Shown here: positions 1 through 64,000 of the stretch, in pieces
Layout of the letters: each line of letters begins with the position of its first letter
Numbering within the stretch: position 1 is the stretch's first letter
IMG/VR virus record: IMGVR_UViG_3300045988_159706
Reading direction: 5' to 3' (one strand)
DNA from: a virus
Length of the DNA stretch: 64,000 bases
The notes under the pieces: generated by a model
What the model saw: only the letters and a program-made list of their open reading frames with translations
Told to the model about the DNA's origin: nothing
Database searches by the model: none
Program-made: the position numbers and the translations under genes

Positions 1-1
1 A

Positions 2-268
2 ACATGTTCTGAAGTTATTTCTTTAGGAGACTATATGGGACTCCCATATGATCTTATACATAAGACTCCTGCAGATGGATTAACAGGAAAGTCTGATGAA
101 GAAAATTTTGGTTTTACATATAAAGAACTTGACACTCTTATTGTAAAGCAGCGAAATCTTACTTGCACAGGTAGAATACAATGTGCTTTTACTGAACAAG
201 AATTAAAAATCTTAAAATTACATGAAGCTGCGTATCACAAAGATTATGTAATTAAAATACATTATTAA
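2..268 (+). CDS. NAD+ synthetase (NadE)-like PP-loop enzyme, C-terminal fragment; gene starts upstream of the window
   Basis: The frame is open from base 2. LGDYMGLPYDLIHKTPADGLTGKSDEENFGFTYKELD resembles the conserved C-terminal K-x-P-[ST]-A-x-L...DE..lG..Y..lD block of NH3-dependent NAD synthetases. TAA stop at 266-268. Confidence 0.5.
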   Translation, partial: TCSEVISLGDYMGLPYDLIHKTPADGLTGKSDEENFGFTYKELDTLIVKQRNLTCTGRIQCAFTEQELKILKLHEAAYHKDYVIKIHY

Positions 269-269
269 T

Positions 270-1160
270 ATGGGAAGCGGATCATGGAGTTCTAGCACAT
301 ATAAAGCTTTTGCTGATAGCTATACTAAAAAATCCAGAGAAGAAATCTTTCATCAAAGATCTCTACACGAAGAAATGGATCTTACAAAAAGTAAGACGCA
401 TATTCGAGAATCTAGAGATTCTGAGGAACACCCAGAATCTCTTCCAGTTTTCATTGCATTAGATGAAACTGGTTCAATGGGTTCAATTCCTGATAAGATG
501 ATCAGGGATTATCTTCCGAAGTTAATGGATTCTATTATTGATTCTATTGGAGTTAAACACCCTCAAATTCTTTTTATGGGAGTAGGAGATCATGAATGTG
601 ATTACTGCCCGTGTCAGGTAGGTCAATTCGAATCTTCAACTGTTGCAATTAATCAATGTCTCTCTAAAATCTATTTGGAGGGTCGTGGTGGAGGTAATAG
701 TGGAGAATCCTACTTACTTCCTTGGATTATTGCAGGAAATCACACGTCAATTGATAGCTGGGAAAAGCGAAAGCAAAAAGGATTCCTTTTTACAGTTGGT
801 GATGAACCTACTTTGACAAGAATAAGTAGGGGAACTTTGGCATCCCTCACTGGAATGGAGTATGAGCGTGATTATACCTGGCAGGAGGCTTATGAACTTG
901 CCTGTGAGAAATATCATGTGTTTCATATCCATGTTCGACATGGAAGTGAACATTATGATGAGGTAGTAGCTAAACAAATGAAAGAAATTCTTAGAGAAAA
1001 CTTTATTGTGTGCAAACCTGATGAAGTTGTAGAAGCCATTTGTGAAGCTATGGGTAAAACTCTAAAAGGTAGCTCTTCAGTAATTGAAGAGGTTTCTGCA
1101 GAAAAAACTGTAGAAAATACAGAATCAAAACCTAATATATTTGACATACATCGACGATAA
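270..1160 (+). CDS. von Willebrand factor A (vWA) domain protein
   Basis: MIDAS-like VFIALDETGSMGS, then an alternating beta/alpha pattern and FTVGDEP. No in-frame TGA. TAATG stop/start coupling to the next gene. Confidence 0.6.
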   Translation: MGSGSWSSSTYKAFADSYTKKSREEIFHQRSLHEEMDLTKSKTHIRESRDSEEHPESLPVFIALDETGSMGSIPDKMIRDYLPKLMDSIIDSIGVKHPQILFMGVGDHECDYCPCQVGQFESSTVAINQCLSKIYLEGRGGGNSGESYLLPWIIAGNHTSIDSWEKRKQKGFLFTVGDEPTLTRISRGTLASLTGMEYERDYTWQEAYELACEKYHVFHIHVRHGSEHYDEVVAKQMKEILRENFIVCKPDEVVEAICEAMGKTLKGSSSVIEEVSAEKTVENTESKPNIFDIHRR

Positions 1161-2254
1161 TGTATAATATTGTAGTGGGTTGTACGTTTGGCGACGAGGG
1201 CAAGGGTCAAGTGACTCATGCCCTTTGTTGCGACGCTAAAAGAAAGCGTTTAAAACCTCTGGTTGTTAGATTTTCTGGAGGGCATCAATCAGGGCACACA
1301 GTAGCTACTTCATTTGGAACAATGCATATATTTTCTTGCTTTGGATCTGGAACATTTGCTGAAGCACCTACCTATTGGATGAAGCAATGTGTTATGGATC
1401 CACTACAATGGATGCGGGAACGAGAGGAGTTGGATTTCTTAGGATGTAATATCCCTATCCAATATTTTGATCCATATGTACAAGTAACAACTCCTTTTGA
1501 CGTAATGCTGAATTCTGAAAGGAGTAAAGGTTTTACAGTAGGAAAAGGGATATGGGAGACTGTTCAGAGACAAAGAGAAGGACTAGCTTTATATGTAAAA
1601 GATTTAGCTTTTCCTCAAGTTGTAAAAATGAAGCTCCGATTAATTAGAGAATGGGCGGAAGATAGACTCCAGTTTAAGGAAACTTATTCAAGATTTGCTC
1701 ATGTTTTCGATAACTTAGATTCTTTAGTACATACTTATTGTAAGATTTTTTATCCCAATATAGTATTGGAGGATACGTTATCTAAATTAGCATGGAAAGA
1801 AAAGACTTCTGTGATATTTGAGGGTTCTCAAGGAGTACTTTTGGACCCTAATATTGGATTTTCACATGAATATACTACCCCACTTCCATGTTGTCCATCG
1901 TGGGACAATCTCCCATTCTTTTTAAGTGATGATCAACTAATATTTAATTTTGTATATAGATCTTATTTAACAAGACATGGTAAAGGGCCTGTTGGAGGTT
2001 CTATATTCAAGGAGATTAATAATCCTTATGAAACAAATTTAAATAATCCTTTTCAAGGAGAATTTCAAACTTATGAATTCAATAAGGAATTAGTCTTGTA
2101 TGGAATTGATCATGTTAAATCACACTTTAATCCTGAATATAAGGTAAGGTTGATTGAAACATGTTGTGACATATGTGCAGGACATGACTTAGGAATCCCT
2201 TATAATTACTCTATCAAAACCTGCAAAAAGAATTTTGACTCTGTATGCAAATAA
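1160..2254 (+). CDS. Adenylosuccinate synthetase superfamily protein, short PurZ/archaeal-PurA-like form
   Basis: FGDEGKGQV (GDEGKGK loop), GGHQSGHTV (PurA GGhNaGHT), FEGSQGVLLD (EGAQG.lLD) and YLTRHGKGP (TRvG.GPF). At 364 aa it is clearly shorter than 430-aa bacterial PurA. No TGA. Confidence 0.75.
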   Translation: MYNIVVGCTFGDEGKGQVTHALCCDAKRKRLKPLVVRFSGGHQSGHTVATSFGTMHIFSCFGSGTFAEAPTYWMKQCVMDPLQWMREREELDFLGCNIPIQYFDPYVQVTTPFDVMLNSERSKGFTVGKGIWETVQRQREGLALYVKDLAFPQVVKMKLRLIREWAEDRLQFKETYSRFAHVFDNLDSLVHTYCKIFYPNIVLEDTLSKLAWKEKTSVIFEGSQGVLLDPNIGFSHEYTTPLPCCPSWDNLPFFLSDDQLIFNFVYRSYLTRHGKGPVGGSIFKEINNPYETNLNNPFQGEFQTYEFNKELVLYGIDHVKSHFNPEYKVRLIETCCDICAGHDLGIPYNYSIKTCKKNFDSVCK

Positions 2255-3066
2255 TTAACTTTTTATACCCAGAAAAGTCAGAAATAAAGTATCGAATTGA
2301 TACTTATCCTGATTCTCAATCTCATCTTGTACTTGAGTCTGAAATAGATAGACGAAAGTCTTTGTCGATATATACTAGACTGTCCAATTTGAATGATATT
2401 TGGATCCTAATGCAATTAGCTGATATTTGTCATCGTCAAGGTATCCAGATTTCCTTTTTACGAATAGCTTATTTATTTGCAGCACGAACTGATAGATTAT
2501 TTTCTTTTAACGAAGCATTAGATTTGGAGCTTGTTAAAAAATGTCTTACCTTTGTACAAGCAGATCAAATTCTAATATTAGATCTTCATTCTAAGCGTTT
2601 GATTACAGAAGGGGTAATTGATAATGACTGGCCTACATTCTTTGCTTTAGAAGCAAGTTCTAATATTCCAGAGAATGTTTTATTCCCTGACGAAGGTGCC
2701 TATCATCGTTACAGTGAGCTTTTAGACTTTAATATAAAATGTCGTACTACAACGTATGTTGCTACAAAGCATAGGATCTCAAGGGATAAGCTAGAGGTAA
2801 AATTACCTTCTGAAATAAAGCCAAATACTTCTATTCTAGTTTTTGATGATTTATGTGATGGTGGGGGAACTTTCTTTGCAATTCATAAAGCATTACAAGA
2901 TATGGGAGTAACTGATGTGCATTTACGTGTTACGCATGCTATCCAAAAAGAACCTTTAGTAAAGTTATCAAAACTTTACAAAACAATAACAATTACCAAT
3001 TCTTATAAGGATTGGGATAAAGAAGAACTTCCAAACAATATAAAAGTAATAAGAGTTTATGAATAA
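2245..3066 (+). CDS. Ribose-phosphate pyrophosphokinase (Prs)-like PRTase-fold protein
   Basis: PRPP-binding loop ILVFDDLCDGGGTF. ILDLHS resembles the Prs DLHa motif. 273 aa; overlaps both neighbours by a few nt. Confidence 0.6.
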   Translation: MQIINFLYPEKSEIKYRIDTYPDSQSHLVLESEIDRRKSLSIYTRLSNLNDIWILMQLADICHRQGIQISFLRIAYLFAARTDRLFSFNEALDLELVKKCLTFVQADQILILDLHSKRLITEGVIDNDWPTFFALEASSNIPENVLFPDEGAYHRYSELLDFNIKCRTTTYVATKHRISRDKLEVKLPSEIKPNTSILVFDDLCDGGGTFFAIHKALQDMGVTDVHLRVTHAIQKEPLVKLSKLYKTITITNSYKDWDKEELPNNIKVIRVYE

Positions 3067-3409
3067 ATTTAATGAAATTCTGAGTGCTACTGGAACTGCG
3101 GTACTCAAGAAACGTGCTGAAATCATCAATGCTGATGCCCGCGAAGCAGCTAAGGATCAGGTTAATCTCATTGAGAAAGAGATTCGTCAGATTAAGTCCA
3201 AGATTATGAATCTGGAGGATCTGTCGATTAAATCGACCGAATCACTGGTTGTAGGTACGGATTTTAAGGCAGATGAGTGGGTAACTCAGATGTTCAAGCT
3301 TCGTGATGACTTGCGCAACGCTGAAATCTGTCTGGAAATTGCTCAGAATATTTATAATGAGTATTTCACGGAACTTCCTGAAGTAGACTGTGATAAGAAA
3401 GCAGAATAG
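3059..3409 (+). CDS. Hypothetical coiled-coil protein with locally GC-richer codon usage
   Basis: Complete ORF with TAG stop. Visibly more CGT/CTG/GCT codons than the neighbours. Followed by a hairpin terminator. Confidence 0.6.
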   Translation: MNKFNEILSATGTAVLKKRAEIINADAREAAKDQVNLIEKEIRQIKSKIMNLEDLSIKSTESLVVGTDFKADEWVTQMFKLRDDLRNAEICLEIAQNIYNEYFTELPEVDCDKKAE

Positions 3410-3416
3410 CTTCATA

Positions 3417-3437
3417 GGCGGATTTACTCCGCCTTTT
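3417..3437 (+). terminator. Intrinsic terminator hairpin
   Basis: GGCGGA-TTTAC-TCCGCC followed by TTTT, 8 nt after the TAG stop. Confidence 0.7.
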
Positions 3438-3439
3438 AA

Positions 3440-3513
3440 GGGCCCTTAGCTCAATTGAATAGAGCATCTGACTACGAATTAGAAGGTTACAGGTTTGAGT
3501 CCTGTAGGGCCCA
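3440..3513 (+). tRNA. tRNA-Arg (anticodon ACG)
   Basis: 74-nt cloverleaf: acceptor GGGCCCT/AGGGCCC, D stem GCTC/GAGC, anticodon stem TCTGA/TTAGA with loop CTACGAA, T arm ACAGG-TTTGAGT-CCTGT. Confidence 0.9.
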
Positions 3514-3516
3514 CAT

Positions 3517-3720
3517 ATGAAAACTGTTTTATATAGAATACAATCAATTGAAGCCCCAGAAAATGAAGGGTTTCGGTATGGCTCATTAAGAACGCTATCT
3601 AAGACAAAGGTAGATGAAGAAATGTGCTTAAGGAATGAGTTTGGAAGTCATTATCTAATTAATGTTCCAGATTATTGAATTTGTGAGATTTTAAAAGAAA
3701 TAGAAGAAGATGATGTATAG
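3517..3720 (+). CDS. Small hypothetical protein (67 aa when TGA 3676-3678 is read through)
   Basis: ATG at 3517; MKTVLYRIQSIEAPENEGFRYG... continues past the TGA to TAG at 3718-3720, overlapping the next start. Too short for the ORF track. Confidence 0.35.
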
Positions 3721-4771
3721 TTTAGATGAAATAGGTATTTTACCTAGTTCAAAAGCCACGGATATTACAAGTCGTAGTGAGTGTAGTCCTTTAGGAGACT
3801 TAGGAACATATCCTATTTTTGTTTCTCCTATGACATCCGTTATTGATGAATCAAATTATCAACTTTTTACAAAGGCTGATGTGCTTCCAATTATTCCAAG
3901 ACGTGTAGATAATTTACAGTTTAGACTTAATGCATGTAACCATGTTTGGTGTGCATTTAGTTTAAAGGAATTTGAAACATTCTTTTGTGAAGGAGAACCT
4001 TCTGATGAGTGTCCTCTGGTACTTATTGATATGGCTAATGGCCACATGAAGAAAATTTATGACCTGGTTAAGAAGGCTAAGGAAAAGTGGAGCACGATTA
4101 TTATCATGGTAGGTAATATAGCTCATCCAGATCTTTATTGGGAATGCTATGATGCAGGGGTGGACTATGTTCGTGTAGGTATTGGAACTGGCAGTGTATG
4201 TACTACAGGAGTAAAAACTGGAGTACATGCTTCTATGGAATGGCTATTGCAACAATTAGTTAAGCGTCGATCCATGATTAAAGAGTCTCCTAAACCTAAA
4301 AAGGCTCCAAAGATTATCGCAGATGGAGGAATTTCTACAATAGATCGAGCTATAAAGTGTTTAGCTTTGGGCGCCGATTATGTAATGATGGGTAAAATGT
4401 TTGCTCAATGTAACGAAGCTTGTGGGTATGTTAGAACAAAGTGGCCAGATGATAATGATACTATACTTAAATATTTTGCATCTTTAACTAAAGCAGAAAG
4501 TGATCGAATCATTGAAGTGTATCCTAAAGAGCGATTATACTACGGAATGGCAAGTGAACGTGGTCAAAAGGATATTTCAAACACTAAAAAGGCCGAAGAA
4601 GGAATTGAAATTTGGGTTCCTGTTGAATATACTCTTGAATCTTTACTTTCTCAATTTGATTCTGCATTAAGGTCTGCTATGTCTTATACAGGATGTAGGA
4701 CTCTTGAAGAATTCAAAAATGTAAAATGGGAGTATATGTCTCCCTCTGAAAGAAATGCTTATTACAAATAA
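3710..4771 (+). CDS. GMP reductase / IMP dehydrogenase family protein (GuaC-like, no CBS insert)
   Basis: Catalytic-Cys loop GIGTGSVCTTGVKTGV, IADGGIST and GADYVMMG. 353 aa, the size of GuaC. No TGA. Confidence 0.75.
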   Translation: MMYSLDEIGILPSSKATDITSRSECSPLGDLGTYPIFVSPMTSVIDESNYQLFTKADVLPIIPRRVDNLQFRLNACNHVWCAFSLKEFETFFCEGEPSDECPLVLIDMANGHMKKIYDLVKKAKEKWSTIIIMVGNIAHPDLYWECYDAGVDYVRVGIGTGSVCTTGVKTGVHASMEWLLQQLVKRRSMIKESPKPKKAPKIIADGGISTIDRAIKCLALGADYVMMGKMFAQCNEACGYVRTKWPDDNDTILKYFASLTKAESDRIIEVYPKERLYYGMASERGQKDISNTKKAEEGIEIWVPVEYTLESLLSQFDSALRSAMSYTGCRTLEEFKNVKWEYMSPSERNAYYK

Positions 4772-4949
4772 AATGAATAATCTTGATTTATACACAGTAA
4801 TAGTTTTTGGAATCTTTGTTTTATGTTTATTATTAGGACTTGGATTTGCATTAACTATGTGGTCTGCTCCTTGGGGAATATTCTACTTCGGAGGAATGAT
4901 CGTGCTTACTATTTATTATCTTAATATATTAAAAGATAGGATAGAGTAA
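4755..4949 (+). CDS. Small membrane protein
   Basis: 64 aa with two hydrophobic spans (VIVFGIFVLCLLLGLGFALTMW, FYFGGMIVLTIYYL). TAA stop. Confidence 0.5.
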   Translation: MLITNKMNNLDLYTVIVFGIFVLCLLLGLGFALTMWSAPWGIFYFGGMIVLTIYYLNILKDRIE

Positions 4950-4970
4950 GGGAATGTAAATTCCCTATAA

Positions 4971-5044
4971 GTCCCTGTAGTTCAGTTGCATAGAACATCT
5001 CACTTCTAATGAGAAAGTCGCAGGTTGGAGCCCTGCCAGGGATA
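4971..5044 (+). tRNA. tRNA-Arg (anticodon TCT)
   Basis: 74-nt cloverleaf: acceptor GTCCCTG/CAGGGAT, D stem GTTC/GAAC, anticodon stem TCTCA/TGAGA with loop CTTCTAA, T arm GCAGG-TTGGAGC-CCTGC. Confidence 0.9.
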
Positions 5045-5061
5045 CAACGCTTAAGATTAAC

Positions 5062-5077
5062 ATATATATATATATAT
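5062..5077. repeat. (AT)8 microsatellite
   Basis: An atatatatatatatat run between the tRNA and the HNH gene. Confidence 0.9.
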
Positions 5078-5142
5078 TTAGATATGAATTTTATAGGTTA
5101 TGTTATAATATTTAACTAATTTTTAGAATGAATTCAAAATGA

Positions 5143-5769
5143 TTGTTAGAAAAAGAAAAATTAGAACAATTAATTTTAATTGATAAACTAAGTTACGAAG
5201 AGATAGGGAAAAAATATAATTGCTCTGGTAGTAATATTAAAAAAGTTGCTTCAAAAATAGGAATTACGTTACCAAAGAGACGTAAATTAAATCCTAATGA
5301 AACATTTAATAAAGGAGTGCATAAAGTAATTGTTTCTAATATTAATATCCCTAAACCTATACAAAAAGTTGGCACTAAAACTTATTGTCTTAACTGTGGA
5401 CATGAATTAGATGGATATGCCAAAAAATATTGCTCTAGTAAATGTCAAATAGAGTATAAACATAAATTAGCATATAAAAAATTTTTAGAAGGAGACCTTT
5501 CTATTATGAGAGCTAATTATAACCCTAGAGTATTTAAGAAAGATATTATAAAAGAACAAAACAATAAGTGTGCTATCTGTGGTTTAGAACCTGAGTGAAA
5601 TAATAAGGAGCTTGTTTTTATTTTAGATCATATTGACGGACATGCTGCAAACAATAAACGAGATAATTTAAGGTGTATATGTCCTAATTGTGATTCACAA
5701 TTAGATACTTATAAATCTAAGAATAAAAATGGAGATAGGCATTATTACAGATACCATAAAAATAAATAG
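5143..5769 (+). CDS. HNH homing endonuclease with N-terminal helix-turn-helix
   Basis: ORF 5143-5598 continues in frame through TGA 5596-5598: ...CAICGLEPE-W-NNKELVFILDHIDGHAANNKRDNLRCICPNCDSQL (HNH core plus Zn-binding Cys pairs). N-terminal LSYEEIGKKYNCSGSNIKKV looks like an HTH. TAG stop at 5767-5769. Confidence 0.8.
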
Positions 5770-5785
5770 TTTATCCTAAACTGGC

Positions 5786-5825
5786 GGCTGAATAGCCATT
5801 GTGGGTTCGAGTCCCACCCTCCGTA
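5786..5825 (+). pseudogene. 3' portion of a class II-like tRNA (extra-arm hairpin, T arm, acceptor 3' strand) with no 5' half
   Basis: GGCT-GAAT-AGCC hairpin, then a canonical T arm GTGGG-TTCGAGT-CCCAC, then CCTCCGT-A. No complementary ACGGAGG strand or D arm lies upstream. It starts 17 nt after the HNH stop. Confidence 0.5.
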
Positions 5826-5841
5826 CTAATAACATTATAAT

Positions 5842-6213
5842 ATGGCATGGATATACAGAGATAAAAATGGAGACTTAATGTTCTCCAAAGTAAAACCTGA
5901 AAAAGTTTATATTTTCAGATTTAAAAATTATGAAATTCATAAAGAATCAGAAAGTAAATATTTTATTGGGGATCGTAATTATATTTTTACAGTTAAAATA
6001 TTAGAATCTTATTTTCAACATCCTGGATATTATGAACTAAAAAGTTTTGATGGAGAGGAAGTATTAAGAAAAATTTATATTCAAGATGTTATTTTTGAAG
6101 GAGACTACACTATGGGTTTTCCTGTAGAATTTAAACCTGAGACTATTTCTGCTTTAAAATCTATTGTTGATTTAGAGAATCTTACTATTGAGGATGGATT
6201 AATTGAACTATAA
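5842..6213 (+). CDS. Hypothetical protein
   Basis: 123-aa ORF with TAA stop overlapping the next ATG (TAATG). No recognisable motif. Confidence 0.55.
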   Translation: MAWIYRDKNGDLMFSKVKPEKVYIFRFKNYEIHKESESKYFIGDRNYIFTVKILESYFQHPGYYELKSFDGEEVLRKIYIQDVIFEGDYTMGFPVEFKPETISALKSIVDLENLTIEDGLIEL

Positions 6214-6476
6214 TGAAAGAGATTAAAATTAACAATAACATTGAAGAAGATCATGTTCCTTTATATAATCCTGAAGGTAAGTTAGTTGGAATTATAGAAA
6301 ATGAACTAGCTTTTAATGATGTTCGTATTCAAATCATGGAAAACAAACTAAGAGGGTACTATATTGTATATAAAGGTCAGGTATGTCGAATAGATATTCA
6401 TGGAGAATTAGATATTTGGCCTAATGACTTATATAGGACAAATGTAGACCAACTATCAAAATTATTATGCTTTTAG
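6213..6476 (+). CDS. Hypothetical protein
   Basis: 87-aa ORF coupled to its neighbours. TAG stop. Confidence 0.55.
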   Translation: MKEIKINNNIEEDHVPLYNPEGKLVGIIENELAFNDVRIQIMENKLRGYYIVYKGQVCRIDIHGELDIWPNDLYRTNVDQLSKLLCF

Positions 6477-6477
6477 T

Positions 6478-6672
6478 ATGAAACAAATAAAAACATACTG
6501 TCCAAATTGTGGTAGGGAAACTATTCATGTTATTTATACAGAAGATGGAGATGGATATGGGGCTTCTGGTGTAGCAAGAATTTTTTCAAGTTTACTTTCC
6601 CTTGGAACGTCTAATTTAGCTTGTACTACATATAGTAAGTGTATTAGTTGTGGAAAGACTAAAGAATTATAA
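6478..6672 (+). CDS. Small zinc-ribbon protein
   Basis: CPNCG...CISCG Cys pairs at both ends of a 64-aa ORF. Confidence 0.55.
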   Translation: MKQIKTYCPNCGRETIHVIYTEDGDGYGASGVARIFSSLLSLGTSNLACTTYSKCISCGKTKEL

Positions 6673-6678
6673 CTAAAT

Positions 6679-7077
6679 ATGGGAACTATAGTAAAACCTT
6701 GTGATGATTACCTTCATATGTTAGAGATTCGTAAGTTACTTGAATCTAAAATAAAGGAGTTACATAATCCATGTATTCCCAGTATGTGGAGCCCTTTATC
6801 TATTTTAAGTGTACTTAATCATAAACTATTTTGTAGAGTTATATACAATGCTGTTTGCTATAGTATAGCAGAACGTAATCAGAAAAATATATCATCTAAA
6901 TATCTTGTGGCAGACATTTCTGTTATTGATGCTTTGTGTATGCATTTAACTGAAGAATGTCCTGGATTTGAAACTCCTAGATATTTATATAAAGTAAATA
7001 TTCTTGGAACAGTACTAGAGGTTATTCAGGACATTCCAAGACCAAATAAAGATAAATATAATTTTTTAATATTATAA
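6679..7077 (+). CDS. Hypothetical protein
   Basis: 132-aa ORF with TAATG coupling to the next gene. Confidence 0.55.
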   Translation: MGTIVKPCDDYLHMLEIRKLLESKIKELHNPCIPSMWSPLSILSVLNHKLFCRVIYNAVCYSIAERNQKNISSKYLVADISVIDALCMHLTEECPGFETPRYLYKVNILGTVLEVIQDIPRPNKDKYNFLIL

Positions 7078-7409
7078 TGAAAACACTTCTTTGGGTAGAT
7101 GATGCTCGTAATCCAATGGAAGATGATTGGATGAATTTTAGTCCAATTGGCAGAAATTGTAAAGTTGTATGGGCTCAATCTTACCAAGAAGCGATTGATT
7201 TTCTTGAGAAAGAATGGCCTGATGCAATTTGTCTAGATCATGATTTAGGGGAAGAGAAATCTGGATATGATATAGCTAAGTATATTGTGGATAAATGTAT
7301 AGATGAAGGATATATTCTTCCACAATTTGCAAGTCAATCTGCAAATCCTGTTGGTAGAGAGAATATTCTTTGTTTATTAAAAAACTACAGTAAACAAAGA
7401 CTCATATAA
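7077..7409 (+). CDS. Receiver-like (cREC/REC-fold) domain protein
   Basis: LLWVDDARNP...ICLDHDLGEEKSGYDIAKYIVD...SQSANPVGREN matches the phage/RNA-repair-associated receiver-like family pattern (vDD...lDHDLG...G.d....hS.NPvG). Confidence 0.55.
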   Translation: MKTLLWVDDARNPMEDDWMNFSPIGRNCKVVWAQSYQEAIDFLEKEWPDAICLDHDLGEEKSGYDIAKYIVDKCIDEGYILPQFASQSANPVGRENILCLLKNYSKQRLI

Positions 7410-7461
7410 CATGTACAAAAAGTTCGTCAATATAAACACGACTGGTTAACTGCGGTTCAGA

Positions 7462-7751
7462 ATGGAAAAGACTTGCCAAAGTGAAAATAGAACATTTTAC
7501 CATATAACTTTAAGAAGTAATCTTGAAAGCATATTAAATAAAGGGTTTATTCCCGATATTAGTATTAAATGTCAAAAATGTTATAATGACAATCCAGCTG
7601 AAAAGTTAGTTTATATGACTGATTTGGAAAGTGTAAAGGTGTGAGGAATGCTCTATATAGAGAAAATGATGATTGTATTATTTTTGAAGTTAATTGTGCA
7701 GAACTTAAATTATTAAAACATGTAAATATATACATGGTCCAGAAAATATAA
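7462..7751 (+). CDS. Small protein with an ambiguous 3' end: -1 frameshift product (7462-7638 joined to 7635-7751) or TGA read-through product (7462-7716)
   Basis: Frame 1 gives FYHITLRSNLESILNKGFIP...KLVYMTDLESVK, then TGA at 7642. The -1 frame from A-AAG (7635-7638) gives GVRNALYRENDDCIIFEVNCAELKLLKH with TAA at 7749-7751. Confidence 0.35.
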
Positions 7752-7764
7752 AATTGACCAATTT

Positions 7765-7977
7765 ATGACACAGTATATTTATATACATACAAACAAATTC
7801 TCTAGATGGTTTCTTTTAAGATATCTTAAAAAGAAAGGTTATACCTTTAGAAATAATATGACTCAGGAATATATTTTTATTCATCCTTATGGTAGATATG
7901 CTTTTTGTATGTGTGAAAAAGTAATAGCTTACGAACAAGTATGGGCTTGGATTGTATTTAATAGTATATTTAAATAA
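7765..7977 (+). CDS. Hypothetical protein
   Basis: 70-aa ORF with TAA stop. Confidence 0.45.
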   Translation: MTQYIYIHTNKFSRWFLLRYLKKKGYTFRNNMTQEYIFIHPYGRYAFCMCEKVIAYEQVWAWIVFNSIFK

Positions 7978-7985
7978 TTTCAACA

Positions 7986-8105
7986 ATGCTTTACTGTAAT
8001 ATATGTGGATCTCCTTTACGATATATAGGAGAAACTAAGGATGCTAGTGGAAATGTTATAAGCATCTATTCATGTCCAAAATGTAACAAGTTAGTTTATA
8101 TTTAG
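7986..8105 (+). CDS. Small zinc-ribbon protein (39 aa)
   Basis: MLYCNICGSPL...YSCPKCNKLVYI with two CxxC pairs. TAG stop. Below the ORF-track size cutoff. Confidence 0.45.
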   Translation: MLYCNICGSPLRYIGETKDASGNVISIYSCPKCNKLVYI

Positions 8106-8106
8106 T

Positions 8107-8487
8107 ATGTTCTTTCTTAATTTAGCTGTATTAATTTTTTGTGGAGCAGTTCTTGGATATGAGAGACAAAAAACTAACAAGGTAATTGGAATTCGTTCCG
8201 TTGTTCTACTGATGTTAGGATCTTTTATATTTACATATATCTCTACAAGAATAGGTGGAGATCCTTCTAGAGTAGCTGCCCAGATAGCTTCTGGAGTTGG
8301 CTTTATTGGTGCTGGAATCATTTGGAAGGATAAATCTACCAATATAGCTAACTTAACAACAGCAATTCTCATTTGGGTTATTGCAGCTTTAGGAAGCATG
8401 ATTTCTATTGGATTACTTGCTGAAGCAGTAGTAATAACAGGAGTAATTTACATTGTCCTTAGATTTAATTTTTTGAAGGACGTCTAA
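8107..8487 (+). CDS. MgtC/SapB family membrane protein
   Basis: LGYERQKTNKVIGIRSVVLLMLGS...AAQIASGVGFIGAGIIW matches the MgtC N-terminal membrane domain (G.ER....k.aG.RT..Lv..gs...a.qi.sGiGFlGaG.I). Confidence 0.7.
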   Translation: MFFLNLAVLIFCGAVLGYERQKTNKVIGIRSVVLLMLGSFIFTYISTRIGGDPSRVAAQIASGVGFIGAGIIWKDKSTNIANLTTAILIWVIAALGSMISIGLLAEAVVITGVIYIVLRFNFLKDV

Positions 8488-8493
8488 AGGTTT

Positions 8494-8578
8494 GGAGAGT
8501 AATCCTTGATGGTGATAGGGCTTGCCTGCTAAGCAATGTGTGCCTTTCTGGCATGTGGTTCGATTCCACTGCTCTCCG
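8494..8578 (+). tRNA. tRNA-Ser (anticodon GCT), class II
   Basis: Acceptor GGAGAGT/GCTCTCC, anticodon loop CTGCTAA, extra arm TGCC-TTTCT-GGCA, T loop TTCGATT, discriminator G. Confidence 0.8.
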
Positions 8579-8602
8579 CAAATAAACTAATATTAGAAGG
8601 GT

Positions 8603-8794
8603 ATGGAATTTAAAGTAATCAGAATTATCTTTGATAATGGAACAGAACAGGTTTTTAATTTTCAACATGTAAGAGATTTCAGTTACAATGAGAAAAATAA
8701 ATCTGCAGTTATAACTATAAAAGGAAACGGACCAAATTGGGATACTCAGCTATTTGATAATATTACTGAATTATATATTTCGAATTTAGAGTAA
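8603..8794 (+). CDS. Hypothetical protein
   Basis: 63-aa ORF lying between two tRNA genes. TAA stop. Confidence 0.5.
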   Translation: MEFKVIRIIFDNGTEQVFNFQHVRDFSYNEKNKSAVITIKGNGPNWDTQLFDNITELYISNLE

Positions 8795-8802
8795 TTAAGG
8801 AT

Positions 8803-8885
8803 GCCCCTGTGGCGTAATTTGGTAGCCGCGCTAGACTTAGGATCTAGTGAGGAAACTCGTGCAGGTTCGAGTCCTGTCAGGGGTA
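8803..8885 (+). tRNA. tRNA-Leu (anticodon TAG), class II
   Basis: Arm-for-arm parallel to bacterial tRNA-Leu: GCCCCTG-TG-GCG...CGC, anticodon stem CTAGA/TCTAG with loop CTTAGGA, extra arm TGAGGAAACTCGT, T arm GCAGG-TTCGAGT-CCTGT, discriminator A. Confidence 0.9.
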
Positions 8886-8914
8886 CTTAACAATGTTTAA
8901 AATTATTAATACCA

Positions 8915-9481
8915 ATGAATATTGAAAATTTTTCAACGATAAATCTTCCTGGTCTAGCAGACCTAGGAGATACTAAAAATTGAGCAAGTATTAAAGGGGA
9001 TGATCCAGGGCCTAAAGGGCCTATAGGTTCTGTGGGATATTCAGCAACAGGTGTAGGCAGGGGAAATCTTACTTCTACTACCTCAACTGGAATCGGTACT
9101 AATAGTATCACTATAAGCTCTAGTAATCCGTATGCATATGGGCCAATTAAAACAGAAAGATTTCCTATGAGTGAAGAACTTTATTTATATATAACTGGTG
9201 GTAAAAGTTGTATTTCTACAGCACCTCCTACTTGGAATAGTCAAGAGAACTGTCTTTGGCATGCAAAAGGTTCCCGAGTATTTTCAATAGAAGGTGATTA
9301 TGGACTATCTCGTCTTATAAAATCTTATATTGGTTCTGAACTAGATATAATTTACACATATCTTACTATAAATGGATTTAATGTTTATGCTACTATTTTA
9401 GGACCTTCTGGAGAATTATATATAACGAAAGAATCTGTAAAAACTAAAGAAGATTTGATTCATAGAAATCGAAAGAAATAA
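8915..9481 (+). CDS. Protein with a short collagen-like G-X-Y stretch (fibre-like?)
   Basis: ATG at 8915, in frame with ORF 9032-9481 through one TGA (TKN-W-ASIK). Contains GDDPGPKGPIGSVG triplets and then a Ser/Thr/Gly-rich region. Confidence 0.6.
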
Positions 9482-9493
9482 ATAAAAAGGATT

Positions 9494-9583
9494 GCGCCTG
9501 ACCCGAGGCGGGGGGGAGGTCTTCAAAACCTCTATGCTGTTGGTCCATCTTCAGCCCTGTGGGATCGTTACCTACCAGGCGTG
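9494..9583 (+). tRNA. Opal-decoding tRNA (anticodon TCA) with a long extra arm and G73
   Basis: Acceptor GCGCCTG/CAGGCGT. Anticodon stem GAGGT/ACCTC with loop CTTCAAA (UCA). About 25-nt extra region with GCTG/CAGC stem. T arm GTGGG-ATCGTTA-CCTAC. Discriminator G. The D region is G-rich and non-canonical. Confidence 0.75.
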
Positions 9584-9600
9584 CAAGTAAGAAGTAAAAT

Positions 9601-10185
9601 ATGACTATTAAGGAACAATGTATACATTTACGAGAAGAAGGAAAAACTTATAACGAAATTTGTGCTATTCTACACTGCTCTAAAAGTACAGTTGCATATC
9701 ATTTGAACGCGACTACTAAAATAGCAGCCACAAAATGACAAAGTGAAAATAAATGTAAGGATTGAAAGTATAAATTTATGCATAGTTGTTCTAATTTTTT
9801 AAATCGAAAAGATAGATCTAAACACATCAAAACAATGTGCTCAGATTGAAATAAAAAGTTTAGAACTCACGTATCAGAGTTCAATAATAGATATAAAAAT
9901 AAAGGAAATTTGGCTAATAAATGTTACTATAAAGATGTGTTAACATATCTTAATGGAACTAATGTTAAATGTTATTTAACAGGTACACCTATTGATTTGA
10001 CAAAAGATGATTATTGTTTTGATCATATAGTTCCTGTATCAAAAGGAGGAACTAATGAATTATCAAATCTAGGAGTAACTATTCCCTCAGCTAATTATTC
10101 TAAACATGATTTAACTATAGAGGAATATTTGTCTTTATGTAAACAGGTTTTAGAACATCATGGGTATACTGTAAGTAAAACTTAA
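9601..10185 (+). CDS. HNH homing endonuclease with N-terminal helix-turn-helix
   Basis: ATG at 9601 is in frame with ORF 9910-10185 through three TGA codons. N-terminal EGKTYNEICAILHCSKSTVAYHL looks like an HTH. C-terminal CFDHIVPVSKGGTNELSNLGVTIPSANYSKH is the HNH core. Confidence 0.8.
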
Positions 10186-10189
10186 AAAT

Positions 10190-10693
10190 ATGACTTATAA
10201 ACAAATTTTTATTGGAGGGATTACTATTCTGGGTATGTATATGCTACTGGGTTTGATGTTAAATTTCCCATGTAAATCAGAAGTGCCTCCAGTAAACTCT
10301 CCTGTAATTATTACAGAAGATTGTGATTCTCTTACAGAGTGGCAAGTTTTTATCATGGCACTTGTTGAAGTAGAATGTGAGAGAAATCCAAAAGTAAAAT
10401 CTAGTAAAAATGCAATAGGCCCATTCCAAATTACTAAAATTTATGTTGATGAAGTTAATAACTTATATAACACTAATTTTGTGTTAGAGGATGCTTGGGA
10501 TCTTGATAAAGCTTTAACTATGTTTGAAATGATGAATGACCATTATAATCCAACTAGAGATATTGATAGAGCAATTAAACTACATAATCCTGGGGCTGGT
10601 AAATGGTATGGGAAAAGAATAAAAGATCGTATGGAACTAATTCGATTTAGTGAAGCACTAAGATTCAAAATTGTTGAACTTTACGATAATTAA
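10190..10693 (+). CDS. Lytic transglycosylase-type endolysin with N-terminal signal-anchor
   Basis: N-terminal TM span IFIGGITILGMYMLLGLML. EVECERNPKVKSSKNAIGPFQI resembles the SLT catalytic Glu block (E...s.GlmQi). Confidence 0.65.
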   Translation: MTYKQIFIGGITILGMYMLLGLMLNFPCKSEVPPVNSPVIITEDCDSLTEWQVFIMALVEVECERNPKVKSSKNAIGPFQITKIYVDEVNNLYNTNFVLEDAWDLDKALTMFEMMNDHYNPTRDIDRAIKLHNPGAGKWYGKRIKDRMELIRFSEALRFKIVELYDN

Positions 10694-10694
10694 T

Positions 10695-10796
10695 ATGTGG
10701 TGGTTGATTGGATTACTATTAGCTATTGCTATCATACTTAGTCCTATGTTATGGGCTATTTATAAACATATAACGTATGAGAAGTTGAATAACTAA
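10695..10796 (+). CDS. Small single-TM protein (33 aa), lysis-cassette candidate
   Basis: MWWLIGLLLAIAIILSPMLWAIYKHITYEKLNN. It sits between the endolysin and a membrane-anchored coiled-coil protein. Confidence 0.4.
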   Translation: MWWLIGLLLAIAIILSPMLWAIYKHITYEKLNN

Positions 10797-11388
10797 AATT
10801 TTAAGTGGAGTTGCAATTATTTTAGGAATAACTGTTTACTTCATGAATGTAAGGATAAATGATTTAAATAAATCATTAGATATATCCGTTAATAATGAAA
10901 AAGCATACTCGGCTGAAAACTCAGCCTTGAAAGAGAGTAATATAGTTTTTAGATTTGAGTTAGCTCAAATGACCCACATGAATGATTCAATTCTTGTGAA
11001 AATGCGAGAAGTAGCCCAAGAACTCAAAATAAAGGATAAGAAATTAGAATCTTTACAATATCAGTTAGAACATATTTCTAAGTCAGATACTATTTTTATT
11101 AGAGATACTATATTTAAAGATCCTGGTTTTAAACTTGATACGTGTATTCAAGATAAATGGGCTAGAACTTGTCTGCATCTTGAATATCCAAATGAAGTAG
11201 GAGTGTCAAGTGAGTTTAACAATGAAAAATATATTATTACTTCCTGGAAAAAAGAACCAATTAAGCAAAGGAAGTGGTTCCTTCCAAGATGGTTTACGAA
11301 AAAACAAAAAATTATAACTGTTGACGTAGTAGATAAGAATCCTTATGTAACTACAGAAAGACAGAGATTTGTACAAATTGTAGATTAA
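10777..11388 (+). CDS. Membrane-anchored coiled-coil protein (spanin-like)
   Basis: ATG at 10777 is in frame with ORF 10843 through TGA (MRS-W-ITKILSGVAIILGITVYF), which adds an N-terminal TM segment. The rest is coiled-coil-like. Confidence 0.5.
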
Positions 11389-11655
11389 ATGATTACAACA
11401 ATACCTACAAAATATGATATAGGGCAGAAAGTATATTTAAAGAAAACTGCTCTTGACTTTTCTCGAGGATATTTCATTGATGTTGAAGTTCCAGATCCAA
11501 CTCCTTACATAATTACATCTATTAGAATTCATGTATATCCTGATTATACAAGTATTTATTATCGTATCGATGGAAAACAGGAATCTATTAGGGAGGATAA
11601 AGTATTTAGTTCTTTAGAAGAGGTGGAAGCCCATTGTAAGCATGATTCAGAATAG
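11389..11655 (+). CDS. Hypothetical protein
   Basis: 88-aa ORF starting directly after the previous stop. TAG stop. Confidence 0.55.
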   Translation: MITTIPTKYDIGQKVYLKKTALDFSRGYFIDVEVPDPTPYIITSIRIHVYPDYTSIYYRIDGKQESIREDKVFSSLEEVEAHCKHDSE

Positions 11656-12136
11656 TTTTTTGGAAAAAGGTAAAGAGAAAGAATTAGAATTTGCCTTAGC
11701 TCTTTGCAAAGCTAAAAGTCTTTCGTCCTCTATAATAGAAGAAGCTAGCAAGGAAGATGACATTTATCGTCATATTGATATCTGGGTAGGAGCAAATAGT
11801 TTCGATGTTAAAGCTGCAAAGAAAATTAACCGCTCTGATTTACTTCCTAACTATGATATTCATTGGATAGAACTCAGAAACGTTCATGGAGACAAAGGCT
11901 GGCTATTCGGGCAAGCTGATTATATAGCCTTTGAGTTGGAAACTACTTGGTGTATCTGTCCAAGAATTTCTTTAATACGGTCTCTAAAGGGTAAAATTGA
12001 TTTTTCCAATTTTACTACTAATAGAGATGATATGTTTAGAGTATATAGACGTAAAGATAGATTAGATGCTATTGTTAAAGTCGATAGTGATTTTTTGACC
12101 AAGGTTACGTCTAGTTTTTTAATTCCTAAAGAATAG
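11642..12136 (+). CDS. Hypothetical protein with a possible PD-(D/E)xK nuclease motif
   Basis: HIDIWVGANSFDVKAAK fits D...(D/E)xK. 164 aa. Confidence 0.4.
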   Translation: MIQNSFLEKGKEKELEFALALCKAKSLSSSIIEEASKEDDIYRHIDIWVGANSFDVKAAKKINRSDLLPNYDIHWIELRNVHGDKGWLFGQADYIAFELETTWCICPRISLIRSLKGKIDFSNFTTNRDDMFRVYRRKDRLDAIVKVDSDFLTKVTSSFLIPKE

Positions 12137-12139
12137 ACT

Positions 12140-12322
12140 ATGATTTTCTCTTTAGTGTATTACTTGATTTGTGTAGGTATTATTTTTGGATCTGATGATG
12201 GAAAACCTTGGAAGTTTTCAGATTATGTTCTTTTATTATTTGCTGGCATTTATGCTCCTTTAAGTGTAGGAATGTATATTGGTCGATTTTTAAAAGAAAA
12301 TAAGGTATATAAGGAAGAGTAA
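12140..12322 (+). CDS. Small membrane protein
   Basis: 60 aa with two hydrophobic spans. Confidence 0.5.
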   Translation: MIFSLVYYLICVGIIFGSDDGKPWKFSDYVLLLFAGIYAPLSVGMYIGRFLKENKVYKEE

Positions 12323-12333
12323 TCTTCCTATAT

Positions 12334-12409
12334 GGTGCGTATAGCTCAGTTGGTTTAGAGCGCCAGATTGTGGCTCTGGAGGTCACCGATTCGAATTCGG
12401 TTATGCACC
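12334..12409 (+). tRNA. tRNA-His (anticodon GTG) with encoded G-1
   Basis: G-1 pairs with C73. Acceptor GTGCGTA/TATGCAC, D arm GCTC-AGTTGGTTTA-GAGC, anticodon stem CCAGA/TCTGG with loop TTGTGGC, T arm ACCGA-TTCGAAT-TCGGT. Confidence 0.9.
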
Positions 12410-12423
12410 CTTAAATTATTTTT

Positions 12424-12720
12424 ATGAAGACATTTACTGAGTTTAAAAAACTTATTCCCAATAATAAATTGGGTGTTATTTCTCATCCTTGTAATAATTC
12501 AGTAACAGAGCCAAATATCTTAAAATGTTTGAATTACAAGATGCAATTTTCACTTCGAAAATGTAATCTTATCTATTGGAATATGCTGAAACAGCTTTAT
12601 ATATCATCTGATGATATGTTTAAATTTCTTAAAGGAGGAGTAAGTTATAGAGAAAGTATGACTGCCTTAATGGTAAGAGTACTAAGAGAAAATGTAGCTA
12701 AAAACGTATGAAAAAACTAA
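12424..12720 (+). CDS. Hypothetical protein
   Basis: ORF 12424-12711 ends at TGA (12709-12711) overlapping the mgsA ATG. Read-through adds W-K-N before TAA at 12718-12720. Confidence 0.5.
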
Positions 12721-13196
12721 ATATAGCACTCGTTGCACATGATGCACGAAAACAAGAATTAATTGATTGGGTTAAATTTAATAAACACTTATTATATAAC
12801 CATCATATTACTGCTACTGGCACTACAGGCAGATTACTTGGTAATATCATGGTTAAACAAGTTGCAGAAACAGACTGGAAAGGAAATGAATATTTTGTAA
12901 ATAAATATTTAAATGTAACCTCTGTTCTTTCTGGACCTCTTGGAGGAGATCAAATGATTGGTGCAATGATTGCACAAGGTCAAATTGATGTATTAATCTT
13001 CTTCTGTGATAATCTTATTACACAAGGACATCAAACAGATATTTCTGCATTAACTCGATTGGCATCCTTATATAATATTGCATTTGCAACAAATAGAACT
13101 ACAGCAGACATGATTCTTACTTCGTCATTATTTGCGAATGAAGAATATTGTCCTGTAAAAGCGGATTTTAGTAGTTATTTAAATCGCAAACTTTAG
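12708..13196 (+). CDS. mgsA: Methylglyoxal synthase
   Basis: IALVAHDARKQELIDW, ATGTTGRLL, SGPLGGDQMIGAMIAQGQIDVLIFF, GHQTDISALTRLA and NIAFATNRTTAD align with the MGS family blocks (AHD, TGTTG, GPlGGDqqig, H..D...L.Rl, N..tA). Confidence 0.8.
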   Translation: MKKLNIALVAHDARKQELIDWVKFNKHLLYNHHITATGTTGRLLGNIMVKQVAETDWKGNEYFVNKYLNVTSVLSGPLGGDQMIGAMIAQGQIDVLIFFCDNLITQGHQTDISALTRLASLYNIAFATNRTTADMILTSSLFANEEYCPVKADFSSYLNRKL

Positions 13197-13198
13197 TT

Positions 13199-13456
13199 AT
13201 GTCAAAAAGTCGCAAACTTCCAATTTTTAAAGATAAAGGTCTTAAAGGCATTTATCACAGAATTGTTAAAAGGAGAATAAAAAATTATTTAAAGAGTAAT
13301 TTTTTAAGATTACAAGATGAGGATTTTGATTGTAATATTCCAAATCCTAAAACAATAGTTAGCGACTACAATTATAGCGATTATACAATCGATTTACGTT
13401 ATGAAAAAGGTAAAAGATGGGGAGAAGAGTGGAAAGCTAAATTCTCTAGAAAATAA
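13199..13456 (+). CDS. Hypothetical basic protein
   Basis: 85-aa Lys/Arg-rich ORF with TAA stop. Confidence 0.45.
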   Translation: MSKSRKLPIFKDKGLKGIYHRIVKRRIKNYLKSNFLRLQDEDFDCNIPNPKTIVSDYNYSDYTIDLRYEKGKRWGEEWKAKFSRK

Positions 13457-13595
13457 ACGTATCTTAGATTACATAAAGGCTGTAAGGAAGAAATCAAGGG
13501 AAGAGGAGATCCAATTGTATGGAAAACCTCTTCCTAAAACTAAGATTAAAGAATCAAAAAAGATATATAAGAGAAATAAAAAATGACTGCATTAG
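13401..13595 (+). CDS. Hypothetical very basic protein overlapping the previous ORF in another frame
   Basis: ORF 13401-13586 ends at TGA overlapping the next ATG. Read-through adds W-L-H before TAG. The relationship to 13199-13456 is unresolved. Confidence 0.35.
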
Positions 13596-14959
13596 ATTTT
13601 TTTTATGATGAGTTTGTTGCATTTTGCAATAAGTATGATCTAGTGGAACAATTTAATAAAGGGTTGCAGATAAAAGGTTTTCCTTACGAGTTAAGCTGTA
13701 AACCCTTTATTTTATCTAGGTTATCTCCAGAAATATTTAATTACTCTTTACATTGGGCAGAAACTCCTACCCCAAAATCACATTCATGGAGAGAAATTCA
13801 TGATCTTTGGGCAGAAAAAAGTGCAAAGATAGAAAATAGCTTCAAGAAGAAATCAAAAGTATTTGAATCATTTCCAGTATACTACTTTAAGTATAAAGGA
13901 TATGATTATTTAGACTATGTTTCCAATTATATTAGGCAGTTATACTATGCAGATCAGTTAATTCCAGTAAGAGTTATAGATGTAAAACAAGTAGACGTAA
14001 AAAATGGATGCCCAGAAGGTGTACATATTATTTCAAATATGTCCATGTGGGCATTAAAAATGGTGACTAAGTATAAGGGGGTTGTTGAATATAAGGAGTA
14101 TGACTTAGGAAAGAACATTATTAGAATGTCTGATAAGTTTGCATCTATTATGAAAGCATTCCCAGCTGGATTATCTGCCATTCTAGAACTAAATCCTTCT
14201 AAAAAGGTCAATTATCTAGATATTGACTATAATACAGGCAAAGTTTCTTATCTTCCTATAGAGAAAACTCTTAAAAAGGATTTTGAGTCTGTACGTGCAT
14301 ATGCAGATAGTAATAGGAAAACAACTACTATAGGACGATTACTCAATAAGTTCAATTGGGCCCCTTATCTAGATAGATGTGATATCGAAAGGATATCTAA
14401 TTTTGTTTCTGGATATGGAGAAACTCTTAGTGTAGAAATTTGGGAACCTGAAAAAATACGTATAGCATATTTAGAAGATAATTATGCAGAAGAACTAAGA
14501 TGTATAAAATCTACATTGCATAATTCTTGTATGCGATATGCTGAGTGTCAAGATTTTTTTGAGTTTTATGAAAAAGCTGATGCAAAGATTGCTGTAGCAC
14601 TTGATGAAAAAGGTAAAGTTTGTGCCAGAGCAATACTTTGGCAAATCAATGATTCTTTATACTTTCTGGATAGGATTTACTCAATTAGTCCTTTTTACTA
14701 TGTAAAGTTTGCAAAAGCTGTTGCAAGTAAGGTTCCTATAGACTTTTATAAAGTAGATAGAACTATATACAATATAAAAACTCTCACTGAAGCAGAAATG
14801 CCAGTTTATAGATTATTTAGACCGAAGTTAATAAATTATGAAGGATTGGTTCCCTATGTAGATACTTTCTATATATTTGATTCTACTTGTGGAGAACTAT
14901 TGACTGATACAAAAATTTTTAAACTTCAAACTACTGAAGGAAATTTAATACATATATAA
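13583..14959 (+). CDS. Uncharacterised large protein, paralog family A (see 30146-31546)
   Basis: 458 aa. Shares the block LHNSCMRY...FFEFY...IAVALDEKGKVCARAILWQINDSLYFLDRIY with the 30146 gene. All 7 Trp codons are TGG. Confidence 0.65.
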   Translation: MTALDFFYDEFVAFCNKYDLVEQFNKGLQIKGFPYELSCKPFILSRLSPEIFNYSLHWAETPTPKSHSWREIHDLWAEKSAKIENSFKKKSKVFESFPVYYFKYKGYDYLDYVSNYIRQLYYADQLIPVRVIDVKQVDVKNGCPEGVHIISNMSMWALKMVTKYKGVVEYKEYDLGKNIIRMSDKFASIMKAFPAGLSAILELNPSKKVNYLDIDYNTGKVSYLPIEKTLKKDFESVRAYADSNRKTTTIGRLLNKFNWAPYLDRCDIERISNFVSGYGETLSVEIWEPEKIRIAYLEDNYAEELRCIKSTLHNSCMRYAECQDFFEFYEKADAKIAVALDEKGKVCARAILWQINDSLYFLDRIYSISPFYYVKFAKAVASKVPIDFYKVDRTIYNIKTLTEAEMPVYRLFRPKLINYEGLVPYVDTFYIFDSTCGELLTDTKIFKLQTTEGNLIHI

Positions 14960-14960
14960 T

Positions 14961-15326
14961 ATGAAAAATGCACGTTTTTATTACAGTGTTCCGCTGAGCA
15001 CTGTAAAGGTTTTAGTTGTAGGAACTCAAGATTTTATTCCTGATGATGTTGCTGGTTTTTACAAATCTTCAATTCAGCCTATGCCTCGAATTACTATTTG
15101 TAGTCTGCTTAATGAGGATCGTACAAAATTATCTTTTGGAGTAGCTGTATGTTCAGCTAAAGATCGTTTCGTAAAGAAGATTGGTCGTGAGTTAGCTTAC
15201 AAAAGAGCCCTTGAACATCCTTTCAAAGTAGCTGAAGTTACTAAAGATAATATTCGTGAAGTACGAATGAATGTATCTCAGGCTATTGAAAGAGAAATAT
15301 GGGCAATGCATCCTAAGAAATTCTAA
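14961..15326 (+). CDS. Hypothetical protein
   Basis: 121-aa ORF with TAA stop overlapping the next ATG. Confidence 0.55.
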   Translation: MKNARFYYSVPLSTVKVLVVGTQDFIPDDVAGFYKSSIQPMPRITICSLLNEDRTKLSFGVAVCSAKDRFVKKIGRELAYKRALEHPFKVAEVTKDNIREVRMNVSQAIEREIWAMHPKKF

Positions 15327-15493
15327 TGGAGTACGAAATTATAATTCATGGTAAAGTTTCTACTAAAAATGTAGATAAATTCAAAGAATGTTTCGGAAAA
15401 GCATTAACAGATAGTGAATCCACCTTTAGGGGGAATACTTATATCTATGAATTTACAGAATACGAAGAGGTAAAAGATGATACAGAAAGCTAG
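15326..15493 (+). CDS. Small acidic hypothetical protein (55 aa)
   Basis: MEYEIIIHGKVSTKNVDKFKE... begins at a TAATG overlap. TAG stop. Below the ORF-track cutoff. Confidence 0.4.
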   Translation: MEYEIIIHGKVSTKNVDKFKECFGKALTDSESTFRGNTYIYEFTEYEEVKDDTES

Positions 15494-15890
15494 GGAATTT
15501 ACTGTTCCTATTCTTAATGTCAAAGTGTCAATCTTAATTGGAAGTCCACTATCCGTAGAAAGTTACCTTCAGGATGTTCATAACAAAGTATTCGGACATA
15601 GTGCACCAAATGTAGTTGCAGAAACCTTTTATTCTACTGAATCAGATGCTGATGAGTTTTTGTATATTGCATTATACGATGATACAGATATAAAAGATTC
15701 TGCATATAACGTTATACATGAATGTCTTCATGCTGCTCATAAAATCTGTACTTTCAGAGGAGTTGAGTTAGATGAAGAGTTTCTATGTTATTTGCAGGGA
15801 TTCTTAATTAACAAAGTATTTGAATGTTTGAATGCTGAACTGATGGTAGTTACAAACCATCAATTGACTGCGGAGGATACTCTGCAATAA
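15477..15890 (+). CDS. Hypothetical protein with HExxH motif
   Basis: VIHECLHAAHKI is a candidate zinc-metallopeptidase motif. 137 aa. Confidence 0.45.
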   Translation: MIQKAREFTVPILNVKVSILIGSPLSVESYLQDVHNKVFGHSAPNVVAETFYSTESDADEFLYIALYDDTDIKDSAYNVIHECLHAAHKICTFRGVELDEEFLCYLQGFLINKVFECLNAELMVVTNHQLTAEDTLQ

Positions 15891-16267
15891 TAACTCAAAA
15901 TGGTGAAGTTATAAAAAAACTTTACAGAGGTTATAGAAACACTACTAACAACCGTATGGAACTTCTAGGGGTCTTAGAATGTCTTAGATATTTTACAAAC
16001 CCTGAACAAATAACCATATATTCGGATTCTCAATATGTAGTATCGAGTATTAACAACAAGCATCTTACCAAGTGGGTTGAAGACAATGATCAATCCAAAA
16101 AGAATCTTGATTTGTGATATCCAATTTATGAATTATTGAAGTTTCATACGGTTACTTTTGTGTGAGTAAAAGGCCACAATAATAACAAATTTAATGAGTT
16201 AGCGGATTTATTTGCAACTCATGCAAGTGATTGTTTAGATCTACCAGAAGATAATGGTTCATTTTAA
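15824..16267 (+). CDS. rnhA: Ribonuclease HI
   Basis: Missed by the standard-code ORF track because it has three in-frame TGA codons. MFEC-W-TDGSY, TTNNRMELLGVLECL, IYSDSQYVV, KKNLDL-W(16115-16117)-YPIYELL and TFV-W(16163-16165)-VKGHNNNKFNELAD. The DEDD residues and both invariant RNase HI Trp positions are present. Confidence 0.85.
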
Positions 16268-16619
16268 GATTAAAAAAGTCGGAAATCACTGGTATCCATG
16301 TGTTAATCATGAATATGACAGTGACATATCGTTGGATCCAAAAATTGAGAAATATCTCAATAACTACTCTGTAAAATCTGGATATGTGGATGAAGTTACA
16401 ATAGAGTTGGAAGAGATTCCAATGATAACAGAAGATATTAATTTAATCTTCTTTAACGAGTCTGATATTACAAGATATTATACTACTGATGACGATTTCA
16501 ATCTTAGGTTTGAAATCAATGACCATGAATTTGAGATTGATGCATATTTATTTGGATGCTTTGAATTGCAATTCAATTTAAATTTTCATGAAAATCTCTA
16601 TAAATTACATATCTGGTAA
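16254..16619 (+). CDS. Hypothetical acidic protein
   Basis: 121-aa ORF with TAA stop. Confidence 0.55.
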   Translation: MVHFKIKKVGNHWYPCVNHEYDSDISLDPKIEKYLNNYSVKSGYVDEVTIELEEIPMITEDINLIFFNESDITRYYTTDDDFNLRFEINDHEFEIDAYLFGCFELQFNLNFHENLYKLHIW

Positions 16620-16816
16620 TGAAATATGAAATCAGGATAGTGCAGATTACTCCCAATGGTTGTTGTTTAGTATATGCTAAAGACTATGAGACCGATGAGG
16701 AAATTGAAGAGATGACAGTGTATAATAAGAAATTACGCTGTTTCATGACAAAGGAACGCAAAGACGATGAAATTAAAAACTGAGGCACAGGAATCAACAG
16801 AGAAATTAGATATTAA
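16619..16816 (+). CDS. Small hypothetical protein (54 aa to TGA, 65 aa to TAA)
   Basis: MKYEIRIVQITPNGCCLVYAKDYE... has TGA at 16781-16783, then 10 codons to TAA. Overlaps the next gene's start. Confidence 0.3.
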
Positions 16817-17342
16817 GAGAAGGAAGTGTACTTTATCTGAGAATATTCAAAAACTTTTACTGCGGCAATTAAAACACGAGCTGTATAATCATAACCTCTA
16901 TATGAGTTTTTCTAACTTTTATGGAGTGCAAGGATTAGCTGTTCTGGAACAGTATTATAAAGAACGTGCAGATGAGGAATATCATCATCATTCATGGATT
17001 CGTACATATATGAATGAGAATGATGCAGCATATATTTACCCTGATATTCCTGCCATTAGTGAAACTTTTGAAGATAATGTAACGCCATTTAAGTTAACTG
17101 TAGATAAGGAGATTCAAACAACTCAACTTATTTATGAAATTGTGGATGCAGCTCTTGAAGAGGGGGACTGGGCCACTTTTAATTGGCTAAATGGAGATAA
17201 CGATGAAACTGGACGACTTGTTCAAGAACAAGTTGAAGAAGAATCAATCTCACGTACTGCTCTAGATATTGCTATGGAGGAAGGTTCTTGGCTTCGTAAG
17301 GAGAAATCCATTATGAATGCTTATAAAGGAGATGTTGATTAA
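16767..17342 (+). CDS. Ferritin-like protein
   Basis: LKHELYNHNLYMSFSNFY...YKERADEEYHHHSWIRTY fits the ferritin di-iron helix pattern (E..Y...EE..H). Confidence 0.6.
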   Translation: MKLKTEAQESTEKLDIKRRKCTLSENIQKLLLRQLKHELYNHNLYMSFSNFYGVQGLAVLEQYYKERADEEYHHHSWIRTYMNENDAAYIYPDIPAISETFEDNVTPFKLTVDKEIQTTQLIYEIVDAALEEGDWATFNWLNGDNDETGRLVQEQVEEESISRTALDIAMEEGSWLRKEKSIMNAYKGDVD

Positions 17343-18072
17343 GTTACCCGAAGACATTAATGATCTATATTTCTGTGGTGATATTCATGGTAATTTAGAT
17401 TATTTAAAGTATTTTATAAATACAGGAGTTGGATTCCCACAAAAGATATTTAACTCCTGTATTGTTTTATGTGGAGATGTAGGATTAGGATTTTCTCCTG
17501 ATCTTGAAAGTATGAAGATCTCTTTCTTAAATAAGCTCTGCGAAAAAACTAATAATTATATTATCGCCATAAGAGGGAATCATGATGATCCTCAACAGTT
17601 TAAAAACCTTTATAACAAGAGATTCAAAGCGGTTGAAGATTATTCTGTAATTCAATATAAAGATAAAAATATCTTGTGTATTGGAGGTGGAACTTCTATA
17701 GATAGAATCTATAGAAAAAATAACAAATGGGGATATTGGGAAGATGAAAAGATTGTTGAGTTGGATAATTTTGATTCAATTCCATATTGTCAAATTATCG
17801 CATCCCATTGTGCTCCTACCTGTGCATACCCTTATGGAATAGGAAAGTTAGTAATGGAATTCTGTGATGGAGATGATTCATTACTGGAAGAATTACTTTG
17901 GGAGAGAAATTATCTTCAAACTTGCTACGAAGAAATGTCTAAAAAAGGACCAGTAGAAGATTGGTATTATGGGCATTACCATAGTACTATGGATACTACT
18001 GTAGATAATACGAGGTTTCATTTACTTGGTATTAATTACCTTTCTAGATATTGTTATAATGATTACAATTAA
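17317..18072 (+). CDS. Calcineurin-like metallophosphatase (Ser/Thr phosphatase-like)
   Basis: CGDIHGN, CGDVGLG, RGNHDDP and GHYH motifs appear in the canonical order. Confidence 0.75.
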   Translation: MLIKEMLIKLPEDINDLYFCGDIHGNLDYLKYFINTGVGFPQKIFNSCIVLCGDVGLGFSPDLESMKISFLNKLCEKTNNYIIAIRGNHDDPQQFKNLYNKRFKAVEDYSVIQYKDKNILCIGGGTSIDRIYRKNNKWGYWEDEKIVELDNFDSIPYCQIIASHCAPTCAYPYGIGKLVMEFCDGDDSLLEELLWERNYLQTCYEEMSKKGPVEDWYYGHYHSTMDTTVDNTRFHLLGINYLSRYCYNDYN

Positions 18073-18376
18073 ATGTTGTTTAGTTGCAGTTCAGACTGGA
18101 CAATATTCTAAATTGGTGTTTGAGGACCTTAATAGGGATCCTTGCGATGATTTAAAATATGTCACTGTTGTAATGCTTCCAAATTGAGACTATAAAGATA
18201 CTCTCAAAATTGGAGATACTGGATATCTGCAATTTGAAAGTGTAAAAGCTGGAGAAACTCAGTGATATAATAGAGAAATACAAGATTTTGCAGTTTATAA
18301 ATTTAATGCTAATTATTTTATAAACTTCATTAAACACAAAGAGATAAATAATATGAAAGAATTTAAGTTTGATTAA
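18059..18376 (+). CDS. Hypothetical protein (105 aa, two in-frame TGA)
   Basis: ATG at 18059: MITIKCCLVAVQTGQYSKLVFEDL...LPN-W-DYKD...ETQ-W-YNRE... ending at TAA 18374-18376. Invisible to the standard-code track. Confidence 0.5.
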
Positions 18377-18378
18377 AT

Positions 18379-19209
18379 ATGGATACAGAATTTGGAGCTA
18401 AGTTAAAGGAAGCTATAACGGCTAAAGACAATGATATTAATAGCTTGGTATGAAAAGACAAAACTGGTGTAAACATTCGTTTAATGGATATTTCCCAGAA
18501 TGAACTAAAGCGATATCATCGTCATTGCGAACAAATGCTAACTAACAGGGACATTTACAAACCTGGTAAATTAGTAATTCGTGAAAACATCCAAAAATGT
18601 TGAGATTCTTGTAATGCTGAATTGTTTGCAAGATATTTAATGCATGATTGTGAGACAGATATTAAAACCAATAAAGATCTACTTGACTTTATCAATGTCC
18701 AAAGAAAAGCAAATAATGTAGATGTGGAAGACAGTATTTCAGTTTTATTTACTGGACTTCCTCCTATCTATGAGAAAGTTACTGTAGGGAAGTTAATGGA
18801 TGTATGTTTTGATAAGCTTGATGTACTTAACAAAAAGATGATTACAGACAAGTTTATTATTGCGCAGGGAATCTGACTCACAGACGAAGAAAAACAAGAG
18901 CTCACAGAATTAGAAACAGGGGGTAAAATTAGAAATCGAATGGAAGTTATCAAGGAAAGACTTTGTCTTAATCCTGATATTAGACTGCGTGTAAGTCCTA
19001 CAGGACTTTCATTTGCTGAGTTTAGAGCTTTAATTCAACTTTCTGATCTCCCTAAAATATCTTCCTTGTCTACAATTGCTCTTAAAACTCTTAGAGACAA
19101 AGTTTTACTGCTTTTGGACAATGATCTTGATTATCATATCAATAAATGGATGAAAATTAAGAAGGATATTGAACGAGTAGCAGAATATAAAAACTGGAAT
19201 TTAGATTAG
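18379..19209 (+). CDS. Hypothetical protein (276 aa, three in-frame TGA)
   Basis: ATG at 18379 is in frame with ORFs 18622-18876 and 18940-19209. The junctions read SLV-W-KDK, QKC-W-DSC and QGI-W-LTDEE. Confidence 0.6.
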
Positions 19210-19234
19210 GTTCTGAAAATTAATTTTAGTAATT

Positions 19235-20173
19235 TTGGAACAAGTAAATACAACACTATTAAAAGCTCTATGCGAAATAGTACATCCTTCTAGACAGGAA
19301 CAGTCCATGATAACTTATATACTTAACTTCTGTTATACAATAGAAGGTATACAATTTGAAATGGATGATGAAAATAATCTTTTTATTACAAAAAATACTA
19401 CTAATCCAGCGGTATATCCTTGTCTAGTAGCACATATGGATGAAATTCTACATTATACAGGTGTAAAATGTGCAAAAATTAAAGGAAATAAAATTTATGG
19501 CTATTATAAGAAGACAGGAAAACAATGTGGACTTGGGTTAGATGACTGTTTTGGCATCTATATTTGTCTACATTGTTTATATTGCCTTCCAGACCTAAAA
19601 GTTTGTTTCACAACTCAAGAAGAAATGGGTTGTATAGGAGCAGAAATTGCAGGTTTAAATATTGATTTCTTTGATAATTGCAGATTCCTGTTACAAGCTG
19701 ATAGAATGGGAGGTCAAGATTTGATTACACATACTAATGGCATAGACATTACTTCAGATGAGTTTCTAGAAGATATAGATAGTCTTTTAGAAAAATATAA
19801 GTACAAAGAGGCACGAGGTACAATGACAGATGTTGGAACTTTAAAAGAAAACATTAATCTGTCTGCAGTTAATATTTCGTGCGGATATTATTGTGCTCAT
19901 ACACACAAAGAATATGGAAATTTAACGGAGTTAAATAATTGTTTAAATTTTATCTTAGAGATTATTAGGCTTAATGATAAAGTTTATGAACATACAGCTG
20001 ATCTTTCTGGATCATATGCAAGGTATTCAGATTTTGATTGGCCTCCTGGAGAATCTAGGCATGTTTATGCTTACCAAGATTCTGATGAAGCTTTCTATGA
20101 AAATCTTGCAGATAAGTGTTCCAACTGTAAGACTTATAGATGTGATGAGTGCGGTTACTATTGACGTGGCTAA
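19235..20173 (+). CDS. M42/M20-like metallopeptidase-fold protein with C-terminal zinc ribbon
   Basis: CLVAHMDEI, LDDCFGIY and TTQEEMGCIGA follow the H.D / D / EE metal-ligand order. C-terminal CSNCKTYRCDECGYY. TGA at 20162, then W-R-G and TAA overlapping the next ATG. Confidence 0.5.
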
Positions 20174-21393
20174 TGGACAAAACTCAACGTCAACGATTAG
20201 GCGTTCAAAAATGAATTAATAATAAAGGAAATGGGATTTGGGTTTGAAGTACTGGTGTTGGTAAATCATTTGGAGCTTTAATGGCTTGTGTGAAATTACT
20301 AAAAATTAGACCAGATGCTAAAATTCTAATTTCTGTACCTACAACAATTCTCAAGGAACAATGACTAAGAGACGTAGCTAAAACTAAATTCTTTGGAAAT
20401 GTTACTGTTGAGGTTATTAATTCTATTTTAAAAAAATCTTGAGAAGTTGATTTTCTAATAATTGATGAGCTTCATACTGCGGTATCGGAGCAGTCAATAA
20501 AAATATTTGATCAAGTTAAGTATGATTTCTTTCTGGGGCTTACAGCTACTTTAGAAAGACTTGATGGAAGAGAGGAATTACTATCTTTATATACTAGAGT
20601 AATTGATGTCATTACAACTGAAGAAGCAATAAAAAATGGATGATTATCGCCATTTAGGTATTACAAAGTTCTTGTGGAGGTTGATGACATGGATACTTAT
20701 TATGTAATGAACCAAAAGTTTAATTCAGTTTTTGCATTCTTTAATTTTGATTTCAGTTCTGCAATGAAATGTGCAACTGATTGAAAGTTCCGTAATAATT
20801 ACGCTTATAAGATGGGATATGATAGAAAGCAGGTTTTAAATGCTGCTATGGCGTGGATGCAATTAATGCAGAAGCGCAAAAAATTTGTTATGTCCCACCC
20901 TAAAAAGTTTGAAATAGCGAAAAAAATTATAGAAGCAAGAAAAGATAAAAAAATTATTACTTTTTCAGCCACTATTAAAGATGCGGAATCTTTAAAAGTT
21001 GGATATACTCTTCATAGCAAAAAGAAAAAACAAGAAAACTCAGAAACTATTGCATTGTTTAAGTCTCAATCTTCAGGGGTTCTTAATACATCTAAAGCAG
21101 CTAATGCAGGATTGGATTGCCCTGATATAAATTGTGAGATTAGAATTAGTGGAACTAGTTCTGGAATTGATGCAAGGCAGATTTTGGGAAGGGGATTGCG
21201 TTATGTTAATAATAAGATAACTGAAGTTTTTACTTTGGTTGTTAAAGGCACTAACGAAGAATCCTGGTTTAATAAGGCCCATCAAGGCATTTCATATATT
21301 ACTATCACTGAAGATCAACTTGACTTAGTTTTAAAAGGAGAAGAAGTAATCACAAGAAAACGAGATGATGTAATTACTAACTATAGATTTTAA
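20173..21393 (+). CDS. Superfamily 2 (DEAD/DEAH-like) helicase
   Basis: ATG at 20173 is in frame with ORF 20812-21393 through six TGA codons. STGVGKSFGAL (motif I), IIDELH (motif II), GLTATLER (motif III) and the helicase C domain (TSKAANAGLDCPD, QILGRGLR). Confidence 0.8.
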
Positions 21394-21458
21394 ACAGTAC
21401 TAAGTATCGTAATAACTGTAGGTACTTAGATTTGAATTTAACTTCCAAAACTATATAA

Positions 21459-22058
21459 ATGGAGTTAAATACAATACTTAACATAATGGCAGAATATCAT
21501 ATTAGTGCAGACGAACTGTTACTAATATGATTAACTCTCTATGCTCGGGATGAAGAAGGCCATTCTGAGCTTTTCTTAAAGTGGTGGACAGATTGTGAGG
21601 GAAAACAGAAACTGAAAACCATGTTTGAGAACCTAAAAGAAAAATCCATAATCAAGAAGAATTATAATCCAGAATCTTATGTTCCTAATGATATTGAATT
21701 TAATAAAAATTTTCTAAAGAAGTATTATAAACAATCAGGAGTTCTTGGAAAAGAGCTATTTGATAACTATGAACCATTTATCCAAATTAATGGAAAGATG
21801 GCCAGTCTTAGAAATATTGCTAAGAAATTTTATACTTTAGAGGAATTTTACTTTTATTATTCTTCTCAAATAGGACATAATCCAGAAAAGCATAAAGAGG
21901 TGATGGAAATTTTACGATGGGCTCGTGAAAACAAGCTTTGTAAAGTTTCTATTCTTGAGTTCGTTGCTTCTCATAAATGAAATGAATTTGCACAGATGAA
22001 GGCTGAAGGATTTAGTCCTGATGTTGGTACTTCTTTTGATGTTTATCAGGATTTTTAA
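21459..22058 (+). CDS. Hypothetical replication-module protein
   Basis: ATG at 21459 is in frame with ORF 21621-21980. Two TGA are read through (LLI-W-LTLY, SHK-W-NEF). TAA overlaps the next ATG. Confidence 0.55.
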
Positions 22059-23152
22059 TGGAGGATCTAAATTTACTTTGGCATTTAATTGAGCAAGGCA
22101 GAAAAGGGGAAAATAAAGGTTTGTCTGTAGGATTACCTAAATTAGACAAGATTATAGGTGGAATACAACCCTCGAGATACTATTGCATATCTGGAGCATC
22201 TTCTGCAGGTAAAACTGCTTTAGTTCTGTATTTCATATATCGGCTTTTTAAGGATTATCCTAAAGAACCTATATATCTTGTTTATTTTAGTTTGGAGATT
22301 GGTTCTGAAGTGCTACTAGCGAAGCTTATGGCTTTGTATTGTGCAGAAGAATTTGGAGTATATCTTACTATAAATGATATCCTTTCCTTTGATTCTATTC
22401 TCAGTGATTCTGATTATCAGTATCTAAAGAAGGCAAGAGACTGGATTGCAACTCTTGGTTCCAGGTTAATTATTCTTGATAAGGGTCTTAATGCTCGCAT
22501 TCTATATAAAGAGATTTGTGAGCTTATGAAGAAATTAGGTTCTATAGAAAATGTAGGAAATAAAGAAGTTTATGTTCCAAAACATCCTAGGCAAAGAGTA
22601 ATTGGAGTTATTGATCACATGTCATTAATTAGACCAGAAGAAGGAAGAACCTTAAAAGCTGAAATTGATTTAACTTCGTCTTTTATGGTTACACTAAAAC
22701 GTAAGTTTTATCTTTCTTGAATGGCTTTAATGCAGCAGAATAGAGAATCTTCTTCTATGGATAGAAGAAAAGCAGAACTTAATGAACCAGGTTTAAATGA
22801 CGTAAAGGATTCAGGAGGACCTGTTCAAGATAGTGATGTGGTTCTTCAACTATATTATCCTGCAAGAGACAAAATTCCAACATACCGAGAGTATAAAATT
22901 CTCGGACCTCATAGTTTAGCTGGAAGATTTAGAAGTATTATTGTATCTAAGAATAGATATGGTATTGCAGACAGAGTAATAGGATGTGGATTTTATGGAG
23001 AAGTTGGATGGTTTAAAGAACTTCCACTAGGAAGAGATATTACTGACTTCACAAAATATTTGGACATTAACGCTAACATTAGAGGTATAGATACAACTGT
23101 AGTAGGTACAGTAGAAATAGATAAGAACAACATCGTATATAGTTTATCATAA
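22058..23152 (+). CDS. DnaB-like replicative helicase (RecA-fold domain)
   Basis: ORFs 22058-22720 and 22721-23152 are joined by TGA 22718-22720. GASSAGKTAL (Walker A), VIDHMSLI (Walker B) and LS-W-MALMQQNRES (DnaB l.QLnR block). Confidence 0.8.
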
Positions 23153-23153
23153 T

Positions 23154-23891
23154 ATGTCTATTGTATTACCAACAGCGAAGGTTCCCGCTGAAACTCAGGA
23201 TCCTAAAAACTTAATTCTATTTGGACTTCCTAAAGTAGGAAAAACTACCATTCTTAGTACACTGGAAAATAATCTTATTCTTGACTTTGAAAATGGTTCT
23301 ACATATGTAGATGCTCTTAAAGTTAAGGTTTCTAGTTTAAAAGAGCTAAAAGAGGTTATTAAAGCTATCAAGGATGCAGGAAAGCCATATACTTATATTA
23401 CAATTGATACAATCACAGCCTTAGAAGAAATGACCAAAGATATGGCTCTTAAAATGTGGCAAAATTCTCCTCAGTTTACTACAAAGTATGAAATTAAGGA
23501 CGTTACACAAATTCCTAATGGAGCTGGATATAGTTTTTGAAGGCAGGCACTGGAAACAGTTATTGACTTAATTGCCTCTGCTGCTCCTAACTTAATTATT
23601 TGTGGTCACGTTAAAGATACAGCATTATCTGAAGGTCTTGATGGATCTGTAAAAGATCTTGATCTTGTAGGTAAAACTAAAAGGGTATTATCTGCTAAAT
23701 CTGATGCAATTGGATTTGTTCATCGTGATGAAGAATCTAATTTGTGTATCAATTTTGGTATGAATGGAGAAGTACTTTGTGGTGCTCGTCCTGCTCATTT
23801 GGCAAATAAAGATATCATTGTAGCTGAGTATCAAGAAGATGGTACATTTGTATCTCATTGGGAGAGAATCTATCCCTCTCTGTCTAAATAA
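23154..23891 (+). CDS. RecA-superfamily ATPase (Sak4/AAA_24-like recombination protein)
   Basis: LILFGLPKVGKTT is the Walker A motif. ORF 23154-23540 continues through TGA (GAGYSF-W-RQALE) to TAA at 23889-23891, including LIICGHVKD. Confidence 0.6.
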
Positions 23892-23896
23892 ATCAT

Positions 23897-24397
23897 ATGT
23901 TTAAAGTAACATTTGAATTTGATGAAACAACTAAGTCTATTAGTAACTTAAAGTGTGAGGAACTTAAGTCTTCAAAACCAAAGGTTAACTCTAATGGGCA
24001 ACCAATCATTGAAGTAGGAGAAAATAAGTTAATTATTTCTCCTGAAGCAGCCGCTCTAATCGGAGCAACTGCTGGAGATAGAATCTCAATTGCTTATTCT
24101 CAAAAATCTAATGAGGTAACTATTCCTCTTATTGGCAAATCTGAAATGTTTGCGGATAAAGATGCTGGGAACAAGCTAACTAAATCAAATACTGTTTCCT
24201 TTAAAGGTAAGCAAAGAACTATGCTATTACAGTATGGTTCTATATTCAAACTGGAACAAAGTACTAGAGATCAGGTATTTGACCTGATAGCAGTTACTGA
24301 AGATTCTAGTACAGAATTGGCTTCAGAGGAATTAAAAGAAGAGACTCTTGATTTAGATATAACAAATTTTGAAGAATTAGATAAATTACCTTTTTAA
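23897..24397 (+). CDS. Hypothetical protein with an SSB-like C-terminal tip (..EELDKLPF)
   Basis: 166 aa with an acidic C-terminus ending L-P-F, like the protein-recruiting tip of bacterial SSB (DDDIPF). Confidence 0.5.
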   Translation: MFKVTFEFDETTKSISNLKCEELKSSKPKVNSNGQPIIEVGENKLIISPEAAALIGATAGDRISIAYSQKSNEVTIPLIGKSEMFADKDAGNKLTKSNTVSFKGKQRTMLLQYGSIFKLEQSTRDQVFDLIAVTEDSSTELASEELKEETLDLDITNFEELDKLPF

Positions 24398-24412
24398 TAA
24401 AAAATAAATAAT

Positions 24413-25102
24413 ATGGGAATGTATGATGCTACCAGCGCGGCTCGTGCTGAGGTTAAACCCGCAGCGAGTTATTTGCGTGCAGGTATTCACAATGTAAGAT
24501 TCACTGGTGTTGAGAAAGGAACTAGCGAATATTCAACAATTGATTTTTCCTTTGAGGGTGTTGATGAAGGAGAAGTAGGTGCTCTTCATAATGAGCGTAT
24601 GTTCGAGCCTAAGTCCTCAGAACGTATGCCTAATCGTTTCAATTCAGCTATTACTGATCCTTCTCAGGCAGAACAGTTTATGTGTAAACTTATGCATATT
24701 ATTGCTGCACTAAATCCTGCTGCACATAAAAAGATTCAAGATGGGACTGCCAAGTTTGCACCAAGTGATTTCGACACTCTTATTAAACTGGTTAAGAAGA
24801 TTCTCGATCCAGTAGTTGGTACAGAGGTTCAGATTAAACTTCTGCCTAATGGTCGTTTCTGTGGTTTTCCAGGATTTCCTGCAAGAATCAGCAAGAATGG
24901 AGATCTCTTCTTGAGTACTTCATTCATTGGGCAGGATCTAACTTTATCTGCCTATGAAAAGGCACAAATTGATAAAGCAAACGCTGCTCAGCCTACTAAT
25001 ATGACTAATACTGGTTCTGAACTCGACAGCATGCGTCGTGATATTGATGAATTGGAAGAAGAGAGTTCCAGTTCAATTGATGACGACGATTTGCCTTTCT
25101 AA
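24413..25102 (+). CDS. Single-stranded DNA-binding-like protein with acidic DDDDLPF tail
   Basis: C-terminal SSSSIDDDDLPF. GC-richer codon usage. Located between the Sak4-like ATPase and the primase. Confidence 0.55.
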   Translation: MGMYDATSAARAEVKPAASYLRAGIHNVRFTGVEKGTSEYSTIDFSFEGVDEGEVGALHNERMFEPKSSERMPNRFNSAITDPSQAEQFMCKLMHIIAALNPAAHKKIQDGTAKFAPSDFDTLIKLVKKILDPVVGTEVQIKLLPNGRFCGFPGFPARISKNGDLFLSTSFIGQDLTLSAYEKAQIDKANAAQPTNMTNTGSELDSMRRDIDELEEESSSSIDDDDLPF

Positions 25103-25116
25103 ATTTAGAAGTTTAG

Positions 25117-26160
25117 ATGCAATTTACATTAGGACCGACCACTGTTACTAAAGAACTAATTCTGAACAGTGTAAGTGAAGAAACTTTAATGGAGCATTAT
25201 TTAGGAGTCCCTGTGAAAAAGGGACTCCTAAAATCTCCGTTAAGACAAGATAATAAACCCACTTGTGCTTTTTATAGAAACAAGAAAGGAGATCTTATAT
25301 TTAAGGACTTCCGTGGTGATTTTTCAGGTAATTTCATTTCGGTTGTAATGTATAAATTTCAATGCTCTTACGGAAAAGCCTTAAATATTATTGCTAATGA
25401 CTTTGGAATAGTCTCTCGACCTAAACTGCAAGTTAATCCCCCTCTTATTAAATATACAAATAAAAAGTTTGAGGAAACACAAGAAGCTATTATACAAATA
25501 GAAGTGAAGGATTTTGAACAGTATGAGTTAGATTGATGGCTAAAATTTGGAGTTACTAGAAAGATATTAAGGAAATTTAGAATATTTTCCTGTAAGAACG
25601 TTTTTCTAAATGGAAACATATTTCATCTTCATAAAGATAAACAATTAGTTTTTGGATATTTTGGAGGTATTCGAGAAGATATTGAACGCTGGAGAATATA
25701 TTTTCCTGGCAATACAAAGTATAAATTTATATCTAATTGAAAATCTTTTAGGTTGCAGGGAGCACATGCTCTTCCCAAAGAGGGAGGAGAATATCTTGCA
25801 ATTACTAAATCTTTAAAAGATGTTGCATGTTTATATAGTTGTGGTATTACAGCTATAGCCCCAATTTCTGAGAACTGTTTTGTTACAGAGGCTCAATTTG
25901 AAAGGCTAAGTAAAAAATTTAAAAAAATTATTCTTTTTTACGATAATGACTCTGCTGGAATAACTCACATGAATAAGTTTAGAAAACAATTTCCAGATGT
26001 TTATGTGTTATGAATCCCCCGTCATTTTGGCGCGAAAGATATTTCTGACTATTATAAGAAGTATGGTAGGGAAAAAACACTGAACTTAATCGAACAAGCT
26101 AAACTTAAGGTTAATGCCGAAGAAGAAAGAAGAAGAAAGTCCAAAGAAGAAGAGGTCTAA
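25117..26160 (+). CDS. DNA primase (TOPRIM-type)
   Basis: Four standard-code pieces share one frame and are joined by TGA at 25534, 25738 and 26011: YELD-W-WLKFGVT, FISN-W-KSF and YVL-W-IPRHFGAKDISDY. TOPRIM-like LAITKSLKDV and LFYDNDSAG. TAA at 26158-26160. Confidence 0.75.
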
Positions 26161-26509
26161 ATCATACTCTAGAACTAAAGGACATTCATATGAAACTAAA
26201 ATAGCTAAGGAACTTAGGGAATTAGGATACGAAGGAATTGTTACCTCCAGATCTGAATCTAAATCTACTGATGATAAGAAAGTAGATTTGATTGATACTC
26301 AAAACCAATTTCCTTACTATGTTCAGTTAAAGTGTACCCAGAATACTCCAGCATATCATCAAATAAGTGCAGAGTGTCCATTAAAGGATAAACCATTTAT
26401 TTTAATCTGAAATAAACAAGTTAAAAAGCAGACTAATATTTGCTCAGCTGGAGAAGTTGTTATTATTCCTAAAGAAGAATTTTATAAATTAATTAAATTG
26501 AAAGAGTAG
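26114..26509 (+). CDS. PD-(D/E)xK-type nuclease (Holliday junction resolvase-like)
   Basis: GHSYETKIAKELRELGYEG...KKVDLID...YYVQLKC fits E...D...(Q/E)xK. TGA at 26408 is read through to TAG at 26507-26509. Overlaps the primase 3' end in another frame. Confidence 0.5.
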
Positions 26510-26533
26510 AAGAGGGATCTTCTGCTCTTTTTT
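26503..26533 (+). terminator. Strong intrinsic terminator hairpin
   Basis: 11-bp stem AGAGTAGAAGA / TCTTCTGCTCT with loop GGGA, followed by TTTTT. It ends 5 nt before the ATG of the paralog array. Confidence 0.75.
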
Positions 26534-26538
26534 GTTAT

Positions 26539-27045
26539 ATGAAAACATTATTTGTATTTCAAATTCAATCATTTACTAATGTGGTTACAAATAGTTCTAG
26601 TGAGCTGTTTGTATTTACTGGAACCACTGAAGTTGTAAGTGATATATTAGATTCTAATGTTCCAGGATGGGAACACGAATATGATGACCCACAGTCAGTA
26701 CAGGATTTAAGTCCCAGCTCTTTAGAAACTTATCTTTCTTATGCTTACAACAATTATGATTGGAACTGGGACAATAAACGAATAACTAGAGAAACAAGTA
26801 GACAAACTCGTTGGGCTAGAGAATTTAATATTGACCCAAATGATCTTTACAAAAATTATAAAGAGTGGGATCCAAATTCTGAAAAATGGGAAATTTCTCA
26901 ATTACAACTCAAAGAAGGTTGGGATAAACTCATTAAACAGAAACTTAATCCAAACTTAGTTTTTGTTTTTTCAAAGGGTGAAAATCCAAATTGGGAGCGC
27001 CAAGAAGAGATGATGACCTTTGGTTCCCGCTATCATTTAGGATAA
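26539..27045 (+). CDS. Paralog P1 of the ITNSSSE-motif family (168 aa)
   Basis: N-terminal FVFQIQSFTNVVTNSSSELFVF is shared with the next three ORFs. The C-terminus is Trp/Asn-rich and unrelated to the others. Confidence 0.65.
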   Translation: MKTLFVFQIQSFTNVVTNSSSELFVFTGTTEVVSDILDSNVPGWEHEYDDPQSVQDLSPSSLETYLSYAYNNYDWNWDNKRITRETSRQTRWAREFNIDPNDLYKNYKEWDPNSEKWEISQLQLKEGWDKLIKQKLNPNLVFVFSKGENPNWERQEEMMTFGSRYHLG

Positions 27046-27046
27046 T

Positions 27047-27379
27047 ATGAAAATAAAAATAAATATACAATCTGAATCTGATTTAATTACAAACTCATCT
27101 AGTGAGATCTTTTGTGCCATATCTTCTTTATCTGAGGATTCAATAAAGATGGTTCAGGAATATCTTAATTCATTTCTTCCTGATGGTGTTGAGTATTCAA
27201 GTCCTTCTGATATTTTTACAGTAGATGAATCTAGATATGTTATTACGTTTGAGATTAGTTACTCAGAAAATCATGAAGAGACTGGAAGACAGATGTACAC
27301 TTTAATAAAACAATTATTAAAGGAACATTTTCCAGGGGATAATTCATTTACTGTTGAAGATGGAGAGAATTATAATTAA
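27047..27379 (+). CDS. Paralog P2 of the ITNSSSE-motif family (110 aa)
   Basis: N-terminal MKIKINIQSESDLITNSSSEIFCA. Confidence 0.65.
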   Translation: MKIKINIQSESDLITNSSSEIFCAISSLSEDSIKMVQEYLNSFLPDGVEYSSPSDIFTVDESRYVITFEISYSENHEETGRQMYTLIKQLLKEHFPGDNSFTVEDGENYN

Positions 27380-27665
27380 ACTTCAAAGTGTCAGTGATAT
27401 CATTACAAATTCTTCTTCCGAAATCTTTCAGATTAAAGCTAATATGTCAGAACAAACTTTCTATAGAATTTGGCATAATCTTCTAAATAAATATGAAAAA
27501 GGTTGGAAGCATTCTGGAATTGATCATACTTACTTGGGGATTTTTGAAGTAGAAGATGAGTATATTATGCTTAGATTTCCTTCTATGTGTAACATAGGGT
27601 ATGATATGCGTGAAGCTCTTGAGGAACTTTTTGGAGAAGAAAATGTTCAATACTTTAGTTATTAA
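27354..27665 (+). CDS. Paralog P3 of the ITNSSSE-motif family (103 aa; alternative start 27360)
   Basis: N-terminal MKMERIIIKLQSVSDIITNSSSEIFQI. Overlaps the P2 stop by about 20 nt. Confidence 0.65.
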   Translation: MKMERIIIKLQSVSDIITNSSSEIFQIKANMSEQTFYRIWHNLLNKYEKGWKHSGIDHTYLGIFEVEDEYIMLRFPSMCNIGYDMREALEELFGEENVQYFSY

Positions 27666-27963
27666 AATACAATCTGTTTCTGATGTAATTACAAACAGCA
27701 GTACAGAGATTTATACAGTTTGTACAGAATATACTTTAGATAGGTTAAAAGATATTGTTAATAGTATCTTAAAAATCGCTGATTCTACACTTACAGCAGA
27801 TGACTTATTTACCTTTGAATTGGATGAAGAGTCTGATGAGTACTCTGCTTATTATGACAGAGGTTATAAAGTTATTCCGAAGAAAGAAAACTATACTGAA
27901 GCTGCCAAATATTTATCTAATATAATGGATATATTTGAACAAGAAGCTTCTTTTGAAAGTTAA
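27643..27963 (+). CDS. Paralog P4 of the ITNSSSE-motif family (106 aa)
   Basis: Start moved to the internal ATG by homology: MFNTLVIKIQSVSDVITNSSTEIYTV. Overlaps the P3 stop by 23 nt. Confidence 0.6.
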   Translation: MFNTLVIKIQSVSDVITNSSTEIYTVCTEYTLDRLKDIVNSILKIADSTLTADDLFTFELDEESDEYSAYYDRGYKVIPKKENYTEAAKYLSNIMDIFEQEASFES

Positions 27964-27968
27964 TAAAA

Positions 27969-28877
27969 ATGAAAGATTGGAAAGCATGGGGAATTAAGAA
28001 AAGAGTATTCCCAGATAAGAATTATAATGCAATTTGGCACGATTTAAAAACTGTTCGATTAGGTTCTGGGCAAGCTAAAGAATTAGATTATCCAGAATTC
28101 TACGATGTTGGAATTAATACTCTTTGTAATCTAGGATGCCCATTTTGTTATGTTGGAGCTACATCTAAAGGAGTAAATCATGATCATATATGTGAAAAGG
28201 CTAAATTTTTCTTTGGCAGCATGACTGAGAATGAGAAACCTTTTCAGATTGCAATTGGTTCTACAGGAGAACCTACAATTCATCCTGAGTTTTGTGAGTT
28301 TCTTAAAACAATATATAGTTTGGGGATCGTTCCTAACTATACAACTAATGGAATCTCAATAGCCAAATATGATGGTAATGCAGAAGAAATTTTAGAAGCT
28401 ACTTCCAAATATGTAGGAGGAGTTGCTGTTTCAGCAAATACATGGAATCCAGAAATAGATTCTGCTTGGAGAAGTGCTATAGTACTTCTGCATAAATTCG
28501 GGAACACTAATATCAATATTCATTATATAATTAATGATAAAAAGTCTGTTGATGACTTTATTAAAATTTATAATCAATATAAAGATATTGTTCTATACTT
28601 TGTACTACTTCCTTTGATGCCTTCTGGTCGGTCATCAAATAAATACTCGCAAGAAGCATTTGAATACCTTCTTGAACAAGATATAGACTTTAAACAAATT
28701 GCATTTGGAGCACATTTCTATGACTCTTTATGTAATCAAAATAAGTTAGGATGCTATTTATATCCTCCTGAAAGTCTATCTAAAAACCTTATTTTAGGAG
28801 AGAAGATTATGGTTACTCCAAGTTCCTTTAATCTTACTCCTATTAAGGAAATTAATTTCAGTTATGAAAACTTGTAA
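27969..28877 (+). CDS. Radical SAM enzyme
   Basis: GINTLCNLGCPFCYVG is the CxxxCxxC cluster motif. GSTGEPT (GGEP-like) and TTNG follow. 302 aa with no C-terminal Cys-rich SPASM-like region and no TGA. Confidence 0.75.
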   Translation: MKDWKAWGIKKRVFPDKNYNAIWHDLKTVRLGSGQAKELDYPEFYDVGINTLCNLGCPFCYVGATSKGVNHDHICEKAKFFFGSMTENEKPFQIAIGSTGEPTIHPEFCEFLKTIYSLGIVPNYTTNGISIAKYDGNAEEILEATSKYVGGVAVSANTWNPEIDSAWRSAIVLLHKFGNTNINIHYIINDKKSVDDFIKIYNQYKDIVLYFVLLPLMPSGRSSNKYSQEAFEYLLEQDIDFKQIAFGAHFYDSLCNQNKLGCYLYPPESLSKNLILGEKIMVTPSSFNLTPIKEINFSYENL

Positions 28878-29055
28878 AGTAATTTTTAGAGATGAAACTT
28901 TAGCACAAGACAGTATCGTGGATTGTTGGTTAAACGATGTTGGAGATTTAGAGTTTAAATTGTACTTTGATCCTCCAGTAACAGAAACTTCTGACCTTGG
29001 TTCATTAGCTGGACAGTTATGCTATAGTTTCTGTAAAGCTTTAAAGGATGAATAA
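28864..29055 (+). CDS. Small hypothetical protein
   Basis: 63-aa ORF overlapping both neighbours. Confidence 0.5.
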   Translation: MKTCKVIFRDETLAQDSIVDCWLNDVGDLEFKLYFDPPVTETSDLGSLAGQLCYSFCKALKDE

Positions 29056-30145
29056 AATCATATTGTTAAATGCAATTGTTGGAAGTCAGGCGTATGGAAC
29101 AAATACGCCTGACTCTGACATTGATACAAAGGGAGTATATCTTCAGGATCCTATGGAAGTCTTAGGGATGGAGTATAAGGAACAGATTAACCTGGATAAG
29201 GATGCCTGCTTATATGAAGTTAGAAGATTTTTGCAACTACTTTGTAGTGGAAATCCTACAATGTTGGAACTTTTGTATATTCCTGAAGATTGTATTCTAG
29301 AAAAGCACCCTTTGTGGGATATTATATCGAAACATAGAAGTGCATTTCTAACTAAACAATGCTACTTTAGTTTTGCTGGTTATGCATATCAACAAGTAGA
29401 AAAGGCTAAAGGGCTAAATAAGAAAATGAATTGGGAGGCTGATAAAGTAAAAAGAAAAAGGCCAATTGATTTTCTAAAAGTTATTGACAACTGTAAAACA
29501 TATCCTCTTGTTGAATGGTTAAAGCGTAATCAGATGCATGAGGATTGCTGTGGACTTGCTAAAGTCAATGATTCAGAGAATCTTTATGCTTTGTGGTATG
29601 ATGACATTAAAGAAATGTCTAAGACCAAAGACTTGTCTAATCCTAGATATAAAGATTGGAAAGATTTTGGATATAAAGGAGTTTGTAATGATGTTGAATT
29701 ACTACTTTCAGAGATTCCAGAATGGCAAATTCCTATGTGTAGGTGTAACCTTTACTACAATAGGAATGGTTGGGGAGAACATTGTAAAGACTATAATTCC
29801 TACCAAACTTGGCTGAAAGAAAGAAACACACAAAGATATGTAGATATTCAAAATCATGGACAAAAGATCGATGGCAAAAATATGTTACATTGTATAAGAT
29901 TATTACAATGTGCTAATGATATCTTAGATCTTAAAACTATTAATGTTAGAGTTAAGAACCCTGAATATTTACTATCTATTAGACATGGAAAAGTATCCTT
30001 AGAAGAATTACTTGAATCAGCAAGAAATCAAATTAAAGGGTTAAAGCAAAAATTTGAAGACAGTGATTTACCACATTCAGTAGATCCAGATTTAGTCAAA
30101 TCAATATTGAATGAAATAAGAAAAGAATCATTAAATTTGTTTTAA
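29048..30145 (+). CDS. Pol-beta superfamily nucleotidyltransferase (RlaP-like)
   Basis: N-terminal VGSQAYGTNTPDSDIDTKGVYL fits the GS..yG...p.SD.D..gv nucleotidyltransferase signature of the RNA-ligase-associated family. 365 aa, no TGA. Confidence 0.65.
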   Translation: MNKIILLNAIVGSQAYGTNTPDSDIDTKGVYLQDPMEVLGMEYKEQINLDKDACLYEVRRFLQLLCSGNPTMLELLYIPEDCILEKHPLWDIISKHRSAFLTKQCYFSFAGYAYQQVEKAKGLNKKMNWEADKVKRKRPIDFLKVIDNCKTYPLVEWLKRNQMHEDCCGLAKVNDSENLYALWYDDIKEMSKTKDLSNPRYKDWKDFGYKGVCNDVELLLSEIPEWQIPMCRCNLYYNRNGWGEHCKDYNSYQTWLKERNTQRYVDIQNHGQKIDGKNMLHCIRLLQCANDILDLKTINVRVKNPEYLLSIRHGKVSLEELLESARNQIKGLKQKFEDSDLPHSVDPDLVKSILNEIRKESLNLF

Positions 30146-31546
30146 ATGAAATCGGAATTTATTACATTACAATTACTCTCAGAGAGTTTTGAGGATAAAT
30201 TGGCATGACTAGTTGCAAATAATGAAGATAAAGTGTCTAAGTATCTTCTGGAAGCTAATCAATTAATTAAAATTTATACTAAGACAAAAGCAGAGAACTC
30301 TGAAAGTTTGTTTCCAATTCCCGATACTGTTTTAGAAGGGTTTATAAATGCAATTAAGGAAAAATTGTCAGACTATGGACGACAACTAACTCTTAAAACT
30401 GATGCTTTCAAAGTTTCATTTCTTCCTAAAGGCTGTACTCCTGAATATACTAAAAGTGGTAGATGGGCGAAAAAGAATAGACAATCAGGAAAGCCTGGTA
30501 AAATTATACAAAAAGTAATTGGAACTGGCGTCTTTTCTAACTCTGATTATGAAAAATTTGTATATGCTCTTAAAGCACTTTGGTCTTATGGTGGGTATGA
30601 AATTAAATTGGTAGAAGGAGAAGATATTAGATACTGGTATGATTCGGAAAATTATTATGCCATTACTAATACTTTGGGTAATTCATGTATGTCTCATAAA
30701 GAATGTAGTGGTTATTTTGATCTCTATTGTACACAACCAGAGTGTCGAATGCTGGTTGCATTAAAGGAGGACAAATTAGCAGCGAGAGCTTTAGTATGGA
30801 CCATTGGGGATAAAACCTTTATGGACCGTGTTTATTATATAGAGGATTCTTTATATAATATCTTTGTTAACTATGCTAAAGAAAATAAATGGTATATCCG
30901 AGAGAGTAATTGCCTTCTTAGTGATGGTGACAATCAAGTATTTTTATCTCCAAAGGATAACTATACTGAACCAGTAACTGAACGCTTTGTTTTGAACTTA
31001 GTTAAGATTTATCCTAAATGGCCTTATATTGATAGTTTTAGATATTTAGATCTTGAGAATAAGGTCTTAACAACATATCGAAGATGTAATTCCTACACAT
31101 GCTCGTTTACAGATGGAAATTACGAAGATTCAGAGGATTGGGACGAAGACTATCAATGTGAGAATTGTGGGTGCCAATATAGTAACGATGATGAGTTAGT
31201 GTATTCAGAATACTTTGATACATTAGGATGTACTTCTTGTATGTCATGGTCAGAAATTATGCAAGATTGGATTCCAGACAGCGAAGTTGTCTACGTTAAA
31301 ATTGATGACGCATGCCACAATGGTGAAGTTTGTTGTAGTCAGTATCTAGCATCGCATCCAGAAAAATATGTCTATATTGAAGGTTCCTGGTACTCAACAG
31401 AATTCAAAAGGATTTGTAAAAATCAGGATGGGGATTGGATAGTTATACATCTGGATGAAATATCCACTTCACCAGATATGTTTAGTGTGACTCCGTCTAT
31501 TTCTGCAGCATCTGGAAACTATATTATTGACCCTAGAACATATTAA
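30146..31546 (+). CDS. Uncharacterised large protein, paralog family B (see 13583-14959), with C-terminal Cys clusters
   Basis: ATG at 30146 is in frame with ORF 30233 through one TGA (DKLA-W-LVAN). Shared block LGNSCMSH...YFDLY...MLVALKEDKLAARALVWTIGDKTFMDRVYY. CENCGC...CTSC lies near the C-terminus. Confidence 0.65.
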
Positions 31547-31549
31547 ACA

Positions 31550-32314
31550 ATGAAAGAAAAAATTAGATATGATTTAGTTCCAGCACATGGGATTAAAGAA
31601 ATATCTCGTGTTCTAACTAGAAAGTTGGACACATATGAAGAAAATCAGTGGAAAAAAGGGATGAAATGGACAGAAGTTCTTTCATCTCTTAAGAAACATC
31701 TCAACGAATTTGAGATGGGAAATGATTACACTGAAGAAGGACTGCTCAATATAGCAGAGGTAGCCAATAATGCATTAATTCTATGCGAATTCTATCATAT
31801 TTATCCCCAAGGGGATGATAGAATTATGGCTCCCACAACAAAACCCATAGTTGCCTTAGACTTAGATAATGTTATCTTTGATTTCAATGGCGCATATGAA
31901 GCTAAGTTTGGCACTAAAATGAATCCTTATTGGAAAGCTAATTATGAAATGTCAGAGCATTTAAAGCAGTTAGAAAAAGATAAGGACTTTTGGGTAAATA
32001 TTCCGATTTTGCATAAACCTTGTTTCGAAGTAGATTATTATATAACTGCTCGGAATATTCCAGTTGAATGGATTGAAGAAAGTTTACAAAAGAATGGCCT
32101 TCCATGTGCTCCAGTTCATGTTGTTCCTTGGGATCAAAGTAAATTGGCACATTTACGTGATTTAAAAATTGATATATTTATCGACGATAAATATGAAAAT
32201 TATAAGGAAGCAACTGATGCTGGAATCTTTTGCTACTTAATGGATGCTCCTCATAATCAATATTATAATGTTGGTCATAGGAGAATTTATAACCTTGATA
32301 TACCAATTAAATAG
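31550..32314 (+). CDS. Fusion of an all-alpha MazG-like dNTP diphosphohydrolase N-domain (DUF5664/MazZ type) and a HAD 5'(3')-deoxyribonucleotidase
   Basis: N-terminal RYDLVPAHGIKEISRVLT...ENQWKKGMKWTEVLSSLKKHL...EEGLLNIAEVANNALILCEF fits R.DL.P..a....a.vl....Y...NW.kG...s.....a..RHl...D.e.g...l.h.a.n.l. From residue 100, VALDLDNVIFDF is the DxDxV HAD motif. Confidence 0.6.
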   Translation: MKEKIRYDLVPAHGIKEISRVLTRKLDTYEENQWKKGMKWTEVLSSLKKHLNEFEMGNDYTEEGLLNIAEVANNALILCEFYHIYPQGDDRIMAPTTKPIVALDLDNVIFDFNGAYEAKFGTKMNPYWKANYEMSEHLKQLEKDKDFWVNIPILHKPCFEVDYYITARNIPVEWIEESLQKNGLPCAPVHVVPWDQSKLAHLRDLKIDIFIDDKYENYKEATDAGIFCYLMDAPHNQYYNVGHRRIYNLDIPIK

Positions 32315-32812
32315 ATGGAAGAATTTTTATTAGACATCCTTGGGTGGGATCACTCTGAAGCAACCTGGTTGCTTAGGTTATTTACTAGATTTAATTCCAA
32401 TGGGGATAGTTTTCCTCTTATGTGTGAAGCAGCTGAATTAGATCCTTCTGATTGTATTTGTAATGATCGAGTTGAACCAGAGACTCTAGAAACGATATTC
32501 TTACGGAATTTATTTGCAAGGAAATTAGATAGAGAGGATTTTAGACTTTCTGATAACATTTTTACTGTTAAGGATATTATAGTAAAAACGAATCATGGTG
32601 AGAATGTAGAAAATATATATGATGACTATTATTGTACATTGTCATTTACAGAACTTACTGTGATAAAGCCACTTATTTTAGAACTTGAAGAGTTTTATAC
32701 TAAGGAACATTCAGAGATTACACATAAACAGACCAGTATTCCTGAAAGTTCTACTCCTATTGCAAAATCTATATTTGAAAGAATCTATGGAAGTAAGACT
32801 AGCCGACGTTAA
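32315..32812 (+). CDS. Hypothetical acidic protein
   Basis: 165-aa ORF starting directly after the TAG of the previous gene. Confidence 0.55.
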   Translation: MEEFLLDILGWDHSEATWLLRLFTRFNSNGDSFPLMCEAAELDPSDCICNDRVEPETLETIFLRNLFARKLDREDFRLSDNIFTVKDIIVKTNHGENVENIYDDYYCTLSFTELTVIKPLILELEEFYTKEHSEITHKQTSIPESSTPIAKSIFERIYGSKTSRR

Positions 32813-33824
32813 ACTTACTCCATTACTACATACTGTTCAGAGATTAAAGATTTCTGACGAGGAGTATTTTTCAAGTAAATATAGAGAGTACATCTCTAAC
32901 TCTAGGTTAAAATACATCAACCCTGACCAGGATGGTAGTCCTTCGAAGTATAAAAATGGTATACAACAAGAAACTACACGGTCATTGCAGTTAGGTTCAG
33001 CTATTCATGAGGTCTTTTTACAACCAGAATCCTTCTCATTAGAGGAGGATCTGGGAAGGCCTTCTGCTAAACTTGGTGATGTATGTGATTATATAATGAA
33101 GCAAAGAGCTGAAGGAAAGGGTATATATGACTCAATAATTTTAGCTTGTAATGAAGTTGGTTACTATGCAAATAGTTTAACAGCCAACAGAATCAAACAA
33201 ATTATCTCTAAAGGACTGTCATACTATATAAAAAGTAAGACAGTTGAAAATACAGATAAGATTATTTTATCAAGTAAGGATAGAGAAGTTTGCGTTAATT
33301 GTTTAAACTCTTTGAACTCACATAGTGGAGCAATGAAACTTATACGTCCAACTGATATATTTGGTGATGCTATTGCTTCTTATAATGAAGATGCAATTTT
33401 TATGGATGTCAAGTGTGAATATAATGGGAAGAGTACAATTCTCAAATTAAAGATGAAAGCAGACAACTGGACTATCGATGAGGATTCCAAAAAATTGGTT
33501 TTGAACGATCTCAAAACTACAGGAAAGCCAATAGGATTTTTCATGCAAGAGTATGGTTCATTTGTGCATTATCATTATGCTCGTCAGATGGGAATGTATA
33601 TGTGGATGCTGTTTCATCTATGTAAAAAGGAGTTTAACGTGGACAAAACCTGGAATATTTCGTCTAATATCATTGCTGTAGAAACAGTGGGTGAAAATAG
33701 AGCTGGAGTATTTAGAGTGTCCAAAAGTCAGCTTACTGCTGGCAAAAAAGAATTCCAACGTCTATTAAAGATGGTTGGTGTCTGCCAGATTGAAGGATTC
33801 GATGATAATATAAAATTTAGTTAA
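32787..33824 (+). CDS. PD-(D/E)xK exonuclease (RecE/DUF3799-like)
   Basis: Start set at the internal ATG (MEVRLADVK). ISNSRLKYINP...LQLGSAIHEVFLQPESF and KLKMKADNW...LVLNDLKTTGKP fit the G.a.H ... D ... DlKT pattern. Confidence 0.6.
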   Translation: MEVRLADVKLTPLLHTVQRLKISDEEYFSSKYREYISNSRLKYINPDQDGSPSKYKNGIQQETTRSLQLGSAIHEVFLQPESFSLEEDLGRPSAKLGDVCDYIMKQRAEGKGIYDSIILACNEVGYYANSLTANRIKQIISKGLSYYIKSKTVENTDKIILSSKDREVCVNCLNSLNSHSGAMKLIRPTDIFGDAIASYNEDAIFMDVKCEYNGKSTILKLKMKADNWTIDEDSKKLVLNDLKTTGKPIGFFMQEYGSFVHYHYARQMGMYMWMLFHLCKKEFNVDKTWNISSNIIAVETVGENRAGVFRVSKSQLTAGKKEFQRLLKMVGVCQIEGFDDNIKFS

Positions 33825-33882
33825 TCTGCAAATATTTTTAAGAGTAAATTTAGAATTTATTTTCTTAAAATTTTATAGAGAA

Positions 33883-33914
33883 TTTGCAGATTCATAATTT
33901 TAGTATTATCTTTG
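33883..33914 (+). promoter_or_regulatory. Candidate Bacteroidetes-type promoter (TTTG-N20-TAnnTTTG)
   Basis: TTTG at 33883-33886 and TATCTTTG at 33907-33914, about 45 nt upstream of the ATG of a GC-rich gene. The flanking inverted repeat ATCTGCAAAT / ATTTGCAGAT spans the region. Confidence 0.4.
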
Positions 33915-33956
33915 TATCACAATCGGAAGAATAATATGAACTAATGTTTAATTTTA

Positions 33957-34499
33957 ATGTTTTTTAAAATGAAGAAATTTGAAGTTTCGGCTTATAGCCT
34001 TGAGGAAGCAAAAGCAACTGCACTGAGTGAGTATGGTCTCAAAGTAACGCAGAATGTATCACAGTCGTGGAAGAATGCAGGTTCGCCTGTTTCAGGTAAA
34101 GAATTTGAAGGATTCTGCATTGATATGCTGGATAAGAAACGTCTAACTGGCGTAGAGGGTGTTGGTCTGGTAATTGCAATTACCCCAGGTTCGAAAGACA
34201 CTCGTGAACGTCCTTACAAGTACAAGAATGTAACCAATGAGGGTAAACGTCAGATGGAGCGTGTTGTTGAGATTCGTCTGAAGGCAACTGATGAAGTAGT
34301 TGGTACTGCTAAGAACAAGGGTGAAGCTGAGAAGCTTGCTAAGAAACTTATGCTTACCTACAAGCAGGATATGGTAGCAGTTATTGTTTACCATGTTAAG
34401 GATGGTAAGGAAACAGCCTTCGAGCTGGATTATGCACCTTCGCAGTCAGCACAGAAGGGTCGTTACATTGTCTTTGGTAACGAGAAGAGTGGTTTTTAA
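33957..34499 (+). CDS. Hypothetical protein with GC-richer, probably high-expression codon usage
   Basis: 180-aa ORF (alternative ATG at 33969) preceded by a 130-nt non-coding region and followed by a strong terminator. Codons are CGT/CTG/GGT-rich, unlike the neighbours. Confidence 0.65.
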   Translation: MFFKMKKFEVSAYSLEEAKATALSEYGLKVTQNVSQSWKNAGSPVSGKEFEGFCIDMLDKKRLTGVEGVGLVIAITPGSKDTRERPYKYKNVTNEGKRQMERVVEIRLKATDEVVGTAKNKGEAEKLAKKLMLTYKQDMVAVIVYHVKDGKETAFELDYAPSQSAQKGRYIVFGNEKSGF

Positions 34500-34519
34500 T
34501 TAAACTATATTTAGAGAAA

Positions 34520-34555
34520 GCAGGGTTGGATTAAATTCCAATCCTGCTTATTTTT
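34520..34555 (+). terminator. Intrinsic terminator hairpin
   Basis: GCAGGGTTGGA-TTAAAT-TCCAATCCTGC followed by TTATTTTT. Confidence 0.75.
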
Positions 34556-34562
34556 AAGATTT

Positions 34563-35060
34563 ATGACAGTAGATATATTCAAACATCCACTATTCACATC
34601 TTGTGGATTCTTAGGAGTATGACCAGGAGATAGTTCCTCTTTTATTAATCAATTTCATTTAGGAGGAGAATATTGTGTTTATGTATTACTAGATTCATGA
34701 TGTAAACATGATACAACCCTTTGTGGATGATCCTTTCCCTACGCTATTAAATATATAGGAATGGGCCCTTACCCAGTAGGGTGAAGAAAAACAGGTAAGC
34801 GTCCACTAAATCATAAAAATGACTTATTTAGTGACCATCTTAAATTAGACCCAAATCGTTATATATTGACCTTTCCATCAACATGCCTAGACAAACAGTC
34901 TGCCTTTGATTTAGAATCAATATTAATAGATGCTGCATTGAAGGATTCCTATACATTGTCTCCTAGAGGTTTGAGAAATGTTAGAACTCCAGATTTTCAG
35001 TTAATAAACAAAATAAGGGGTCATAAGATTAATGGAAGTTACCTTAGACAAGCTGCTTAG
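34563..35060 (+). CDS. Free-standing GIY-YIG domain nuclease (165 aa, four in-frame TGA)
   Basis: ATG at 34563 is in frame with ORF 34866-35060. YCVYVLLDS-W-...YAIKYIGMG...G-W-RKTGKRPLNHKND fits the GIY...YIG...R...H/N pattern. Confidence 0.55.
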
Positions 35061-35790
35061 TGGCAAATCAACACGAATTAATTCAAAAGATTTTCTTTCA
35101 ACAGAAGACTATGTAAAGCCTTTTATTGAAGAAATGAGTAAATTCACTTCTACTTATAGAATAGAAGCTATCCCTCCCTCTCAAGTTACTACAGATAAAG
35201 AAGGAGAGGATATTACCTATAACAGGGTATTAGTGCAGGCAATCATGCCTACTCAAATAGATGAGTATAATGAAATATATACTTTGGCATATTCTTTAGA
35301 CATAAGAAGGCCTATTTATAAAGTATATAAAGCGATGTTTAATAATACTACTAATTCAATAATTGCATTTGATCCAAATTGATTGGTAGTTAATGAAATT
35401 AAACCAGCAGAGACTTTTACACTTCCAATTCAAAACTTAATGAGTTTTACAAGTGACTTTGAAGTTAAACTCAAGAAATATAAAAACGATACTTTATCTA
35501 CCAAAGAAAACGATCGTTATGTAAGACTGGGTTCTTGGATTGAAAAATGTCAATTTGCAGTATGGCAAAATGACTTTGGAGGAAAGGTTAAATGGTCTCC
35601 AACAAATGTTGTTAAGGCTTATAATAACATTTATATAAATACATCAAGTGATTATTATGTTGGTGATAAGGACTCATCTGTAATTAATACATATAATTCA
35701 TTTGCACAGCTAATTGCAGATGATAAAAAAGATATTTGCAATAAGTTTGAGAAAACTATGCTAATTAATTCATTATTAGGATTAAAATAA
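35032..35790 (+). CDS. Hypothetical protein (252 aa)
   Basis: ORFs 35032-35382 and 35383-35790 share one frame and are joined by TGA 35380-35382 (FDPN-W-LVVNE). Confidence 0.6.
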
Positions 35791-38033
35791 TGACAGTTGA
35801 ACAATGGTTAAATAATGACGAATTAGCTATTACTATCTGGAAGAATAAATATAGGTTTGAAGATGAATCACTAGACGATTGGTTCAAAAGAGTTTCTGGA
35901 GGTAATGAAATTGTAGAAGAACAGATCAGAGCTAAAAAATTTATTTTTGGAGGTAGAATCCTTGCTAATAGAGGGTTATCTGATAAAAATAGAAAAATAA
36001 CATATTCAAACTGTTATGTAGTTGCTCCTCCTGAAGATAATCTTGAATCTATTTTTGAGTGTGGGGCAAAGTTAGCAAGAACATTCAGCTACGGGGGAGG
36101 TTGTGGAATTGATATTTCTAATTTGAGACCTTCTGGAGCAAAAGTTAATAATGCTGCAAAAACTACTTCTGGAGCTGTAAGCTTTATGGATTTCTATTCA
36201 TATATTACTGGACTGATTGGTCAGAGTGGTCGTAGGGGAGCACTAATGATTTCTATTTCTTGTGATCATCCAGATCTTGAAGAGTTTATTGAGATTAAGT
36301 CTGACTTAGATAAAGTTACAAAAGCTAATATCTCTGTTAGAGTTAGTGACAAATTTATGGAAGCAGTTGTTAAAGGTGAAACTTTAATATTGAAATTCGT
36401 AACTGATACTGGTGAAACAATTACTAAAGAGGTAGAAGCATATCCTATTTTTAGAAAGCTTGCTCAAATGAATTGGGATTATGCCGAACCTGGTATATTG
36501 TTTTGGGATAGAATAACTAGCTGGAATTTATTATCAAATAATAAGGAATTTTCTTATGCAGGAGTAAATCCCTGTGCTGAAGAACCTCTGCCAGCTGGAG
36601 GGAGTTGTCTTCTTGGAAGCATAAACCTTGCAGAATTTGTTACAAAAGAAAGAAAACTTGACCTTAGTTCCTTAAGAGAAACTATTCAAGTTGCAGTTAT
36701 TGCTTTGAATGAAGTTCTTGATGAGGGTCTTCCTTTACATCCTTTACAAGAACAAAGGGATTCTGTAGCAGAGTGAAGGCAAATTGGCCTTGGTGTTATG
36801 GGTCTGGCTGACATGCTTATTAAATTAAGAGTTAAATATGGTAGTACTACTTCTAGATCCATTTTAGAGTCAATTGGACATGAATTAATTATGACTGCTC
36901 TAGAGACTTCTTCTATTTTAGCTGTCAACTGTGGACCATATCCTAAATTTAATCGTGATTACGTTATACGAACTCCTTTCTTTAAGAATTTAGATTCTGG
37001 GGATATGAATGACTTACGTTTCCAAAGTTTGCATGATGATATATGTAAGTATGGTTTACGCAATTCTCAATTACTTACTTGTGCCCCAACTGGCAGTATT
37101 GCAACTATGTTAGGAGTATCCACAGGTTGCGAACCAATTTTTGCAACTTCATATACACGTAAAACTGAATCATTGGTAAATGAGGAAAAGTATTATAAAG
37201 TATATACCCCAATTATAAAGAAGCTTATTGATGAAGGGTTTTCTGAAGAAACTTTACCCGAGTATGTAGTTACATCAGAACAGATTCCATATAGAGAAAG
37301 AATTAAAGTTCAAGCAACTTTACAGAAGTTTATTGATGCTTCTATTTCTTCTACCATAAATCTTCCAGAGTCAGCTACTATTGATGATGTAGAAACTATT
37401 TATAGATTAGCTTGGGAGGAAGGTTTAAAGGGTGTTACAGTTTATCGTTCTGGATGCAAAAGGGGTGCAGTCTTATCAAAGAATCCCGTAATTAAAGAAT
37501 GCCTAAAACGTCCTGAATCTGTTGAAGCTAAACTAATTAGATTTAAGAATGGTTCTGAAAATTGGATTGCATTTGTAGGTCTCATTGACGGAAGGCCTTA
37601 TGAAATCTTTACTGGAATTAATAACATTGAAGATTTCCCGATTCCTACCTCAATAACTGAAGGTGAAATTATCAAAGTAAAAGACTCATTAGGAAAGCGT
37701 TATGATTTTCAATATACTGATAAGTATGGATATACTAATCGTTTAGGAGGACTTTCTCGCATCTTTAATCAAGAATACTGGAATTATGCTAAATTAATAT
37801 CTGCTTTATTAAGAGGTGGTATTGAATTAGATAAGGTAGTTAAGATTATTGATGGAATGCATTTTGAGTCAGATACTCTAAATACTTGGAAGAATGGTGT
37901 AAAGCGTGCTATTAAAACTTTTATAGTTGATGGAGTTACTTCACATGAAGTTTGCCCAGATTGTGGTGAGCATTTGATATACGAAGGGGGATGTACTATA
38001 TGTAAAAATTGTGGGTTTAGTAAATGTGGATAG
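35790..38033 (+). CDS. nrdJ: Ribonucleotide reductase, class II (adenosylcobalamin-type) with C-terminal zinc ribbon
   Basis: Two pieces share one frame and are joined by TGA 36774-36776 (SVAE-W-RQIGLGVMGLAD). GGGCGIDISNLRPSGA, TSGAVSFM, NPCAEEPLP..GSCLLGSINL, CAPTGSI, SSTINLP and GLKGVTVYRSG. C-terminal CPDCGEHLIYEGGCTICKNCGFSKCG. Confidence 0.8.
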
Positions 38034-38374
38034 ATCCGTACTTTAGACAACAGGGTATTGCCAAGTATAAAGAATTAAAAGATGATGGCAAGTTTGAAGG
38101 GCTAACCAGAGTACAAATTATTAAATTACTACGTAGTGAAACTGGACTTGGTTTAGCAGAATGTTCATCTATCTATAGAGAATTAAATACTATGACTATT
38201 CTATTAGATAAACTAACTGATGATAAAACTGTTATAGGTAATATTCTCACTGGGCTTAAAAAGAAAGGCGGCTATTGCCCATGTAAAATTGGGAAAGAAG
38301 ACGAAAATCTCTGCCCTTGTAAAGAATATCGTGATACAGGACATTGTCATTGTACATTATACAAGAATGCCTAA
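38024..38374 (+). CDS. Ferredoxin-thioredoxin-reductase-catalytic-chain-like CPC protein with an L7/L12-C-like N-domain
   Basis: C-terminal GYCPCK...NLCPCKEYRDTGHCHCTLY matches CPC...CPC...C.C.L of the FTR beta chain. N-terminal LLRSETGLGLAECSSIY resembles the L7/L12 C-terminal helix. Confidence 0.55.
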   Translation: MWIDPYFRQQGIAKYKELKDDGKFEGLTRVQIIKLLRSETGLGLAECSSIYRELNTMTILLDKLTDDKTVIGNILTGLKKKGGYCPCKIGKEDENLCPCKEYRDTGHCHCTLYKNA

Positions 38375-38558
38375 ATATACATTACACGTTCCTGTTTATG
38401 GATCGTTAGATCTTGTGATTACAGCAGAGAACGAACAAGAAGTACTAGAGAGGTACTTAGAAGAAAGAGATAACTTATTAAAGTTTAATGATGGAAAACT
38501 GCAAGATGACTTAGATATATCATATGTAGTTCAAATTAATGATAAGACACAATGTTAA
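38367..38558 (+). CDS. Small hypothetical protein
   Basis: Start moved to the ATG that overlaps the stop of the previous gene (MPKYTLHVPVYG...). The upstream part of track ORF 38289 overlaps the FTR-like gene. Confidence 0.45.
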   Translation: MPKYTLHVPVYGSLDLVITAENEQEVLERYLEERDNLLKFNDGKLQDDLDISYVVQINDKTQC

Positions 38559-38749
38559 AAATTATTATCCTTATCTTTTTAGGGTTAGAAATTCTTTCAC
38601 GTGTAATAGCGTTAGGAAATGATGACCTTAGAAATAAAATGGCAATGATGCTGGAAGATACTGTAAAAGATTTCAGACTAAATGGTTCTAAAACTAAAAT
38701 GAACCTTGCAGTATGGATATTATTCTTTATTGCAGTTCTTTTATGCTAG
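38552..38749 (+). CDS. Small membrane protein
   Basis: 65 aa with hydrophobic N- and C-terminal spans. Confidence 0.45.
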   Translation: MLKIIILIFLGLEILSRVIALGNDDLRNKMAMMLEDTVKDFRLNGSKTKMNLAVWILFFIAVLLC

Positions 38750-39252
38750 TAAATATAAAGAAATTAGTTCCTGAAGCAGTAATACCTACCTATGCTAAGG
38801 AGGGTGATGCTGGAATGGATTTAGTTGCTACTTCAGTTGATCATAGTAATGAGCATTACATTGAATATGGAACTGGGTTAGCTGTTGAAATCCCTGAAGG
38901 CTATGTTGGTTTAATCTTTCCTAGAAGTTCTAATAGTAAAAAAGATTTGCAGCTTTGTAATTCAGTAGGTGTAATAGACTCTGGATATAGAGGAGAAATC
39001 AAATTACGTTATCGAAGAATTATTAACCCTACTCCCAAAAGAAATTTTGTAGTAACTGATGTAGAATTTCAAGAGGAATTAGAGAGTAAGGTACCTATAT
39101 TACGTATAAAGGCTGATTTTTCTTGCTATGGTGTTGGAGATAAAGTAGGACAAATTATAATTATGCCAATTCCATTAATTAGTTTTAATGAGGTTCAGAA
39201 ATTGTCTGAGACTGTTAGAGGCGATGGTGGATTTGGTTCAACAGGAAAATAA
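38743..39252 (+). CDS. dut: dUTP diphosphatase
   Basis: AKEGDAGMDL, PRSS, GVIDSGYRGE and RGDGGFGSTG dUTPase motifs appear in order. Start set at the internal ATG (MLVNIKKL). Confidence 0.85.
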   Translation: MLVNIKKLVPEAVIPTYAKEGDAGMDLVATSVDHSNEHYIEYGTGLAVEIPEGYVGLIFPRSSNSKKDLQLCNSVGVIDSGYRGEIKLRYRRIINPTPKRNFVVTDVEFQEELESKVPILRIKADFSCYGVGDKVGQIIIMPIPLISFNEVQKLSETVRGDGGFGSTGK

Positions 39253-40700
39253 TGACTACAAAAGAAATAACACAAACTCTACGAGATGATTTATTGCAAA
39301 CTATCTATAATCTACAGGATAAATTTCTTAATTTTGAACTTGGAGATGAACAAGCAGATGTATTAGTTTCAATCTTTACCTTTTTACGTAAGAAAGGGTT
39401 TGATGAGTTAGTTCTTTCTGGCCCTGGAGGAAGTGGAAAATCTGCTATAACCAAACTAATCGTTCTGTATCTTGAAAAACAATGTGTTCCTTACATTTTA
39501 GCAACTCCAACAAATAAAGCTTGTGGAGTACTTCATAATTATACAGAGCGTGACGTTATAACACTTCATAAACTTCTAACTTTAAAACCTACTATTGACA
39601 TAATTAATCTTGACTTTAAAGACCTTCAATGAAGTACTGATTCGATCTCTTCAGGCATTCCATTGAATGGGGTTTTGATTATTGATGAGTGTTCTATGAT
39701 TAACTCTGATTTATACGAGTTTATCAAAGAGAAAGCTAAGATTAGGCAATGTAAAGTAATTTATACTGGAGATGATAAACAGTTATATCCAGTTAAAGAA
39801 AAGAAACTATCTAAACCTTTTCAATGCAATCATCAATATTATTTAAGTAAAGTTTATAGACAACAGGAGAATAATCCTCTATTGGATATTTTAAACACAC
39901 TTAGAGATCATTCAATTAAACAATTTTATGAAATTCGTTCTCCTGAAGGTAATCTTGTAATATTCCATCATTGGAGAAAGTTTGTATCTTCTGCCTCACA
40001 CCTATTTAAAAAATCAGTAGATTTAGGTAATCCAGGGATTGTGAAATTACTTGCTTATACAAATAAGCGAGTAGAAGCCTTTAATCATATTCTTCGAGAT
40101 GCCATATTTCAGAATGAATCTGAATATAATGTTGGAGAAATTTTAATGGGTTATGATACTTGTAGTTACAAAGACAAACGAGTATTCAAATCTATGGAAT
40201 TTGAGATTATAAACTCTGCAGAATACATCGTGACGAATATAGTTCCTGGGCATTGTCAATTGGGGTATATTACATATAAAGGATATTATTTGACCCTTCG
40301 TCCAATTAACACAGAATATTCAGAGGATGAAATATTTATTATTTCAAGAGATACTAATGAGAAAGACTTAACTGCTTTAGCTGCATATATAGAACTAATG
40401 CGTTTAGATGCAATTCAAGCGCGTTCAAAAATAGTAGCATCAAAATTGTGGAAAGAGTATTTTCGAGTTATGGAATCTTTTACTACTCCTGTTGATTTGG
40501 TTTATGGAAATAGAACTGTAAGAAAGAAGACTCTTGATTATGGTTATTGTTTATCTGTTCATAAATCTCAGGGATCAAACTATGATAACATATTAATAGA
40601 TATGGGTAACTTGTTTACTTGTAAGAATAAAGAAGAGTTAAGACAGTTACAATATGTAGCTTTGTCACGAACTCGTAATAATATTAGTATGCTTATTTAA
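39252..40700 (+). CDS. Superfamily 1 helicase (Dda/RecD-like)
   Basis: Two pieces share one frame and are joined by TGA 39630-39632. LSGPGGSGKS (Walker A), LIIDECSMI (Walker B), YTGDDKQL, SVHKSQGS and YVALSRTR. Confidence 0.8.
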
Positions 40701-41867
40701 ATGCATGATATATTAATTTCTAGAGATTCTAGAGGAAAAATTAGAGTTGTAGATATTTCATATGAATGAAATGATACAACCCATAGTTTTTTAATTATTA
40801 GAAAAACATCTCAATGAGGAGGTAAAGTAACTAACCAACCAATCATTGAAGTTAAAAGAGGGAAGGCGCAACGTACAGCTGCAGAACAAGTTAAATTGGA
40901 GTATAACAGTAATGTTAAGAAATACCTTGATAAAGGTTATAAGAACATTCGTGATTTTAAAATAGAGTCATTAGATGATGTGGATGATCCAGGCAAATTA
41001 CTTGGGGATATAACTACTGATCAATCTGGTGCACCTAAGCCAATGTTAGCTAAAAGTTTTGATGGTGTAGCTACCTCAACATTTGAACATGAGTTTTATG
41101 GCTCAACAAAAATTGACGGAACACGATGCCTTATGCATTGAAATGGTTCCGAAGTAACTACATCCTCAAGAGGAGGAAACAACTATGATGTTGCTGCTAA
41201 TTATATTAGGAAAGATCCTAAAGTAATGAAGTGGCTTAAAGAACATCCTGACATATGACTGGATGGAGAATTATACGTACATGGATTACCTTTGTCTTAT
41301 ATCTCTGGTATTGTTAGACTTCAAACTTTGGATGAAAAACATAAACAGTTAAAGTATTATGTTTATGATTTAGCTATCCCTGATGTAAAATTTAAGGATA
41401 GATTAAAGATTTTAAAGGATTTTGAGAAAGCTGTTTCTGATTCTGACAAAATTGTAATGGTTAAACATGTAAAAGTATCTGGATGGCTAAATATGAAAGC
41501 TCTTCATGATCAATATGTTAATGATGGTTGGGAAGGTTTAGTAATTAGAAATCCTGATAAAGAATATAAGTTTGGAACACGAGACAATCGTATGATCAAA
41601 CTTAAAATGTTTGAAGATCATGAATATAAAATTCTAGATCTAGTAGATGGCCTCAGAGATGAGGATTTATGTTTCTTAATGGAAACTAAAGAAGGATATC
41701 AATTCAAGGCTAAGCCTATGGGAGATAGAGCTTTAAAACAATGATATCGTGATCACATTGAAGAATTAAAAGGTCAAATGGGTACTGTAAAACATTTTGG
41801 AATGACTAAAACAAATACTCCAGTACCTAATCTCCCTGTATTTAAAGCAGTTCGAAATTATGAATAA
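40701..41867 (+). CDS. ATP-dependent DNA ligase
   Basis: ATG at 40701. Five in-frame TGA join four pieces in frame 0. STKIDGTRCLMH-W-NG (motif I KxDG), W-LDGELYVHG (motif III) and GWEGLVIRNPD (motif IV). TAA at 41865-41867. Confidence 0.75.
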
Positions 41868-42432
41868 AAATTTAGAAAATATTATTAATCAACTAATTGA
41901 TTATTACAAGGAAGTAAATGATCTAAAAGAATCAGGAATAGATATATCTAAATTAGCTGCTCACAAAGTATTATATAATTTATATACTCAAATGCTAATT
42001 GATTCTGTTGGATTAAGTAGAGCTTTAGCAATTCAAAGATATGCAGAATATCCTACATGTTCTATAGAAGACTTTAATATTTATCTTAATGATCAATATC
42101 CAGAAAGGAAAATAGTAGATCGTCCTGATGTAAAAGAGTTTGAAGAGGATGCTAAAGAAAAGTTTGTCAGAGAACGAATTGAATCTGGAGATTATATACG
42201 TGAATCAGGCTCGGGACAGGTTGTTAATTCCGTTACAGGAAATATCATGGAGTCTGATATACTGGAGAAACTATCTGAAGCAACAAAGGATGAGAAAGTT
42301 GTTAAAGATGTATGTCAAAAACTTCCTGAATATTATATAAATGGGAAGAAAGTAGCTAAAGAAGCATATGATGAAGCTATGCTTAAAGTAGATAAAATTA
42401 TTGAAAAATTATTTAAAATAATCGATGAATAA
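41860..42432 (+). CDS. Hypothetical protein
   Basis: 190-aa ORF overlapping both neighbours by a few nt. Confidence 0.55.
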   Translation: MNKNLENIINQLIDYYKEVNDLKESGIDISKLAAHKVLYNLYTQMLIDSVGLSRALAIQRYAEYPTCSIEDFNIYLNDQYPERKIVDRPDVKEFEEDAKEKFVRERIESGDYIRESGSGQVVNSVTGNIMESDILEKLSEATKDEKVVKDVCQKLPEYYINGKKVAKEAYDEAMLKVDKIIEKLFKIIDE

Positions 42433-42841
42433 CATTTCTTTTATTGATTTTGTAAATTCAAATATTGAAAAGTATATGAAAGAACAAAATCACAAAATGC
42501 TTATTGCATTTAGAAACATCAAATCTGAGTATGTTTATATGAAAGAGAAATCTGGAGAAACTGATACTGAGATTATTAAAAAGATGTTTAATAAACGAAA
42601 GGAAACTTGTGAGATTTACAAGAATAAGAACCTGGAACTCTTTGAAGCTGAAAATCGAGAGATGGTTATTCTTCATCCCTTCCTTCCTGTAAGTGTTCCC
42701 AAGAATGTCATTCTACAATACCTTAATAGGCTTTCTATTACAAAAGACAAGAAAAACTTTAAAGCTTTTCAAGATGCTTGTATGGAAGAATTTGGGGAAA
42801 AAGTTGAGTCTTCGATTATCTTAGAACACATAAATTCGTAA
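42425..42841 (+). CDS. GatB/YqeY-domain protein
   Basis: YMKEQNHKMLIAFRNIKSEY...EIIKKMFNKRKETCEIYKNKNLELFEAENREMVILHPFLP fits the YqeY pattern (amK..d...l..lR.i.s........vl.k..kqr.es.e.y......dla..e..Ei..l..yLP). Confidence 0.6.
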   Translation: MNNISFIDFVNSNIEKYMKEQNHKMLIAFRNIKSEYVYMKEKSGETDTEIIKKMFNKRKETCEIYKNKNLELFEAENREMVILHPFLPVSVPKNVILQYLNRLSITKDKKNFKAFQDACMEEFGEKVESSIILEHINS

Positions 42842-42849
42842 TTTTCATA

Positions 42850-42927
42850 CCTCAAATTTTGATTAAATTATTATTTTGAAGGGGTAGTTCCAATTAAAAT
42901 TATAATCGAAATTTGAGGCTTATTTTT
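42850..42927 (+). terminator. Long-range inverted repeat plus T tract (terminator or regulatory hairpin)
   Basis: CCTCAAATTTTGATTA (42850-42865) and TAATCGAAATTTGAGG (42903-42918) match at 15/16 positions around a 37-nt loop, followed by CTTATTTTT. Confidence 0.4.
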
Positions 42928-42933
42928 AATATT

Positions 42934-43539
42934 ATGTCACTATACACAGATTTACAAAGTTGTAAGGTAGAATCAGATGTAGCTATCGTTTACAATAATT
43001 TATTCAAGTCACAGTTTGGAATTACTCCTGAACAGAAAAATAACTGTGATTCATACTTCTATTTGGGGGGGGGAATCCCTGTTTTAGTGGAATTCAAATA
43101 TAATGAAAACTTTAATAATAGAGTTAGCTTAGTTAAGGTTTTTATTCAAGTTTTATTTTACTTAAAATCTTTTAAGGAACCACCTTTGGTTACAATTATT
43201 GCTGATTTAAATGAATTTATTATAATTAATAATTCAGTATTGTTTGACTATCTAGAAGAAGATCTAGATTGGAGCGTAAATCCCTCTATTGCTCCTAAAT
43301 GTAATCAGGGTTTAATAGATAAGATGCTATTAGATTCTAATCTAATGAAAACGATTGTATACCCAATTAAAGAGACTACTGCTGATGAAGAGCTTTCCTC
43401 TTTAATTTTGGCAAAAAGTAAGGAATCAATTATCTATTATATTTATGATTGTGTAAACAAATTTAAAAGTTCTAAAGCTAAAGGGCTCGATAAACAGATC
43501 TCAAAGCTATTTAAGAATCTAAGTATATATTGTAAGTAA
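42934..43539 (+). CDS. Hypothetical protein (possible PD-(D/E)xK fold)
   Basis: Start set at the ATG (MSLYTDLQ). CDSYFYLGGGIPVLVEFKYNEN fits D...ExK weakly. Confidence 0.45.
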   Translation: MSLYTDLQSCKVESDVAIVYNNLFKSQFGITPEQKNNCDSYFYLGGGIPVLVEFKYNENFNNRVSLVKVFIQVLFYLKSFKEPPLVTIIADLNEFIIINNSVLFDYLEEDLDWSVNPSIAPKCNQGLIDKMLLDSNLMKTIVYPIKETTADEELSSLILAKSKESIIYYIYDCVNKFKSSKAKGLDKQISKLFKNLSIYCK

Positions 43540-43542
43540 ATT

Positions 43543-44191
43543 ATGTTAAAAATAATATTTAATAAGGAGGATTTAGGGTGTCGCAAGGTGTTTTTCACCA
43601 GCGACACTCATTAGCTACTTTCGTCATGGTAACATAATTAAGTATTGTGATCGTCCATTTAATAGTATTCAAGAAATGGATCATGCATTGATTCAAAACT
43701 GGAATAAAGTGGTTAGTGAGGATGATATAGTTTTTCATTTGGGTGATTTTGCTTTTGCAGATAAAAGTAAATGGCGCCAAATAGCTAATTCTCTTAATGG
43801 GACAAAATATCTCGTTCAAGGTAATCATGATAGGACAGATGATATTCCAACTGAATGTTTTAAAATGATTCGAGACATGTTGCAAATTGCTATTTATGAT
43901 GAGGAGTTAGAAGATTATTCCACCTTCATTATGAGTCACTATCCACTGGCTACATGGGCAGGAATTAGTCGAAGTATATGCAACTTACATGGGCACATTC
44001 ATAGCACGCCTGATTTAAATGGAACTGGATTTGACATTGTAATTGCTAAAAACGCACCATGGAATCAGTACGATGTAGGAGTAGACAGAAATAATTTTAC
44101 TCCAGTTAGCTATGAAGATTTGAAAACTATCTTTACAAAACGAATGCTTTATGGAAATAAATCAATTAAGGGTTCACGAAAGAGTGATTAA
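43543..44191 (+). CDS. Calcineurin-like metallophosphoesterase whose first metal-binding motif lies in a different frame (+1 shift needed at TAG 43612-43614)
   Basis: Frame 1 from ATG 43543 gives MLKIIFNKEDLGCRKVFFTSDTH, then TAG. The +1 frame from 43613 gives SYFRHGNIIKYCDRPFNSIQEMDHALIQNWNKV...HLGDFAF...GNHD...GHIH. Together they form a complete MPE motif set. Confidence 0.55.
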
Positions 44192-44330
44192 CTTTCTTTA
44201 TAGAAATTTTGAACAAGGGGTGTTCAGAGTTGATGAAGAAGGGTACGAATATGTGGATAAAAAATATATTAATTTATATGATTCATTGGTATCTAAAATT
44301 TGGGCAACCGAATCTCTAATATGGATTTAG
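44151..44330 (+). CDS. Small hypothetical protein (59 aa)
   Basis: MEINQLRVHERVINFLYRNFEQGVFRVDEEGYEYVDKKY... overlaps the MPE 3' end. TAG stop. Below the track cutoff. Confidence 0.3.
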   Translation: MEINQLRVHERVINFLYRNFEQGVFRVDEEGYEYVDKKYINLYDSLVSKIWATESLIWI

Positions 44331-44746
44331 ATATTTATGTAGAGAAATTGTATCAGGCTTGAATTAAATATAAAGGAGTTAGAATTCTTGTAGACTATGA
44401 TGATACAATTAAACCGTATAATACAGCTTCTGAAGCTCTTTGTAAAGACATAATTAATACTTTAATTGAAGCCCAAGAACTAGGAGCTACGGTAGTTCTA
44501 TGGACCTGTAGATCTGGGACCCGTTTAAAGGAAGCTGTAAATTATTGTAAATCTGTAGGATTAGAATTTACTGATGTCAATCCTGTAGAACCTTTCTTAC
44601 CAGGGTATTCTATGAAAGCCTATGGTAATATACTACTTGATGATAAAGCTGGATTAGAACAAGCTTTAACTACATTAAAATTAGCATTATACAAATATAA
44701 AAAGTTCGTTTATGAAATTAACGAGAAGCAAAGATTGCAATCCTAA
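44321..44746 (+). CDS. HAD-superfamily phosphatase-like protein (141 aa)
   Basis: ATG at 44321 with one TGA read through (YQA-W-IKYK). ILVDYDDT is a DxDxT motif. TAA at 44744-44746 overlaps the RNA ligase start region. Confidence 0.5.
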
Positions 44747-46091
44747 CTACCTTGCTAAGATTGTACAAATTGATTCATTTAGACCTCACCCTAATGCTGA
44801 GCGTCTAAAGTTAGCAACTGTTGATGGATATATAATTTCCACATCAATTGATTCTGCAGAGGGAATCTATGTATATTTTCCTGTTGAATGTGTTATCAAT
44901 TCCGACTTTTTGAAGGTTAATAATCTTTACAGAAAAGCAGACCTTAATCTTGATCCTACTAAACAAGGATTTTTTGAAGAGTCTGGTCGAGTAAAATGTA
45001 TTAAACTAAGAGGACTTGCCTCAGAAGGGCTTATCATGCCTATCTATGAGTTGTGTAAATTTTCTGGAGAAGGAATTGCAGAACCTATAGATTCTGTTGA
45101 AATGTCAAAATTAGTAGGAACAGAATTTGATACTGTAAATGATAAATTGTTTGTCTGGAAATATGTGATTCCTACTAAAGCTTCTAGTGGAGGAATTAAT
45201 GGCTCAGCTAAAGAAAAGAAGAAAATTCTTAATATAGTTGATGATCAATTCCATTTTCACATCGATACAGAACAGTTACAGAAAAATATTCATAAGGTTC
45301 AGCCAACTGATATTATTAATATCTCTTGGAAAGAGCATGGAACAAGTTTGATTCTATGTAACCTACTTACTAAGAAAAATCTCTCTTTAAAGGAAAAGAT
45401 TGCCAAATTCTTTGGAATTCCTGTATCTGAAAATGAATATAAGAAATTCTGTTCATCTAGAAAAGTTATCAAAAATCCTGAACTAAATCCTAGCATGACC
45501 AAGGGATATTACGATTGTGATATTTGGAATCTTGCCTTCGAAGTATTAAAGGATTACTTATCTAAGGGGCTTTCTATCTACGCAGAAATTGTAGGATATA
45601 TGCCTACAGGATCTATGATTCAATCTGGATATGATTATCAATGTATCTATGATCCTAAAACTTATGAGTATTCAAAAATGACTCCTAAACAAATGTATGA
45701 TGCAAAACTGTTTGACATTATTGTTTACAGAATTACATATACTAATGTAGAAGGAAGAGTTTTTGAATTCTCTACTCAACAAATGAAGACCTTTTGTGAA
45801 AAGTATGGAATTCATTGTATTAAAGAGCTCTACTATGGAACAGCACAACAGCTATTTCCTGAGTTGAATCCCGATGAGCATTGGCATGAAAATTTCTTGC
45901 AAGCATTGAGAGATAAATACTTAGAGAGAGAGTCTGTTCTTTGTAACAATAAAGTTCCCGAAGAAGGAATTGTTCTTCGTAGAGAAGTAAGTGAAATTGA
46001 TGTTTATAAACTTAAGTCAGTAGCATTCCTTGAGAGAGAAACTAAGATGCTTGATAAGGGAGAAGCTGACATTGAATCAGGACAAGAATAA
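44712..46091 (+). CDS. RNA ligase (DRB0094/Rnl5-like, N-terminal OB-like domain)
   Basis: N-terminal LAKIVQIDSFRPHPNAERLKLATVDGYIIST is OB-like. ISWKEHGTSL is the lysine nucleotidyltransferase motif I (K.hGt). 459 aa, no TGA. Confidence 0.65.
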   Translation: MKLTRSKDCNPNYLAKIVQIDSFRPHPNAERLKLATVDGYIISTSIDSAEGIYVYFPVECVINSDFLKVNNLYRKADLNLDPTKQGFFEESGRVKCIKLRGLASEGLIMPIYELCKFSGEGIAEPIDSVEMSKLVGTEFDTVNDKLFVWKYVIPTKASSGGINGSAKEKKKILNIVDDQFHFHIDTEQLQKNIHKVQPTDIINISWKEHGTSLILCNLLTKKNLSLKEKIAKFFGIPVSENEYKKFCSSRKVIKNPELNPSMTKGYYDCDIWNLAFEVLKDYLSKGLSIYAEIVGYMPTGSMIQSGYDYQCIYDPKTYEYSKMTPKQMYDAKLFDIIVYRITYTNVEGRVFEFSTQQMKTFCEKYGIHCIKELYYGTAQQLFPELNPDEHWHENFLQALRDKYLERESVLCNNKVPEEGIVLRREVSEIDVYKLKSVAFLERETKMLDKGEADIESGQE

Positions 46092-46606
46092 TGAAGTCAT
46101 TTTCTAAAGAAGAAATTCAGACACTCAAAGAAAACAAGGAAGTTTTATATTTTTATAAGCTTCCTTGTTCTTTATTTGATTCTGGATTTCAATATATTAT
46201 TGTTACTGATGCTCCAGAACCTTCTGAAAAATATGATAATGTAAAATATCTTTCTTCTCAGTGTTGGTTTCAAAGAATGCAAAATGGGAGTTTACTCCCA
46301 ATAGTTTGCACATCACTTGGAAAATCCTATAAGATAAAAGAATATGTATCTGTCTATGTAAAGCCAGATATTATAAAGCTTAGAAAATTATTAGAAAACA
46401 GTTTATTAGGAGCTTGTAAATATTCTTGAAGTTTATCTGATGATGAAATTATACAAGAATCTTTATGGGGAATCCAAGTAATTAAAGAGGGAAGAGTGAA
46501 TAGAATTGATGTATTTAAATTAATTTATAAGGTGACTGAAGCTTTTAGTGAATTTTTAGAAGTATCTGCGCCGATGTATCGAATGTGGAGGGAGAATAAT
46601 GAGTAA
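46091..46606 (+). CDS. Hypothetical protein (171 aa)
   Basis: ORF 46091-46429 continues through TGA (CKYS-W-SLSDDE) to TAA at 46604-46606, overlapping the Pnkp start. Confidence 0.55.
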
Positions 46607-47498
46607 GATGATCGTACTTCAAGGCTGTCCTGCTTCAGGTAAAAGTACCTGGGCTAAAGAGTTTATAAAGGATAAGCCTAACTGGGTAATTGTATCCAGA
46701 GATGAAATTAGAGAGGGAACTGGTAAATATTGGGTCCCATCTCGTGAAAATTATATTTCTGATATTGAAGAATTTTCTATTAGAGCAGCTATTAATCGTA
46801 ACTTAAATGTTATTGTAGATGCCACTAATCTTAATCAGAAAACTATTGATAAGTTAACTAAACTCGCTACTGAACTAAAGGTAGACATAGAGTTTAAAAA
46901 GTTTGTTATTTCATTCAATGAAGCTTACTGGCGTGATACGAAAAGGACTCGTAAAGTAGGACTGGCAGTATTACGTAGGTTCTTTAATACATATTTTCCT
47001 GATATGTCTCAGGAAATTGTAAACCAAGAAAAGGAATCTCCAGCTAAAGAAAGATTTATTCTTAAACAAGATGAAACTCTTCCTCATGCTATTATTTGCG
47101 ATATTGATGGAACTTTATCATTAATGAATGGAAGAGGTCCGTTTGAGTATCATCGAGTAAATGAGGATCTTCCAAATAATCCTGTCATTGATTTAGTTAA
47201 CTCTTTATCAAAGATGTATCAAATTATTATTGTTACAGGTCGTGAAGATACCGAAGTATGTAGGAAAGAAACTCTTAAATGGCTGAATAGATATTTAACA
47301 TGTAGCGATTTTTTATTCTATATGAGAAAAGAAAAAGATTATAGAAAGGATGCTATTGTTAAGACTGAAATTTATAATGAACATATTAAAGATAAATATT
47401 GTGTAGCTGCGGTATTCGACGACCGAGACCAGGTTGTGAACGATTGTTGGAGAAAGCTAGGATTACTATGTAATCAGGTTTGGAAAGGAGATTTTTAA
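46599..47498 (+). CDS. Polynucleotide kinase / 3'-phosphatase (Pnkp-like)
   Basis: N-terminal P-loop VLQGCPASGKSTWAKEF, followed by a HAD phosphatase with CDIDGTL (DxDGT) and VFDDRDQV. Confidence 0.8.
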   Translation: MSKMIVLQGCPASGKSTWAKEFIKDKPNWVIVSRDEIREGTGKYWVPSRENYISDIEEFSIRAAINRNLNVIVDATNLNQKTIDKLTKLATELKVDIEFKKFVISFNEAYWRDTKRTRKVGLAVLRRFFNTYFPDMSQEIVNQEKESPAKERFILKQDETLPHAIICDIDGTLSLMNGRGPFEYHRVNEDLPNNPVIDLVNSLSKMYQIIIVTGREDTEVCRKETLKWLNRYLTCSDFLFYMRKEKDYRKDAIVKTEIYNEHIKDKYCVAAVFDDRDQVVNDCWRKLGLLCNQVWKGDF

Positions 47499-47499
47499 T

Positions 47500-47763
47500 A
47501 TGACTGTTGATGAATTTAATGATAAATGGAAGAACCATTTAGAAGAAGGATTTGAAGGATTGGAGTTTAGTGATGCTGAAGGGAAGGTTGTGGATTGGTT
47601 AGATAAACATTTTGTTTTATTTGAATTAATAAATCCAGAGTTTACTTATGCGCAAATTAAACTCAAATTTGGAATGGCCAGAGTATATCTTCAAGGGCTT
47701 CCTAGTACATGTGCACAAATAGCAGAAGATGCAATAAATAAAATTATGAAATGCAAACTTTAA
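47500..47763 (+). CDS. Hypothetical protein
   Basis: 87-aa ORF with TAA stop, followed by a hairpin. Confidence 0.55.
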   Translation: MTVDEFNDKWKNHLEEGFEGLEFSDAEGKVVDWLDKHFVLFELINPEFTYAQIKLKFGMARVYLQGLPSTCAQIAEDAINKIMKCKL

Positions 47764-47786
47764 TTAAATTATATCAGATGCTTTAT

Positions 47787-47824
47787 ATAGGAGTATGTAG
47801 GATGAATTACTACATTACTCCTAT
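47787..47824 (+). terminator. Stem-loop after the RNA-repair operon
   Basis: ATAGGAGTATGTAG ... CTACATTACTCCTAT forms a 14-15-bp arm with one bulge and a 9-nt loop. No clear T tract. Confidence 0.4.
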
Positions 47825-47856
47825 ATATGAGCCTATTCTATTATTTATTAGTTCTT

Positions 47857-48144
47857 ATGTCTAAGAATATTCCTGATAGCTGTTGAGATAATGATCCTTC
47901 AGCACCTTGGAATGATATACAAGTAACTTATAATTATAGGTTATATGTAAATCTCGATGGTATTCTATTTGCTTCCAAAATTATAAGAGAAGTAACTACA
48001 TTTAGTCACTTTGAAATCAAATCTCCAGATGATTGGACTTTTCTTGAAAATGATATTTATCAAGTTATAGAAGATAATCTTGGGGATGAAATTAAGGAAT
48101 GTAACTACAAGATTGACTTACTAAACTGAAGCTATAATGAATAA
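47857..48144 (+). CDS. Hypothetical protein (95 aa, two in-frame TGA)
   Basis: MSKNIPDSC-W-DNDPSAPWNDIQVTYNYRLYV...DLLN-W-SYNE with TAA at 48142-48144. Confidence 0.45.
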
Positions 48145-48307
48145 ATATGTAATTGTAGAATGACCAGATATTCAATTTTTAATGACTGAATCTGGTTTTA
48201 ACGAACATGCCTGTCTTATTAATGATGATGAATGAGTGTCTAAATATGGTTCTTCTGCATACTTTGTTGAAGAAGAATGATTAAATAGAATATCATATGA
48301 AAGCTAA
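48137..48307 (+). CDS. Hypothetical protein (56 aa, three in-frame TGA)
   Basis: MNKYVIVE-W-PDIQFLMTESGFNEHACLINDDE-W-VSKYGSSAYFVEEE-W-LNRISYES with TAA stop. Confidence 0.4.
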
Positions 48308-48491
48308 AGTTAAAGGATTTGATCTTGAAGTTGAACCAATGACAAAATATGATTATAATAATTGTATTTTGAAACTTCAAGTACAACATAGAGAAAATAA
48401 GAGAATCAATGGATTCTATTGCAACTGGAATGGTTATAAGTTCTGAATAGATGAAATTGACTTTAACAAGATATATACCATTGAAGAGTAA
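48297..48491 (+). CDS. Hypothetical protein (64 aa, one in-frame TGA)
   Basis: MKAKVKGFDLEVEPMTKYDYNNC...YKF-W-IDEIDF... with TAATG coupling to the polymerase start. Confidence 0.4.
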
Positions 48492-50482
48492 TGATATATT
48501 TAGTTACTAACGCTCCAGCTTTAATTCAATCTACTAAGTATACATGCATTTCTGTCAAGGAAGCTTTAGGTATGCTGGAGAAATTAAAGATTGTTGGTGT
48601 AGATACTGAAACTGAAGGTTTTGATGTCTATACTAAAAAACTATTATCTCTTCAATTAGGATGTTTTGATTTCCAAGTAGTTATTGATTGTACTACAGTT
48701 AATGTTTTACTATTTAAGGATTATTTGGAGTCGGAACGACTATTTCTTTTTTGAAATGCAAAGTTTGACTTAAAATTCTTATATTATTATGGAATTATTC
48801 CAAGATATGTTTGGGATGGCTATCTTGCAGAAAAATTAATGTGGCTAGGATATCCTTCTGGTATGCATGGAATGAGTCTTAAAGATGCAGGAATAAATTA
48901 TCTTGGAGTAGAACTGGATAAGACTGTTCGAGGTCAAATTATAAATAAGGGTTTAACAGAAGATGTTATAGTTTATGCTGGAACTGATGTTAAATACCTA
49001 GAATCTATAATGGAGAAGCAAAAAGAAAAACTTAAAGAACAGGGTCTTCTTGATGCTATCCGTGTTGAAAACGCATTTGTTAGATGTTTAGCTTATATAG
49101 AATTTTGTGGAGCTAAAATTGATCCAGAGAAATGGAAAAAGAAACTGGAGAATGATTCTAACTTATGTGAAGATTTAATCTGTCAACTCAATAAATGAGT
49201 TGAAGATAATATGGGAGGTAAGTATACAACTGTAAATAGACAAGGTGATCTATTCGATGGATTTGATACTCGTCCCAGATGTCATATTAATTGAAAGAGT
49301 GCACAACAAGTAATTCCTCTTTTTGAAGATCTTGGTTTAAATCTTTCAGTAATTGATCCTAAGACCAAACGTCCAAAAAAGTCTACTGATATTAAAGTTA
49401 TAGGACCACAAGCTTCTAAAAGTCCATTAATTCCTATATTTATGGAGTATAAGAAAGCTGCGATTTTAGTAGATACCTTTGGTGAAAAGTTTTTAGATCT
49501 TATAAACCCAAAAACTGGACGCATTCATGCTAATTTTAACCAGTTAGGCACTGATACAGGCCGATTGAGTTCAACTGATCCGAATCTCCAGAATCTTCCA
49601 AGTGATGCTTTGACTCGCTCCTGCTTTATAGCAGAGCCAGGAAACAAGTGGATCTCAGCTGACTATTCTGGGCAGGAAAGTTTCCTAATGGCTTCTATTG
49701 CTAATGATAAAGCTATGCTTGACGAATTAGTGAATGGTTCAGGAGACTTACATAGCCTAACTGCTAAAATGGTATTCCTTGAAATTCCAAGAGACACTCC
49801 ACTTAAAGCAATTAAAACAAAGTATCATCATCTGAGAAAAGAAGCAAAGGGCTATGAATTCTGTTTTAATTATGGAGGAATGGATAATACTCTTGTTAGA
49901 AATTATGGAATTTCTGAAGAGCGGGCCAAAGAAATCTATACTAACTACATGGAGGGTTTCTCAGGACTGAGAGACTATCAAAAGTTTAGAAGAAAGGATG
50001 TAATGGAAAAAGGATATATACTTTTAAGTCCAATTACTGGGCATAAAGCATATATCTATGACTTTGCTGAACTTAAACGCCTCTGGAAAAAACAATGTGA
50101 GAAAGGATTCTGGGAGTATTATAGAGAAATGAAACGAGATGCCCCAGACTGTGAAACTGTACAAAATGTTAGAAAATTAGCAAAAAGACGTGCAGAATCT
50201 GAAAAGCAAAGTATTAATTATCCAATACAAGCTGCAGGAGCATTGTGTTTTAAGTATGCATCTGTCTTTTTATTCAAATATCTACAAGAGCATGACCTGC
50301 TGTTTAAAGTAAAATATTGTATACCTGTACATGATGAGATTAATCTTGAGGCTCCTGCGGAGATTGCAGAAGAGATAGGAAAAGTTCTTGTACAATGTAT
50401 GGAGAAGGCTGGTGCAGTATTTTGTAAAAGAGCTAAGCTTAGTGCTGATTTAACTATTGGAGATTATTGGATACATGAATAA
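48491..50482 (+). CDS. Family A DNA polymerase with 3'-5' exonuclease domain
   Basis: Three track ORFs, all in frame 2, are joined by TGA at 48752, 49196 and 49292. VGVDTETEG (Exo I), F-W-NAKFDL (Exo II), YAGTDV (Exo III), ADYSGQESFLMA (motif A), RKEAKGYEFCFNYGG (motif B) and PVHDEINLE (motif C). Confidence 0.85.
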
Positions 50483-50735
50483 AATATATGAACTAGTCTT
50501 CTATTGGGAAGATATATACAATGGTTGTGAAATTACTGAAACTATATTAACAACTAGTCGTGAACGTGTTGAAGCGGAAATAGAAGGTTTTAGAAACCGC
50601 AATTTAAAAAATAGAGGTGAGGAAATTAAGCCTTCGCACAATCATTACATCTATGCGTATAAAAACAACAATGTTAAAACATTTATAGACGGTTGGTCAA
50701 ATCTTAAAATATTTGAGCATGATAAAATTAATTAA
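50457..50735 (+). CDS. Hypothetical protein
   Basis: 92-aa ORF overlapping its neighbours. Confidence 0.5.
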   Translation: MEIIGYMNKIYELVFYWEDIYNGCEITETILTTSRERVEAEIEGFRNRNLKNRGEEIKPSHNHYIYAYKNNNVKTFIDGWSNLKIFEHDKIN

Positions 50736-50979
50736 ATTTGGGGCTTCATATTGTGCGCCCTGTCGCGCTATGATGCCTATTCTTGAAGAACTCAAAAATA
50801 AGATAGAAATAGAAGATATCGATGTGGATGAAGTAGATCCTATTGTGTTAACTAATTATAAAATTAGAAACATTCCTGTACTTGTTTTAGTTCAGGATAA
50901 TAAGGAAGTTTGGAGGCACGTAGGAAGTATTTCTAAAGTAGAATTAGAAGAGAAAATTAAAGAATATGAGGCTAATTAA
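50713..50979 (+). CDS. Thioredoxin/glutaredoxin-like redoxin
   Basis: KFGASYCAPCRAM is the CxxC active site. NIPVLVLV is a cis-Pro-like region. 88 aa. Confidence 0.7.
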   Translation: MSMIKLIKFGASYCAPCRAMMPILEELKNKIEIEDIDVDEVDPIVLTNYKIRNIPVLVLVQDNKEVWRHVGSISKVELEEKIKEYEAN

Positions 50980-51418
50980 ACCATCTTTTGAAATACTTGA
51001 GCAGGAACCAGGTATTCAAGGAATATATAAGCAAATTGAGAGAGCAGGGAGAACATGCTATAAATCAGAGGATCATATTACAGAAGACTCAGCAGAGAAA
51101 TTTGTTAATATGATTAAGGATAGACAGCATACTGCTATGCTTGAACATGGCACTGTATATCTTTATATTCATAAGGATCATGCTTACAATGTAATAGGTG
51201 ATAATTGGGTAACTGAACAATACCTTTCTAATTCTTACTCAGTTATTAATACAGATTCTTATGGTAATTATCATATCACAACTAATTACAGAGTTTTATA
51301 TGAAAATGACTGGCTTGACGATTTAAAATATCTCTGTGAACCTACTGAATATCATGAAAAACGAATTACAGTAAAGTTTATTTGTGATCGTGGTGTGTCT
51401 CATGAGTTTGTAAGGCAT
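50966..51418 (+). CDS. thyX: Flavin-dependent thymidylate synthase ThyX, exon 1
   Basis: Ends ...DRGVSHEFVRH with the last exon base T (51418). Standard translation runs into the intron and stops 7 codons later. Confidence 0.8.
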
Positions 51419-51812
51419 AAAATACTTTGTGTCGCATAATAGTAATATTATGAAAAATAAACTCCGTGAATTGCTGGAAAGCTAAACATAAAATGCATGC
51501 TAATCAGCAGCCAAGCACACCTTTAACAAAGTGTGAAGGTTCAGAGACTAACTAATGAAACTATGATAAAATATATTTTTAATTATATATGGTATTTAAT
51601 CCAATTACCTATTTATTTTATACTAATGTGTTGTGTATTTACAATACCATTGGCAGCTATGCTATGGGGATTTGAATTAAAAGGACCAGATAAACCTCAT
51701 AGAATATAATTTAGACACGAGTGCGGAGCATCCAGAAATGGATGATGATATAGTCCGATACTCCTCTGAAAAGAGGAGAGTATAAGATAAAGAGCTTATA
51801 CATAACAAATTG
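51419..51812 (+). mobile_element. Group I intron (394 nt, no homing endonuclease ORF) interrupting thyX
   Basis: Splicing U51418 | ... G51812 | AGA restores VRH-RVFSFAQESTRY, the ThyX RHR..S...ES.RY signature. The core segments CTCCGTGAATTGCTGG, CACGAGTGCGGAG, GATATAGTCCGA and GTATAAGATAAAGAGC recur in the second intron at 54919-55174. Confidence 0.75.
51563..51709 (+). CDS. Possible 48-aa hydrophobic ORF inside the thyX intron
   Basis: MIKYIFNYIWYLIQLPIYFILMCCVFTIPLAAMLWGFELKGPDKPHRI occupies the AT-rich peripheral insertion of the intron. There is no support beyond the ORF itself. Confidence 0.2.
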   Translation: MIKYIFNYIWYLIQLPIYFILMCCVFTIPLAAMLWGFELKGPDKPHRI

Positions 51813-52265
51813 AGAGTATTTTCCTTTGCTCAGGAAAGTACCCGTTACTGTAATTATAGCAAAAATAAGTTTGGTAATGAACTTACTTTTATTATTCCTT
51901 ATTGGACAAATATTCCAGAAGGACAAAGTTATTGGCATGATGGCATTGGGTATCGTGTAGGAGCAGATATTCAAAATAAAGATTTTGGATATATTGAGAA
52001 GTCTTCAAACTATTTTAATTTCTTATCTTCTTTAGAAGAATCAGAAAAATGTTATCTTAGACTATTAAATGAAGGATGGGTTCCTCAACAAGCTCGTTCT
52101 ATACTTCCAAATTCTCTCAAAACAGAGTTAGTAATGACTGGAACCGTTGAACAGTGGAGAGGATTCTTTAAACTTAGAACTGATAAAGCAGCTCATCCTC
52201 AGGCTCAGGAACTAGCTATTCCTTTAAAAGAAGAATTTAAACAATTACATTATATAAATGACTAG
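51813..52265 (+). CDS. thyX: Flavin-dependent thymidylate synthase ThyX, exon 2
   Basis: Begins RVFSFAQESTRYCNY and continues ...ARSILPNSLKTELVMTGTVEQWRGFFKLRTDKAAHPQAQE (ThyX C-terminal R.....a..Ei block). TAG stop. Confidence 0.8.
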   Translation, partial: RVFSFAQESTRYCNYSKNKFGNELTFIIPYWTNIPEGQSYWHDGIGYRVGADIQNKDFGYIEKSSNYFNFLSSLEESEKCYLRLLNEGWVPQQARSILPNSLKTELVMTGTVEQWRGFFKLRTDKAAHPQAQELAIPLKEEFKQLHYIND

Positions 52266-52548
52266 ATTAGAATTTTCAGAAATGTATCCCTACGTTGTAG
52301 ATGGTTCCAGAAGAAGTGCAATTTTTGGAGAAAAGAAAGCACTTCTTGTTAAAATTTTACAGCAGGGATCTCCAGTATATCAAGATACCTTTTATTATGG
52401 CCATACAGAAGAATCAGACCATTTTAAGGAAGTAACAGTTGATGATATTGACAATATAGCTGGATGGAGAGATTGCCATTATTACACTCTATATACAGAT
52501 AAACAGGGTAATAGTGCTTGGATTTTATCAGGAGGAAGATACGATTAA
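52258..52548 (+). CDS. Hypothetical protein
   Basis: 96-aa ORF with TAA stop. Confidence 0.55.
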   Translation: MTRLEFSEMYPYVVDGSRRSAIFGEKKALLVKILQQGSPVYQDTFYYGHTEESDHFKEVTVDDIDNIAGWRDCHYYTLYTDKQGNSAWILSGGRYD

Positions 52549-52565
52549 TATGGAGACAAATAAAT

Positions 52566-53687
52566 ATGGATCTGATTAAAGCTTGTAAACAACTTGTAGT
52601 TAAAGATCCTTTTTATGGTTTATTTCTATTATCTTTAAATAAATATTATTCTAAAGATGATGCAACAGCATGAGTTGCAAGAAACGGGATTAACTATGAA
52701 TTATGTGTTAATCCCGATTTTTGAGAAACTTTAACTGATGATGAACAGCTTGGAGTATTGAAGCATGAATTGTTACATATTGCATTTAAGCATTTATTGA
52801 TGCAAGAGTCTTTTAGTGACAAAAAATTATTTAATATTGCTGCAGATGCAGAAGTAAATCAATATATTGATGTTCTTCCAAAAGATGCTATTGATATCAA
52901 AAATATTGATCCCATGCTTCCTCCAAAAGCAGGAACCAAATACTATTATGAATACCTTTATAAAGATAAGAAAGACTCCTCTGGGGGGCCGAAAAACCAT
53001 AATCATTGAAAGGATTTTTCTGATTTATCAGACGCAGAAAAAACTTTAATTAACAATCAAACTGACCACATTGTAAAACAGGTTGCAACTCAAGTAATTA
53101 AATCTAGAGGAACTATTCCTTCCGAGCTGAAAGAATATGTGGATAAATTGTTTAAGATAAAACCTTCTATATTTAACTGGAAGGCCTATTTTAGACGACT
53201 TTTAGGATTTGCTATTGATGTCTTTGTAAAAAAGACACATCGCAAAGTATCTAAACGGTTTGAGGGAGCTGCGGGTATTAAACTAAAACATAAACATGAT
53301 ATTTTAGTTGCCATTGATACCTCTGGTTCTGTTAGTACTAAGGAGTTAAAAGATTTTATTAGTGAGATTTATCACATCTGGAAAGCTGGGGCAGGTGTTG
53401 ATGTAATTGAGTGCGACGCTAGAATACATAGAATATATCCATTCAAAGGGACTTTTGATGGTACATTCACTGGTAGAGGAGGTACAGACTTCAAACCTGT
53501 TATTGACTACTACAATCAATGTAGAAAACAATACTCTACTTTAGTATTCTTTACAGATGGCTATGCACCTACAGATACTTTTAAAGTAATGAAGCAGATG
53601 ATCTGGGTAATTACCTCTAATGGTAATAGAAATAATCATTATCCAGGTTACAGTATGTTTATCCCATCTGATAATGGAGCTGAATAA
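52566..53687 (+). CDS. Putative metallopeptidase-like plus vWA-like domain protein (DUF2201-type partner of MoxR ATPases)
   Basis: ATG at 52566 with three TGA read through. All pieces are in frame 0. LKHELLHIAFKH is an HExxH motif. LVAIDTSGSVS is MIDAS-like. VFFTDGYAP. Confidence 0.7.
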
Positions 53688-54096
53688 AGTTAATTTAGAA
53701 GAATTTAAAACTATATTTCAATATATTATTGAGAATAACAAACGTTTAGTGGAAGTTGGAAAAATTCCCACTGCAATTTCATTGGAAGCCGATTCAGGAA
53801 TTGGAAAGACTTCGATAGTCATGCAATTGGCTAAAGAGCTTGATATGGACTTTATAAAGATCAATTTATCTCAACTAGAGGAGCTTGGAGATCTGGTTGG
53901 TTACCCAATTAAGGAATATTACGTATGTTCTGATGATGGAGAATGTAAATGGGTATCAAGTGATATTCTTGCCTATTATTTACAAAATGGGTACAAAGTT
54001 CAGAACTTAACACGAATGGCATATGCCTCTCCAATGTGAACTCCAAAAGAAGAGAACGAAAATGGATGTATATTGCTTTTAGATGACTACTCGCGT
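53674..54096 (+). CDS. MoxR/AAA_5-like ATPase, exon 1
   Basis: Start at MELNKVNLEEF. EADSGIGKTSIVMQLAKEL is the Walker A motif. One TGA (SPM-W-TPKEE). CILLLDDYSR is the Walker B motif and ends at T54096. Confidence 0.7.
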
Positions 54097-55174
54097 AAAT
54101 AAAAATAAATATAATAATATTTGTATAGTCATCAAATAAGTATTATATTTGTATATAAAATAATATATAATATGATACATCTATTTTCAGAAAAAATTCC
54201 TACAAAATATAATATATCTGGGGTATACTATATTCAAATTGATTCCCATTCATATATAGGAAGTTCAAATCAAATTACTAGAAGACTCAGAGAGCATAAG
54301 AAAAAATTAATACACAATTATCATGATAATAAATTTATGCAAAGAGTCTACAATAAGTACAAAGATGGAGGTAAAATTTACTATCAGATACTTGAAGTTT
54401 GTAATCAAGATGAGCTAAAAACTAGAGAAAAATATTGAATTGATAAACTAAATCCAGATATTAATATTGTTAAGGATCCTACTATGGAGAATACGACTTG
54501 TTTATACAATACTGCTGGATCTAAACCAGTGTATCAATATTCATTAACAGGAGAATATATAGGTGAATTTCCTTCAACTAGTGAAGCAGGAAGACAACTA
54601 AATAAAAATTCTCGTATTATTAGTCAAGCAGCTTCGGATAATCCTATTTTTAAGTCTGCCCACGGTTATCAATGAAGTTATCACAAAGTTGATAGAATGC
54701 CTTGCTATGTTAACAATAGCAGTAAAGCAACAAATAGAAAAGTAGAAATTTTAGATACTGTTTCTGGACTAAGTAAAATTTATAATAGTATTGCGGATGC
54801 AGCAAGAAGTATTTGTGAACCTCAAGATAATTTTAATTCTATTTGTGCTTCTATATCAGTAGTTTGTCATAACAAAGGTAAATTAGTAAAGCATAGGTAC
54901 AAATGTAAATATTTATAAGTGCGCGAGTATAAAATTCCGTGAATCTGGGAAAATCCTAATAGGACAACCCTAATCCAAGCTTAGTAGAAATACTAAGAAG
55001 GATCAACGACTAGTAGATACTGTCTTAACAGGTGATGCTGAAGAGAATGAACTACCACGAGTGCGGAAGTATAACCTATATGTATCAACATTCAGTGGTT
55101 ATATAAGATATAGTCTGAACTATATAGAAATATATAGAAGTAAAGGATAAAGAGCCTTTACGATAACAATAATG
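54097..55174 (+). mobile_element. Group I intron (1078 nt) carrying a GIY-YIG homing endonuclease gene, interrupting the AAA ATPase gene
   Basis: Splicing U54096 | ... G55174 | GCT joins LLLDDYSR to ALPMFLQATMELI (AAA sensor region). The 3' part (54919-55174) shares TTCCGTGAATCTGGG, CACGAGTGCGGAAG, GATATAGTCTGA and GTAAAGGATAAAGAGC with the thyX intron. Confidence 0.75.
54172..54918 (+). CDS. GIY-YIG homing endonuclease (intron-encoded) with repeated NUMOD/IENR1-like DNA-binding modules
   Basis: ISGVYYIQIDSHSYIGSSNQITRRLREHKKK is GIY-YIG...R..H. TREKY-W(54436)-IDKLNP. The repeats KPVYQYSLTGEYIGEFPSTSEAGRQL and RKVEILDTVSGLSKIYNSIADAARSI follow. Three track ORFs share one frame. Confidence 0.8.
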
Positions 55175-55963
55175 GCTTTACCTATGTTTCTTCAAGCTAC
55201 AATGGAACTTATTGATCGAGGAGAATATATTTCATGGAAATTACCTAAGAATTGTACAGTAGTACTATCGTCTAATCCCGATAACGGAGAGTATAATGTT
55301 AGTACAATGGATAATGCTCAGAAAACTAGATACATTAACTTTGAAATAGACTTTGATGTTAATGTATGGGCTCGTTGGGCAGAAACGGATAAACTGGATT
55401 CTCGAGCTATTAATTTTGCTTTATTGTATCCAGAGATATTTGAGAAAGAAGGCAATGTACAAAAAATTAATCCTAGAAGTTATGTTACTTTTTGTAATGC
55501 TATTTCTGGTTTAAAGGACTGGAGTACTCCATCAAACTTAGCTATGATTCTCAATATTGCTAAGGGATGTTTTACATCTAAAGAGAATATTGTTGGTAAT
55601 TTATTTACCACATTTATTGCAAATAAATTAGATAAACTTATTGCTCCCAAAGATATGCTGTTTGAACCTTGGGATACTGTAAAAACTAAAATTAAGAGCT
55701 GTGTATATGATAGTAATGGATATCGTCCAGATATAGCTTCTGTATTATCTACAAGATTACTTAATTATAGTCTTTTATATTTTGGAGAGAAAGGTGCTAA
55801 GACTGAAGTAGTTCAAGACCGATTACTTGAGTTTATTAATTCTCCAGAACCTCTGTTAACTGAAGATTTACTGTTTCATCTAATTAAAACAATTACTACT
55901 AAATTTTCAGGAAGAGCTAATAAGTTAATTATGAATTCTAAAATTAGAGCTAAGATTTTATAA
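55175..55963 (+). CDS. MoxR/AAA_5-like ATPase, exon 2
   Basis: ALPMFLQATMELIDRGEYISWKLPKNCTVVLSSNPDNGEYNVSTMDNAQKTRY is the AAA lid/sensor region. TAA stop. Confidence 0.7.
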   Translation, partial: ALPMFLQATMELIDRGEYISWKLPKNCTVVLSSNPDNGEYNVSTMDNAQKTRYINFEIDFDVNVWARWAETDKLDSRAINFALLYPEIFEKEGNVQKINPRSYVTFCNAISGLKDWSTPSNLAMILNIAKGCFTSKENIVGNLFTTFIANKLDKLIAPKDMLFEPWDTVKTKIKSCVYDSNGYRPDIASVLSTRLLNYSLLYFGEKGAKTEVVQDRLLEFINSPEPLLTEDLLFHLIKTITTKFSGRANKLIMNSKIRAKIL

Positions 55964-55964
55964 T

Positions 55965-57017
55965 ATGAAGCTAAACGGAATTGATATTGCATTTCTTGTT
56001 CCTTGTCGTAGAAATAATGGAACATCCAATCTTTGTAAATGAAATATTTATCATTCTGAGAATTTTCGTTTCTCAACTAGAACTTCAATGGTTCTTCATA
56101 CCCCTGAAGATATGGCTACTGCATTATCTGACAAGATTACAGATCTGTCAGATGTAACTAAATTATATTTTGATTCAAGTTCAACATATCCAAGATTTAA
56201 AATTAGAGATACAGATTTTCAAAGGGTTATTAAAGTAGAAAGATGTGATGCTGCTATAATTCCCGATTCCATTAAGTACTATCCTGGAAGTGGAGAGTAT
56301 TATTTGTTTGAATACACTAAACCTGATCAAACTAAAATAATTTATAGTATTTGTCCAAAATTATTTGAGAATACTGATCCCTATATTTATAGCGAGGTTT
56401 GTTCATATGGAGCTGATTTTGTTGATGGAGTAAAAACTATAAATGTATTACCTAAAGGTTCTATTCCTATTTATGCAGGAAACCTCATATTTTGCGATGA
56501 GATTTATGTAGAAACAATCAATAATATAATTTCTGTATATCCTAAGTATGCAAAAGAAAGCACTCTTGATAAAATTGTTAATGGAACACTAGAAAGTGTT
56601 ACAGAAGAGAGTCTTCTGTCTTTGAATGATATGTTAGCATCCACGGATGAAACTACAGTTGAGTTGGGATTGAAAGTCTTACAAGGAATGAATGTTACAG
56701 AAAGCCCTGCTGCAGTAACTTGTCTACTATATGGGAATTTTTCTAATATAGTGAAAAATAAAGCAATGGGTACAACTGGGGTATCTCAAGTTTTTAAATC
56801 TCTGCGGATAGAAACAAGATATATACCATATGATACAATTTCTGGAATTGCCAATGCTCTAGAATTAAAAGTCTGGAAAGATGCTACACCAGAAGATAAG
56901 GCTTTAACTTATACTCTTTGTAGAAGTATGATTAACAACTTTTACAGAGAGAAGGATAGACAAGTTATGGATACACTTCATAAATTACCATTTAAAATCA
57001 AAACGTATGTCGACTAG
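55965..57017 (+). CDS. Hypothetical protein (350 aa)
   Basis: ATG at 55965 is in frame with ORF 56088-57017 through one TGA (NLCK-W-NIYH). Confidence 0.55.
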
Positions 57018-57723
57018 GAATATTTTATGCATAGCTGGTTTGAAAGGAAGTGGTAAAGATGAAAGTGCTAGAATGCTTCAGTTTTGTTTAAATTCTCCAA
57101 AATGAATGCAAACATACTGGATATATAAGTATTGTAATATCTTCACGGAAGGAAAATTTAAAATCTGCAGATTTGCAGATACGTTAAAATGTCTTCTTTC
57201 TGTACTCCTTAATGTTAGCGTTGAGAAATTTGAGGATAGACAATTTAAAGAGGACTATTACATAGATTTCAGTACTTTAACAATTCATCATAAGAATTTT
57301 GTAGAAAGAGAAAAAATTCTAGTAGATAATAAGTTTTCAAAGTTAGCTAAGGATCTTAATCCTTCTTTAACTGAAGATTACTGACTTTCTATTAGACAGG
57401 TTTTGCAATACTTTGGAACTGAAATAATGAGATATTATTTTGGGGATAAATTATGGATTTTAACTACATATGAGCAAGAGTGCAAAAATATGATTATCTC
57501 AGATCTGCGATTCCAGATTGAATTTGAAGAATCAAAGAAACGAGGAGGGAAAGTTATTTATATCCATAGACCAGAGTGTAAGGCAGGCTCTCATGCCTCA
57601 GAAAGAGAGCTTTTAACATTATATGGAAATGGAGACTATGACTATCTGATTAATAATGATGGTTCATTGTCGGATTTATTTTACAAAATAAAAAATATTA
57701 GTAAATTATGCCTACAGAAATAA
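57007..57723 (+). CDS. Deoxynucleoside monophosphate kinase (T4 gp1-like)
   Basis: ATG at 57007. Two TGA join three in-frame pieces. ILCIAGLKGSGKDESARML (G.krSGKD loop), RQVLQYFGTEIMR and IISDLRFQIEFE. Confidence 0.7.
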
Positions 57724-57872
57724 AACGATGTGGATATTGCGAAAGCAATAAGATTGAACATGAATTCCAGGATAATAAATATGGAAAGTATATTCGAGTT
57801 TTTAATCTTAAAGAATCAGGAAAAGGTTCTAGTTGCACTGTGTGCAATGGAGGATTAAAAGTTAAAAAATAA
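57708..57872 (+). CDS. Small zinc-ribbon protein (54 aa)
   Basis: MPTEIKRCGYCES...SSCTVCNGGLKVKK has two CxxC pairs. TAA at 57870-57872. This is the last plus-strand gene. Confidence 0.45.
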   Translation: MPTEIKRCGYCESNKIEHEFQDNKYGKYIRVFNLKESGKGSSCTVCNGGLKVKK

Positions 57873-57877
57873 ACAGT

Positions 57878-57925
57878 TAGCCCCCTATGTTGGATTCATT
57901 CCAGCGTAGGGGGCTATTTTTTTTT
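57878..57925. terminator. Bidirectional intrinsic terminator between convergent gene blocks
   Basis: TAGCCCCCTA (57878-57887) and TAGGGGGCTA (57907-57916) form a 10-bp GC-rich stem. T9 lies on the plus side and an A-rich run upstream gives a T-run on the minus strand. Confidence 0.8.
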
Positions 57926-60900
57926 ATTTTTCTTTTATTGCGTTATTAATATCCTGTCTAAATGGTCTAAACATTCCAAAAGTGTTTACAGTTCCAAGTA
58001 GAGCAGCTTCAGCAAAGTTAACATCTTCAAGTTTAAATGCTGCAGCATAACTTCTAATACTATTTTGAAGGATACTTAAGAATGGAGGATTCCAATTTAA
58101 CAAACCATTAGTGACAGCATTTATTACACCCATATCATCAAGAGAGCGATTAACTAAGTCAATTCCATTACGGAATCACCAGCTTCTATCTGCTATTTGG
58201 TCTTTATACTTTATTCCAGATTCTTCAGGGTCATCCAAAAGCATTATTTGTAATAACTTAGCAAAAAACAAAAACATTGTTAAATCATATAATGAAGCCT
58301 TAAAATTAGCAGCTTCAATATCATTAGACTTAATATATTTTCTTCACAAATCCGTTGTACTTAACTCTGGATCTTTACTAATCATTTGTTTAACATTTGT
58401 ATATACATCCTTAAATAACTGTTGATATGTTTGAAAAATACCTTCCATTATTCTTCCTTCTCATGAATATAAAGGAATACCAGTATCTTCACTAACAATT
58501 TCTGAATTTACCCATGTACCATTAGCATCAGTAATAATCTTAATATATTTTTGATTGCCTTTTACATCTACTACAGGTGTGAAATGCCCTTGGGAAGCAA
58601 CAGTAGTTCTCTTTAATGTATATTGTGTTTTCTTAGCAGATAGATAGGTCATAAACTGTTTAAACAGCATTCCTTGCCATAATTTATTTCATTCTGCTTT
58701 TGTTTCAAGGTCATAATAACCAAAGGATTCATCTGCAAAAGACTTTATAGATTCCCTTTGCAGTACCGTATATGCCATTTCAAATTTGTCTCCAACCTTA
58801 TATAAAGGTTCACCAGTACGTTCACGTTCTACATTAAACTGCCTTAACATAGCTATATAGAGTCCATATTGTTTTTCATATACAGATTTAACTGAATCAG
58901 GTACAGCATGGTCTTTGTATTTTAAATAAACATCGAATCGTTTATCCTTTTCCATATCATACTTAAGTCTTTCAATTCCATCTGAATCCTTATCAATATA
59001 ATGTGCATCAAAGGTTCCATCATGAATCATTTGAGCTAAAAATATAGACATACGATTCCAATAGTCGGGTGCAGTTAAAGCTCATCCAGAATATCTAGAA
59101 AATCCTCCTATAATACCATTTTTATATGATATTGTATTTTCAACCATATTTCTAAGATCCATATTAGCTAACGCGTATAACTCATTTAACAACTCAATCT
59201 TAGTAATTTCAGTTATAAATTTTGGAGAATCATAAATAAGGTATTTTAGTGCTTTTCCGTAATCCTTTATTGTGAAAGCTTCTTTTCCATATCTTCTGAA
59301 CATAGCATTGGAGAGGTTAGTTCAAAATCCCATTAAAACCTCTCTAGGCAAGTTAGCAAAGTGCCAAGAAAGTGCTACACTGGATGCAACAGATCTTAGT
59401 GCAGATAAAGATTTAAACATACCTCGCATTTCTTGAGGAACTAATGACTCGAAATATAAAGAAGATTTAGTCGTATCTGCAATGAATTCCATAATGTTAG
59501 AAACATCAATTCCTGTTAAATTTCCTTTTAGAGATAATGCCGCTTGCATAGCTCTAATCTGGGGAAGTATTTCATTTACATTATTTTTCTTTGCTTCTGC
59601 CATTTTATATGAAGCTAAAATTATCTCCAAATTAGTTTCAAAAGCTCCAATTTCATATTCCTGAATAAGTTTTCTTCTTTTATCCTCATTTTTTCTATCC
59701 TCAAACTCAAAAGCTAATTGATCAAATGCATCTGCTGCACTTTCTTGTTCTTTAGCTCTTTCAGAGAAAGTATCTTTGATAAAGGAATTAAATCCATAAG
59801 CAAAGTTATCATAAAACGTCTTTGCATTTAGATTTCCATTTGTAGCCAAACTAGCTAGTCTAACTCTTACTAAAGGAACCAAGAAATCATTTTCGTCTAA
59901 GTCTGCTCTTGAAGTTTTTCCAGTTATTGTTTTTAACGCAAACTTAATCATTCTTCTTTCAGCTTCACTTAAATCATTACTCATGTCCCAAGGATCTTTG
60001 AAGGTTAAATCAAAAGTATCAGGTCTATAAAGGTTTCTATAAAGGCCTCCTTTTGCACCAATAAAATTACTAGTTGCTATTCCGTGCCCTATAGAGTTTT
60101 CATATAAGGATTCTTCTTTACGTAATTCCCCTAATCAATTCGTATACTCATTTCTAATTTTTTGAAATGCGGTAGCCATAATATTTCTAAAATATACAAT
60201 ATTACTGGAGCGAATTGTATCCATGGAGTTTAACATAAAACTATCAAACCAGTTAGGAAAGCCCTTTCCAAAAAGTTTAGCATAAGTTTTTTCTTCAAAC
60301 ATATCTACATTCTTATAATATAAGTACATTTGTGCAACCCAAGCATAAACTTTTGCATTTTGATTTGATATATCTAAATGGTTAACATCCAATTGTGCTG
60401 TTGTTCTAATTGTTTCAAGAAGGGTTTCTAATCTATCTACTAAATCTTCAGTATTGTTGGAATCAAAATTAGAGGAAATAAACAAATCAGAATTTTCTTT
60501 TATTAATTTATACAAGGCATTTTCTCCACTTTGGTCTATCCTAAATATAGCCATAATTTGATCCGACACTTTATCAATAATTGATACAAACCGTGATTGC
60601 CCTTTATAGGGGCCTTCTCGTAGCGTAGTTAGGTTCGCAGACATAGGGGTGCCATTTTCATCAACAACTAATTGGGATAAAATTTCTTCAATAAAAGTAA
60701 TTTCTTTTTCGTTAAAACTCTTAGATTGAGATTTAAAAGGATTAACAGCACGAATATCTCCTAATTTTAGATTTTGGAAAGCAGGTCTTTCATTTAATAC
60801 TATTAAAGCTTTTAACAATGCAGCATTTCCTCTTGTAGCTTCTAAAGGCAGAATTTTTTTCTGGGCATACTGCTGCTCTAACCATTTGGCATTTGTGGTT

Positions 60901-62744
60901 CCTGGTTTAGCGATTAGTTCAAATAAACTTGATAGTTTTCCATTATCAGAATAATATAAATTATCATCTAAGTTTAGTTCATCCAATGTAAGAATGTCAA
61001 TAGCGTTATTAATAGTATCCACAATAGGTATAAGTCCTCTGTCAAATAAATTTTGATTATCAACAATTATATACCTATCTTGTTGATTATAATACTTATC
61101 TAATAGTGCTTTATAAAATCCTCTACGTCGGCTATTTCCTTCATAGGGAATAGAGTCTGGTAAAGTTCCTTTTAATATACTTCTAAGGCTTCCTATGAAA
61201 TTATTAATCATTGCAGGACGGCTCTCTTTTAACTCCTCAATATATCTATCAATTCGTTCTGAGATAGCATCCTCTCCAGATAAAGGCTCTTTTTTTCCAG
61301 TGATATCATTTACAAAATCAATTCTGCCATTTTTATATCTTATGATATTACTTTTTTCAATAATTTCCTTATTAAGTCTATATGTTTTAGCTAAAATATA
61401 TTCCTCTGGCAGAATCTTTGTTATTTTTTTATCTATATTTAGCATTTCTTCTGGATCCTTATATTCAGAATATAAAACTCTTGGGATGTAATCATCTAAG
61501 TTTCTTACTACATAAGGAGCAGTTACTTCTTCAGTAATATTTTTTAATCCGTCGGAAACTAACCTACCCTTGAATTTATATATTGGAACTAAGTAGTACT
61601 GAAGCGAATTAGTATTTATTCCAAGTTGGTTTAATACTCTTCCGTAAAAGGCCTGTTGATAAATAGCAGTTAATCGTTTTTCTTTAGCTCACTTATCATA
61701 AGGTTTCTTAGAAAACTTAATGTCATAAATTGTAGATATATCCCCATCAATTACAAATAAGTCTAATTTACCTCTAATTTTTGATTTCCCTTCAATTTCA
61801 TATCCAAGATCTGCAGTTAAGTCTATTTCAGAATATATTTTAACTCCACCTCTAAGTTTTCCATCACTTCCACTATGCTGCATTAATATTGTTTGATAGA
61901 CCTCATTTACATTATCTACCATCTCATCAAAGTCAATTTTAGATACAGTGAAAGCTTTAGCCTCTTCCTGTAATCAAGTTCTTTGATCTTGGTACATAGT
62001 GGAAAATCGCTTTGATATATAAGCAATTACAGAGCTATATCTCTCTTTTAGTGCATAAGGACTTAATTTTCTTTCGATTAAATTGTAGAAAATATTATGT
62101 ACAAACTCACCCATTAATTGAACTCTAAAGTTTTCTTTAACAGTATTTTGCACTTTTTCTATTAAATATTTAGAATCTTCTGAATTAAGGTCAATTTTAA
62201 ATTTATTTGCAGCTAAATTAAGATAATGATCTTCTGTTTTCTCTGTAATTATAGCATTATGGAATAGCTCTTCTTTAATTGCATCAAGACGTTGATCGGT
62301 AGTAAGTCCACTTTGGAAGACTAAATTATTAATATTTAGCCCTCTTCTTTGAAGTAATTCTAGAATATAATTTTTAAACAAATCACTTTCATAGTTCTCT
62401 GCAATTACTTCTGGAGCTAATCGTTTTCCATCTTTGTTGGGCTTCGTAATAACATCAGTTACTGCTATTGTATCAGAATCTCCTTCTTCTAAACTGTCCT
62501 CATTTATAGCTAAGTTTCTGTTTTTTAAGGGAACTATTTTGGAAGTTTCTGAGAACACATCCTTTTTCGCTTTATTAATAATTTCGTCTACATAGGTTTC
62601 TGTGGTAACTCTTAATAACTCTGGATCAGTTTCTCAGTTATATTTACTTCTGTTTGCAGCTATATAATTTTTTACATCTTCTTCATTAGTAAACTCTATG
62701 ACCTCTCCATCATTTACCTTTAATCTTCATTTACAATTTTCCAT
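57924..62744 (-). CDS. Very large protein (1606 aa) with a RecB/Cas4-like PD-(D/E)xK nuclease motif set; eleven in-frame TGA
   Basis: Nine minus-strand track ORFs (57924-58133 ... 61974-62558) plus the 62559-62744 leader all share one frame. Every gap I translated codon by codon holds only TGA stops. ATG at 62744-62742 overlaps the upstream TAA (TAATG). Motifs: GEFVHNIFYNLI, GKLDLFVIDGDISTIYDIKFSKK and AIYQQAFYGRVL (Q..Y). Confidence 0.75.
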
Positions 62745-64000
62745 TATAATACACAATAAATAGTTAAGTTACCATCTTCCATTAATTTCTTAATAATATC
62801 ATTAGATACCTGACTTGCAGTTTTTGAAATCTCAGAATCTTCATTATTTAAAACCTCTATACCTGAATTATCTAAGACAGTATTTATATTATCCATTATT
62901 CATTGAATATCTTCAACATTATCATATCCACTTAGTGAAGAATCGTCTGCATTAACATAAAAATCTAAAAGTGCATTTAGTAGTGTATTAATAGACTCTT
63001 GATTTCCGTTATTAGTTAGCTCCAATAAATGTTTGTCACTAACCAAAGAATTTAATATGATGGGTATTGCCACTTCTGCAAATGTAGTATTAGTTGGATA
63101 TTCGCTTTTTAAATATACCTTTCCATTTTCTATATAAGGATTATTCGAATCTGTGAATAGTATAGTATCTTCAGATATAAACTCTGAAAGTGTATTGTCT
63201 AAAATAAATCTTAGTTTACTATAACTCAATGGCTCTCGTTTCTGTAGCTCCCTCTCTATAAGCCCCTGATCTCTAATTGTATTCATTCTTACAATTATGG
63301 TATCATCGGATACGATTTCGCCTAAAGAATTTTCAAAATTTTCTCCGTTATAAGTTAATTTTTGATTTGACTTAGTATATACTACATCTCCCTCATCTAA
63401 TTTAAATTCTTTTAGATCACTAATGGAAATAGGAGAAATTTCTCTTGAGCCTGGCTTCATAAAATATACATCTCAAAGTTTAGCGGAATCCTTTACAGTC
63501 TCCCCTTTCAAAGTTTTCCATACTCCTTTAACTAACATATAGTGATCTTTCCCTACAGTTAATAACTCTTCATTATATTTACTTGGCACTCTTTTAATTA
63601 CTTCTTGAAGACTATCATAATCACTATTGACTATCTGGGAAAACTTATCAAATATATCTAAAGAATCATCTTTAACTAGTTCATCCACTAAAGTGATAAA
63701 AGCTAGGTTATCGTTTTTTAACTGATTATAAACAAACATTACTTTTTCTACTATATCAAGATTAGCTTCGGAAGATATAGCCACAATCCTATTAGGACTA
63801 ACAAAAAAGTTTTGAGTAATAAAAGAATTATTTTTTACTTTCAAAATATTGTAATCCGTTCCTTCTAATTCTGGATAAGTATCTGTAAGTTTATAATTTC
63901 CTATTAATGTATCTGCTAGATTGCCTGAATTTAATGTAGTATTATTTCCTAAATTATCCGCAATAAATTCATATAAATTTCCAGTTACTCTTTCCCCATT
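62744..64000 (-). CDS. Large protein of unknown function, C-terminal 418+ aa (gene continues beyond the window)
   Basis: Track ORFs 62900-63460 and 63473-63844 share a frame and are joined by TGA. The frame stays open to base 64000 and continues past TGA 62900-62902 to TAA at 62744-62746. Confidence 0.65.

What the first reader, a model, noticed from the sequence alone, without database searches (positions are those of the whole stretch)
1..64000. TGA is a sense codon (best fit Trp) across the whole window, and no gene convincingly ends in TGA
The standard-code ORF track splits about 33 genes at TGA, yet the pieces always stay in one frame. Examples: family A polymerase 48491-50482 (3 pieces), primase 25117-26160 (4), DNA ligase 40701-41867 (5 TGA), SF2 helicase 20173-21393 (6 TGA), and the minus-strand gene 57924-62744 (11 TGA). 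By hand count there are roughly 75 in-frame TGA.

TGA falls on invariant Trp positions of well-known families:
- RNase HI: TFV-[16163-16165]-VKGH and KNLDL-[16115-16117];
- GIY-YIG: REKY-[54436-54438]-IDKL;
- primase: ELD-[25534-25536]-WLKFG.

RNase HI (15824-16267) and several small genes are invisible under the standard code. TGG is still used as well. Every gene end I followed is TAA or TAG. This fits published reports of TGA-recoded gut phages, but the amino acid identity here is inferred only from motif positions.
Basis: partly seen in the sequence, partly recalled or inferred. Interest (0 to 1): 0.7.

Follow-up and report, generated by a model that had tools for sequence, protein, structure and literature searches.

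The report
Gut phage reads TGA as tryptophan
This 64-kb piece of a human-gut phage reads the stop codon TGA as tryptophan, a known kind of phage recoding, and its likely decoder is an oddly built phage tRNA that standard tRNA models miss.

Summary
Treating TGA as sense raises ORF coverage from 0.80 to 0.89-0.94. It gives 86 in-frame TGA in 40 of 92 ORFs, about 80 after trimming over-long starts. Every ORF then ends in TAA or TAG.

Trp is the best fit:
- Using only standard-code relatives, a likelihood over 21 TGA sites ranks W first, with Y second by 5 nats.
- Within the recoded clade TGA swaps almost only with TGG (25 and 42 sites).
- TGG+TGA together make 1.66% of codons, against 1.74% TGG in standard-code relatives.

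TGA is not a terminator here. Standard-code relatives end 39-40% of genes in TGA and 17% in ATGA overlaps. The window keeps one or two ATGA junctions, each followed by TAA two codons later.

- TGA use is gene-specific. About half the genes avoid it, and the split is conserved in relatives (Fisher p = 4e-21).
- The decoder is probably a tRNA(UCA) at 9494-9584 that Rfam misses. Relatives carry at the same site a tRNA-Trp-like allele with an extra arm, usually split in the anticodon loop by a probable group I intron.

The recoding itself is published (Yutin 2021, Borges 2021). This is a new member of a known kind.

The parts
1..64000 (.). Region in which in-frame TGA is read as a sense codon (about 80-86 sites in about 36-40 genes). 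All gene ends are TAA or TAG.
9494..9584 (+). Candidate decoder, tRNA(UCA) 'allele A'. It has a 7-bp acceptor stem, a 4-bp D stem with a 3-nt loop, the anticodon loop CUUCAAA, a 25-nt extra arm with apex UCCA, the non-canonical T loop AUCGUUA, and discriminator G73.
   Evidence: ARAGORN finds it. Rfam tRNA and tRNA-Sec models do not, even at E<=10. It is identical in 9+ relatives. There are three compensatory pair changes, two in the D stem and one in the anticodon stem.
9601..10185 (+). HNH endonuclease gene that always accompanies allele A of the tRNA. It has 3 TGA and 0 TGG.
15824..16267 (+). RNase HI gene, with TGA at 15836, 16115 and 16163.
   Evidence: Pfam RNase_H 7e-25 across the TGA sites. 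PDB homologs have W at 16115 in 4 of 4, K/F/W/W at 16163 and Y/F/F/F at 15836.
20173..21393 (+). SF2 helicase gene with 6 TGA and 3 TGG.
   Evidence: cr111_1 (standard code) has W at two of the sites.
25117..26160 (+). Toprim primase gene with 3 TGA.
   Evidence: The aligned residues in relatives are Y, R/H and gap/E in cr111_1 and crAss001, and G and Y in PDB homologs, so these are not invariant Trp positions.
40701..41867 (+). ATP-dependent DNA ligase gene with 5 TGA. It ends in TAA where 10 of 50 standard-code orthologs end in TGA.
48491..50482 (+). Family A DNA polymerase gene with 3 TGA. Two of the sites are W in 63 of 63 standard-code relatives.
54121..54918 (+). GIY-YIG/NUMOD1 homing endonuclease gene with 2 TGA and 0 TGG.
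   Evidence: W in I-TevI at 54436
57924..62756 (-). Gene for a 1610-aa protein of unknown function, with 11 TGA and 10 TGG.
   Evidence: No PHROG hit and only remote phage hits.
270..4949 (+). TGA-poor block of nucleotide-metabolism genes (adenylosuccinate synthetase, phosphoribosyltransferase, IMPDH/GMP reductase). It has 1 TGA and 23 TGG.
26539..34499 (+). TGA-poor block (radical SAM, RlaP nucleotidyltransferase, dGTP diphosphohydrolase, PD-(D/E)XK exonuclease). It has 1 TGA and 43 TGG, and the TGA-free state is conserved in diverged recoded relatives.
12708..12720 (+). Residual ATGA junction. The in-frame TGA at 12709-12711 of gene 12424-12720 overlaps the ATG of gene 12708-13196, and TAA follows two codons later. 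Whether the gene ends at the TGA or the TAA is ambiguous.
13583..13595 (+). Second ATGA junction. The small ORF 13401-13586 ends in TGA over the ATG of gene 13583-14959, and the next TAA/TAG is two codons later.

Best explanation
The window comes from a virulent-type gut phage. Its DNA polymerase is closest to crAss-like Steigviridae, and its other genes are mostly orphans. This phage has reassigned UGA from stop to tryptophan for a defined subset of its genes.

The host probably uses the standard code. It is likely Bacteroidota-like, since gene starts lack Shine-Dalgarno motifs. The phage supplies its own UGA decoder, the non-canonical tRNA(UCA) at 9494-9584, which has discriminator G73. The host TrpRS presumably charges this tRNA with Trp, and it then competes with RF2 at UGA.

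Genes without TGA can be translated at once. These include nucleotide metabolism, ferritin, radical SAM, RlaP and dGTPase genes. Genes with TGA yield full-length protein only once the suppressor tRNA is present. These include RNase H, the helicases, primase, ligase, PolA, the homing endonucleases and the minus-strand block. The code switch therefore works as a gene-by-gene gate on expression.

Shown here:
- TGA is sense and matches Trp.
- TGA is not used as a terminator.
- The two gene classes are conserved.
- A covarying tRNA(UCA) is present in nearly all recoded relatives, and none was found near the corresponding gene in the standard-code ones.

Inferred, not shown:
- Charging by TrpRS.
- The temporal gating.
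- The identity of the host.
For: Coding density and domains that run through TGA.

Trp identity:
- Standard-code relatives give W at 52% of aligned pairs at TGA sites, against 64% at TGG sites. Gly accounts for 7 of 393 pairs.
- The BLOSUM likelihood over 21 sites gives W -54.0, Y -59.0 and F -65.4. The same method recovers the true residue in 98.5% of resamples of 46 known codons.
- TGA and TGG interchange at 25 of 80 window TGA sites, and relatives have TGA at 42 window TGG sites. No other codon is seen at more than 4 sites.
- TGG is 1.15% of codons in recoded relatives and 1.74% in standard-code relatives. TGG+TGA together are 1.66%.
- PDB homologs have W at RNase H 16115 and at the I-TevI equivalent of 54436.

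TGA is not a stop:
- Standard-code relatives end 39-40% of genes in TGA and 17% in ATGA overlaps.
- Their orthologs of the ligase, of 44712-46091 and of ThyX exon 2 end in TGA exactly where the window has TAA or TAG.
- The window keeps only 1-2 ATGA junctions.

Gene classes:
- Heterogeneity among genes has permutation p<5e-5.
- In L125 and L127, orthologs of the window's TGA-free genes hold 1 TGA and 69 TGG. Orthologs of its TGA-containing genes hold 54 and 21. Fisher p = 4e-21.

Decoder tRNA:
- Description and covariation.
- About 52 of 54 recoded loci carry a UCA tRNA at this locus, against 0 of 26 standard-code loci.

No Shine-Dalgarno enrichment upstream of gene starts.

Literature for the same phenomenon.
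Against: - There is no peptide-level evidence.
- Only 7 of 21 TGA sites have Trp as the majority residue in standard-code relatives. The rest are variable positions.
- The W residues at helicase TGA columns in the large protein database are not independent evidence. Those proteins were themselves called with code 4 from recoded contigs.
- The window's tRNA allele is structurally aberrant. It has a 3-nt D loop and no T-psi-C motif, is missed by Rfam, and its fold energy is no better than shuffles (z = 0.11). Its long extra arm plus G73 could in principle attract SerRS.
- No release factor or TrpRS gene is in the window.
- A second suppressor elsewhere in the genome cannot be excluded.
- The temporal model is untested, and TGA-free and TGA-rich genes are interleaved rather than forming clean blocks.
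- Published cases mostly put the recoding in late genes, whereas here it sits in replication genes.
Confidence: 0.85

Rival explanations
1. The host itself uses code 4, for example a Mollicutes-like gut bacterium, and the phage simply mirrors its host. No phage-driven code switch or gating would then be involved.
For: TGA = Trp is the native code of Mycoplasmatales and Entomoplasmatales (established knowledge). The recoding reaches replication genes here. It is deep in the family: the helicase of relatives at 48% identity has 7 TGA and 0 TGG. Published host guesses for some opal-recoded zeta crAss-like phages include Erysipelotrichaceae genera (Table 1).
Against: - The phage encodes its own tRNA(UCA), and so do about 52 of 54 recoded relatives.
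- About half of the genes strictly avoid TGA, and this is conserved across deep divergence. That is unexpected if TGA were freely decoded by the host.
- Only 28% of Trp codons are TGA in a genome of 32% G+C.
- Relatives with 60-77% PolA identity use the standard code, with 40% TGA stops.
- There is no Shine-Dalgarno signal.
- The closest PolA relatives infect Bacteroides.
Confidence: 0.07
2. TGA has a dual meaning. Suppression is partial, so TGA-containing genes are deliberately attenuated by a mix of termination and readthrough. A few genes, such as the ATGA junctions at 12708 and 13583, still end at TGA.
For: Two ATGA junctions persist, each with a TAA or TAG backup two codons later. TGG is still the majority Trp codon. 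A suppressor tRNA in a standard-code cell must compete with RF2 (established knowledge).
Against: - Essential enzymes carry 3-11 TGA each, so low per-site readthrough would give almost no full-length product.
- TGA is not enriched near gene ends compared with TGG: 3 of 85 against 4 of 221, p = 0.40.
- ATGA overlaps have fallen from 17% of gene ends in standard-code relatives to 1-2 junctions here.
Confidence: 0.1
3. TGA encodes another residue: Gly (code 25), Sec, Cys, Tyr, or Ser through the long-arm tRNA.
For: ARAGORN labels the tRNA 'SeC'. The tRNA has a long extra arm and G73, as tRNA-Ser and tRNA-Sec do (plus established knowledge). Tyr is the second-best residue, and 5 of 21 sites have a Tyr majority.
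Against: - W beats Y by 5 nats and all other residues by more than 11. G and S are not among the top six.
- Gly accounts for 7 of 393 aligned pairs.
- TGA interchanges with TGG and not with GGA, TGT, TAT or TCA.
- The Rfam tRNA-Sec model does not match the tRNA.
- About 80 sites is incompatible with SECIS-dependent Sec insertion.
- Allele B has the bacterial tRNA-Trp hallmarks A1-U72 and G73.
Confidence: 0.03
4. The TGA codons mark pseudogenes, sequencing or assembly errors, or independent small genes.
For: None beyond the fragmentation seen under table 11.
Against: - The same TGA positions are conserved in dozens of independent contigs.
- Pfam domains span them.
- The reading frame is always kept.
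- 38 TGA-ending fragments join into genes of normal length.
Confidence: 0.01

Closest known systems
TGA->Trp (code 4) recoded gut phages, such as the Agate and Jade clades (Borges et al., bioRxiv 10.1101/2021.08.26.457843)
   Same: In-frame TGA is read as Trp in phages of standard-code hosts. Close relatives use the standard code. Homing endonuclease genes prefer TGA. A suppressor tRNA is found in only about 35% of such genomes, and the authors suspect non-canonical tRNAs escape detection.
   Different: In the best-studied published cases the replication genes stay in standard code. Here the core replication genes are among the most recoded. The standard-code relatives here are not depleted of TGA stops (39-40%), unlike the 2.7% reported for the Agate relative. 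No RF1 or TrpRS 'code-change module' is in the window.
crAss-like phages with opal reassignment (Yutin et al. 2021, PMC7886860; Lera and zeta crAss-like phages, PMC12386605)
   Same: They come from the human gut. PolA is 55-65% identical to Steigviridae (cr111_1, crAss001). The code switches at short phylogenetic distance. Introns and homing endonucleases are dense. Some opal-recoded genomes have no detectable suppressor tRNA.
   Different: Only 17 of 92 window proteins match cr111_1 or crAss001. There are no nucleotide-level matches in INPHARED. TerL, portal, MCP and RNAP lie outside the window, so membership in Crassvirales is untested.
Mycoplasma/Spiroplasma code 4 with tRNA-Trp(UCA)
   Same: UGA is decoded as Trp by a tRNA with anticodon UCA (loop CUUCAAA) and discriminator G73.
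   Different: Those are cellular, genome-wide reassignments in which RF2 has been lost and TGA is the dominant Trp codon. Here the reassignment is phage-borne and gene-selective, TGA is the minority codon (28%), and the tRNA is not a canonical class I tRNA.
Bacterial group I introns in tRNA anticodon loops (cyanobacterial tRNA-Leu(UAA); tRNA-fMet with the homing endonuclease I-Ssp6803I)
   Same: In relatives, but not in the window, the suppressor tRNA gene is split after U34 by a 341-707-nt insertion that ends in G. The longer insertions encode a PD-(D/E)XK endonuclease (Pfam PF11645; PDB 2ost).
   Different: The host gene is a phage opal-suppressor tRNA. The Rfam group I model matches only weakly (15.5 bits, E = 0.22). 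Splicing has not been shown.
Class II tRNAs with long variable arms (Ser, Leu, Tyr, Sec, 'allo-tRNAs')
   Same: An extra base-paired arm lies between the anticodon arm and the T arm.
   Different: The inferred identity is Trp. In allele B the extra arm looks like a duplicated tRNA-Trp anticodon arm, with the loop C(C/G)UCCAAAA conserved while the stem covaries.

Membership tests
Phage stop-codon recoding TGA->Trp (translation table 4 type) | In-frame TGA inside conserved genes, with the reading frame kept and domains continuous | tested here: met
Phage stop-codon recoding TGA->Trp (translation table 4 type) | Alignment columns at TGA are enriched for Trp in standard-code homologs | tested here: met
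   W ranks first by likelihood over 21 sites. W makes 52% of aligned pairs at TGA sites, against 64% at TGG sites. PDB homologs agree. TGA and TGG interchange.
Phage stop-codon recoding TGA->Trp (translation table 4 type) | TGA is not used as a terminator | tested here: met
   All 92 ORFs end in TAA or TAG. Standard-code orthologs end in TGA at the same positions. ATGA overlaps are purged. Two junctions remain ambiguous.
Phage stop-codon recoding TGA->Trp (translation table 4 type) | A cognate tRNA with anticodon UCA is available | tested here: met
   The tRNA at 9494-9584 is non-canonical, covaries, and is associated with recoded genomes.
Phage stop-codon recoding TGA->Trp (translation table 4 type) | Peptides show Trp at TGA, and the tRNA is charged with Trp | not testable with these tools
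   Needs proteomics or aminoacylation assays.
Code 25 (TGA->Gly; Gracilibacteria/Absconditabacteria and their phages) | TGA columns align with Gly, and TGA interchanges with GGN | tested here: not met
   Gly accounts for 7 of 393 aligned pairs. GGA occupies 2 window sites where relatives have TGA, against 42 for TGG.
Selenocysteine recoding | Few TGA sites that align with Cys or Sec, plus a tRNA-Sec with its 8/5 or 9/4 architecture | tested here: not met
   There are about 80 sites and they align with Trp. The Rfam tRNA-Sec model gives no match at E<=10. The 'SeC' label from ARAGORN appears to reflect only the UCA anticodon.
Crassvirales (crAss-like phages) | Signature genes (TerL, portal, MCP, giant RNAP subunits) and their phylogeny | not tested
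   Only the PolA affinity was seen: 64.6% to cr111_1 and 55% to crAss001. The signature genes are not in the window, and few other proteins match.
Group I intron in a tRNA anticodon loop (in relatives only) | An insertion after U34 that ends in G, has a group I catalytic core and carries an optional homing endonuclease ORF | tested here: inconclusive
   The exact boundaries come from comparing intron-plus and intron-minus alleles. The ORF matches PF11645 and 2ost. The Rfam Intron_gpI model scores only 15.5 bits, E = 0.22.

The most novel reading that the evidence does not exclude
The opal-suppressor tRNAs of this phage family form a new architectural class. They are tRNA-Trp derivatives with a second, covarying hairpin between the anticodon arm and the T arm. 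The conserved loop of that hairpin, C(C/G)UCCAAAA in allele B and apex UCCA in the window's allele A, mimics the CCA anticodon loop of tRNA-Trp.

This extra arm would act as a surrogate identity element, or as a shield. It would let the host TrpRS charge a UCA-anticodon tRNA efficiently, or it would protect the tRNA from host anticodon nucleases. The gene is often interrupted by a mobile group I intron in the anticodon loop.

Together these features would explain why many TGA-recoded phages appear to lack a suppressor tRNA. Combined with the conserved split into TGA-free and TGA-dependent genes, the code switch would be a programmed gate on the replication module and not only on late genes.
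Probability: 0.2. Interest if true: 0.8.

Novelty: new member of a known kind. Interest (0 to 1): 0.5.

Why it matters
- **Annotation.** Under table 11 about 40% of the genes in this window are shattered. The phage and its many IMG/VR relatives must be called with TGA as Trp.
- **Decoder.** The window offers a concrete candidate for the 'missing' suppressor tRNAs of TGA-recoded phages. This is a tRNA(UCA) family that standard models miss, because it carries an extra arm, has degenerate D and T loops, or is split by an intron.
- **Regulation.** Recoding here follows a conserved gene-by-gene pattern inside the replication module. This extends the published idea that code switching times late genes.
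- **Evolution.** The standard-code relatives still use TGA for about 40% of their stops. Prior depletion of the stop codon therefore does not look like a prerequisite in this lineage.

Tried and rejected
- **Helicase homologs as an independent Trp test.** In the 5.8-billion-protein database they show W at the TGA columns. I rejected this because the underlying contigs are themselves recoded and were translated with code 4.
- **cr111_1 and crAss001 as whole-genome standard-code references.** Only 17 of 92 proteins align.
- **INPHARED searches.** Megablast and blastn found no close relatives. PHROGs gave no hit for eight large proteins.
- **Rfam on the tRNA.** The tRNA and tRNA-Sec models do not detect the tRNA at 9494-9584. 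The Rfam group I model does not reach threshold on the tRNA intron.
- **Enrichment of TGA near gene ends, as relics of old stops.** Not significant.
- **Sigma-70 promoter scan around the tRNA cluster.** Fewer hits than in shuffles, so it is uninformative.
- **Scan of bacterial genomes for the allele-B tRNA.** It hit only one 7.4-kb contig, in a Lactobacillus johnsonii MAG. I do not trust this as host evidence.
- **Selenocysteine, Gly and pseudogene readings.** Considered and rejected (see the rival explanations).
Full report
**Observation.** The window has 31.9% G+C. Greedy non-overlapping ORF coverage is 0.80 under table 11 and 0.89 with TGA as sense (ORFs >=60 aa), or 0.94 with ORFs >=50 aa. 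Making TAG sense gives 0.80 and making TAA sense gives 0.85. With TGA as sense there are 92 ORFs holding 86 in-frame TGA in 40 ORFs, plus 222 TGG. All stops are TAA (77) or TAG (15).

A handful of the 86 lie upstream of likely true starts or in a spurious antisense ORF, which leaves about 80. Pfam domains run straight through the TGA positions in RNase_H, DNA_pol_A and its exonuclease domain, DNA_ligase_A_M, ResIII/Helicase_C, Toprim and GIY-YIG/NUMOD1. Of 63 table-11 ORFs that end in TGA, 38 are in-frame fragments of these longer genes. The largest RNase H fragment under table 11 is 53 aa.

**Relatives.** IMG/VR holds many relatives. They fall into two groups:
- 57 loci of the close clade gain 5-25 points of ORF coverage when TGA is sense, so they are recoded.
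- 63 loci with 60-77% PolA identity gain nothing, so they use the standard code.

This gives a natural control.

**Which amino acid.**
- At ten window TGA sites covered by standard-code relatives, 52% of aligned residues are W. Window TGG sites give 64% W. Gly accounts for 7 of 393 pairs.
- I added cr111_1 and crAss001, both standard code. A BLOSUM62 likelihood over 21 TGA sites then ranks W (-54.0) ahead of Y (-59.0) and F (-65.4). The same procedure recovers the true residue in 98.5% of 21-site resamples of 46 ordinary codons.
- Within the recoded clade, 25 of 80 window TGA sites are TGG in some relative, and 42 window TGG sites are TGA in some relative. No other codon is seen at more than 4 sites.
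- TGG makes up 1.74% of codons in standard-code relatives but 1.15% in recoded ones. TGG+TGA together make 1.66%.
- Solved homologs have W at RNase H 16115 (4 of 4) and at the I-TevI equivalent of 54436.
Site 16163 is K/F/W/W, and primase 25534 aligns with Tyr.
- The W residues at the helicase TGA columns in the large protein database are not independent evidence. Those proteins come from recoded contigs that were translated with code 4.

**Is TGA ever a stop?** Standard-code relatives end 39-40% of genes in TGA, and 17% of their gene ends are ATGA start/stop overlaps. Their orthologs of the ligase, of 44712-46091 and of ThyX exon 2 often end in TGA exactly where the window has TAA or TAG.

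The window has no obligatory TGA end. One ATGA junction remains among the kept genes (12708-12711), and a second involves a small unkept ORF (13583-13586). In both, TAA or TAG follows two codons later. TGA is not enriched near gene ends compared with TGG (p = 0.40).

**Patchiness.** TGA use differs strongly between genes (permutation p<5e-5).

| Region | TGA | TGG |
|---|---|---|
| 1-5.1 kb | 1 | 23 |
| 15.6-26.5 kb | 28 | 29 |
| 26.5-34.5 kb | 1 | 43 |
| minus-strand block | 13 | 11 |

The partition is conserved. I compared the window with recoded relatives whose orthologs are only 29-90% identical (L125 and L127). Orthologs of the window's TGA-free genes contain 1 TGA and 69 TGG. Orthologs of its TGA-containing genes contain 54 and 21 (Fisher p = 4e-21). 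The three homing endonuclease genes (5128, 9601, 54121) use TGA only, which matches a published observation for Agate phages.

**The decoder.** ARAGORN finds six tRNAs, including a 91-nt 'tRNA-SeC(tca)' at 9494-9584. The Rfam tRNA and tRNA-Sec models miss it even at E<=10, and its fold energy is unremarkable. It is nonetheless a G+C-rich island in the tRNA cluster and is identical in nine or more relatives. Three base pairs change on both sides, G-C to A-U in the anticodon stem and two pairs in a 4-bp D stem, and all cells pair. It has the anticodon loop CUUCAAA, discriminator G73, a 3-nt D loop, a non-canonical T loop and a 25-nt extra arm.

The locus is dimorphic. Allele A, as in the window, is followed by an HNH gene. 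Allele B is a tRNA-Trp-like gene with the following features:
- It has A1-U72, G73, and canonical D and T arms.
- Its anticodon loop is interrupted after U34 by a 341-707-nt insertion that ends in G.
- The longer insertions encode an I-Ssp6803I-type PD-(D/E)XK endonuclease.
- One relative has the same insertion in allele A.
- One has an intron-less allele B.

Spliced allele B folds as a cloverleaf. Eight pairs change on both sides, and 0 of 500 shuffles reach the observed covariation score. Three of those pairs lie in an extra arm whose loop C(C/G)UCCAAAA is conserved and resembles the tRNA-Trp anticodon loop. Some sublineages carry a plain 73-nt tRNA(UCA), or an intron-containing version without the extra arm.

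I examined 80 loci around orthologs of gene 10777. About 52 of the 54 recoded ones carry a UCA tRNA at this position. None of the 26 more distant ones, which are essentially standard code, has one within 6 kb.

**Context.** PolA is 64.6% identical to Steigviridae phage cr111_1 and 55% to Bacteroides phage crAss001. Few other proteins match them, there is no nucleotide-level relative in INPHARED, and PHROGs gives nothing for eight large proteins. Gene starts lack Shine-Dalgarno motifs, as in Bacteroidota. The window encodes replication and nucleotide-metabolism functions, with no release factor and no TrpRS.

**Comparison with the literature.** TGA->Trp recoding in gut phages is established, with code switching at short distance and often undetectable suppressor tRNAs (PMC7886860; bioRxiv 10.1101/2021.08.26.457843; PMC12386605). 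The finding is therefore a new member of a known kind. Four things differ from the published generalisations:
- The heaviest recoding is in core replication genes.
- The split between TGA-free and TGA-using genes is gene-by-gene and conserved.
- The standard-code relatives are not depleted of TGA stops.
- The suppressor tRNA is architecturally unusual and is often intron-split. I found no description of this in the library searched.

**Mechanism.**
- Shown: TGA is sense and equals Trp, it is not a terminator, and a covarying phage tRNA(UCA) co-occurs with recoding.
- Inferred: the host TrpRS charges this tRNA (G73, C35 and A36 are retained), the tRNA competes with RF2, and TGA-containing genes are held back until it accumulates.

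**Rivals.** I considered a native code-4 host, dual-meaning TGA, another amino acid, and pseudogenes. All are disfavoured for the reasons listed under the rival explanations.

Noticed in passing
window 51409-51778: A group I intron (Rfam RF00028, 74.3 bits, E = 5e-17) splits the flavin-dependent thymidylate synthase gene into 50966-51439 and 51810-52265. cr111_1 has ThyX split at a similar place by an endonuclease gene.
   Followed up: partly
L081 5901-6598; L086 5256-5946; L125 2731-2824; L126 about 2530-2620: The suppressor-tRNA locus is dimorphic. Allele A comes with an HNH gene. Allele B is tRNA-Trp-like and is usually split by an insertion. A homologous 600-nt insertion (80% identical) sits after U34 in both kinds of allele. 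Both alleles persist in lineages whose helicases are only 48% identical.
   Followed up: yes
L204, L205 and L178 (allele B variants): The extra-arm stem is swapped from GGGAG/CUCC to ACUGG/CCAGU, while the loop C(C/G)UCCAAAA is kept. The extra arm looks like a duplicated tRNA-Trp(CCA) anticodon arm under selection.
   Followed up: partly
window 5128-5769, 9601-10185, 54121-54918: All three homing endonuclease genes (two HNH, one GIY-YIG/NUMOD1) use TGA for every Trp-type codon (7 TGA, 0 TGG). They therefore depend on the suppressor for expression.
   Followed up: partly
window 15477-15890 and 15824-16267: A 137-aa ORF with an HExxH motif ends in TAA and overlaps the start of RNase H by 67 nt in another frame. 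The overlap sits across a short tandem repeat (tttgaatgt ttgaatgc). My ORF filter missed this gene.
   Followed up: partly
window 13583-14959 and 30146-31546: Two proteins of about 460 aa with no Pfam or PHROG match are paralogs (32% identity over 166 aa, E = 1e-15). Both belong to the TGA-avoiding class.
   Followed up: partly
L006-L012, L033, L038, L039, L061, L065, L076 (PolA matches end at residue 311 or 347 of the 394-aa C-terminal query fragment): In several relatives the PolA alignment breaks off at the same residues. This suggests an intron or intein insertion in PolA that the window lacks.
   Followed up: no
L136/L188 (IMGVR_UViG_3300045988_171911, 173,322 bp): A contig carrying allele B has exactly the length given for the opal-recoded zeta crAss-like phage c815351 in Table 1 of PMC12386605. 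Identity was not verified. If it is the same phage, this family overlaps the 'zeta' group.
   Followed up: no
L159 (DBFNNF010000067.1, 7.4-kb contig of a Lactobacillus johnsonii MAG): This is the only hit to the allele-B 3' exon among 185,579 species genomes. It is probably a mis-binned phage fragment and is not reliable host evidence.
   Followed up: no
window 8494-8579: tRNA-Ser(gct) falls below the Rfam tRNA gathering score. It is picked up only as a sub-threshold tRNA-Sec-like match (41.9 bits against a gathering score of 47). This is another sign that the phage's long-arm tRNAs are atypical.
   Followed up: no

What the first reader, a model, noticed from the sequence alone, without database searches (positions are those of the whole stretch)
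9494..9583. The only UCA-anticodon tRNA has a class II / tRNA-Sec-like build, so its charging identity is unclear
The 90-nt tRNA has these features:
- anticodon loop CTTCAAA, the same loop as both Mycoplasma-type tRNA-Trp(UCA) and E. coli selC;
- a G73 discriminator;
- a roughly 25-nt extra region (GCTG/CAGC stem with a 12-nt loop);
- a G-rich D region with seven consecutive G that does not fold into a standard 4-bp D stem;
- a T loop ATCGTTA, in which the usual T54/A58 pair is swapped to A54/T58.

In bacteria, a long extra arm plus G73 are the seryl-tRNA synthetase identity elements (shared by tRNA-Sec). TrpRS mainly reads the anticodon and G73. The TGA positions argue for Trp, but the tRNA body looks Ser/Sec-like. 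Either this is an unusual Trp acceptor, or TGA inserts something other than Trp at least part of the time.
Basis: partly seen in the sequence, partly recalled or inferred. Interest (0 to 1): 0.7.

Follow-up and report, generated by a model that had tools for sequence, protein, structure and literature searches.

The report
Opal-suppressor Trp tRNA with decoy arm
This is a real, tightly conserved phage tRNA that reads the stop codon UGA as tryptophan; it belongs to a phage-only tRNA family, not found in the searched literature, whose extra arm carries a copy of the normal tryptophan anticodon, probably so the host charging enzyme still recognises it.

Summary
ARAGORN calls it tRNA-SeC(UCA). Rfam's tRNA and tRNA-Sec models give no match even at E<=10.

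It is not a relic. It is invariant across about 22 gut-phage contigs whose flanks differ by 7-12%. The only variant is a compensatory G-C to A-U change in the anticodon stem.

TGA behaves as Trp in this phage:
- It aligns to conserved Trp, including a TGG codon in a relative whose ligase gene has no in-frame TGA, and the motif Ia Trp of a solved XPB helicase.
- It exchanges with TGG, TAT and TTT in orthologues, never with Ser codons.

The body is not Sec-like (7/5 branch, compact D arm) and lacks the conserved tRNA-Ser G1-C72 and G2-C71 pairs.

It is a divergent member of a phage-specific family of tRNA-Trp-derived UCA tRNAs. In that family the extra arm is a covarying hairpin with loop NUCCAAA, a copy of the Trp CCA anticodon loop. 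A parallel family of long tRNA-Ile(UAU) carries a GAU loop in the same place.

My inference, untested, is that the extra arm is a pseudo-anticodon that restores synthetase recognition lost at U34.

The parts
9494..9583 (+). Opal-suppressor tRNA(UCA), 90 nt including discriminator G73; no encoded CCA (the trailer is CAAG).
   Evidence: ARAGORN; family model R1 at 40.3 bits; invariant in relatives.
9494..9500 (+). Acceptor stem 5' strand GCGCCUG. It pairs with 9576-9582 CAGGCGU, giving G1.U72, C2-G71 and G3-C70.
9501..9515 (+). Compact D region: A8, then CCCG-AGG-CGGG (4 bp, 3-nt loop), then a GGG linker. The register is ambiguous because of the run of seven G.
   Evidence: MFE fold. ARAGORN's alternative is 3 bp with a 7-nt loop. 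A similar compact D arm occurs in many long phage tRNA-Ile(UAU).
9516..9532 (+). Decoding anticodon arm GAGGU-CUUCAAA-ACCUC, with anticodon UCA at 9523-9525.
   Evidence: Compensatory G-C to A-U change in L018, L020 and L227.
9533..9558 (+). Extra (variable) arm, 26 nt: UAU, GCUG (9536-9539), loop UUGGUCCAUCUU, CAGC (9552-9555), CCU.
   Evidence: It aligns without gaps to the family's pseudo-anticodon arm.
9544..9547 (+). UCCA at the tip of the extra arm, at the same alignment position as U33-C34-C35-A36 of the family's CCA pseudo-anticodon loop.
   Evidence: (TCCA invariant in 23/23).
9559..9575 (+). T arm GUGGG-AUCGUUA-CCUAC. The stem is tRNA-Trp-type; the loop has A54/U58.
   Evidence: The AUCGUUA loop also occurs in otherwise ordinary tRNAs.
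9601..10185 (+). HTH + HNH endonuclease-like ORF with 3 in-frame TGA. Together with the tRNA it forms a roughly 680-bp cassette that other phages replace with a different UCA tRNA allele.

Best explanation
The gene at 9494-9583 is the phage's working UGA decoder. It is a tRNA-Trp-derived opal suppressor, charged with Trp (most likely by the host TrpRS), whose UCA arm reads UGA on the ribosome.

It belongs to a phage-specific 'five-arm' family with this layout: acceptor with G73, D arm, UCA anticodon arm, an extra hairpin, a short linker, then a tRNA-Trp-type T arm. [quoted passage not shown]

Proposed mechanism (inferred). TrpRS uses C34-C35-A36 and G73 as identity elements. Changing C34 to U to read UGA weakens recognition. 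The extra arm offers the synthetase an intact CCA pseudo-anticodon, while the true anticodon arm does the decoding.

The window's copy is a remodelled member. It has a compact D arm and a swapped T loop, and its extra arm keeps only UCCA at the tip.

My confidence that it is a functional Trp-inserting suppressor is about 0.8. My confidence that the extra arm works as a synthetase pseudo-anticodon is about 0.45.
For: Shown:
1. Purifying selection. There is no change in 91 nt across 9 distinct haplotypes, and only a compensatory pair in 2 others, while flanks differ by 7-12%. The same sequence occurs in 9 IMG/VR and about 12 gut-metagenome contigs.
2. TGA behaves as Trp.
   - Ligase TGA at aa23 aligns to W in 95/115 homologues. 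One is P0118, whose ligase gene has no in-frame TGA and uses TGG there.
   - Helicase TGA columns are W in 115-120/120 homologues. One of them aligns to the motif Ia 'QW' Trp of PDB 5tnu.
   - Codon census in diverged orthologues: window TGA pairs with TGA 39, TAT 10, TGG 9, TTT 5 and Ser codons 0. Window TGG pairs with TGG 134 and TGA 24.
3. Family.
   - 23 distinct relatives align with TCCA invariant in the extra-arm loop.
   - All 5 extra-arm pairs covary. The whole structure is 95.1% paired against 78.8% in shuffles.
   - The model built from them hits 9494-9583 best in the window, at 40.3 bits.
4. Specificity of the motif. TCCA occurs in the variable region of 23/37 long UCA tRNAs, all of them the Trp-like ones. 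It occurs in 0/103 Ser, 0/50 Tyr, 3/72 Leu and 0/17 long Trp(CCA).
5. Independent parallel. Long tRNA-Ile(UAU) carry an extra arm with loop C(A/U/C)GAUUA, which contains the GAU Ile anticodon. This holds for 6 of 7 in loci fetched for other reasons and for 73 distinct sequences with 21 different stems and 290/292 stem positions paired.
6. Related phages carry other UCA tRNAs at the same locus or region:
   - a five-arm Trp-like tRNA with an intron (L010),
   - a five-arm tRNA (L149),
   - class I Trp-like tRNAs (L030, L148).

From established knowledge: TrpRS identity is the anticodon plus G73 plus the first acceptor pairs (PMC9976931). An engineered pseudo-anticodon in a V arm can enhance aminoacylation (PMC7590224).
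Against: - There is no direct charging or expression data.
- Rfam tRNA models miss the gene.
- The D arm and T loop are atypical.
- In the window copy the extra-arm loop is not a 7-nt anticodon-like loop, and its stem is out of register with the family model. It shows no variation of its own from which to test covariation.
- Class I UCA tRNAs without any extra arm exist in relatives (L030, L148), so a decoy is not obligatory.
- The Ile pseudo-loop is CAGAUUA, not the true CUGAUAA.
- How a synthetase would reach a loop on the extra arm is unknown.
- The shared CCA arm could partly reflect common descent from one anticodon-arm duplication.
- Only 64 kb of a roughly 140-175 kb genome is visible, so another UGA decoder elsewhere cannot be excluded.
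- Many protein homologues were themselves translated with code 4, so that evidence is circular.
Confidence: 0.6

Rival explanations
1. The tRNA is Trp-charged and functional, but the extra arm is not a synthetase decoy. It could be a neutral relic of a tandem duplication of the anticodon arm. Or it could serve another purpose, such as protection from host anticodon nucleases, processing or stability, or a phage-encoded partner.
For: - In canonical members the CCA arm plus its 3' linker (NGGU) is exactly the class I tRNA-Trp arrangement, as expected from a duplication.
- Relatives manage with class I UCA tRNAs.
- The window copy has lost the anticodon-like loop.
- Some phages put long arms without any anticodon mimic on many isoacceptors.
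Against: - The loop UCCA is invariant while stems covary in 18 or more different versions.
- The motif is absent from long Trp(CCA) tRNAs and from Ser, Tyr and Leu arms.
- An unrelated Ile(UAU) family shows the matching GAU triplet.
- In both families position 34 changed to U in the decoding anticodon; for both synthetases the anticodon is a recognised identity element.
Confidence: 0.27
2. The class II-like body makes it a SerRS substrate, so UGA is read wholly or partly as Ser.
For: It has a long extra arm and G73, both Ser identity elements. ARAGORN types it as SeC.
Against: - None of about 75 aligned codons opposite window TGA is a Ser codon, whereas Trp, Tyr and Phe dominate.
- TGA sits at invariant Trp columns of the helicase and ligase.
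- G1-C72 and G2-C71, conserved in bacterial tRNA-Ser, are replaced by G1.U72 and C2-G71, a SerRS antideterminant in E. coli.
- The arm has 3-nt linkers on both sides and U.U mismatches, unlike the phage's own tRNA-Ser(GCU) at 8494-8579.
- A bulge in a V-arm stem abolishes serylation of allo-tRNAs (PMC7590224 abstract).
Confidence: 0.06
3. It is a decaying or non-functional tRNA-like remnant, and UGA is decoded by another tRNA outside the 64-kb window.
For: - Rfam finds nothing.
- The D arm, T loop and extra arm are all aberrant.
- tRNA remnants do exist in this genome, for example 5778-5826.
- The rest of the genome is unseen.
Against: - It is completely conserved against 7-12% flank divergence, and its only variant is a compensatory pair.
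- It folds into a clean cloverleaf.
- Its compact D arm and AUCGUUA T loop recur in other phage tRNAs.
- Each related phage examined has one UCA tRNA in the same tRNA region.
Confidence: 0.06
4. It is a selenocysteine tRNA (selC).
For: ARAGORN label; UCA anticodon; G73; long extra arm.
Against: - The branch is 7/5, not 8/5, and there is no 6-bp D stem.
- There is no RF01852 hit.
- TGA codons lie at Trp positions in dozens of ORFs.
- Real selC genes recovered in the same scans have GGAAG-type 8-bp acceptors and GGUGGGUUCGAYUCCCAC T arms.
Confidence: 0.01

Closest known systems
Phage-encoded TGA suppressor tRNAs of code-4 (TGA=Trp) gut phages (Borges et al., bioRxiv 10.1101/2021.08.26.457843; AP1/HF2 tRNA-Trp(UCA), PMC12636597)
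   Same: A UCA anticodon in a low-GC gut phage with in-frame TGA at Trp positions. G73 is shared with AP1 tRNA(UCA). The presumed Trp charging is the same.
   Different: Those papers describe no extra arm. Borges et al. detected suppressors in only 35% of code-4 phages and suggested that non-canonical tRNAs were being missed. This tRNA has a 26-nt extra arm, a compact D arm and a swapped T loop. No phage TrpRS was seen among the window ORFs I scanned.
Bacterial tRNA-Trp (E. coli / B. subtilis type) and Mycoplasma or organellar tRNA-Trp(UCA)
   Same: The anticodon arm GGUCU-N-CAAAACC, T stem GUGGG/CCUAC and G73 match. Canonical five-arm relatives also have A1-U72 and G2-G5 pairs like B. subtilis tRNA-Trp.
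   Different: Those are class I tRNAs of 74-76 nt with a 4-5-nt variable loop. The window copy has G1.U72 and C2-G71, plus an extra arm.
[quoted passage not shown]
   Same: A hairpin in the variable arm that mimics a cognate anticodon arm and is meant to recruit a synthetase anticodon-binding domain. It enhanced aminoacylation in vivo.
   Different: That system is synthetic. It is built on allo-tRNA chassis and uses HisRS fused to an extra binding domain. Here the arrangement is natural, with no evidence of a modified synthetase.
Bacterial tRNA-Sec (selC) and allo-tRNAs (Mukai et al. 2017, PMC5389517)
   Same: A long extra arm, G73 and a UCA anticodon are possible. They are also found in phages and metagenomes, and trip tRNA finders in the same way.
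   Different: tRNA-Sec has an 8/5 branch and allo-tRNAs have 8/4 or 9/3, with Ser identity through the V arm. This tRNA has a 7/5 branch and no Ser-type acceptor pairs.
Nematode nev-tRNAs (PMC3333845, PMC4300185)
   Same: A class II-looking body carrying an anticodon of another amino-acid family, including Ile UAU.
   Different: nev-tRNAs are charged according to their body (Leu) and would mistranslate. Here the codon evidence says the anticodon's meaning (Trp) holds, and the arm carries the cognate anticodon triplet.
Anticodon-like mimics in mRNAs that bind synthetases (thrS operator; PMC9976931)
   Same: An anticodon-like stem-loop outside a tRNA's decoding position is read by a synthetase's anticodon-binding domain.
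   Different: Those are regulatory mRNA elements, not part of a tRNA that is itself aminoacylated.

Membership tests
Bacterial tRNA-Sec (selC) | 13-bp acceptor/T branch (8-bp acceptor + 5-bp T stem) | tested here: not met
   7-bp acceptor + 5-bp T stem.
Bacterial tRNA-Sec (selC) | 6-bp D stem with a 4-nt loop | tested here: not met
   3-4 bp D stem with a 3-7-nt loop.
Bacterial tRNA-Sec (selC) | Match to the Rfam RF01852 covariance model | tested here: not met
   No hit at E<=10. True selC genes in phage contigs have a different build.
Bacterial tRNA-Sec (selC) | UGA used at rare Sec sites with SECIS and sel genes | tested here: not met
   In-frame TGA occurs in about 45 of 83 listed + strand ORFs, at Trp columns. 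sel genes were not searched for.
Bacterial tRNA-Ser (class II) | Long variable arm and G73 | tested here: met
   26-nt variable region with a 4-bp stem, and G73.
Bacterial tRNA-Ser (class II) | Conserved G1-C72 and G2-C71 acceptor pairs | tested here: not met
   G1.U72 and C2-G71. Rule taken from PMC9976931.
Bacterial tRNA-Ser (class II) | The codon it reads is used as Ser | tested here: not met
   No Ser codon or residue enrichment at TGA positions.
Bacterial tRNA-Ser (class II) | Charged by SerRS | not testable with these tools
   Needs an aminoacylation assay.
Bacterial-type tRNA-Trp | G73 discriminator | tested here: met
   G at 9583. Identity rule from PMC9976931.
Bacterial-type tRNA-Trp | Anticodon C34-C35-A36 | tested here: not met
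   The decoding anticodon is U34-C35-A36. A CCA is present only in the extra-arm loop, at 9545-9547.
Bacterial-type tRNA-Trp | A1-U72 and G2-G5 acceptor pairs (B. subtilis set) | tested here: not met
   The window copy has G1.U72, C2-G71, G3-C70, C4-G69 and C5-G68. Most canonical five-arm relatives do meet this feature.
Bacterial-type tRNA-Trp | Class I build (4-5-nt variable loop) | tested here: not met
   26-nt variable region.
Bacterial-type tRNA-Trp | The codon it reads is used as Trp | tested here: met
Bacterial-type tRNA-Trp | Charged by TrpRS | not testable with these tools
   Needs an aminoacylation assay.
Phage five-arm tRNA-Trp(UCA) with CCA pseudo-anticodon arm (family defined here, alignment A1 / model R1) | Full-length match to the family covariance model | tested here: met
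   40.3 bits, E about 9e-10, model positions 1-93. It is the best hit in the window, about 8 bits above ordinary tRNAs.
Phage five-arm tRNA-Trp(UCA) with CCA pseudo-anticodon arm (family defined here, alignment A1 / model R1) | UCCA in the loop of the extra arm, at the family position | tested here: met
   UCCA at 9544-9547 aligns to the invariant TCCA.
Phage five-arm tRNA-Trp(UCA) with CCA pseudo-anticodon arm (family defined here, alignment A1 / model R1) | Extra arm is a 4-7-bp stem closing a 7-9-nt anticodon-like loop NUCCAAA | tested here: not met
   The window has GCUG/CAGC closing a 12-nt loop (or an irregular helix with a UCCA tetraloop). The stem is out of register with the model.
Phage five-arm tRNA-Trp(UCA) with CCA pseudo-anticodon arm (family defined here, alignment A1 / model R1) | tRNA-Trp-type T arm GUGGG-UUCGAWU-CCUAC | tested here: inconclusive
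   The stem is identical, but the loop is AUCGUUA instead of UUCGAAU.
allo-tRNA (8/4 or 9/3) | Long acceptor stem with a shortened T stem | tested here: not met
   7/5 branch. Definition from PMC5389517.

The most novel reading that the evidence does not exclude
Phages have repeatedly evolved tRNAs with two anticodon-like arms. One is a decoding arm whose first anticodon base has been changed to U: UCA to read the stop codon UGA, and UAU to read AUA. The other is a pseudo-anticodon arm in the variable region that keeps the canonical triplet (CCA for Trp, GAU for Ile). Its role would be to let the unmodified host synthetase still recognise and charge the tRNA. If so, codon reading and synthetase identity are uncoupled within one natural tRNA, and this is one route by which phages install a changed genetic code in a standard-code host. 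The window's tRNA would be a streamlined derivative of that design.
Probability: 0.42. Interest if true: 0.92.

Novelty: new variant of a known kind. Interest (0 to 1): 0.78.

Why it matters
Stop-codon recoding in gut phages is well documented, but the machinery is not. Suppressor tRNAs were detected in only about a third of TGA-recoded phages, and how host synthetases charge them is an open question. This locus bears on that in three ways.

- Detection. At least some of the 'missing' suppressors may be structurally non-canonical tRNAs that standard covariance models do not see. Rfam misses this one completely. ARAGORN finds it but mislabels it as Sec.
- Mechanism. The family offers a concrete, testable hypothesis for charging: a pseudo-anticodon arm that preserves synthetase identity while the real anticodon is changed. 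The same design appears in a second amino-acid family, Ile(UAU).
- Application. If the hypothesis is right, it is a new natural principle of tRNA identity. It is also a ready-made template for engineering suppressor or reassigned tRNAs that use native synthetases.

There is a practical point for annotation too. These genes should not be read as selenocysteine tRNAs, and TGA should be translated as Trp in these genomes.

Tried and rejected
- Rfam at gathering and at E<=10 gave no tRNA or tRNA-Sec hit on the locus. I rejected the inference 'therefore a pseudogene' because of the conservation and the compensatory change.
- BLAST of the tRNA and its 4.5-kb surroundings against 50,697 phage records found no close relative.
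- The metagenome scan for more window-type variants returned only identical copies plus the known A-U variant. The window-type extra arm therefore cannot be tested for covariation on its own.
- Homologue alignments proved partly circular. The three helicase homologues I checked use TGA themselves, and the database had translated it as W. I replaced this with a TGG-coded relative, a PDB structure and a codon-pair census.
- Rfam did not recognise the roughly 600-nt insertion in the L014/L010 tRNA alleles as a group I intron at E<=1. The intron reading rests on its position (U34|C35), the terminal G and a PDDEXK_5 ORF.
- The ORF-coverage comparison (code 4 against code 11) for loci with five-arm tRNAs was too noisy in tRNA-rich regions to show recoding in every case.
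- The promoter and terminator scan was uninformative.
- I looked for pseudo-anticodon mimics in other long phage tRNAs (Arg UCU, Lys UUU, Cys, Glu, His, Met, Asn) and found none.
- Literature searches for natural tRNAs with a second or pseudo-anticodon arm found only the engineered case. Subscription-only papers were not searchable.
Full report
**1. The observation**

- a 7-bp acceptor stem GCGCCUG/CAGGCGU with G1.U72, C2-G71 and discriminator G73;
- a single A8;
- a G-rich D region (CCCGAGGCGGGGGG);
- an anticodon arm GAGGU-CUUCAAA-ACCUC with anticodon UCA;
- a 26-nt variable region with stem GCUG/CAGC and a 12-nt loop;
- a T arm GUGGG-AUCGUUA-CCUAC.

ARAGORN calls it tRNA-SeC(tca). The unconstrained MFE fold is a clean cloverleaf with an extra hairpin. 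Rfam's tRNA and tRNA-Sec models do not report it at the gathering threshold or at E<=10. It is the only UCA tRNA found in the window by ARAGORN or by my own family model.

**2. It is under selection, not decaying**

An exact-match scan found the same tRNA in nine IMG/VR contigs of 89-170 kb. A metagenome scan found about twelve more human-gut contigs.

I compared 11 distinct haplotypes with the window:

| Region | Identity to window |
|---|---|
| tRNA | 997/1001 |
| 250 nt upstream | 88.4% |
| 250 nt downstream | 92.7% |

The only tRNA differences, in L018, L020 and L227, are a double change that converts the G-C pair next to the anticodon loop into A-U. At about 9% divergence, zero changes in 91 nt has a probability of roughly 2e-4. 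That is my arithmetic, and the relatives are not independent of one another.

**3. The meaning of TGA**

The window is 32% GC, with genes on the + strand. About 45 of the 83 listed + strand ORFs carry in-frame TGA, including a helicase, a primase-like ORF, a ligase and a PolA-like polymerase.

*Ligase* (TGA masked as X):
- TGA at aa23 aligns to W in 95/115 homologues, and at aa348 to W in 79/115.
- The other three TGA columns hold Y, F, L, M, I or W, as do the TGG columns.
- Ser is absent apart from a single residue.
- One homologue, P0118 (an NCBI MAG contig), has no in-frame TGA in its ligase gene and uses TGG at the aa23 column.

*Helicase*:
- TGA columns 25, 75 and 168 are W in 115-120 of 120 homologues.
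- The three homologues I checked at the DNA level also use TGA there, so the database W is an assumption.
- Two things break that circularity. The window uses TGG where those homologues use TGA (columns 239 and 376). And TGA at column 75 aligns to the Trp of motif Ia 'QW' in the solved archaeal XPBII helicase 5tnu.

*Codon-pair census*, window against related loci, for orthologues below 80% identity:

| Window codon | Aligned codons in relatives |
|---|---|
| TGA | TGA 39, TAT 10, TGG 9, TTT 5, Ser codons 0 |
| TGG | TGG 134, TGA 24, TAT 10, TTT 5 |

TGA therefore has the substitution profile of Trp.

**4. The locus is a polymorphic cassette**

In L010, L011 and L023-L027 the homology with the window stops one base before the tRNA and resumes at the end of the HNH-like ORF 9601-10185. 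In its place those phages carry a different UCA tRNA.

That tRNA has a normal D arm and T loop, G73 and a 24-26-nt variable region. It is split between U34 and C35 by about 600 nt encoding a PD-(D/E)XK endonuclease (PF11645, E = 1e-14).

L014 has the window-type tRNA split at the same point. L030 and L148 have class I Trp-like UCA tRNAs, and L149 has an intronless long one.

Related phages thus fill this locus or the same tRNA region with structurally different UCA tRNAs, which argues that they are functional equivalents. The window-type, L010-type and L030 alleles share G1.U72 and G73; L149 has A1-U72 with G73, and L148 has neither.

**5. What the extra arm is**

In the L010 allele the 'variable arm' reads GGGGU-CUCCAAA-ACUCC followed by AGGU and the T stem. 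That is a complete tRNA-Trp(CCA) anticodon stem-loop with its normal variable loop.

Scans of IMG/VR recovered about 24 distinct long UCA tRNAs with this architecture. Most also carry the B. subtilis-type Trp acceptor set (A1-U72, G2-G5 pairs, G73; for the rule). Several sit directly next to a class I tRNA-Trp(CCA) gene (L107, L121, L135).

In a 23-sequence alignment that excludes the window:
- TCCA in the extra-arm loop is invariant.
- All five extra-arm pairs show changes on both sides.
- The five-helix structure is 95.1% paired, against 78.8% in shuffles and 37-49% when partners are slid.
- MFE folding recovers the five arms independently.

The motif is specific. TCCA occurs in the variable region of 23/37 long UCA tRNAs, which are exactly the Trp-like ones; the other 14 are true selC. 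It occurs in 0/103 Ser, 0/50 Tyr, 3/72 Leu and 0/17 long Trp(CCA) tRNAs.

In 185,579 species genomes the family appears only on two MAG contigs that look like phage.

**6. Where the window tRNA fits**

A covariance model built from those 23 sequences scores 9494-9583 at 40.3 bits (E about 9e-10), full length. That is the best hit in the window and about 8 bits above ordinary tRNAs. It aligns the window's UCCA (9544-9547) to the family's pseudo-anticodon without gaps.

The window copy still differs:
- Its extra-arm stem is in a different register and closes a 12-nt loop.
- Its D arm is compact.
- Its T loop is AUCGUUA.

Neither of the last two oddities is unique. The AUCGUUA loop occurs in otherwise ordinary tRNAs (Asp, Glu, Thr, Ile) in metagenomes. 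The compact D arm (one linker nucleotide, a 4-bp stem, a 3-4-nt loop) is shared by about a third of the long phage tRNA-Ile(UAU). I therefore read the window tRNA as a streamlined member of the design rather than a wreck.

**7. An independent parallel**

Among tRNAs in loci fetched for other reasons, six of the seven long (90-94 nt) tRNA-Ile(UAU) have an extra arm with the 7-nt loop C(A/G)GAUUA. This places GAU, the canonical Ile anticodon, at loop positions 3-5.

They have 21 different 4-bp stems, with 290/292 stem positions paired.

No long Ile(GAU) or Trp(CCA) tRNA carries its own anticodon in the arm.

In both families the decoding anticodon has U34. In both systems the synthetase is known to use the anticodon, including position 34, as an identity element (PMC9976931).

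**8. Mechanism**

Shown:
- The tRNA is conserved.
- TGA is used as Trp.
- The family's extra arm is a selected hairpin carrying the cognate anticodon triplet.

Inferred:
- The UCA arm decodes. It is the arm that stays a perfect 7-nt-loop hairpin in every member, including the window.
- The tRNA is charged by TrpRS.
- The extra arm supplies the CCA determinant lost at position 34.

An engineered precedent exists: a pseudo-anticodon in a V arm enhanced aminoacylation by a synthetase carrying an added anticodon-binding domain (PMC7590224).

Unknowns:
- How a native TrpRS or IleRS reaches that loop.
- Whether the two hairpins swap places on the D stem.
- Whether the window's reduced arm still works this way.

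Serylation is disfavoured by G1.U72 and C2-G71 and by the codon evidence, but a low level cannot be excluded.

**9. Comparison with what is known, and novelty**

Phage TGA suppressor tRNAs and code-4 phages are known. The papers I could search describe no extra or pseudo-anticodon arm in them, nor in natural tRNA-Ile(UAU). Borges et al. explicitly suspected undetected non-canonical suppressors.

The tRNA fails the defining tests for tRNA-Sec, allo-tRNA and tRNA-Ser. It meets the functional test for Trp. It is a partial structural member of the five-arm family defined here.

I rate it a new variant of a known kind (a Trp opal suppressor) with a possibly new identity principle. The caveat is that the literature library is incomplete and no biochemistry exists.

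Noticed in passing
L099 5253-5342, L048 5224-5314(-), L067 3669-3759(-), L082 5914-6005(-), L059 10520-10613; L374-L491: Long (88-94 nt) phage tRNA-Ile(UAU) genes carry an extra arm whose 7-nt loop is C(A/U/C)GAUUA. This is the Ile anticodon GAU at loop positions 3-5. There are 73 distinct sequences with 21 different stems. It is the same design as the Trp(UCA)/CCA family, and I did not find it in the searched literature.
   Followed up: partly
L010 5286-5973 (also L011, L023-L027): An alternative allele sits at the same locus. It is a Trp-like five-arm tRNA(UCA) split between U34 and C35 by about 600 nt. The insert encodes a PDDEXK_5 (I-Ssp6803I-type) endonuclease whose own ORF contains an in-frame TGA. 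It is probably a group I intron, though Rfam does not recognise it.
   Followed up: partly
L014 4706-5395: The window-type tRNA is interrupted at the same U34|C35 position by a related roughly 600-nt insert. The intron therefore moves between structurally different UCA tRNA alleles.
   Followed up: partly
window 5778-5826 (with ORF 5128-5769): This is the 3' half (anticodon-stem 3' strand, variable arm, T arm, acceptor 3' strand) of the long tRNA-Arg(UCU) allele that is intact in L013 and L003. The 5' half is absent. It lies just after an HNH-like ORF and about 730 nt downstream of the class I tRNA-Arg(UCU) at 4971-5045. It looks like the scar of a cassette replacement driven by a homing endonuclease.
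   Followed up: partly
window 9601-10185: A free-standing HTH + HNH endonuclease-like ORF with three in-frame TGA lies directly downstream of the suppressor tRNA, so it depends on that tRNA for its own translation. The tRNA and this ORF together are the unit exchanged between phages.
   Followed up: partly
window 51409-51778: A group I intron (Rfam RF00028, 74.3 bits) with a roughly 130-nt insertion lies between short ORFs downstream of the PolA-like gene. I did not work out which gene it interrupts.
   Followed up: no
L033, L036, L041, L071, L073, L074, L087, L140: Some phages put a long variable arm and a class II-type D arm on many isoacceptors that are normally class I: Trp(CCA), Lys, Cys, Glu, Met, His and Asn. 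These arms carry no anticodon mimic. The 3' half of the window tRNA most resembles the L033 Trp(CCA) tRNA.
   Followed up: no
L211, L213, L223, L224, L250 and about 20 other freshwater or soil metagenome loci: A recurrent 75-nt tRNA-Asp(GUC) gene has the same swapped T loop AUCGUUA and an encoded CCA, usually directly after another tRNA. The same loop occurs in Glu, Thr and Ile tRNAs. The A54/U58 T loop is therefore a recurring natural variant.
   Followed up: no
window 8494-8579: The phage tRNA-Ser(GCU) is found by ARAGORN but does not reach the Rfam tRNA threshold. Its best Rfam match is the tRNA-Sec model, at 41.9 bits against a gathering score of 47.
   Followed up: no
window 270-4771 versus 5128 onwards: The first five ORFs have no in-frame TGA and use only TGG. 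Two of them are an adenylosuccinate synthetase-like gene (1160-2254) and an IMPDH/GMP reductase-like gene (3710-4771). Replication genes further on are heavily TGA-coded (the helicase has 6 within the gene, the ligase 5). Recoding here is not confined to late or lysis genes.
   Followed up: no
L107 737-1033, L121 8971-9145, L135 1559-1733: In several phages the five-arm tRNA(UCA) gene is immediately followed, 3-127 nt away, by a class I tRNA-Trp(CCA) gene with the same acceptor identity set. This is consistent with origin by local duplication.
   Followed up: no

Follow-up and report, generated by a model that had tools for sequence, protein, structure and literature searches.

The closest described systems are the radical-SAM (rSAM) RiPP maturases such as SuiB/SuiA (streptide) and the epimerase EpeE/YydG, in which tandem genes with a conserved N-terminus and a divergent rest adjoin an rSAM gene on the same strand. 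To our knowledge, nearly all rSAM enzymes that modify peptides or proteins carry a RiPP recognition element (RRE) and SPASM/twitch auxiliary clusters. In sulfatase maturation, a single anSME modifies a Ser or Cys within an invariant N-terminal motif, (C/S)-x-(P/A)-x-R, of many paralogous folded proteins; the modified residue becomes catalytic, and the SPASM domain of the enzyme holds two auxiliary clusters. The glycyl-radical activases PflA and NrdG are small rSAM enzymes without auxiliary clusters, acting on a loop of a partner that is encoded beside them. A precedent of another kind is prohead targeting with cleavage after Glu, known from the T4 internal proteins and the S/A/G-x-E sites of phiKZ. 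There, diverse small proteins from a variable multi-gene locus share a short conserved N-terminus (T4 targeting sequence, phiKZ propeptides) ending in x-E.

The DNA analysed here (the window) is a 64-kb stretch of a viral IMG/VR record (IMGVR_UViG_3300045988_159706). ORF calls on its plus strand gave an array of four tandem ORFs with a shared N-terminal tag (26539-27963), followed by the gene of a 302-aa rSAM enzyme (27969-28877), a 63-aa ORF with four Cys (28864-29055), which overlaps the rSAM stop codon, and a 365-aa nucleotidyltransferase gene (29048-30145). The first tagged protein, par1 (26539-27045, 168 aa), is termed HLG-type and ends in an invariant RYHLG-COOH; par2 (27047-27379, 110 aa), par3 (27360-27665, 101 aa) and par4 (27643-27963, 106 aa) are small tagged proteins. 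A sequence-only reading of this locus had started par3 at the TTG of the ORF list (27354). The ATG at 27360 is likelier, since the protein then begins MERIII like its homologues (e.g. P0058). In gene order, par1 and par2 are 1 nt apart, the next two junctions overlap by 20 and 23 nt, par4 and the rSAM gene are separated by 5 nt, and the last two junctions overlap by 14 and 8 nt; all seven genes (26539-30145) end in TAA. The operon had been called TGA-free, which is correct in frame, while out of frame the region contains 90 TGA trinucleotides. The strong terminator reported before the first ATG was recovered as a terminator-like hairpin with a 14-pair stem (26500-26531) and a T run (to 26536), which would close the upstream unit; it is the sole such site in 25000-31000 and lies directly before the first ATG.

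All four ORFs carry the tag, at 26563-26610 in par1 (IQSFTNVVTNSSSELF), 27065-27112 in par2, 27381-27428 in par3 and 27667-27714 in par4 (IQSVSDVITNSSTEIY). Motif alignment of the paralogs gave the consensus h-x-h-[QH]-S-x-x-D-h-I-T-N-S-S-[ST]-E-h-[FY], in which Q10, S11, T17, N18, S19, S20 and E22 are invariant in all four and Gly does not occur. A degenerate DNA pattern for T-N-S-S-S/T-E matched four times in the window, every time within the array, whereas 0.14 matches were expected after shuffling and four were reached in none of 100 shuffles. Nucleotide identity of the tags between paralogs was 58-75%, and 3-8 of the 9-13 identical residues differed in codon, including switches between AGY and TCN serines. 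Identical residues encoded by different codons argue for selection on the peptide and against a recent duplication, as had been proposed. Codon and profile comparisons together support the paralogs as ancient. Across the 977 clusters (50% identity) into which the tagged family falls, the tag always lies 12-20 residues from the protein start. Its 16-20 residues form a hydrophobic beta-strand that leads into the invariant polar loop D-h-I-T-N-S-S-(S/T), and most tags end in the triplet S-(S/T)-E. In one subfamily V or T replaces the Glu (ITNSST[VT]IY), so that the triplet reads S-T-[VT]. Q-S, H-S and D/E-N variants of the tag occur, with one type common to all tags within a genome, and the same C-terminal families are found in both Q-type and H-type genomes. 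This co-variation across shared C-terminal families points to a common partner of the tags. Two database proteins contain a second, internal tag.

Once the tag was taken off, profile-profile comparison found the families of par1, of par3 and of par2/par4 without homology to one another. Family-wide, the tagged proteins (100-282 aa) form conserved families. BLAST sorts their C-terminal domains into about 25 of these, among which mutual homology was undetectable except between par1 and fam2. Searches of Pfam, PHROGs, NCBIfam, PDB and the literature gave no convincing match, and profile searches placed none of the paralogs in a characterised family, in line with the view that motif and array are undescribed. 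For 55 family members there was no Pfam or PDB profile match; tagged proteins weakly matched DUF2179 and ferredoxin-like and ACT domains. The family is restricted to phages, with cellular genomes essentially free of members and no relatives found in GenBank phages. The small paralogs align on a common beta-alpha-beta-beta-alpha pattern and have neither the His nor the C-terminal motif of the HLG type (par4 contains no His at all). Residues that do not vary among par1 relatives are grouped at the ends of strands (S19-E22, S145/N149/P150 and R164-G168). An AlphaFold2 model of par1, built from a shallow alignment of 23 sequences, had a pLDDT of 88 overall and of 90-98 in the core from residue 22, and its core matched no known fold. 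The tag was left unplaced (residues 7-18 below 50), as expected of a segment that needs a partner. However, E-L-F-V, the second half of the motif, forms the first core strand of the model, so that the loop might belong to an active site of the protein itself and not be a free tag.

The linkage between tags and rSAM was followed across phages. At loci retrieved from IMG/VR with the tag, an rSAM gene was present within 8 kb in 71 of 73; the two exceptions were a 2-kb fragment and a contig (L192) that carries the rSAM and two further tags elsewhere. All 80 loci retrieved with the rSAM (identity at least 52%) contained 2-7 tags on the same strand, and a divergent rSAM alignment retrieved loci with 1-8 tags in 78 of 79 cases, at rSAM identities down to about 36%. 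The opposite strand gave a background of three pattern matches in 80 loci. ITNSS(S/T) was invariant even where rSAM identity dropped to 36-42%; the tag is thus more conserved than the enzyme. Gene order varied: the rSAM could precede or follow the tags, in most cases with an overlap. An HLG-type member occurred once in almost every locus, and the minimal module consisted of one such protein and the rSAM (L038, L042, L045, L047). In three contexts tagged genes had no rSAM within 6-10 kb, and a 276-kb phage carries an HLG-type gene far from its rSAM.

The array is therefore functionally tied to the rSAM, as had been suggested, but the description of all seven genes as one unit did not hold. Co-occurrence in related genomes had been set beforehand as a test, and here the rSAM accompanied the array and the nucleotidyltransferase did not (19 of 73 tag-seeded loci, close relatives only), while the 63-aa ORF was confined to related lineages. 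Tagged proteins and rSAM were the only gene clusters common to all lineages, so that, judged by gene content, the conserved unit is this pair and not the seven-gene operon. The pairing is widespread and near-obligate, and no database or paper describes it. Its carriers are large uncultured phages of lytic type (contigs up to 508 kb), in which the tagged genes lie within the replication module and run in the same direction as early or middle genes. Around the pair, crAss-like lineages encode primase, resolvase-like, nucleotidase, ribonucleotide reductase and PurZ-like proteins. Even near-identical genomes differ in how many small paralogs they have. Against the four tagged genes of the window, three were counted in most of its near-identical relatives; most of these also lack the par3 body, the par3 head being fused to the par4 body. 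Small members come and go and recombine by way of the tag, which behaves as a separate element.

The 302-aa protein belongs to the radical SAM superfamily (PF04055, 36 bits, cut-off 29.5). The cysteines of its CX3CX2C motif (C53, C57 and C60, within CNLGCPFCY at residues 53-61) are invariant, and a GGE-type motif (IGSTGEPT) and the motif NYTTNG are conserved. Its AlphaFold2 model (pLDDT 92.9) has a partial TIM-barrel fold and gave 62 PDB matches at E <= 0.001, the top-ranked ones being radical-SAM enzymes. The closest solved folds were the peptide-modifying enzymes SuiB (E 4.6e-9, TM 0.63) and EpeE, followed by DesII, NifB and viperin. Foldseek scores of viperin, BlsE, DesII and NifB almost equalled that of SuiB, and a small-molecule or nucleotide substrate is therefore conceivable. 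A viperin-like enzyme was rejected (NF038283 26.2 bits, cut-off 180; its structural match, at TM 0.60, does not stand out from those of other rSAMs), as was an NrdG-type activase (NrdG2 model 20.1 bits, cut-off 131), and all named NCBIfam maturase models scored the protein far below their cut-offs. Beyond the three cluster cysteines, other Cys columns reach 30-77%, and none is conserved as an auxiliary-cluster ligand; no SPASM/twitch domain (PF13186) was matched. Pfam detected no RRE (PqqD-like) in the rSAM or the 63-aa ORF. The N-terminal extension of the rSAM (residues 10-31) is instead a three-stranded sheet without PqqD-type helices, a family-specific beta-meander in which N18, Y19, K27, T28 and R30 are conserved family-wide.

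As in RiPP systems, the tagged, precursor-like genes adjoin the rSAM gene in the same orientation. In contrast to those systems, the partners are proteins of 100-282 aa with conserved, confidently folded bodies instead of short peptides, their invariant residues sit in the 'leader' itself, and the module, confined to lytic-type large phages, has no conserved leader protease or exporter nearby, nor any third conserved gene cluster. A RiPP gene cluster with short precursors was rejected on these grounds (long conserved partners, confident par1 fold, no protease or exporter), and the SPASM/twitch class of maturases on the absence of auxiliary Cys and of PF13186 or PqqD-like matches. The likeness to anSME is one of concept only: the tag does not contain (C/S)-x-(P/A)-x-R, the rSAM lacks auxiliary cysteines and no sulfatase fold or Pfam match was found, so that sulfatase maturation was likewise rejected. 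HLG-type proteins resemble glycyl-radical partners in ending with an invariant Gly, but the tag has no Gly, the phage proteins are tiny beside glycyl-radical enzymes, no paralog contains the RVxG motif and the NrdG score is far too low, and an enzyme-activase pair of this kind was rejected.

Our preferred explanation, held tentatively and at somewhat less than even probability, is a phage-specific two-component module in which the tag gives the rSAM a common handle on all its partners and is probably its substrate loop. One component would be the compact rSAM with a single [4Fe-4S]/SAM site and its N-terminal beta-meander, the other the variable set of tagged proteins with an HLG-ended member in nearly every locus. 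The tag strand would dock on the enzyme, plausibly by strand addition to the N-terminal sheet, and bring the T-N-S-S-S/T loop into the open partial barrel. There, one of the loop residues Ser, Thr or Asn would lose a hydrogen to the 5'-deoxyadenosyl radical; the post-translational change could be epimerisation, or an oxidation that turns a Ser into an aldehyde-type residue, and would mature every tagged protein alike. The analysis shows the genetic linkage, the conservation of the tag as a peptide, its N-terminal place, its co-variation by lineage and the fold of the rSAM; binding, modification and chemistry are what we infer. Counting against this explanation are the missing RRE and SPASM/twitch domains, the near-equal similarity to non-peptide rSAMs, E-L-F-V as a core strand, the shallow par1 alignment, the subfamily with V or T for Glu, tagged genes distant from the rSAM and internal second tags. 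A bolder version, which we regard as doubtful, is a private maturation system of large phages from anaerobic habitats, whose minimal rSAM installs a novel modification, which might be a protein-derived cofactor, in the loop heading an expandable, recombining set of small effectors of novel fold, with the HLG-ended member as the ancestral client. If true, it would add both a new class of rSAM-protein chemistry and a new family of phage effectors, which might act in anti-defence or host takeover.

Linkage, co-variation and the unplaced N-terminal strand are also the basis for a reading in which the tag only docks, as an assembly strand recruiting an HLG core partner and optional small subunits to the rSAM. 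The holoenzyme would then act on a nucleotide, nucleic acid or metabolite of the replication or nucleotide-metabolism programme, and the unmodified TNSS loop would aid substrate binding. An rSAM without RRE or SPASM that resembles viperin, BlsE, DesII and MoaA-type enzymes almost as much as peptide maturases, the gene surroundings in crAss-like phages and a minimal module reminiscent of a two-subunit enzyme agree with this, but pure docking does not need six invariant polar residues fixed family-wide, a varying number of small paralogs is unusual for enzyme subunits, and a substrate pathway conserved near the module was not found outside one lineage. We consider docking alone unlikely. Less probable still is that all tagged proteins form one very divergent alpha/beta (ferredoxin-like) superfamily whose N-terminal strand-loop-strand is a catalytic or ligand site, completed in the HLG type by S145 and N149 together with the H-L-G at the C-terminus, with the rSAM in the same pathway making no contact to the tag. 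The core strand in the par1 model, the strand-end residues, the common pattern of the small paralogs, the weak domain matches and tagged genes without an adjacent rSAM speak for it. Against it stand the loss of profile-level homology without the tag, the missing His and C-terminal motif of the small paralogs, the unplaced loop and the near-obligate linkage to one rSAM family, and no phosphate-binding or other known motif family was matched; P-loop, PP-loop and HAD motifs were rejected, the tag being free of Gly and the 55 family members without a Pfam or PDB profile match. Of the two functions suggested from sequence, both hypothetical, a recognition or modification site for the rSAM agrees more closely with the comparative and structural evidence than a phosphate-binding element does. 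A capsid-targeting propeptide, sending diverse effectors into the prohead and cut after Glu with the rSAM as a mere neighbour, is very improbable: the conserved tag on variable bodies, the terminal S-(S/T)-E, the unplaced par1 N-terminus and a copy-number variation with tag-mediated recombination as in arms-race loci speak for it, whereas near-universal rSAM adjacency across very different phages, the replication-module position, conservation far above usual targeting sequences, the replaceable Glu and a core strand directly past the putative cut are not accounted for.

The nucleotidyltransferase (29048-30145) carries the pol-beta GS...DxD motif (GSQAYGTNTPDSDID) and matches RlaP (PF10127, 79.7 bits, cut-off 23) and phrog_388 (1.7e-54). 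The association with an RNA ligase that marks RlaP was also seen, since the window encodes one (phrog_968) at 44712-46091. Members of the RlaP family attach nucleotides to damaged 3' ends of RNA (PMC12776372; PMC7824862). The ORF is clearly an RlaP RNA-repair nucleotidyltransferase, a neighbour in this lineage outside the conserved module; the likeness to RlaP is limited to this ORF and does not explain the tag-rSAM module. Given this identity and its presence in close relatives only, the Ser cluster of the tag, once proposed as its target, is very unlikely to be one. The 63-aa ORF is probably accessory or unrelated to the module; in close relatives it has an in-frame TGA where the window has TGG.

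Calling of open reading frames confirmed that seven co-oriented genes on the plus strand are present as the sequence-only reading had described them. Four tandem ORFs sharing an N-terminal motif with the core ITNSS(S/T), hereafter the tag, come first: par1 (26539-27045), par2 (27047-27379), par3 (27360-27665, counted from an ATG, ORF calling giving the TTG at 27354 as start) and par4 (27643-27963). They are followed by the gene of a 302-aa radical SAM (rSAM) protein (27969-28877), a 63-aa ORF (28864-29055) and a nucleotidyltransferase gene (29048-30145). The junctions between these genes are gaps of 1-5 nt or overlaps of 8-23 nt, and all seven end in TAA. The terminator that had been proposed in front of the array was recovered as a terminator-like hairpin (26500-26531) with a T run directly 5' of par1, the sole such site in 25-31 kb.

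Phage loci were gathered in three ways, seeded with the tag, with the rSAM protein (at least 52% identity) or with an alignment of divergent rSAM proteins. A homologue of the window rSAM was found within 8 kb in 71 of 73 tag-seeded IMG/VR loci; one exception was a fragment of 2 kb, the other a 276-kb contig that carries an rSAM gene and two more tags elsewhere (L192). Each of the 80 rSAM-seeded loci contained 2-7 tags, encoded on the strand of the rSAM gene and lying upstream of it in 78 loci and downstream in 2, and the tag pattern on the opposite strand gave 3 hits in these 80 loci. The divergent seed yielded 79 new loci, including contigs of 372, 435 and 508 kb, with 1-8 tags nearby in 78; in the sole exception the rSAM match was devoid of its N-terminal part (residues 53-281 only). 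When the ORFs of the first 73 loci were clustered, tagged proteins (73) and rSAM (69 intact plus split copies) alone were common to all lineages, and the next-largest cluster reached 33 of 73 loci. Gene order varies, the rSAM gene standing 5' of a single tagged gene in several distant loci, and the minimal module consists of one par1-like tagged protein with an H-L-G-COOH end (HLG type) and the rSAM. That rSAM and N-terminally tagged proteins form a conserved, phage-restricted gene pair is firm. In three contexts tagged genes were found without an rSAM gene within 6-10 kb. L160, a phage contig that encodes a family-B DNA polymerase, has a gene for an NAD-dependent epimerase/dehydratase (PF01370) between two tagged genes (6001-7902), and no rSAM lies within 6 kb of them.

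The nucleotidyltransferase proved to be a clear member of the RlaP family (PF10127) in Pfam and PHROG searches. RlaP proteins extend damaged 3' ends of RNA by one or two nucleotides and are associated with RNA ligases (PMC12776372, PMC7824862); an RNA ligase gene is located at 44712-46091 of the window. Hits to the nucleotidyltransferase were obtained in 19 of the 73 tag-seeded loci only, all of them close relatives, and the 63-aa ORF is likewise limited to related lineages. Of the seven-gene operon originally proposed, the association of the tag array with the rSAM gene held in all three sets of loci, that with the last two genes in related lineages only, and the proposal should be divided: the tag-rSAM module on one side, the RlaP gene, which is unrelated to it, on the other. 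We regard the nucleotidyltransferase as a neighbour of the module and not a partner, and its suggested role as modifier of the Ser cluster in the tag was dropped on this co-occurrence test. Immediately 3' of the RlaP gene (30233-31546, plus strand) lies a Cys-rich ORF of 437 aa, conserved in the close lineage only, for which no match was found in Pfam, PHROG or NCBIfam.

Neither the region nor par1 or par4 had a relative among 50,697 GenBank phage records searched with megablast and tblastn. For the rSAM a single weak match turned up in GenBank phages, in the cultured 258-kb Vibrio phage D479 (OZ195776.1, L076), whose 401-aa enzyme (5899-7104) is 25% identical to that of the window and has a weak SPASM-like tail. 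On the same strand, 1.4 kb upstream, a 132-aa ORF (4140-4538) without relatives in the protein database starts MKIRNGFVSNSSSSSFVIT; this gene pair may represent a distantly analogous module. When single genomes representing 185,579 prokaryotic species were scanned for the pattern, only two contigs matched; both belong to one MAG and look like phage DNA. As far as seen within the reach of the databases searched, the module thus appears confined to uncultured large phages, since relatives were absent from GenBank phages and cellular matches came from a single MAG. The family is hosted by crAss-like gut phages and by jumbo and mega-phage contigs of up to 508 kb. None of the clusters of tagged proteins or rSAM is annotated or has a cultured representative, and the literature yielded no TNSSSE motif and nothing relevant on radical SAM enzymes in crAss-like phages or on phage-encoded RiPPs.

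The tagged family comprises 2894 clusters at 90% identity, and 977 clusters at 50% identity were obtained when 1.84 billion representatives were scanned exhaustively with HMMER; nearly all matches begin within residues 1-12. In the 187 distinct tagged proteins encoded in IMG/VR loci, 100-282 aa in length, the tag starts 12-20 residues from the N-terminus in most and follows the consensus h-x-h-[QH]-S-x-x-D-[VIL]-[IV]-T-N-S-S-[ST]-E-[LIV]-[FY], in which N, S and S are invariant; in one subfamily V or T replaces the Glu. Constraint on the tag is stronger than on the rSAM enzyme. Par1 to par4 have Q10, S11, T17, N18, S19, S20 and E22 in common, and a degenerate DNA pattern for T-N-S-S-S/T-E had 4 sites in the 64 kb, namely the four paralogs, where 0.14 were expected. 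Identical tag residues are frequently encoded by different codons, including AGY/TCN serine switches, and because of these synonymous differences between paralogs the earlier argument for selection on the peptide itself holds. The idea that the copies reflect a repeat at the DNA level or a recent gene conversion was dropped on the same codon analysis.

Beyond the tag, the proteins diverge. After its removal they split into about 25 BLAST families, and profile-profile comparison linked the par1 family only to the longer family fam2, through a common C-terminal segment (95% probability), with all other pairs below 30%. Nearly every locus has exactly one par1/fam2 member, which ends in the invariant H-L-G-COOH; P42, W44, E47, Y48, P51, S145, N149, P150, Q155 and R164 are also invariant among par1 relatives. 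The number of small members (par2-par4 type) differs even between genomes about 95% identical. Near-identical genomes (L004-L016; proteins P0016, P0017 and P0025) carry hybrid tagged genes, with a par3 head on a par4 body in most relatives and a par2 or par1 head on a par4 body in some, which shows that recombination passes through the tag and accounts for most relatives having three tagged genes instead of four. Within a genome the tag variants are concordant (all Q-S, all H-S, or all D/E-N), while the C-terminal families fam0 and fam1/2 occur in both Q-type and H-type genomes; the tag copies therefore changed together, a pattern that suggests that they share one common partner. Columns of the rSAM alignment that discriminate Q-type from H-type genomes were not found.

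The remark that the motif fits no familiar family was borne out for the paralogs. Par1 to par4 singly gave sub-threshold noise only against Pfam, PHROGs and NCBIfam, and no consistent family or fused domain emerged for 55 aligned members or ten long tagged proteins against Pfam, or for 32 small-paralog members against PHROGs. Sequence profiles of the paralogs matched nothing in PDB sequences below E 0.01. An AlphaFold2 model of par1, built on a 23-sequence alignment (pLDDT 88, pTM 0.80; 90-98 across most of residues 21-168), had no Foldseek match at E < 0.2 in PDB or BFVD, and most of the weak hits were to small alpha/beta domains of ACT-like or ferredoxin-like type. The tagged proteins have no known fold. 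Residues 7-18, the most conserved part, have a pLDDT below 50, and the first confident strand, E22-T27, corresponds to the motif's second half. Resemblances to PIN motifs, HAD motif II, the PP-loop and pyruvoyl-type self-cleavage were considered, but had no model match in support and were dropped.

The rSAM, with more than 1500 clusters at 90% identity, is a bona fide member of the radical SAM superfamily in an unnamed subfamily; many NCBIfam rSAM models matched it, all far below threshold. Its AlphaFold2 model (30 sequences, pLDDT 92.9) consists of a three-stranded sheet (residues 10-31), a partial barrel and three C-terminal strands, in that order. N18, Y19, K27, T28 and R30 of the N-terminal sheet are conserved family-wide, down to 36% identity. 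The three cluster cysteines are the only invariant ones, and hence a SPASM or twitch cluster is absent. SuiB (4.6e-9, TM 0.63) and EpeE were the top Foldseek matches, with DesII, NifB, GDGT-MAS, BlsE and viperin close behind. No tag-rSAM gene fusions were found. Non-canonical cluster spacing occurs in the distant homologues of L063, L045 and L070, namely CX4CX2C and, for L070, CX16CX2C. Several relatives have an interrupted rSAM gene (L005, L007, L043, L060, L055, L071): in L005 and L007 (9441-10623) about 1.15 kb without a long ORF breaks it within the GGE motif (IAIG|STGEPT), and the insert in L043 and L060 encodes an ORF of 287-320 aa. Rfam called no group I intron in these inserts, which resemble mobile introns or homing elements that have settled at a conserved catalytic site.

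We infer that rSAM and the tagged proteins are physically linked through the tag, because tags vary in concert within genomes, are portable across bodies without detectable homology and are not placed by the monomer model. In the reading that we favour, tentatively, the tag loop would enter the rSAM active site as the substrate, as in the logic of anSME acting on sulfatases or of activases acting on glycyl-radical enzymes; six invariant polar residues in the loop favour such chemistry over mere docking. Several observations speak against a substrate role, however. The rSAM has neither an RRE nor auxiliary clusters, small-molecule rSAM enzymes fit its fold almost equally well, E-L-F-V is fixed in the par1 core of the model, one subfamily tolerates V or T for the Glu, and tagged genes occur apart from any nearby rSAM gene. 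That the tag serves for docking only and the substrate is not a protein is a less probable account, against which the invariant polar residues weigh. It is rather unlikely that the tag is an intrinsic catalytic or ligand loop, which the HLG type would complete with S145, N149 and H166-G168, and very improbable that it is a capsid-targeting propeptide cleaved after S-x-E.

In its working the module is closest to rSAM systems that have a protein or peptide partner of their own, namely RiPP maturases, anSME and glycyl-radical activases. Unlike RiPP maturases it lacks a SPASM/twitch domain, an RRE and short precursors, and it has neither the CxPxR motif of anSME nor the RVxG motif of glycyl-radical systems. 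Should the tag be a substrate, the module would represent a new chemistry, in which a radical-SAM enzyme modifies proteins outside the SPASM/RRE pattern; should it be a docking strand, the module would define a modular radical-SAM holoenzyme of a new kind. ITNSS(S/T) 12-20 residues from the start, together with an adjoining rSAM of about 300 aa, is a signature that annotates thousands of viral 'hypothetical proteins' and tells tagged genes apart from the unrelated adjoining RlaP repair gene.

The source phage is crAss-like, its DNA polymerase fragment being 57-68% identical to those of cr111_1 and crAss001, and contigs related to the window reach about 170-180 kb. Signs of TGA-to-Trp recoding were detected: a tRNA with anticodon TCA (9494-9584, plus strand), an in-frame TGA in the 63-aa ORF of 7 close relatives at the position of a window TGG (W22), a 1614-codon frame (57924-62768, minus strand) open only with readthrough of 11 TGA codons, and a ribonucleotide reductase frame (35769-38033, plus strand) that is continuous across one TGA. 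A group I intron (RF00028; 51409-51778, plus strand; 74.3 bits, gathering score 50) sits within the region of split DNA polymerase fragments (49442-52265). An ORF at 1160-2254 (plus strand) matches the PurZ-type phrog_1211 ('2-aminooxy adenylosuccinate synthetase', 3e-35), which hints at a modified-purine (2-aminoadenine) pathway.
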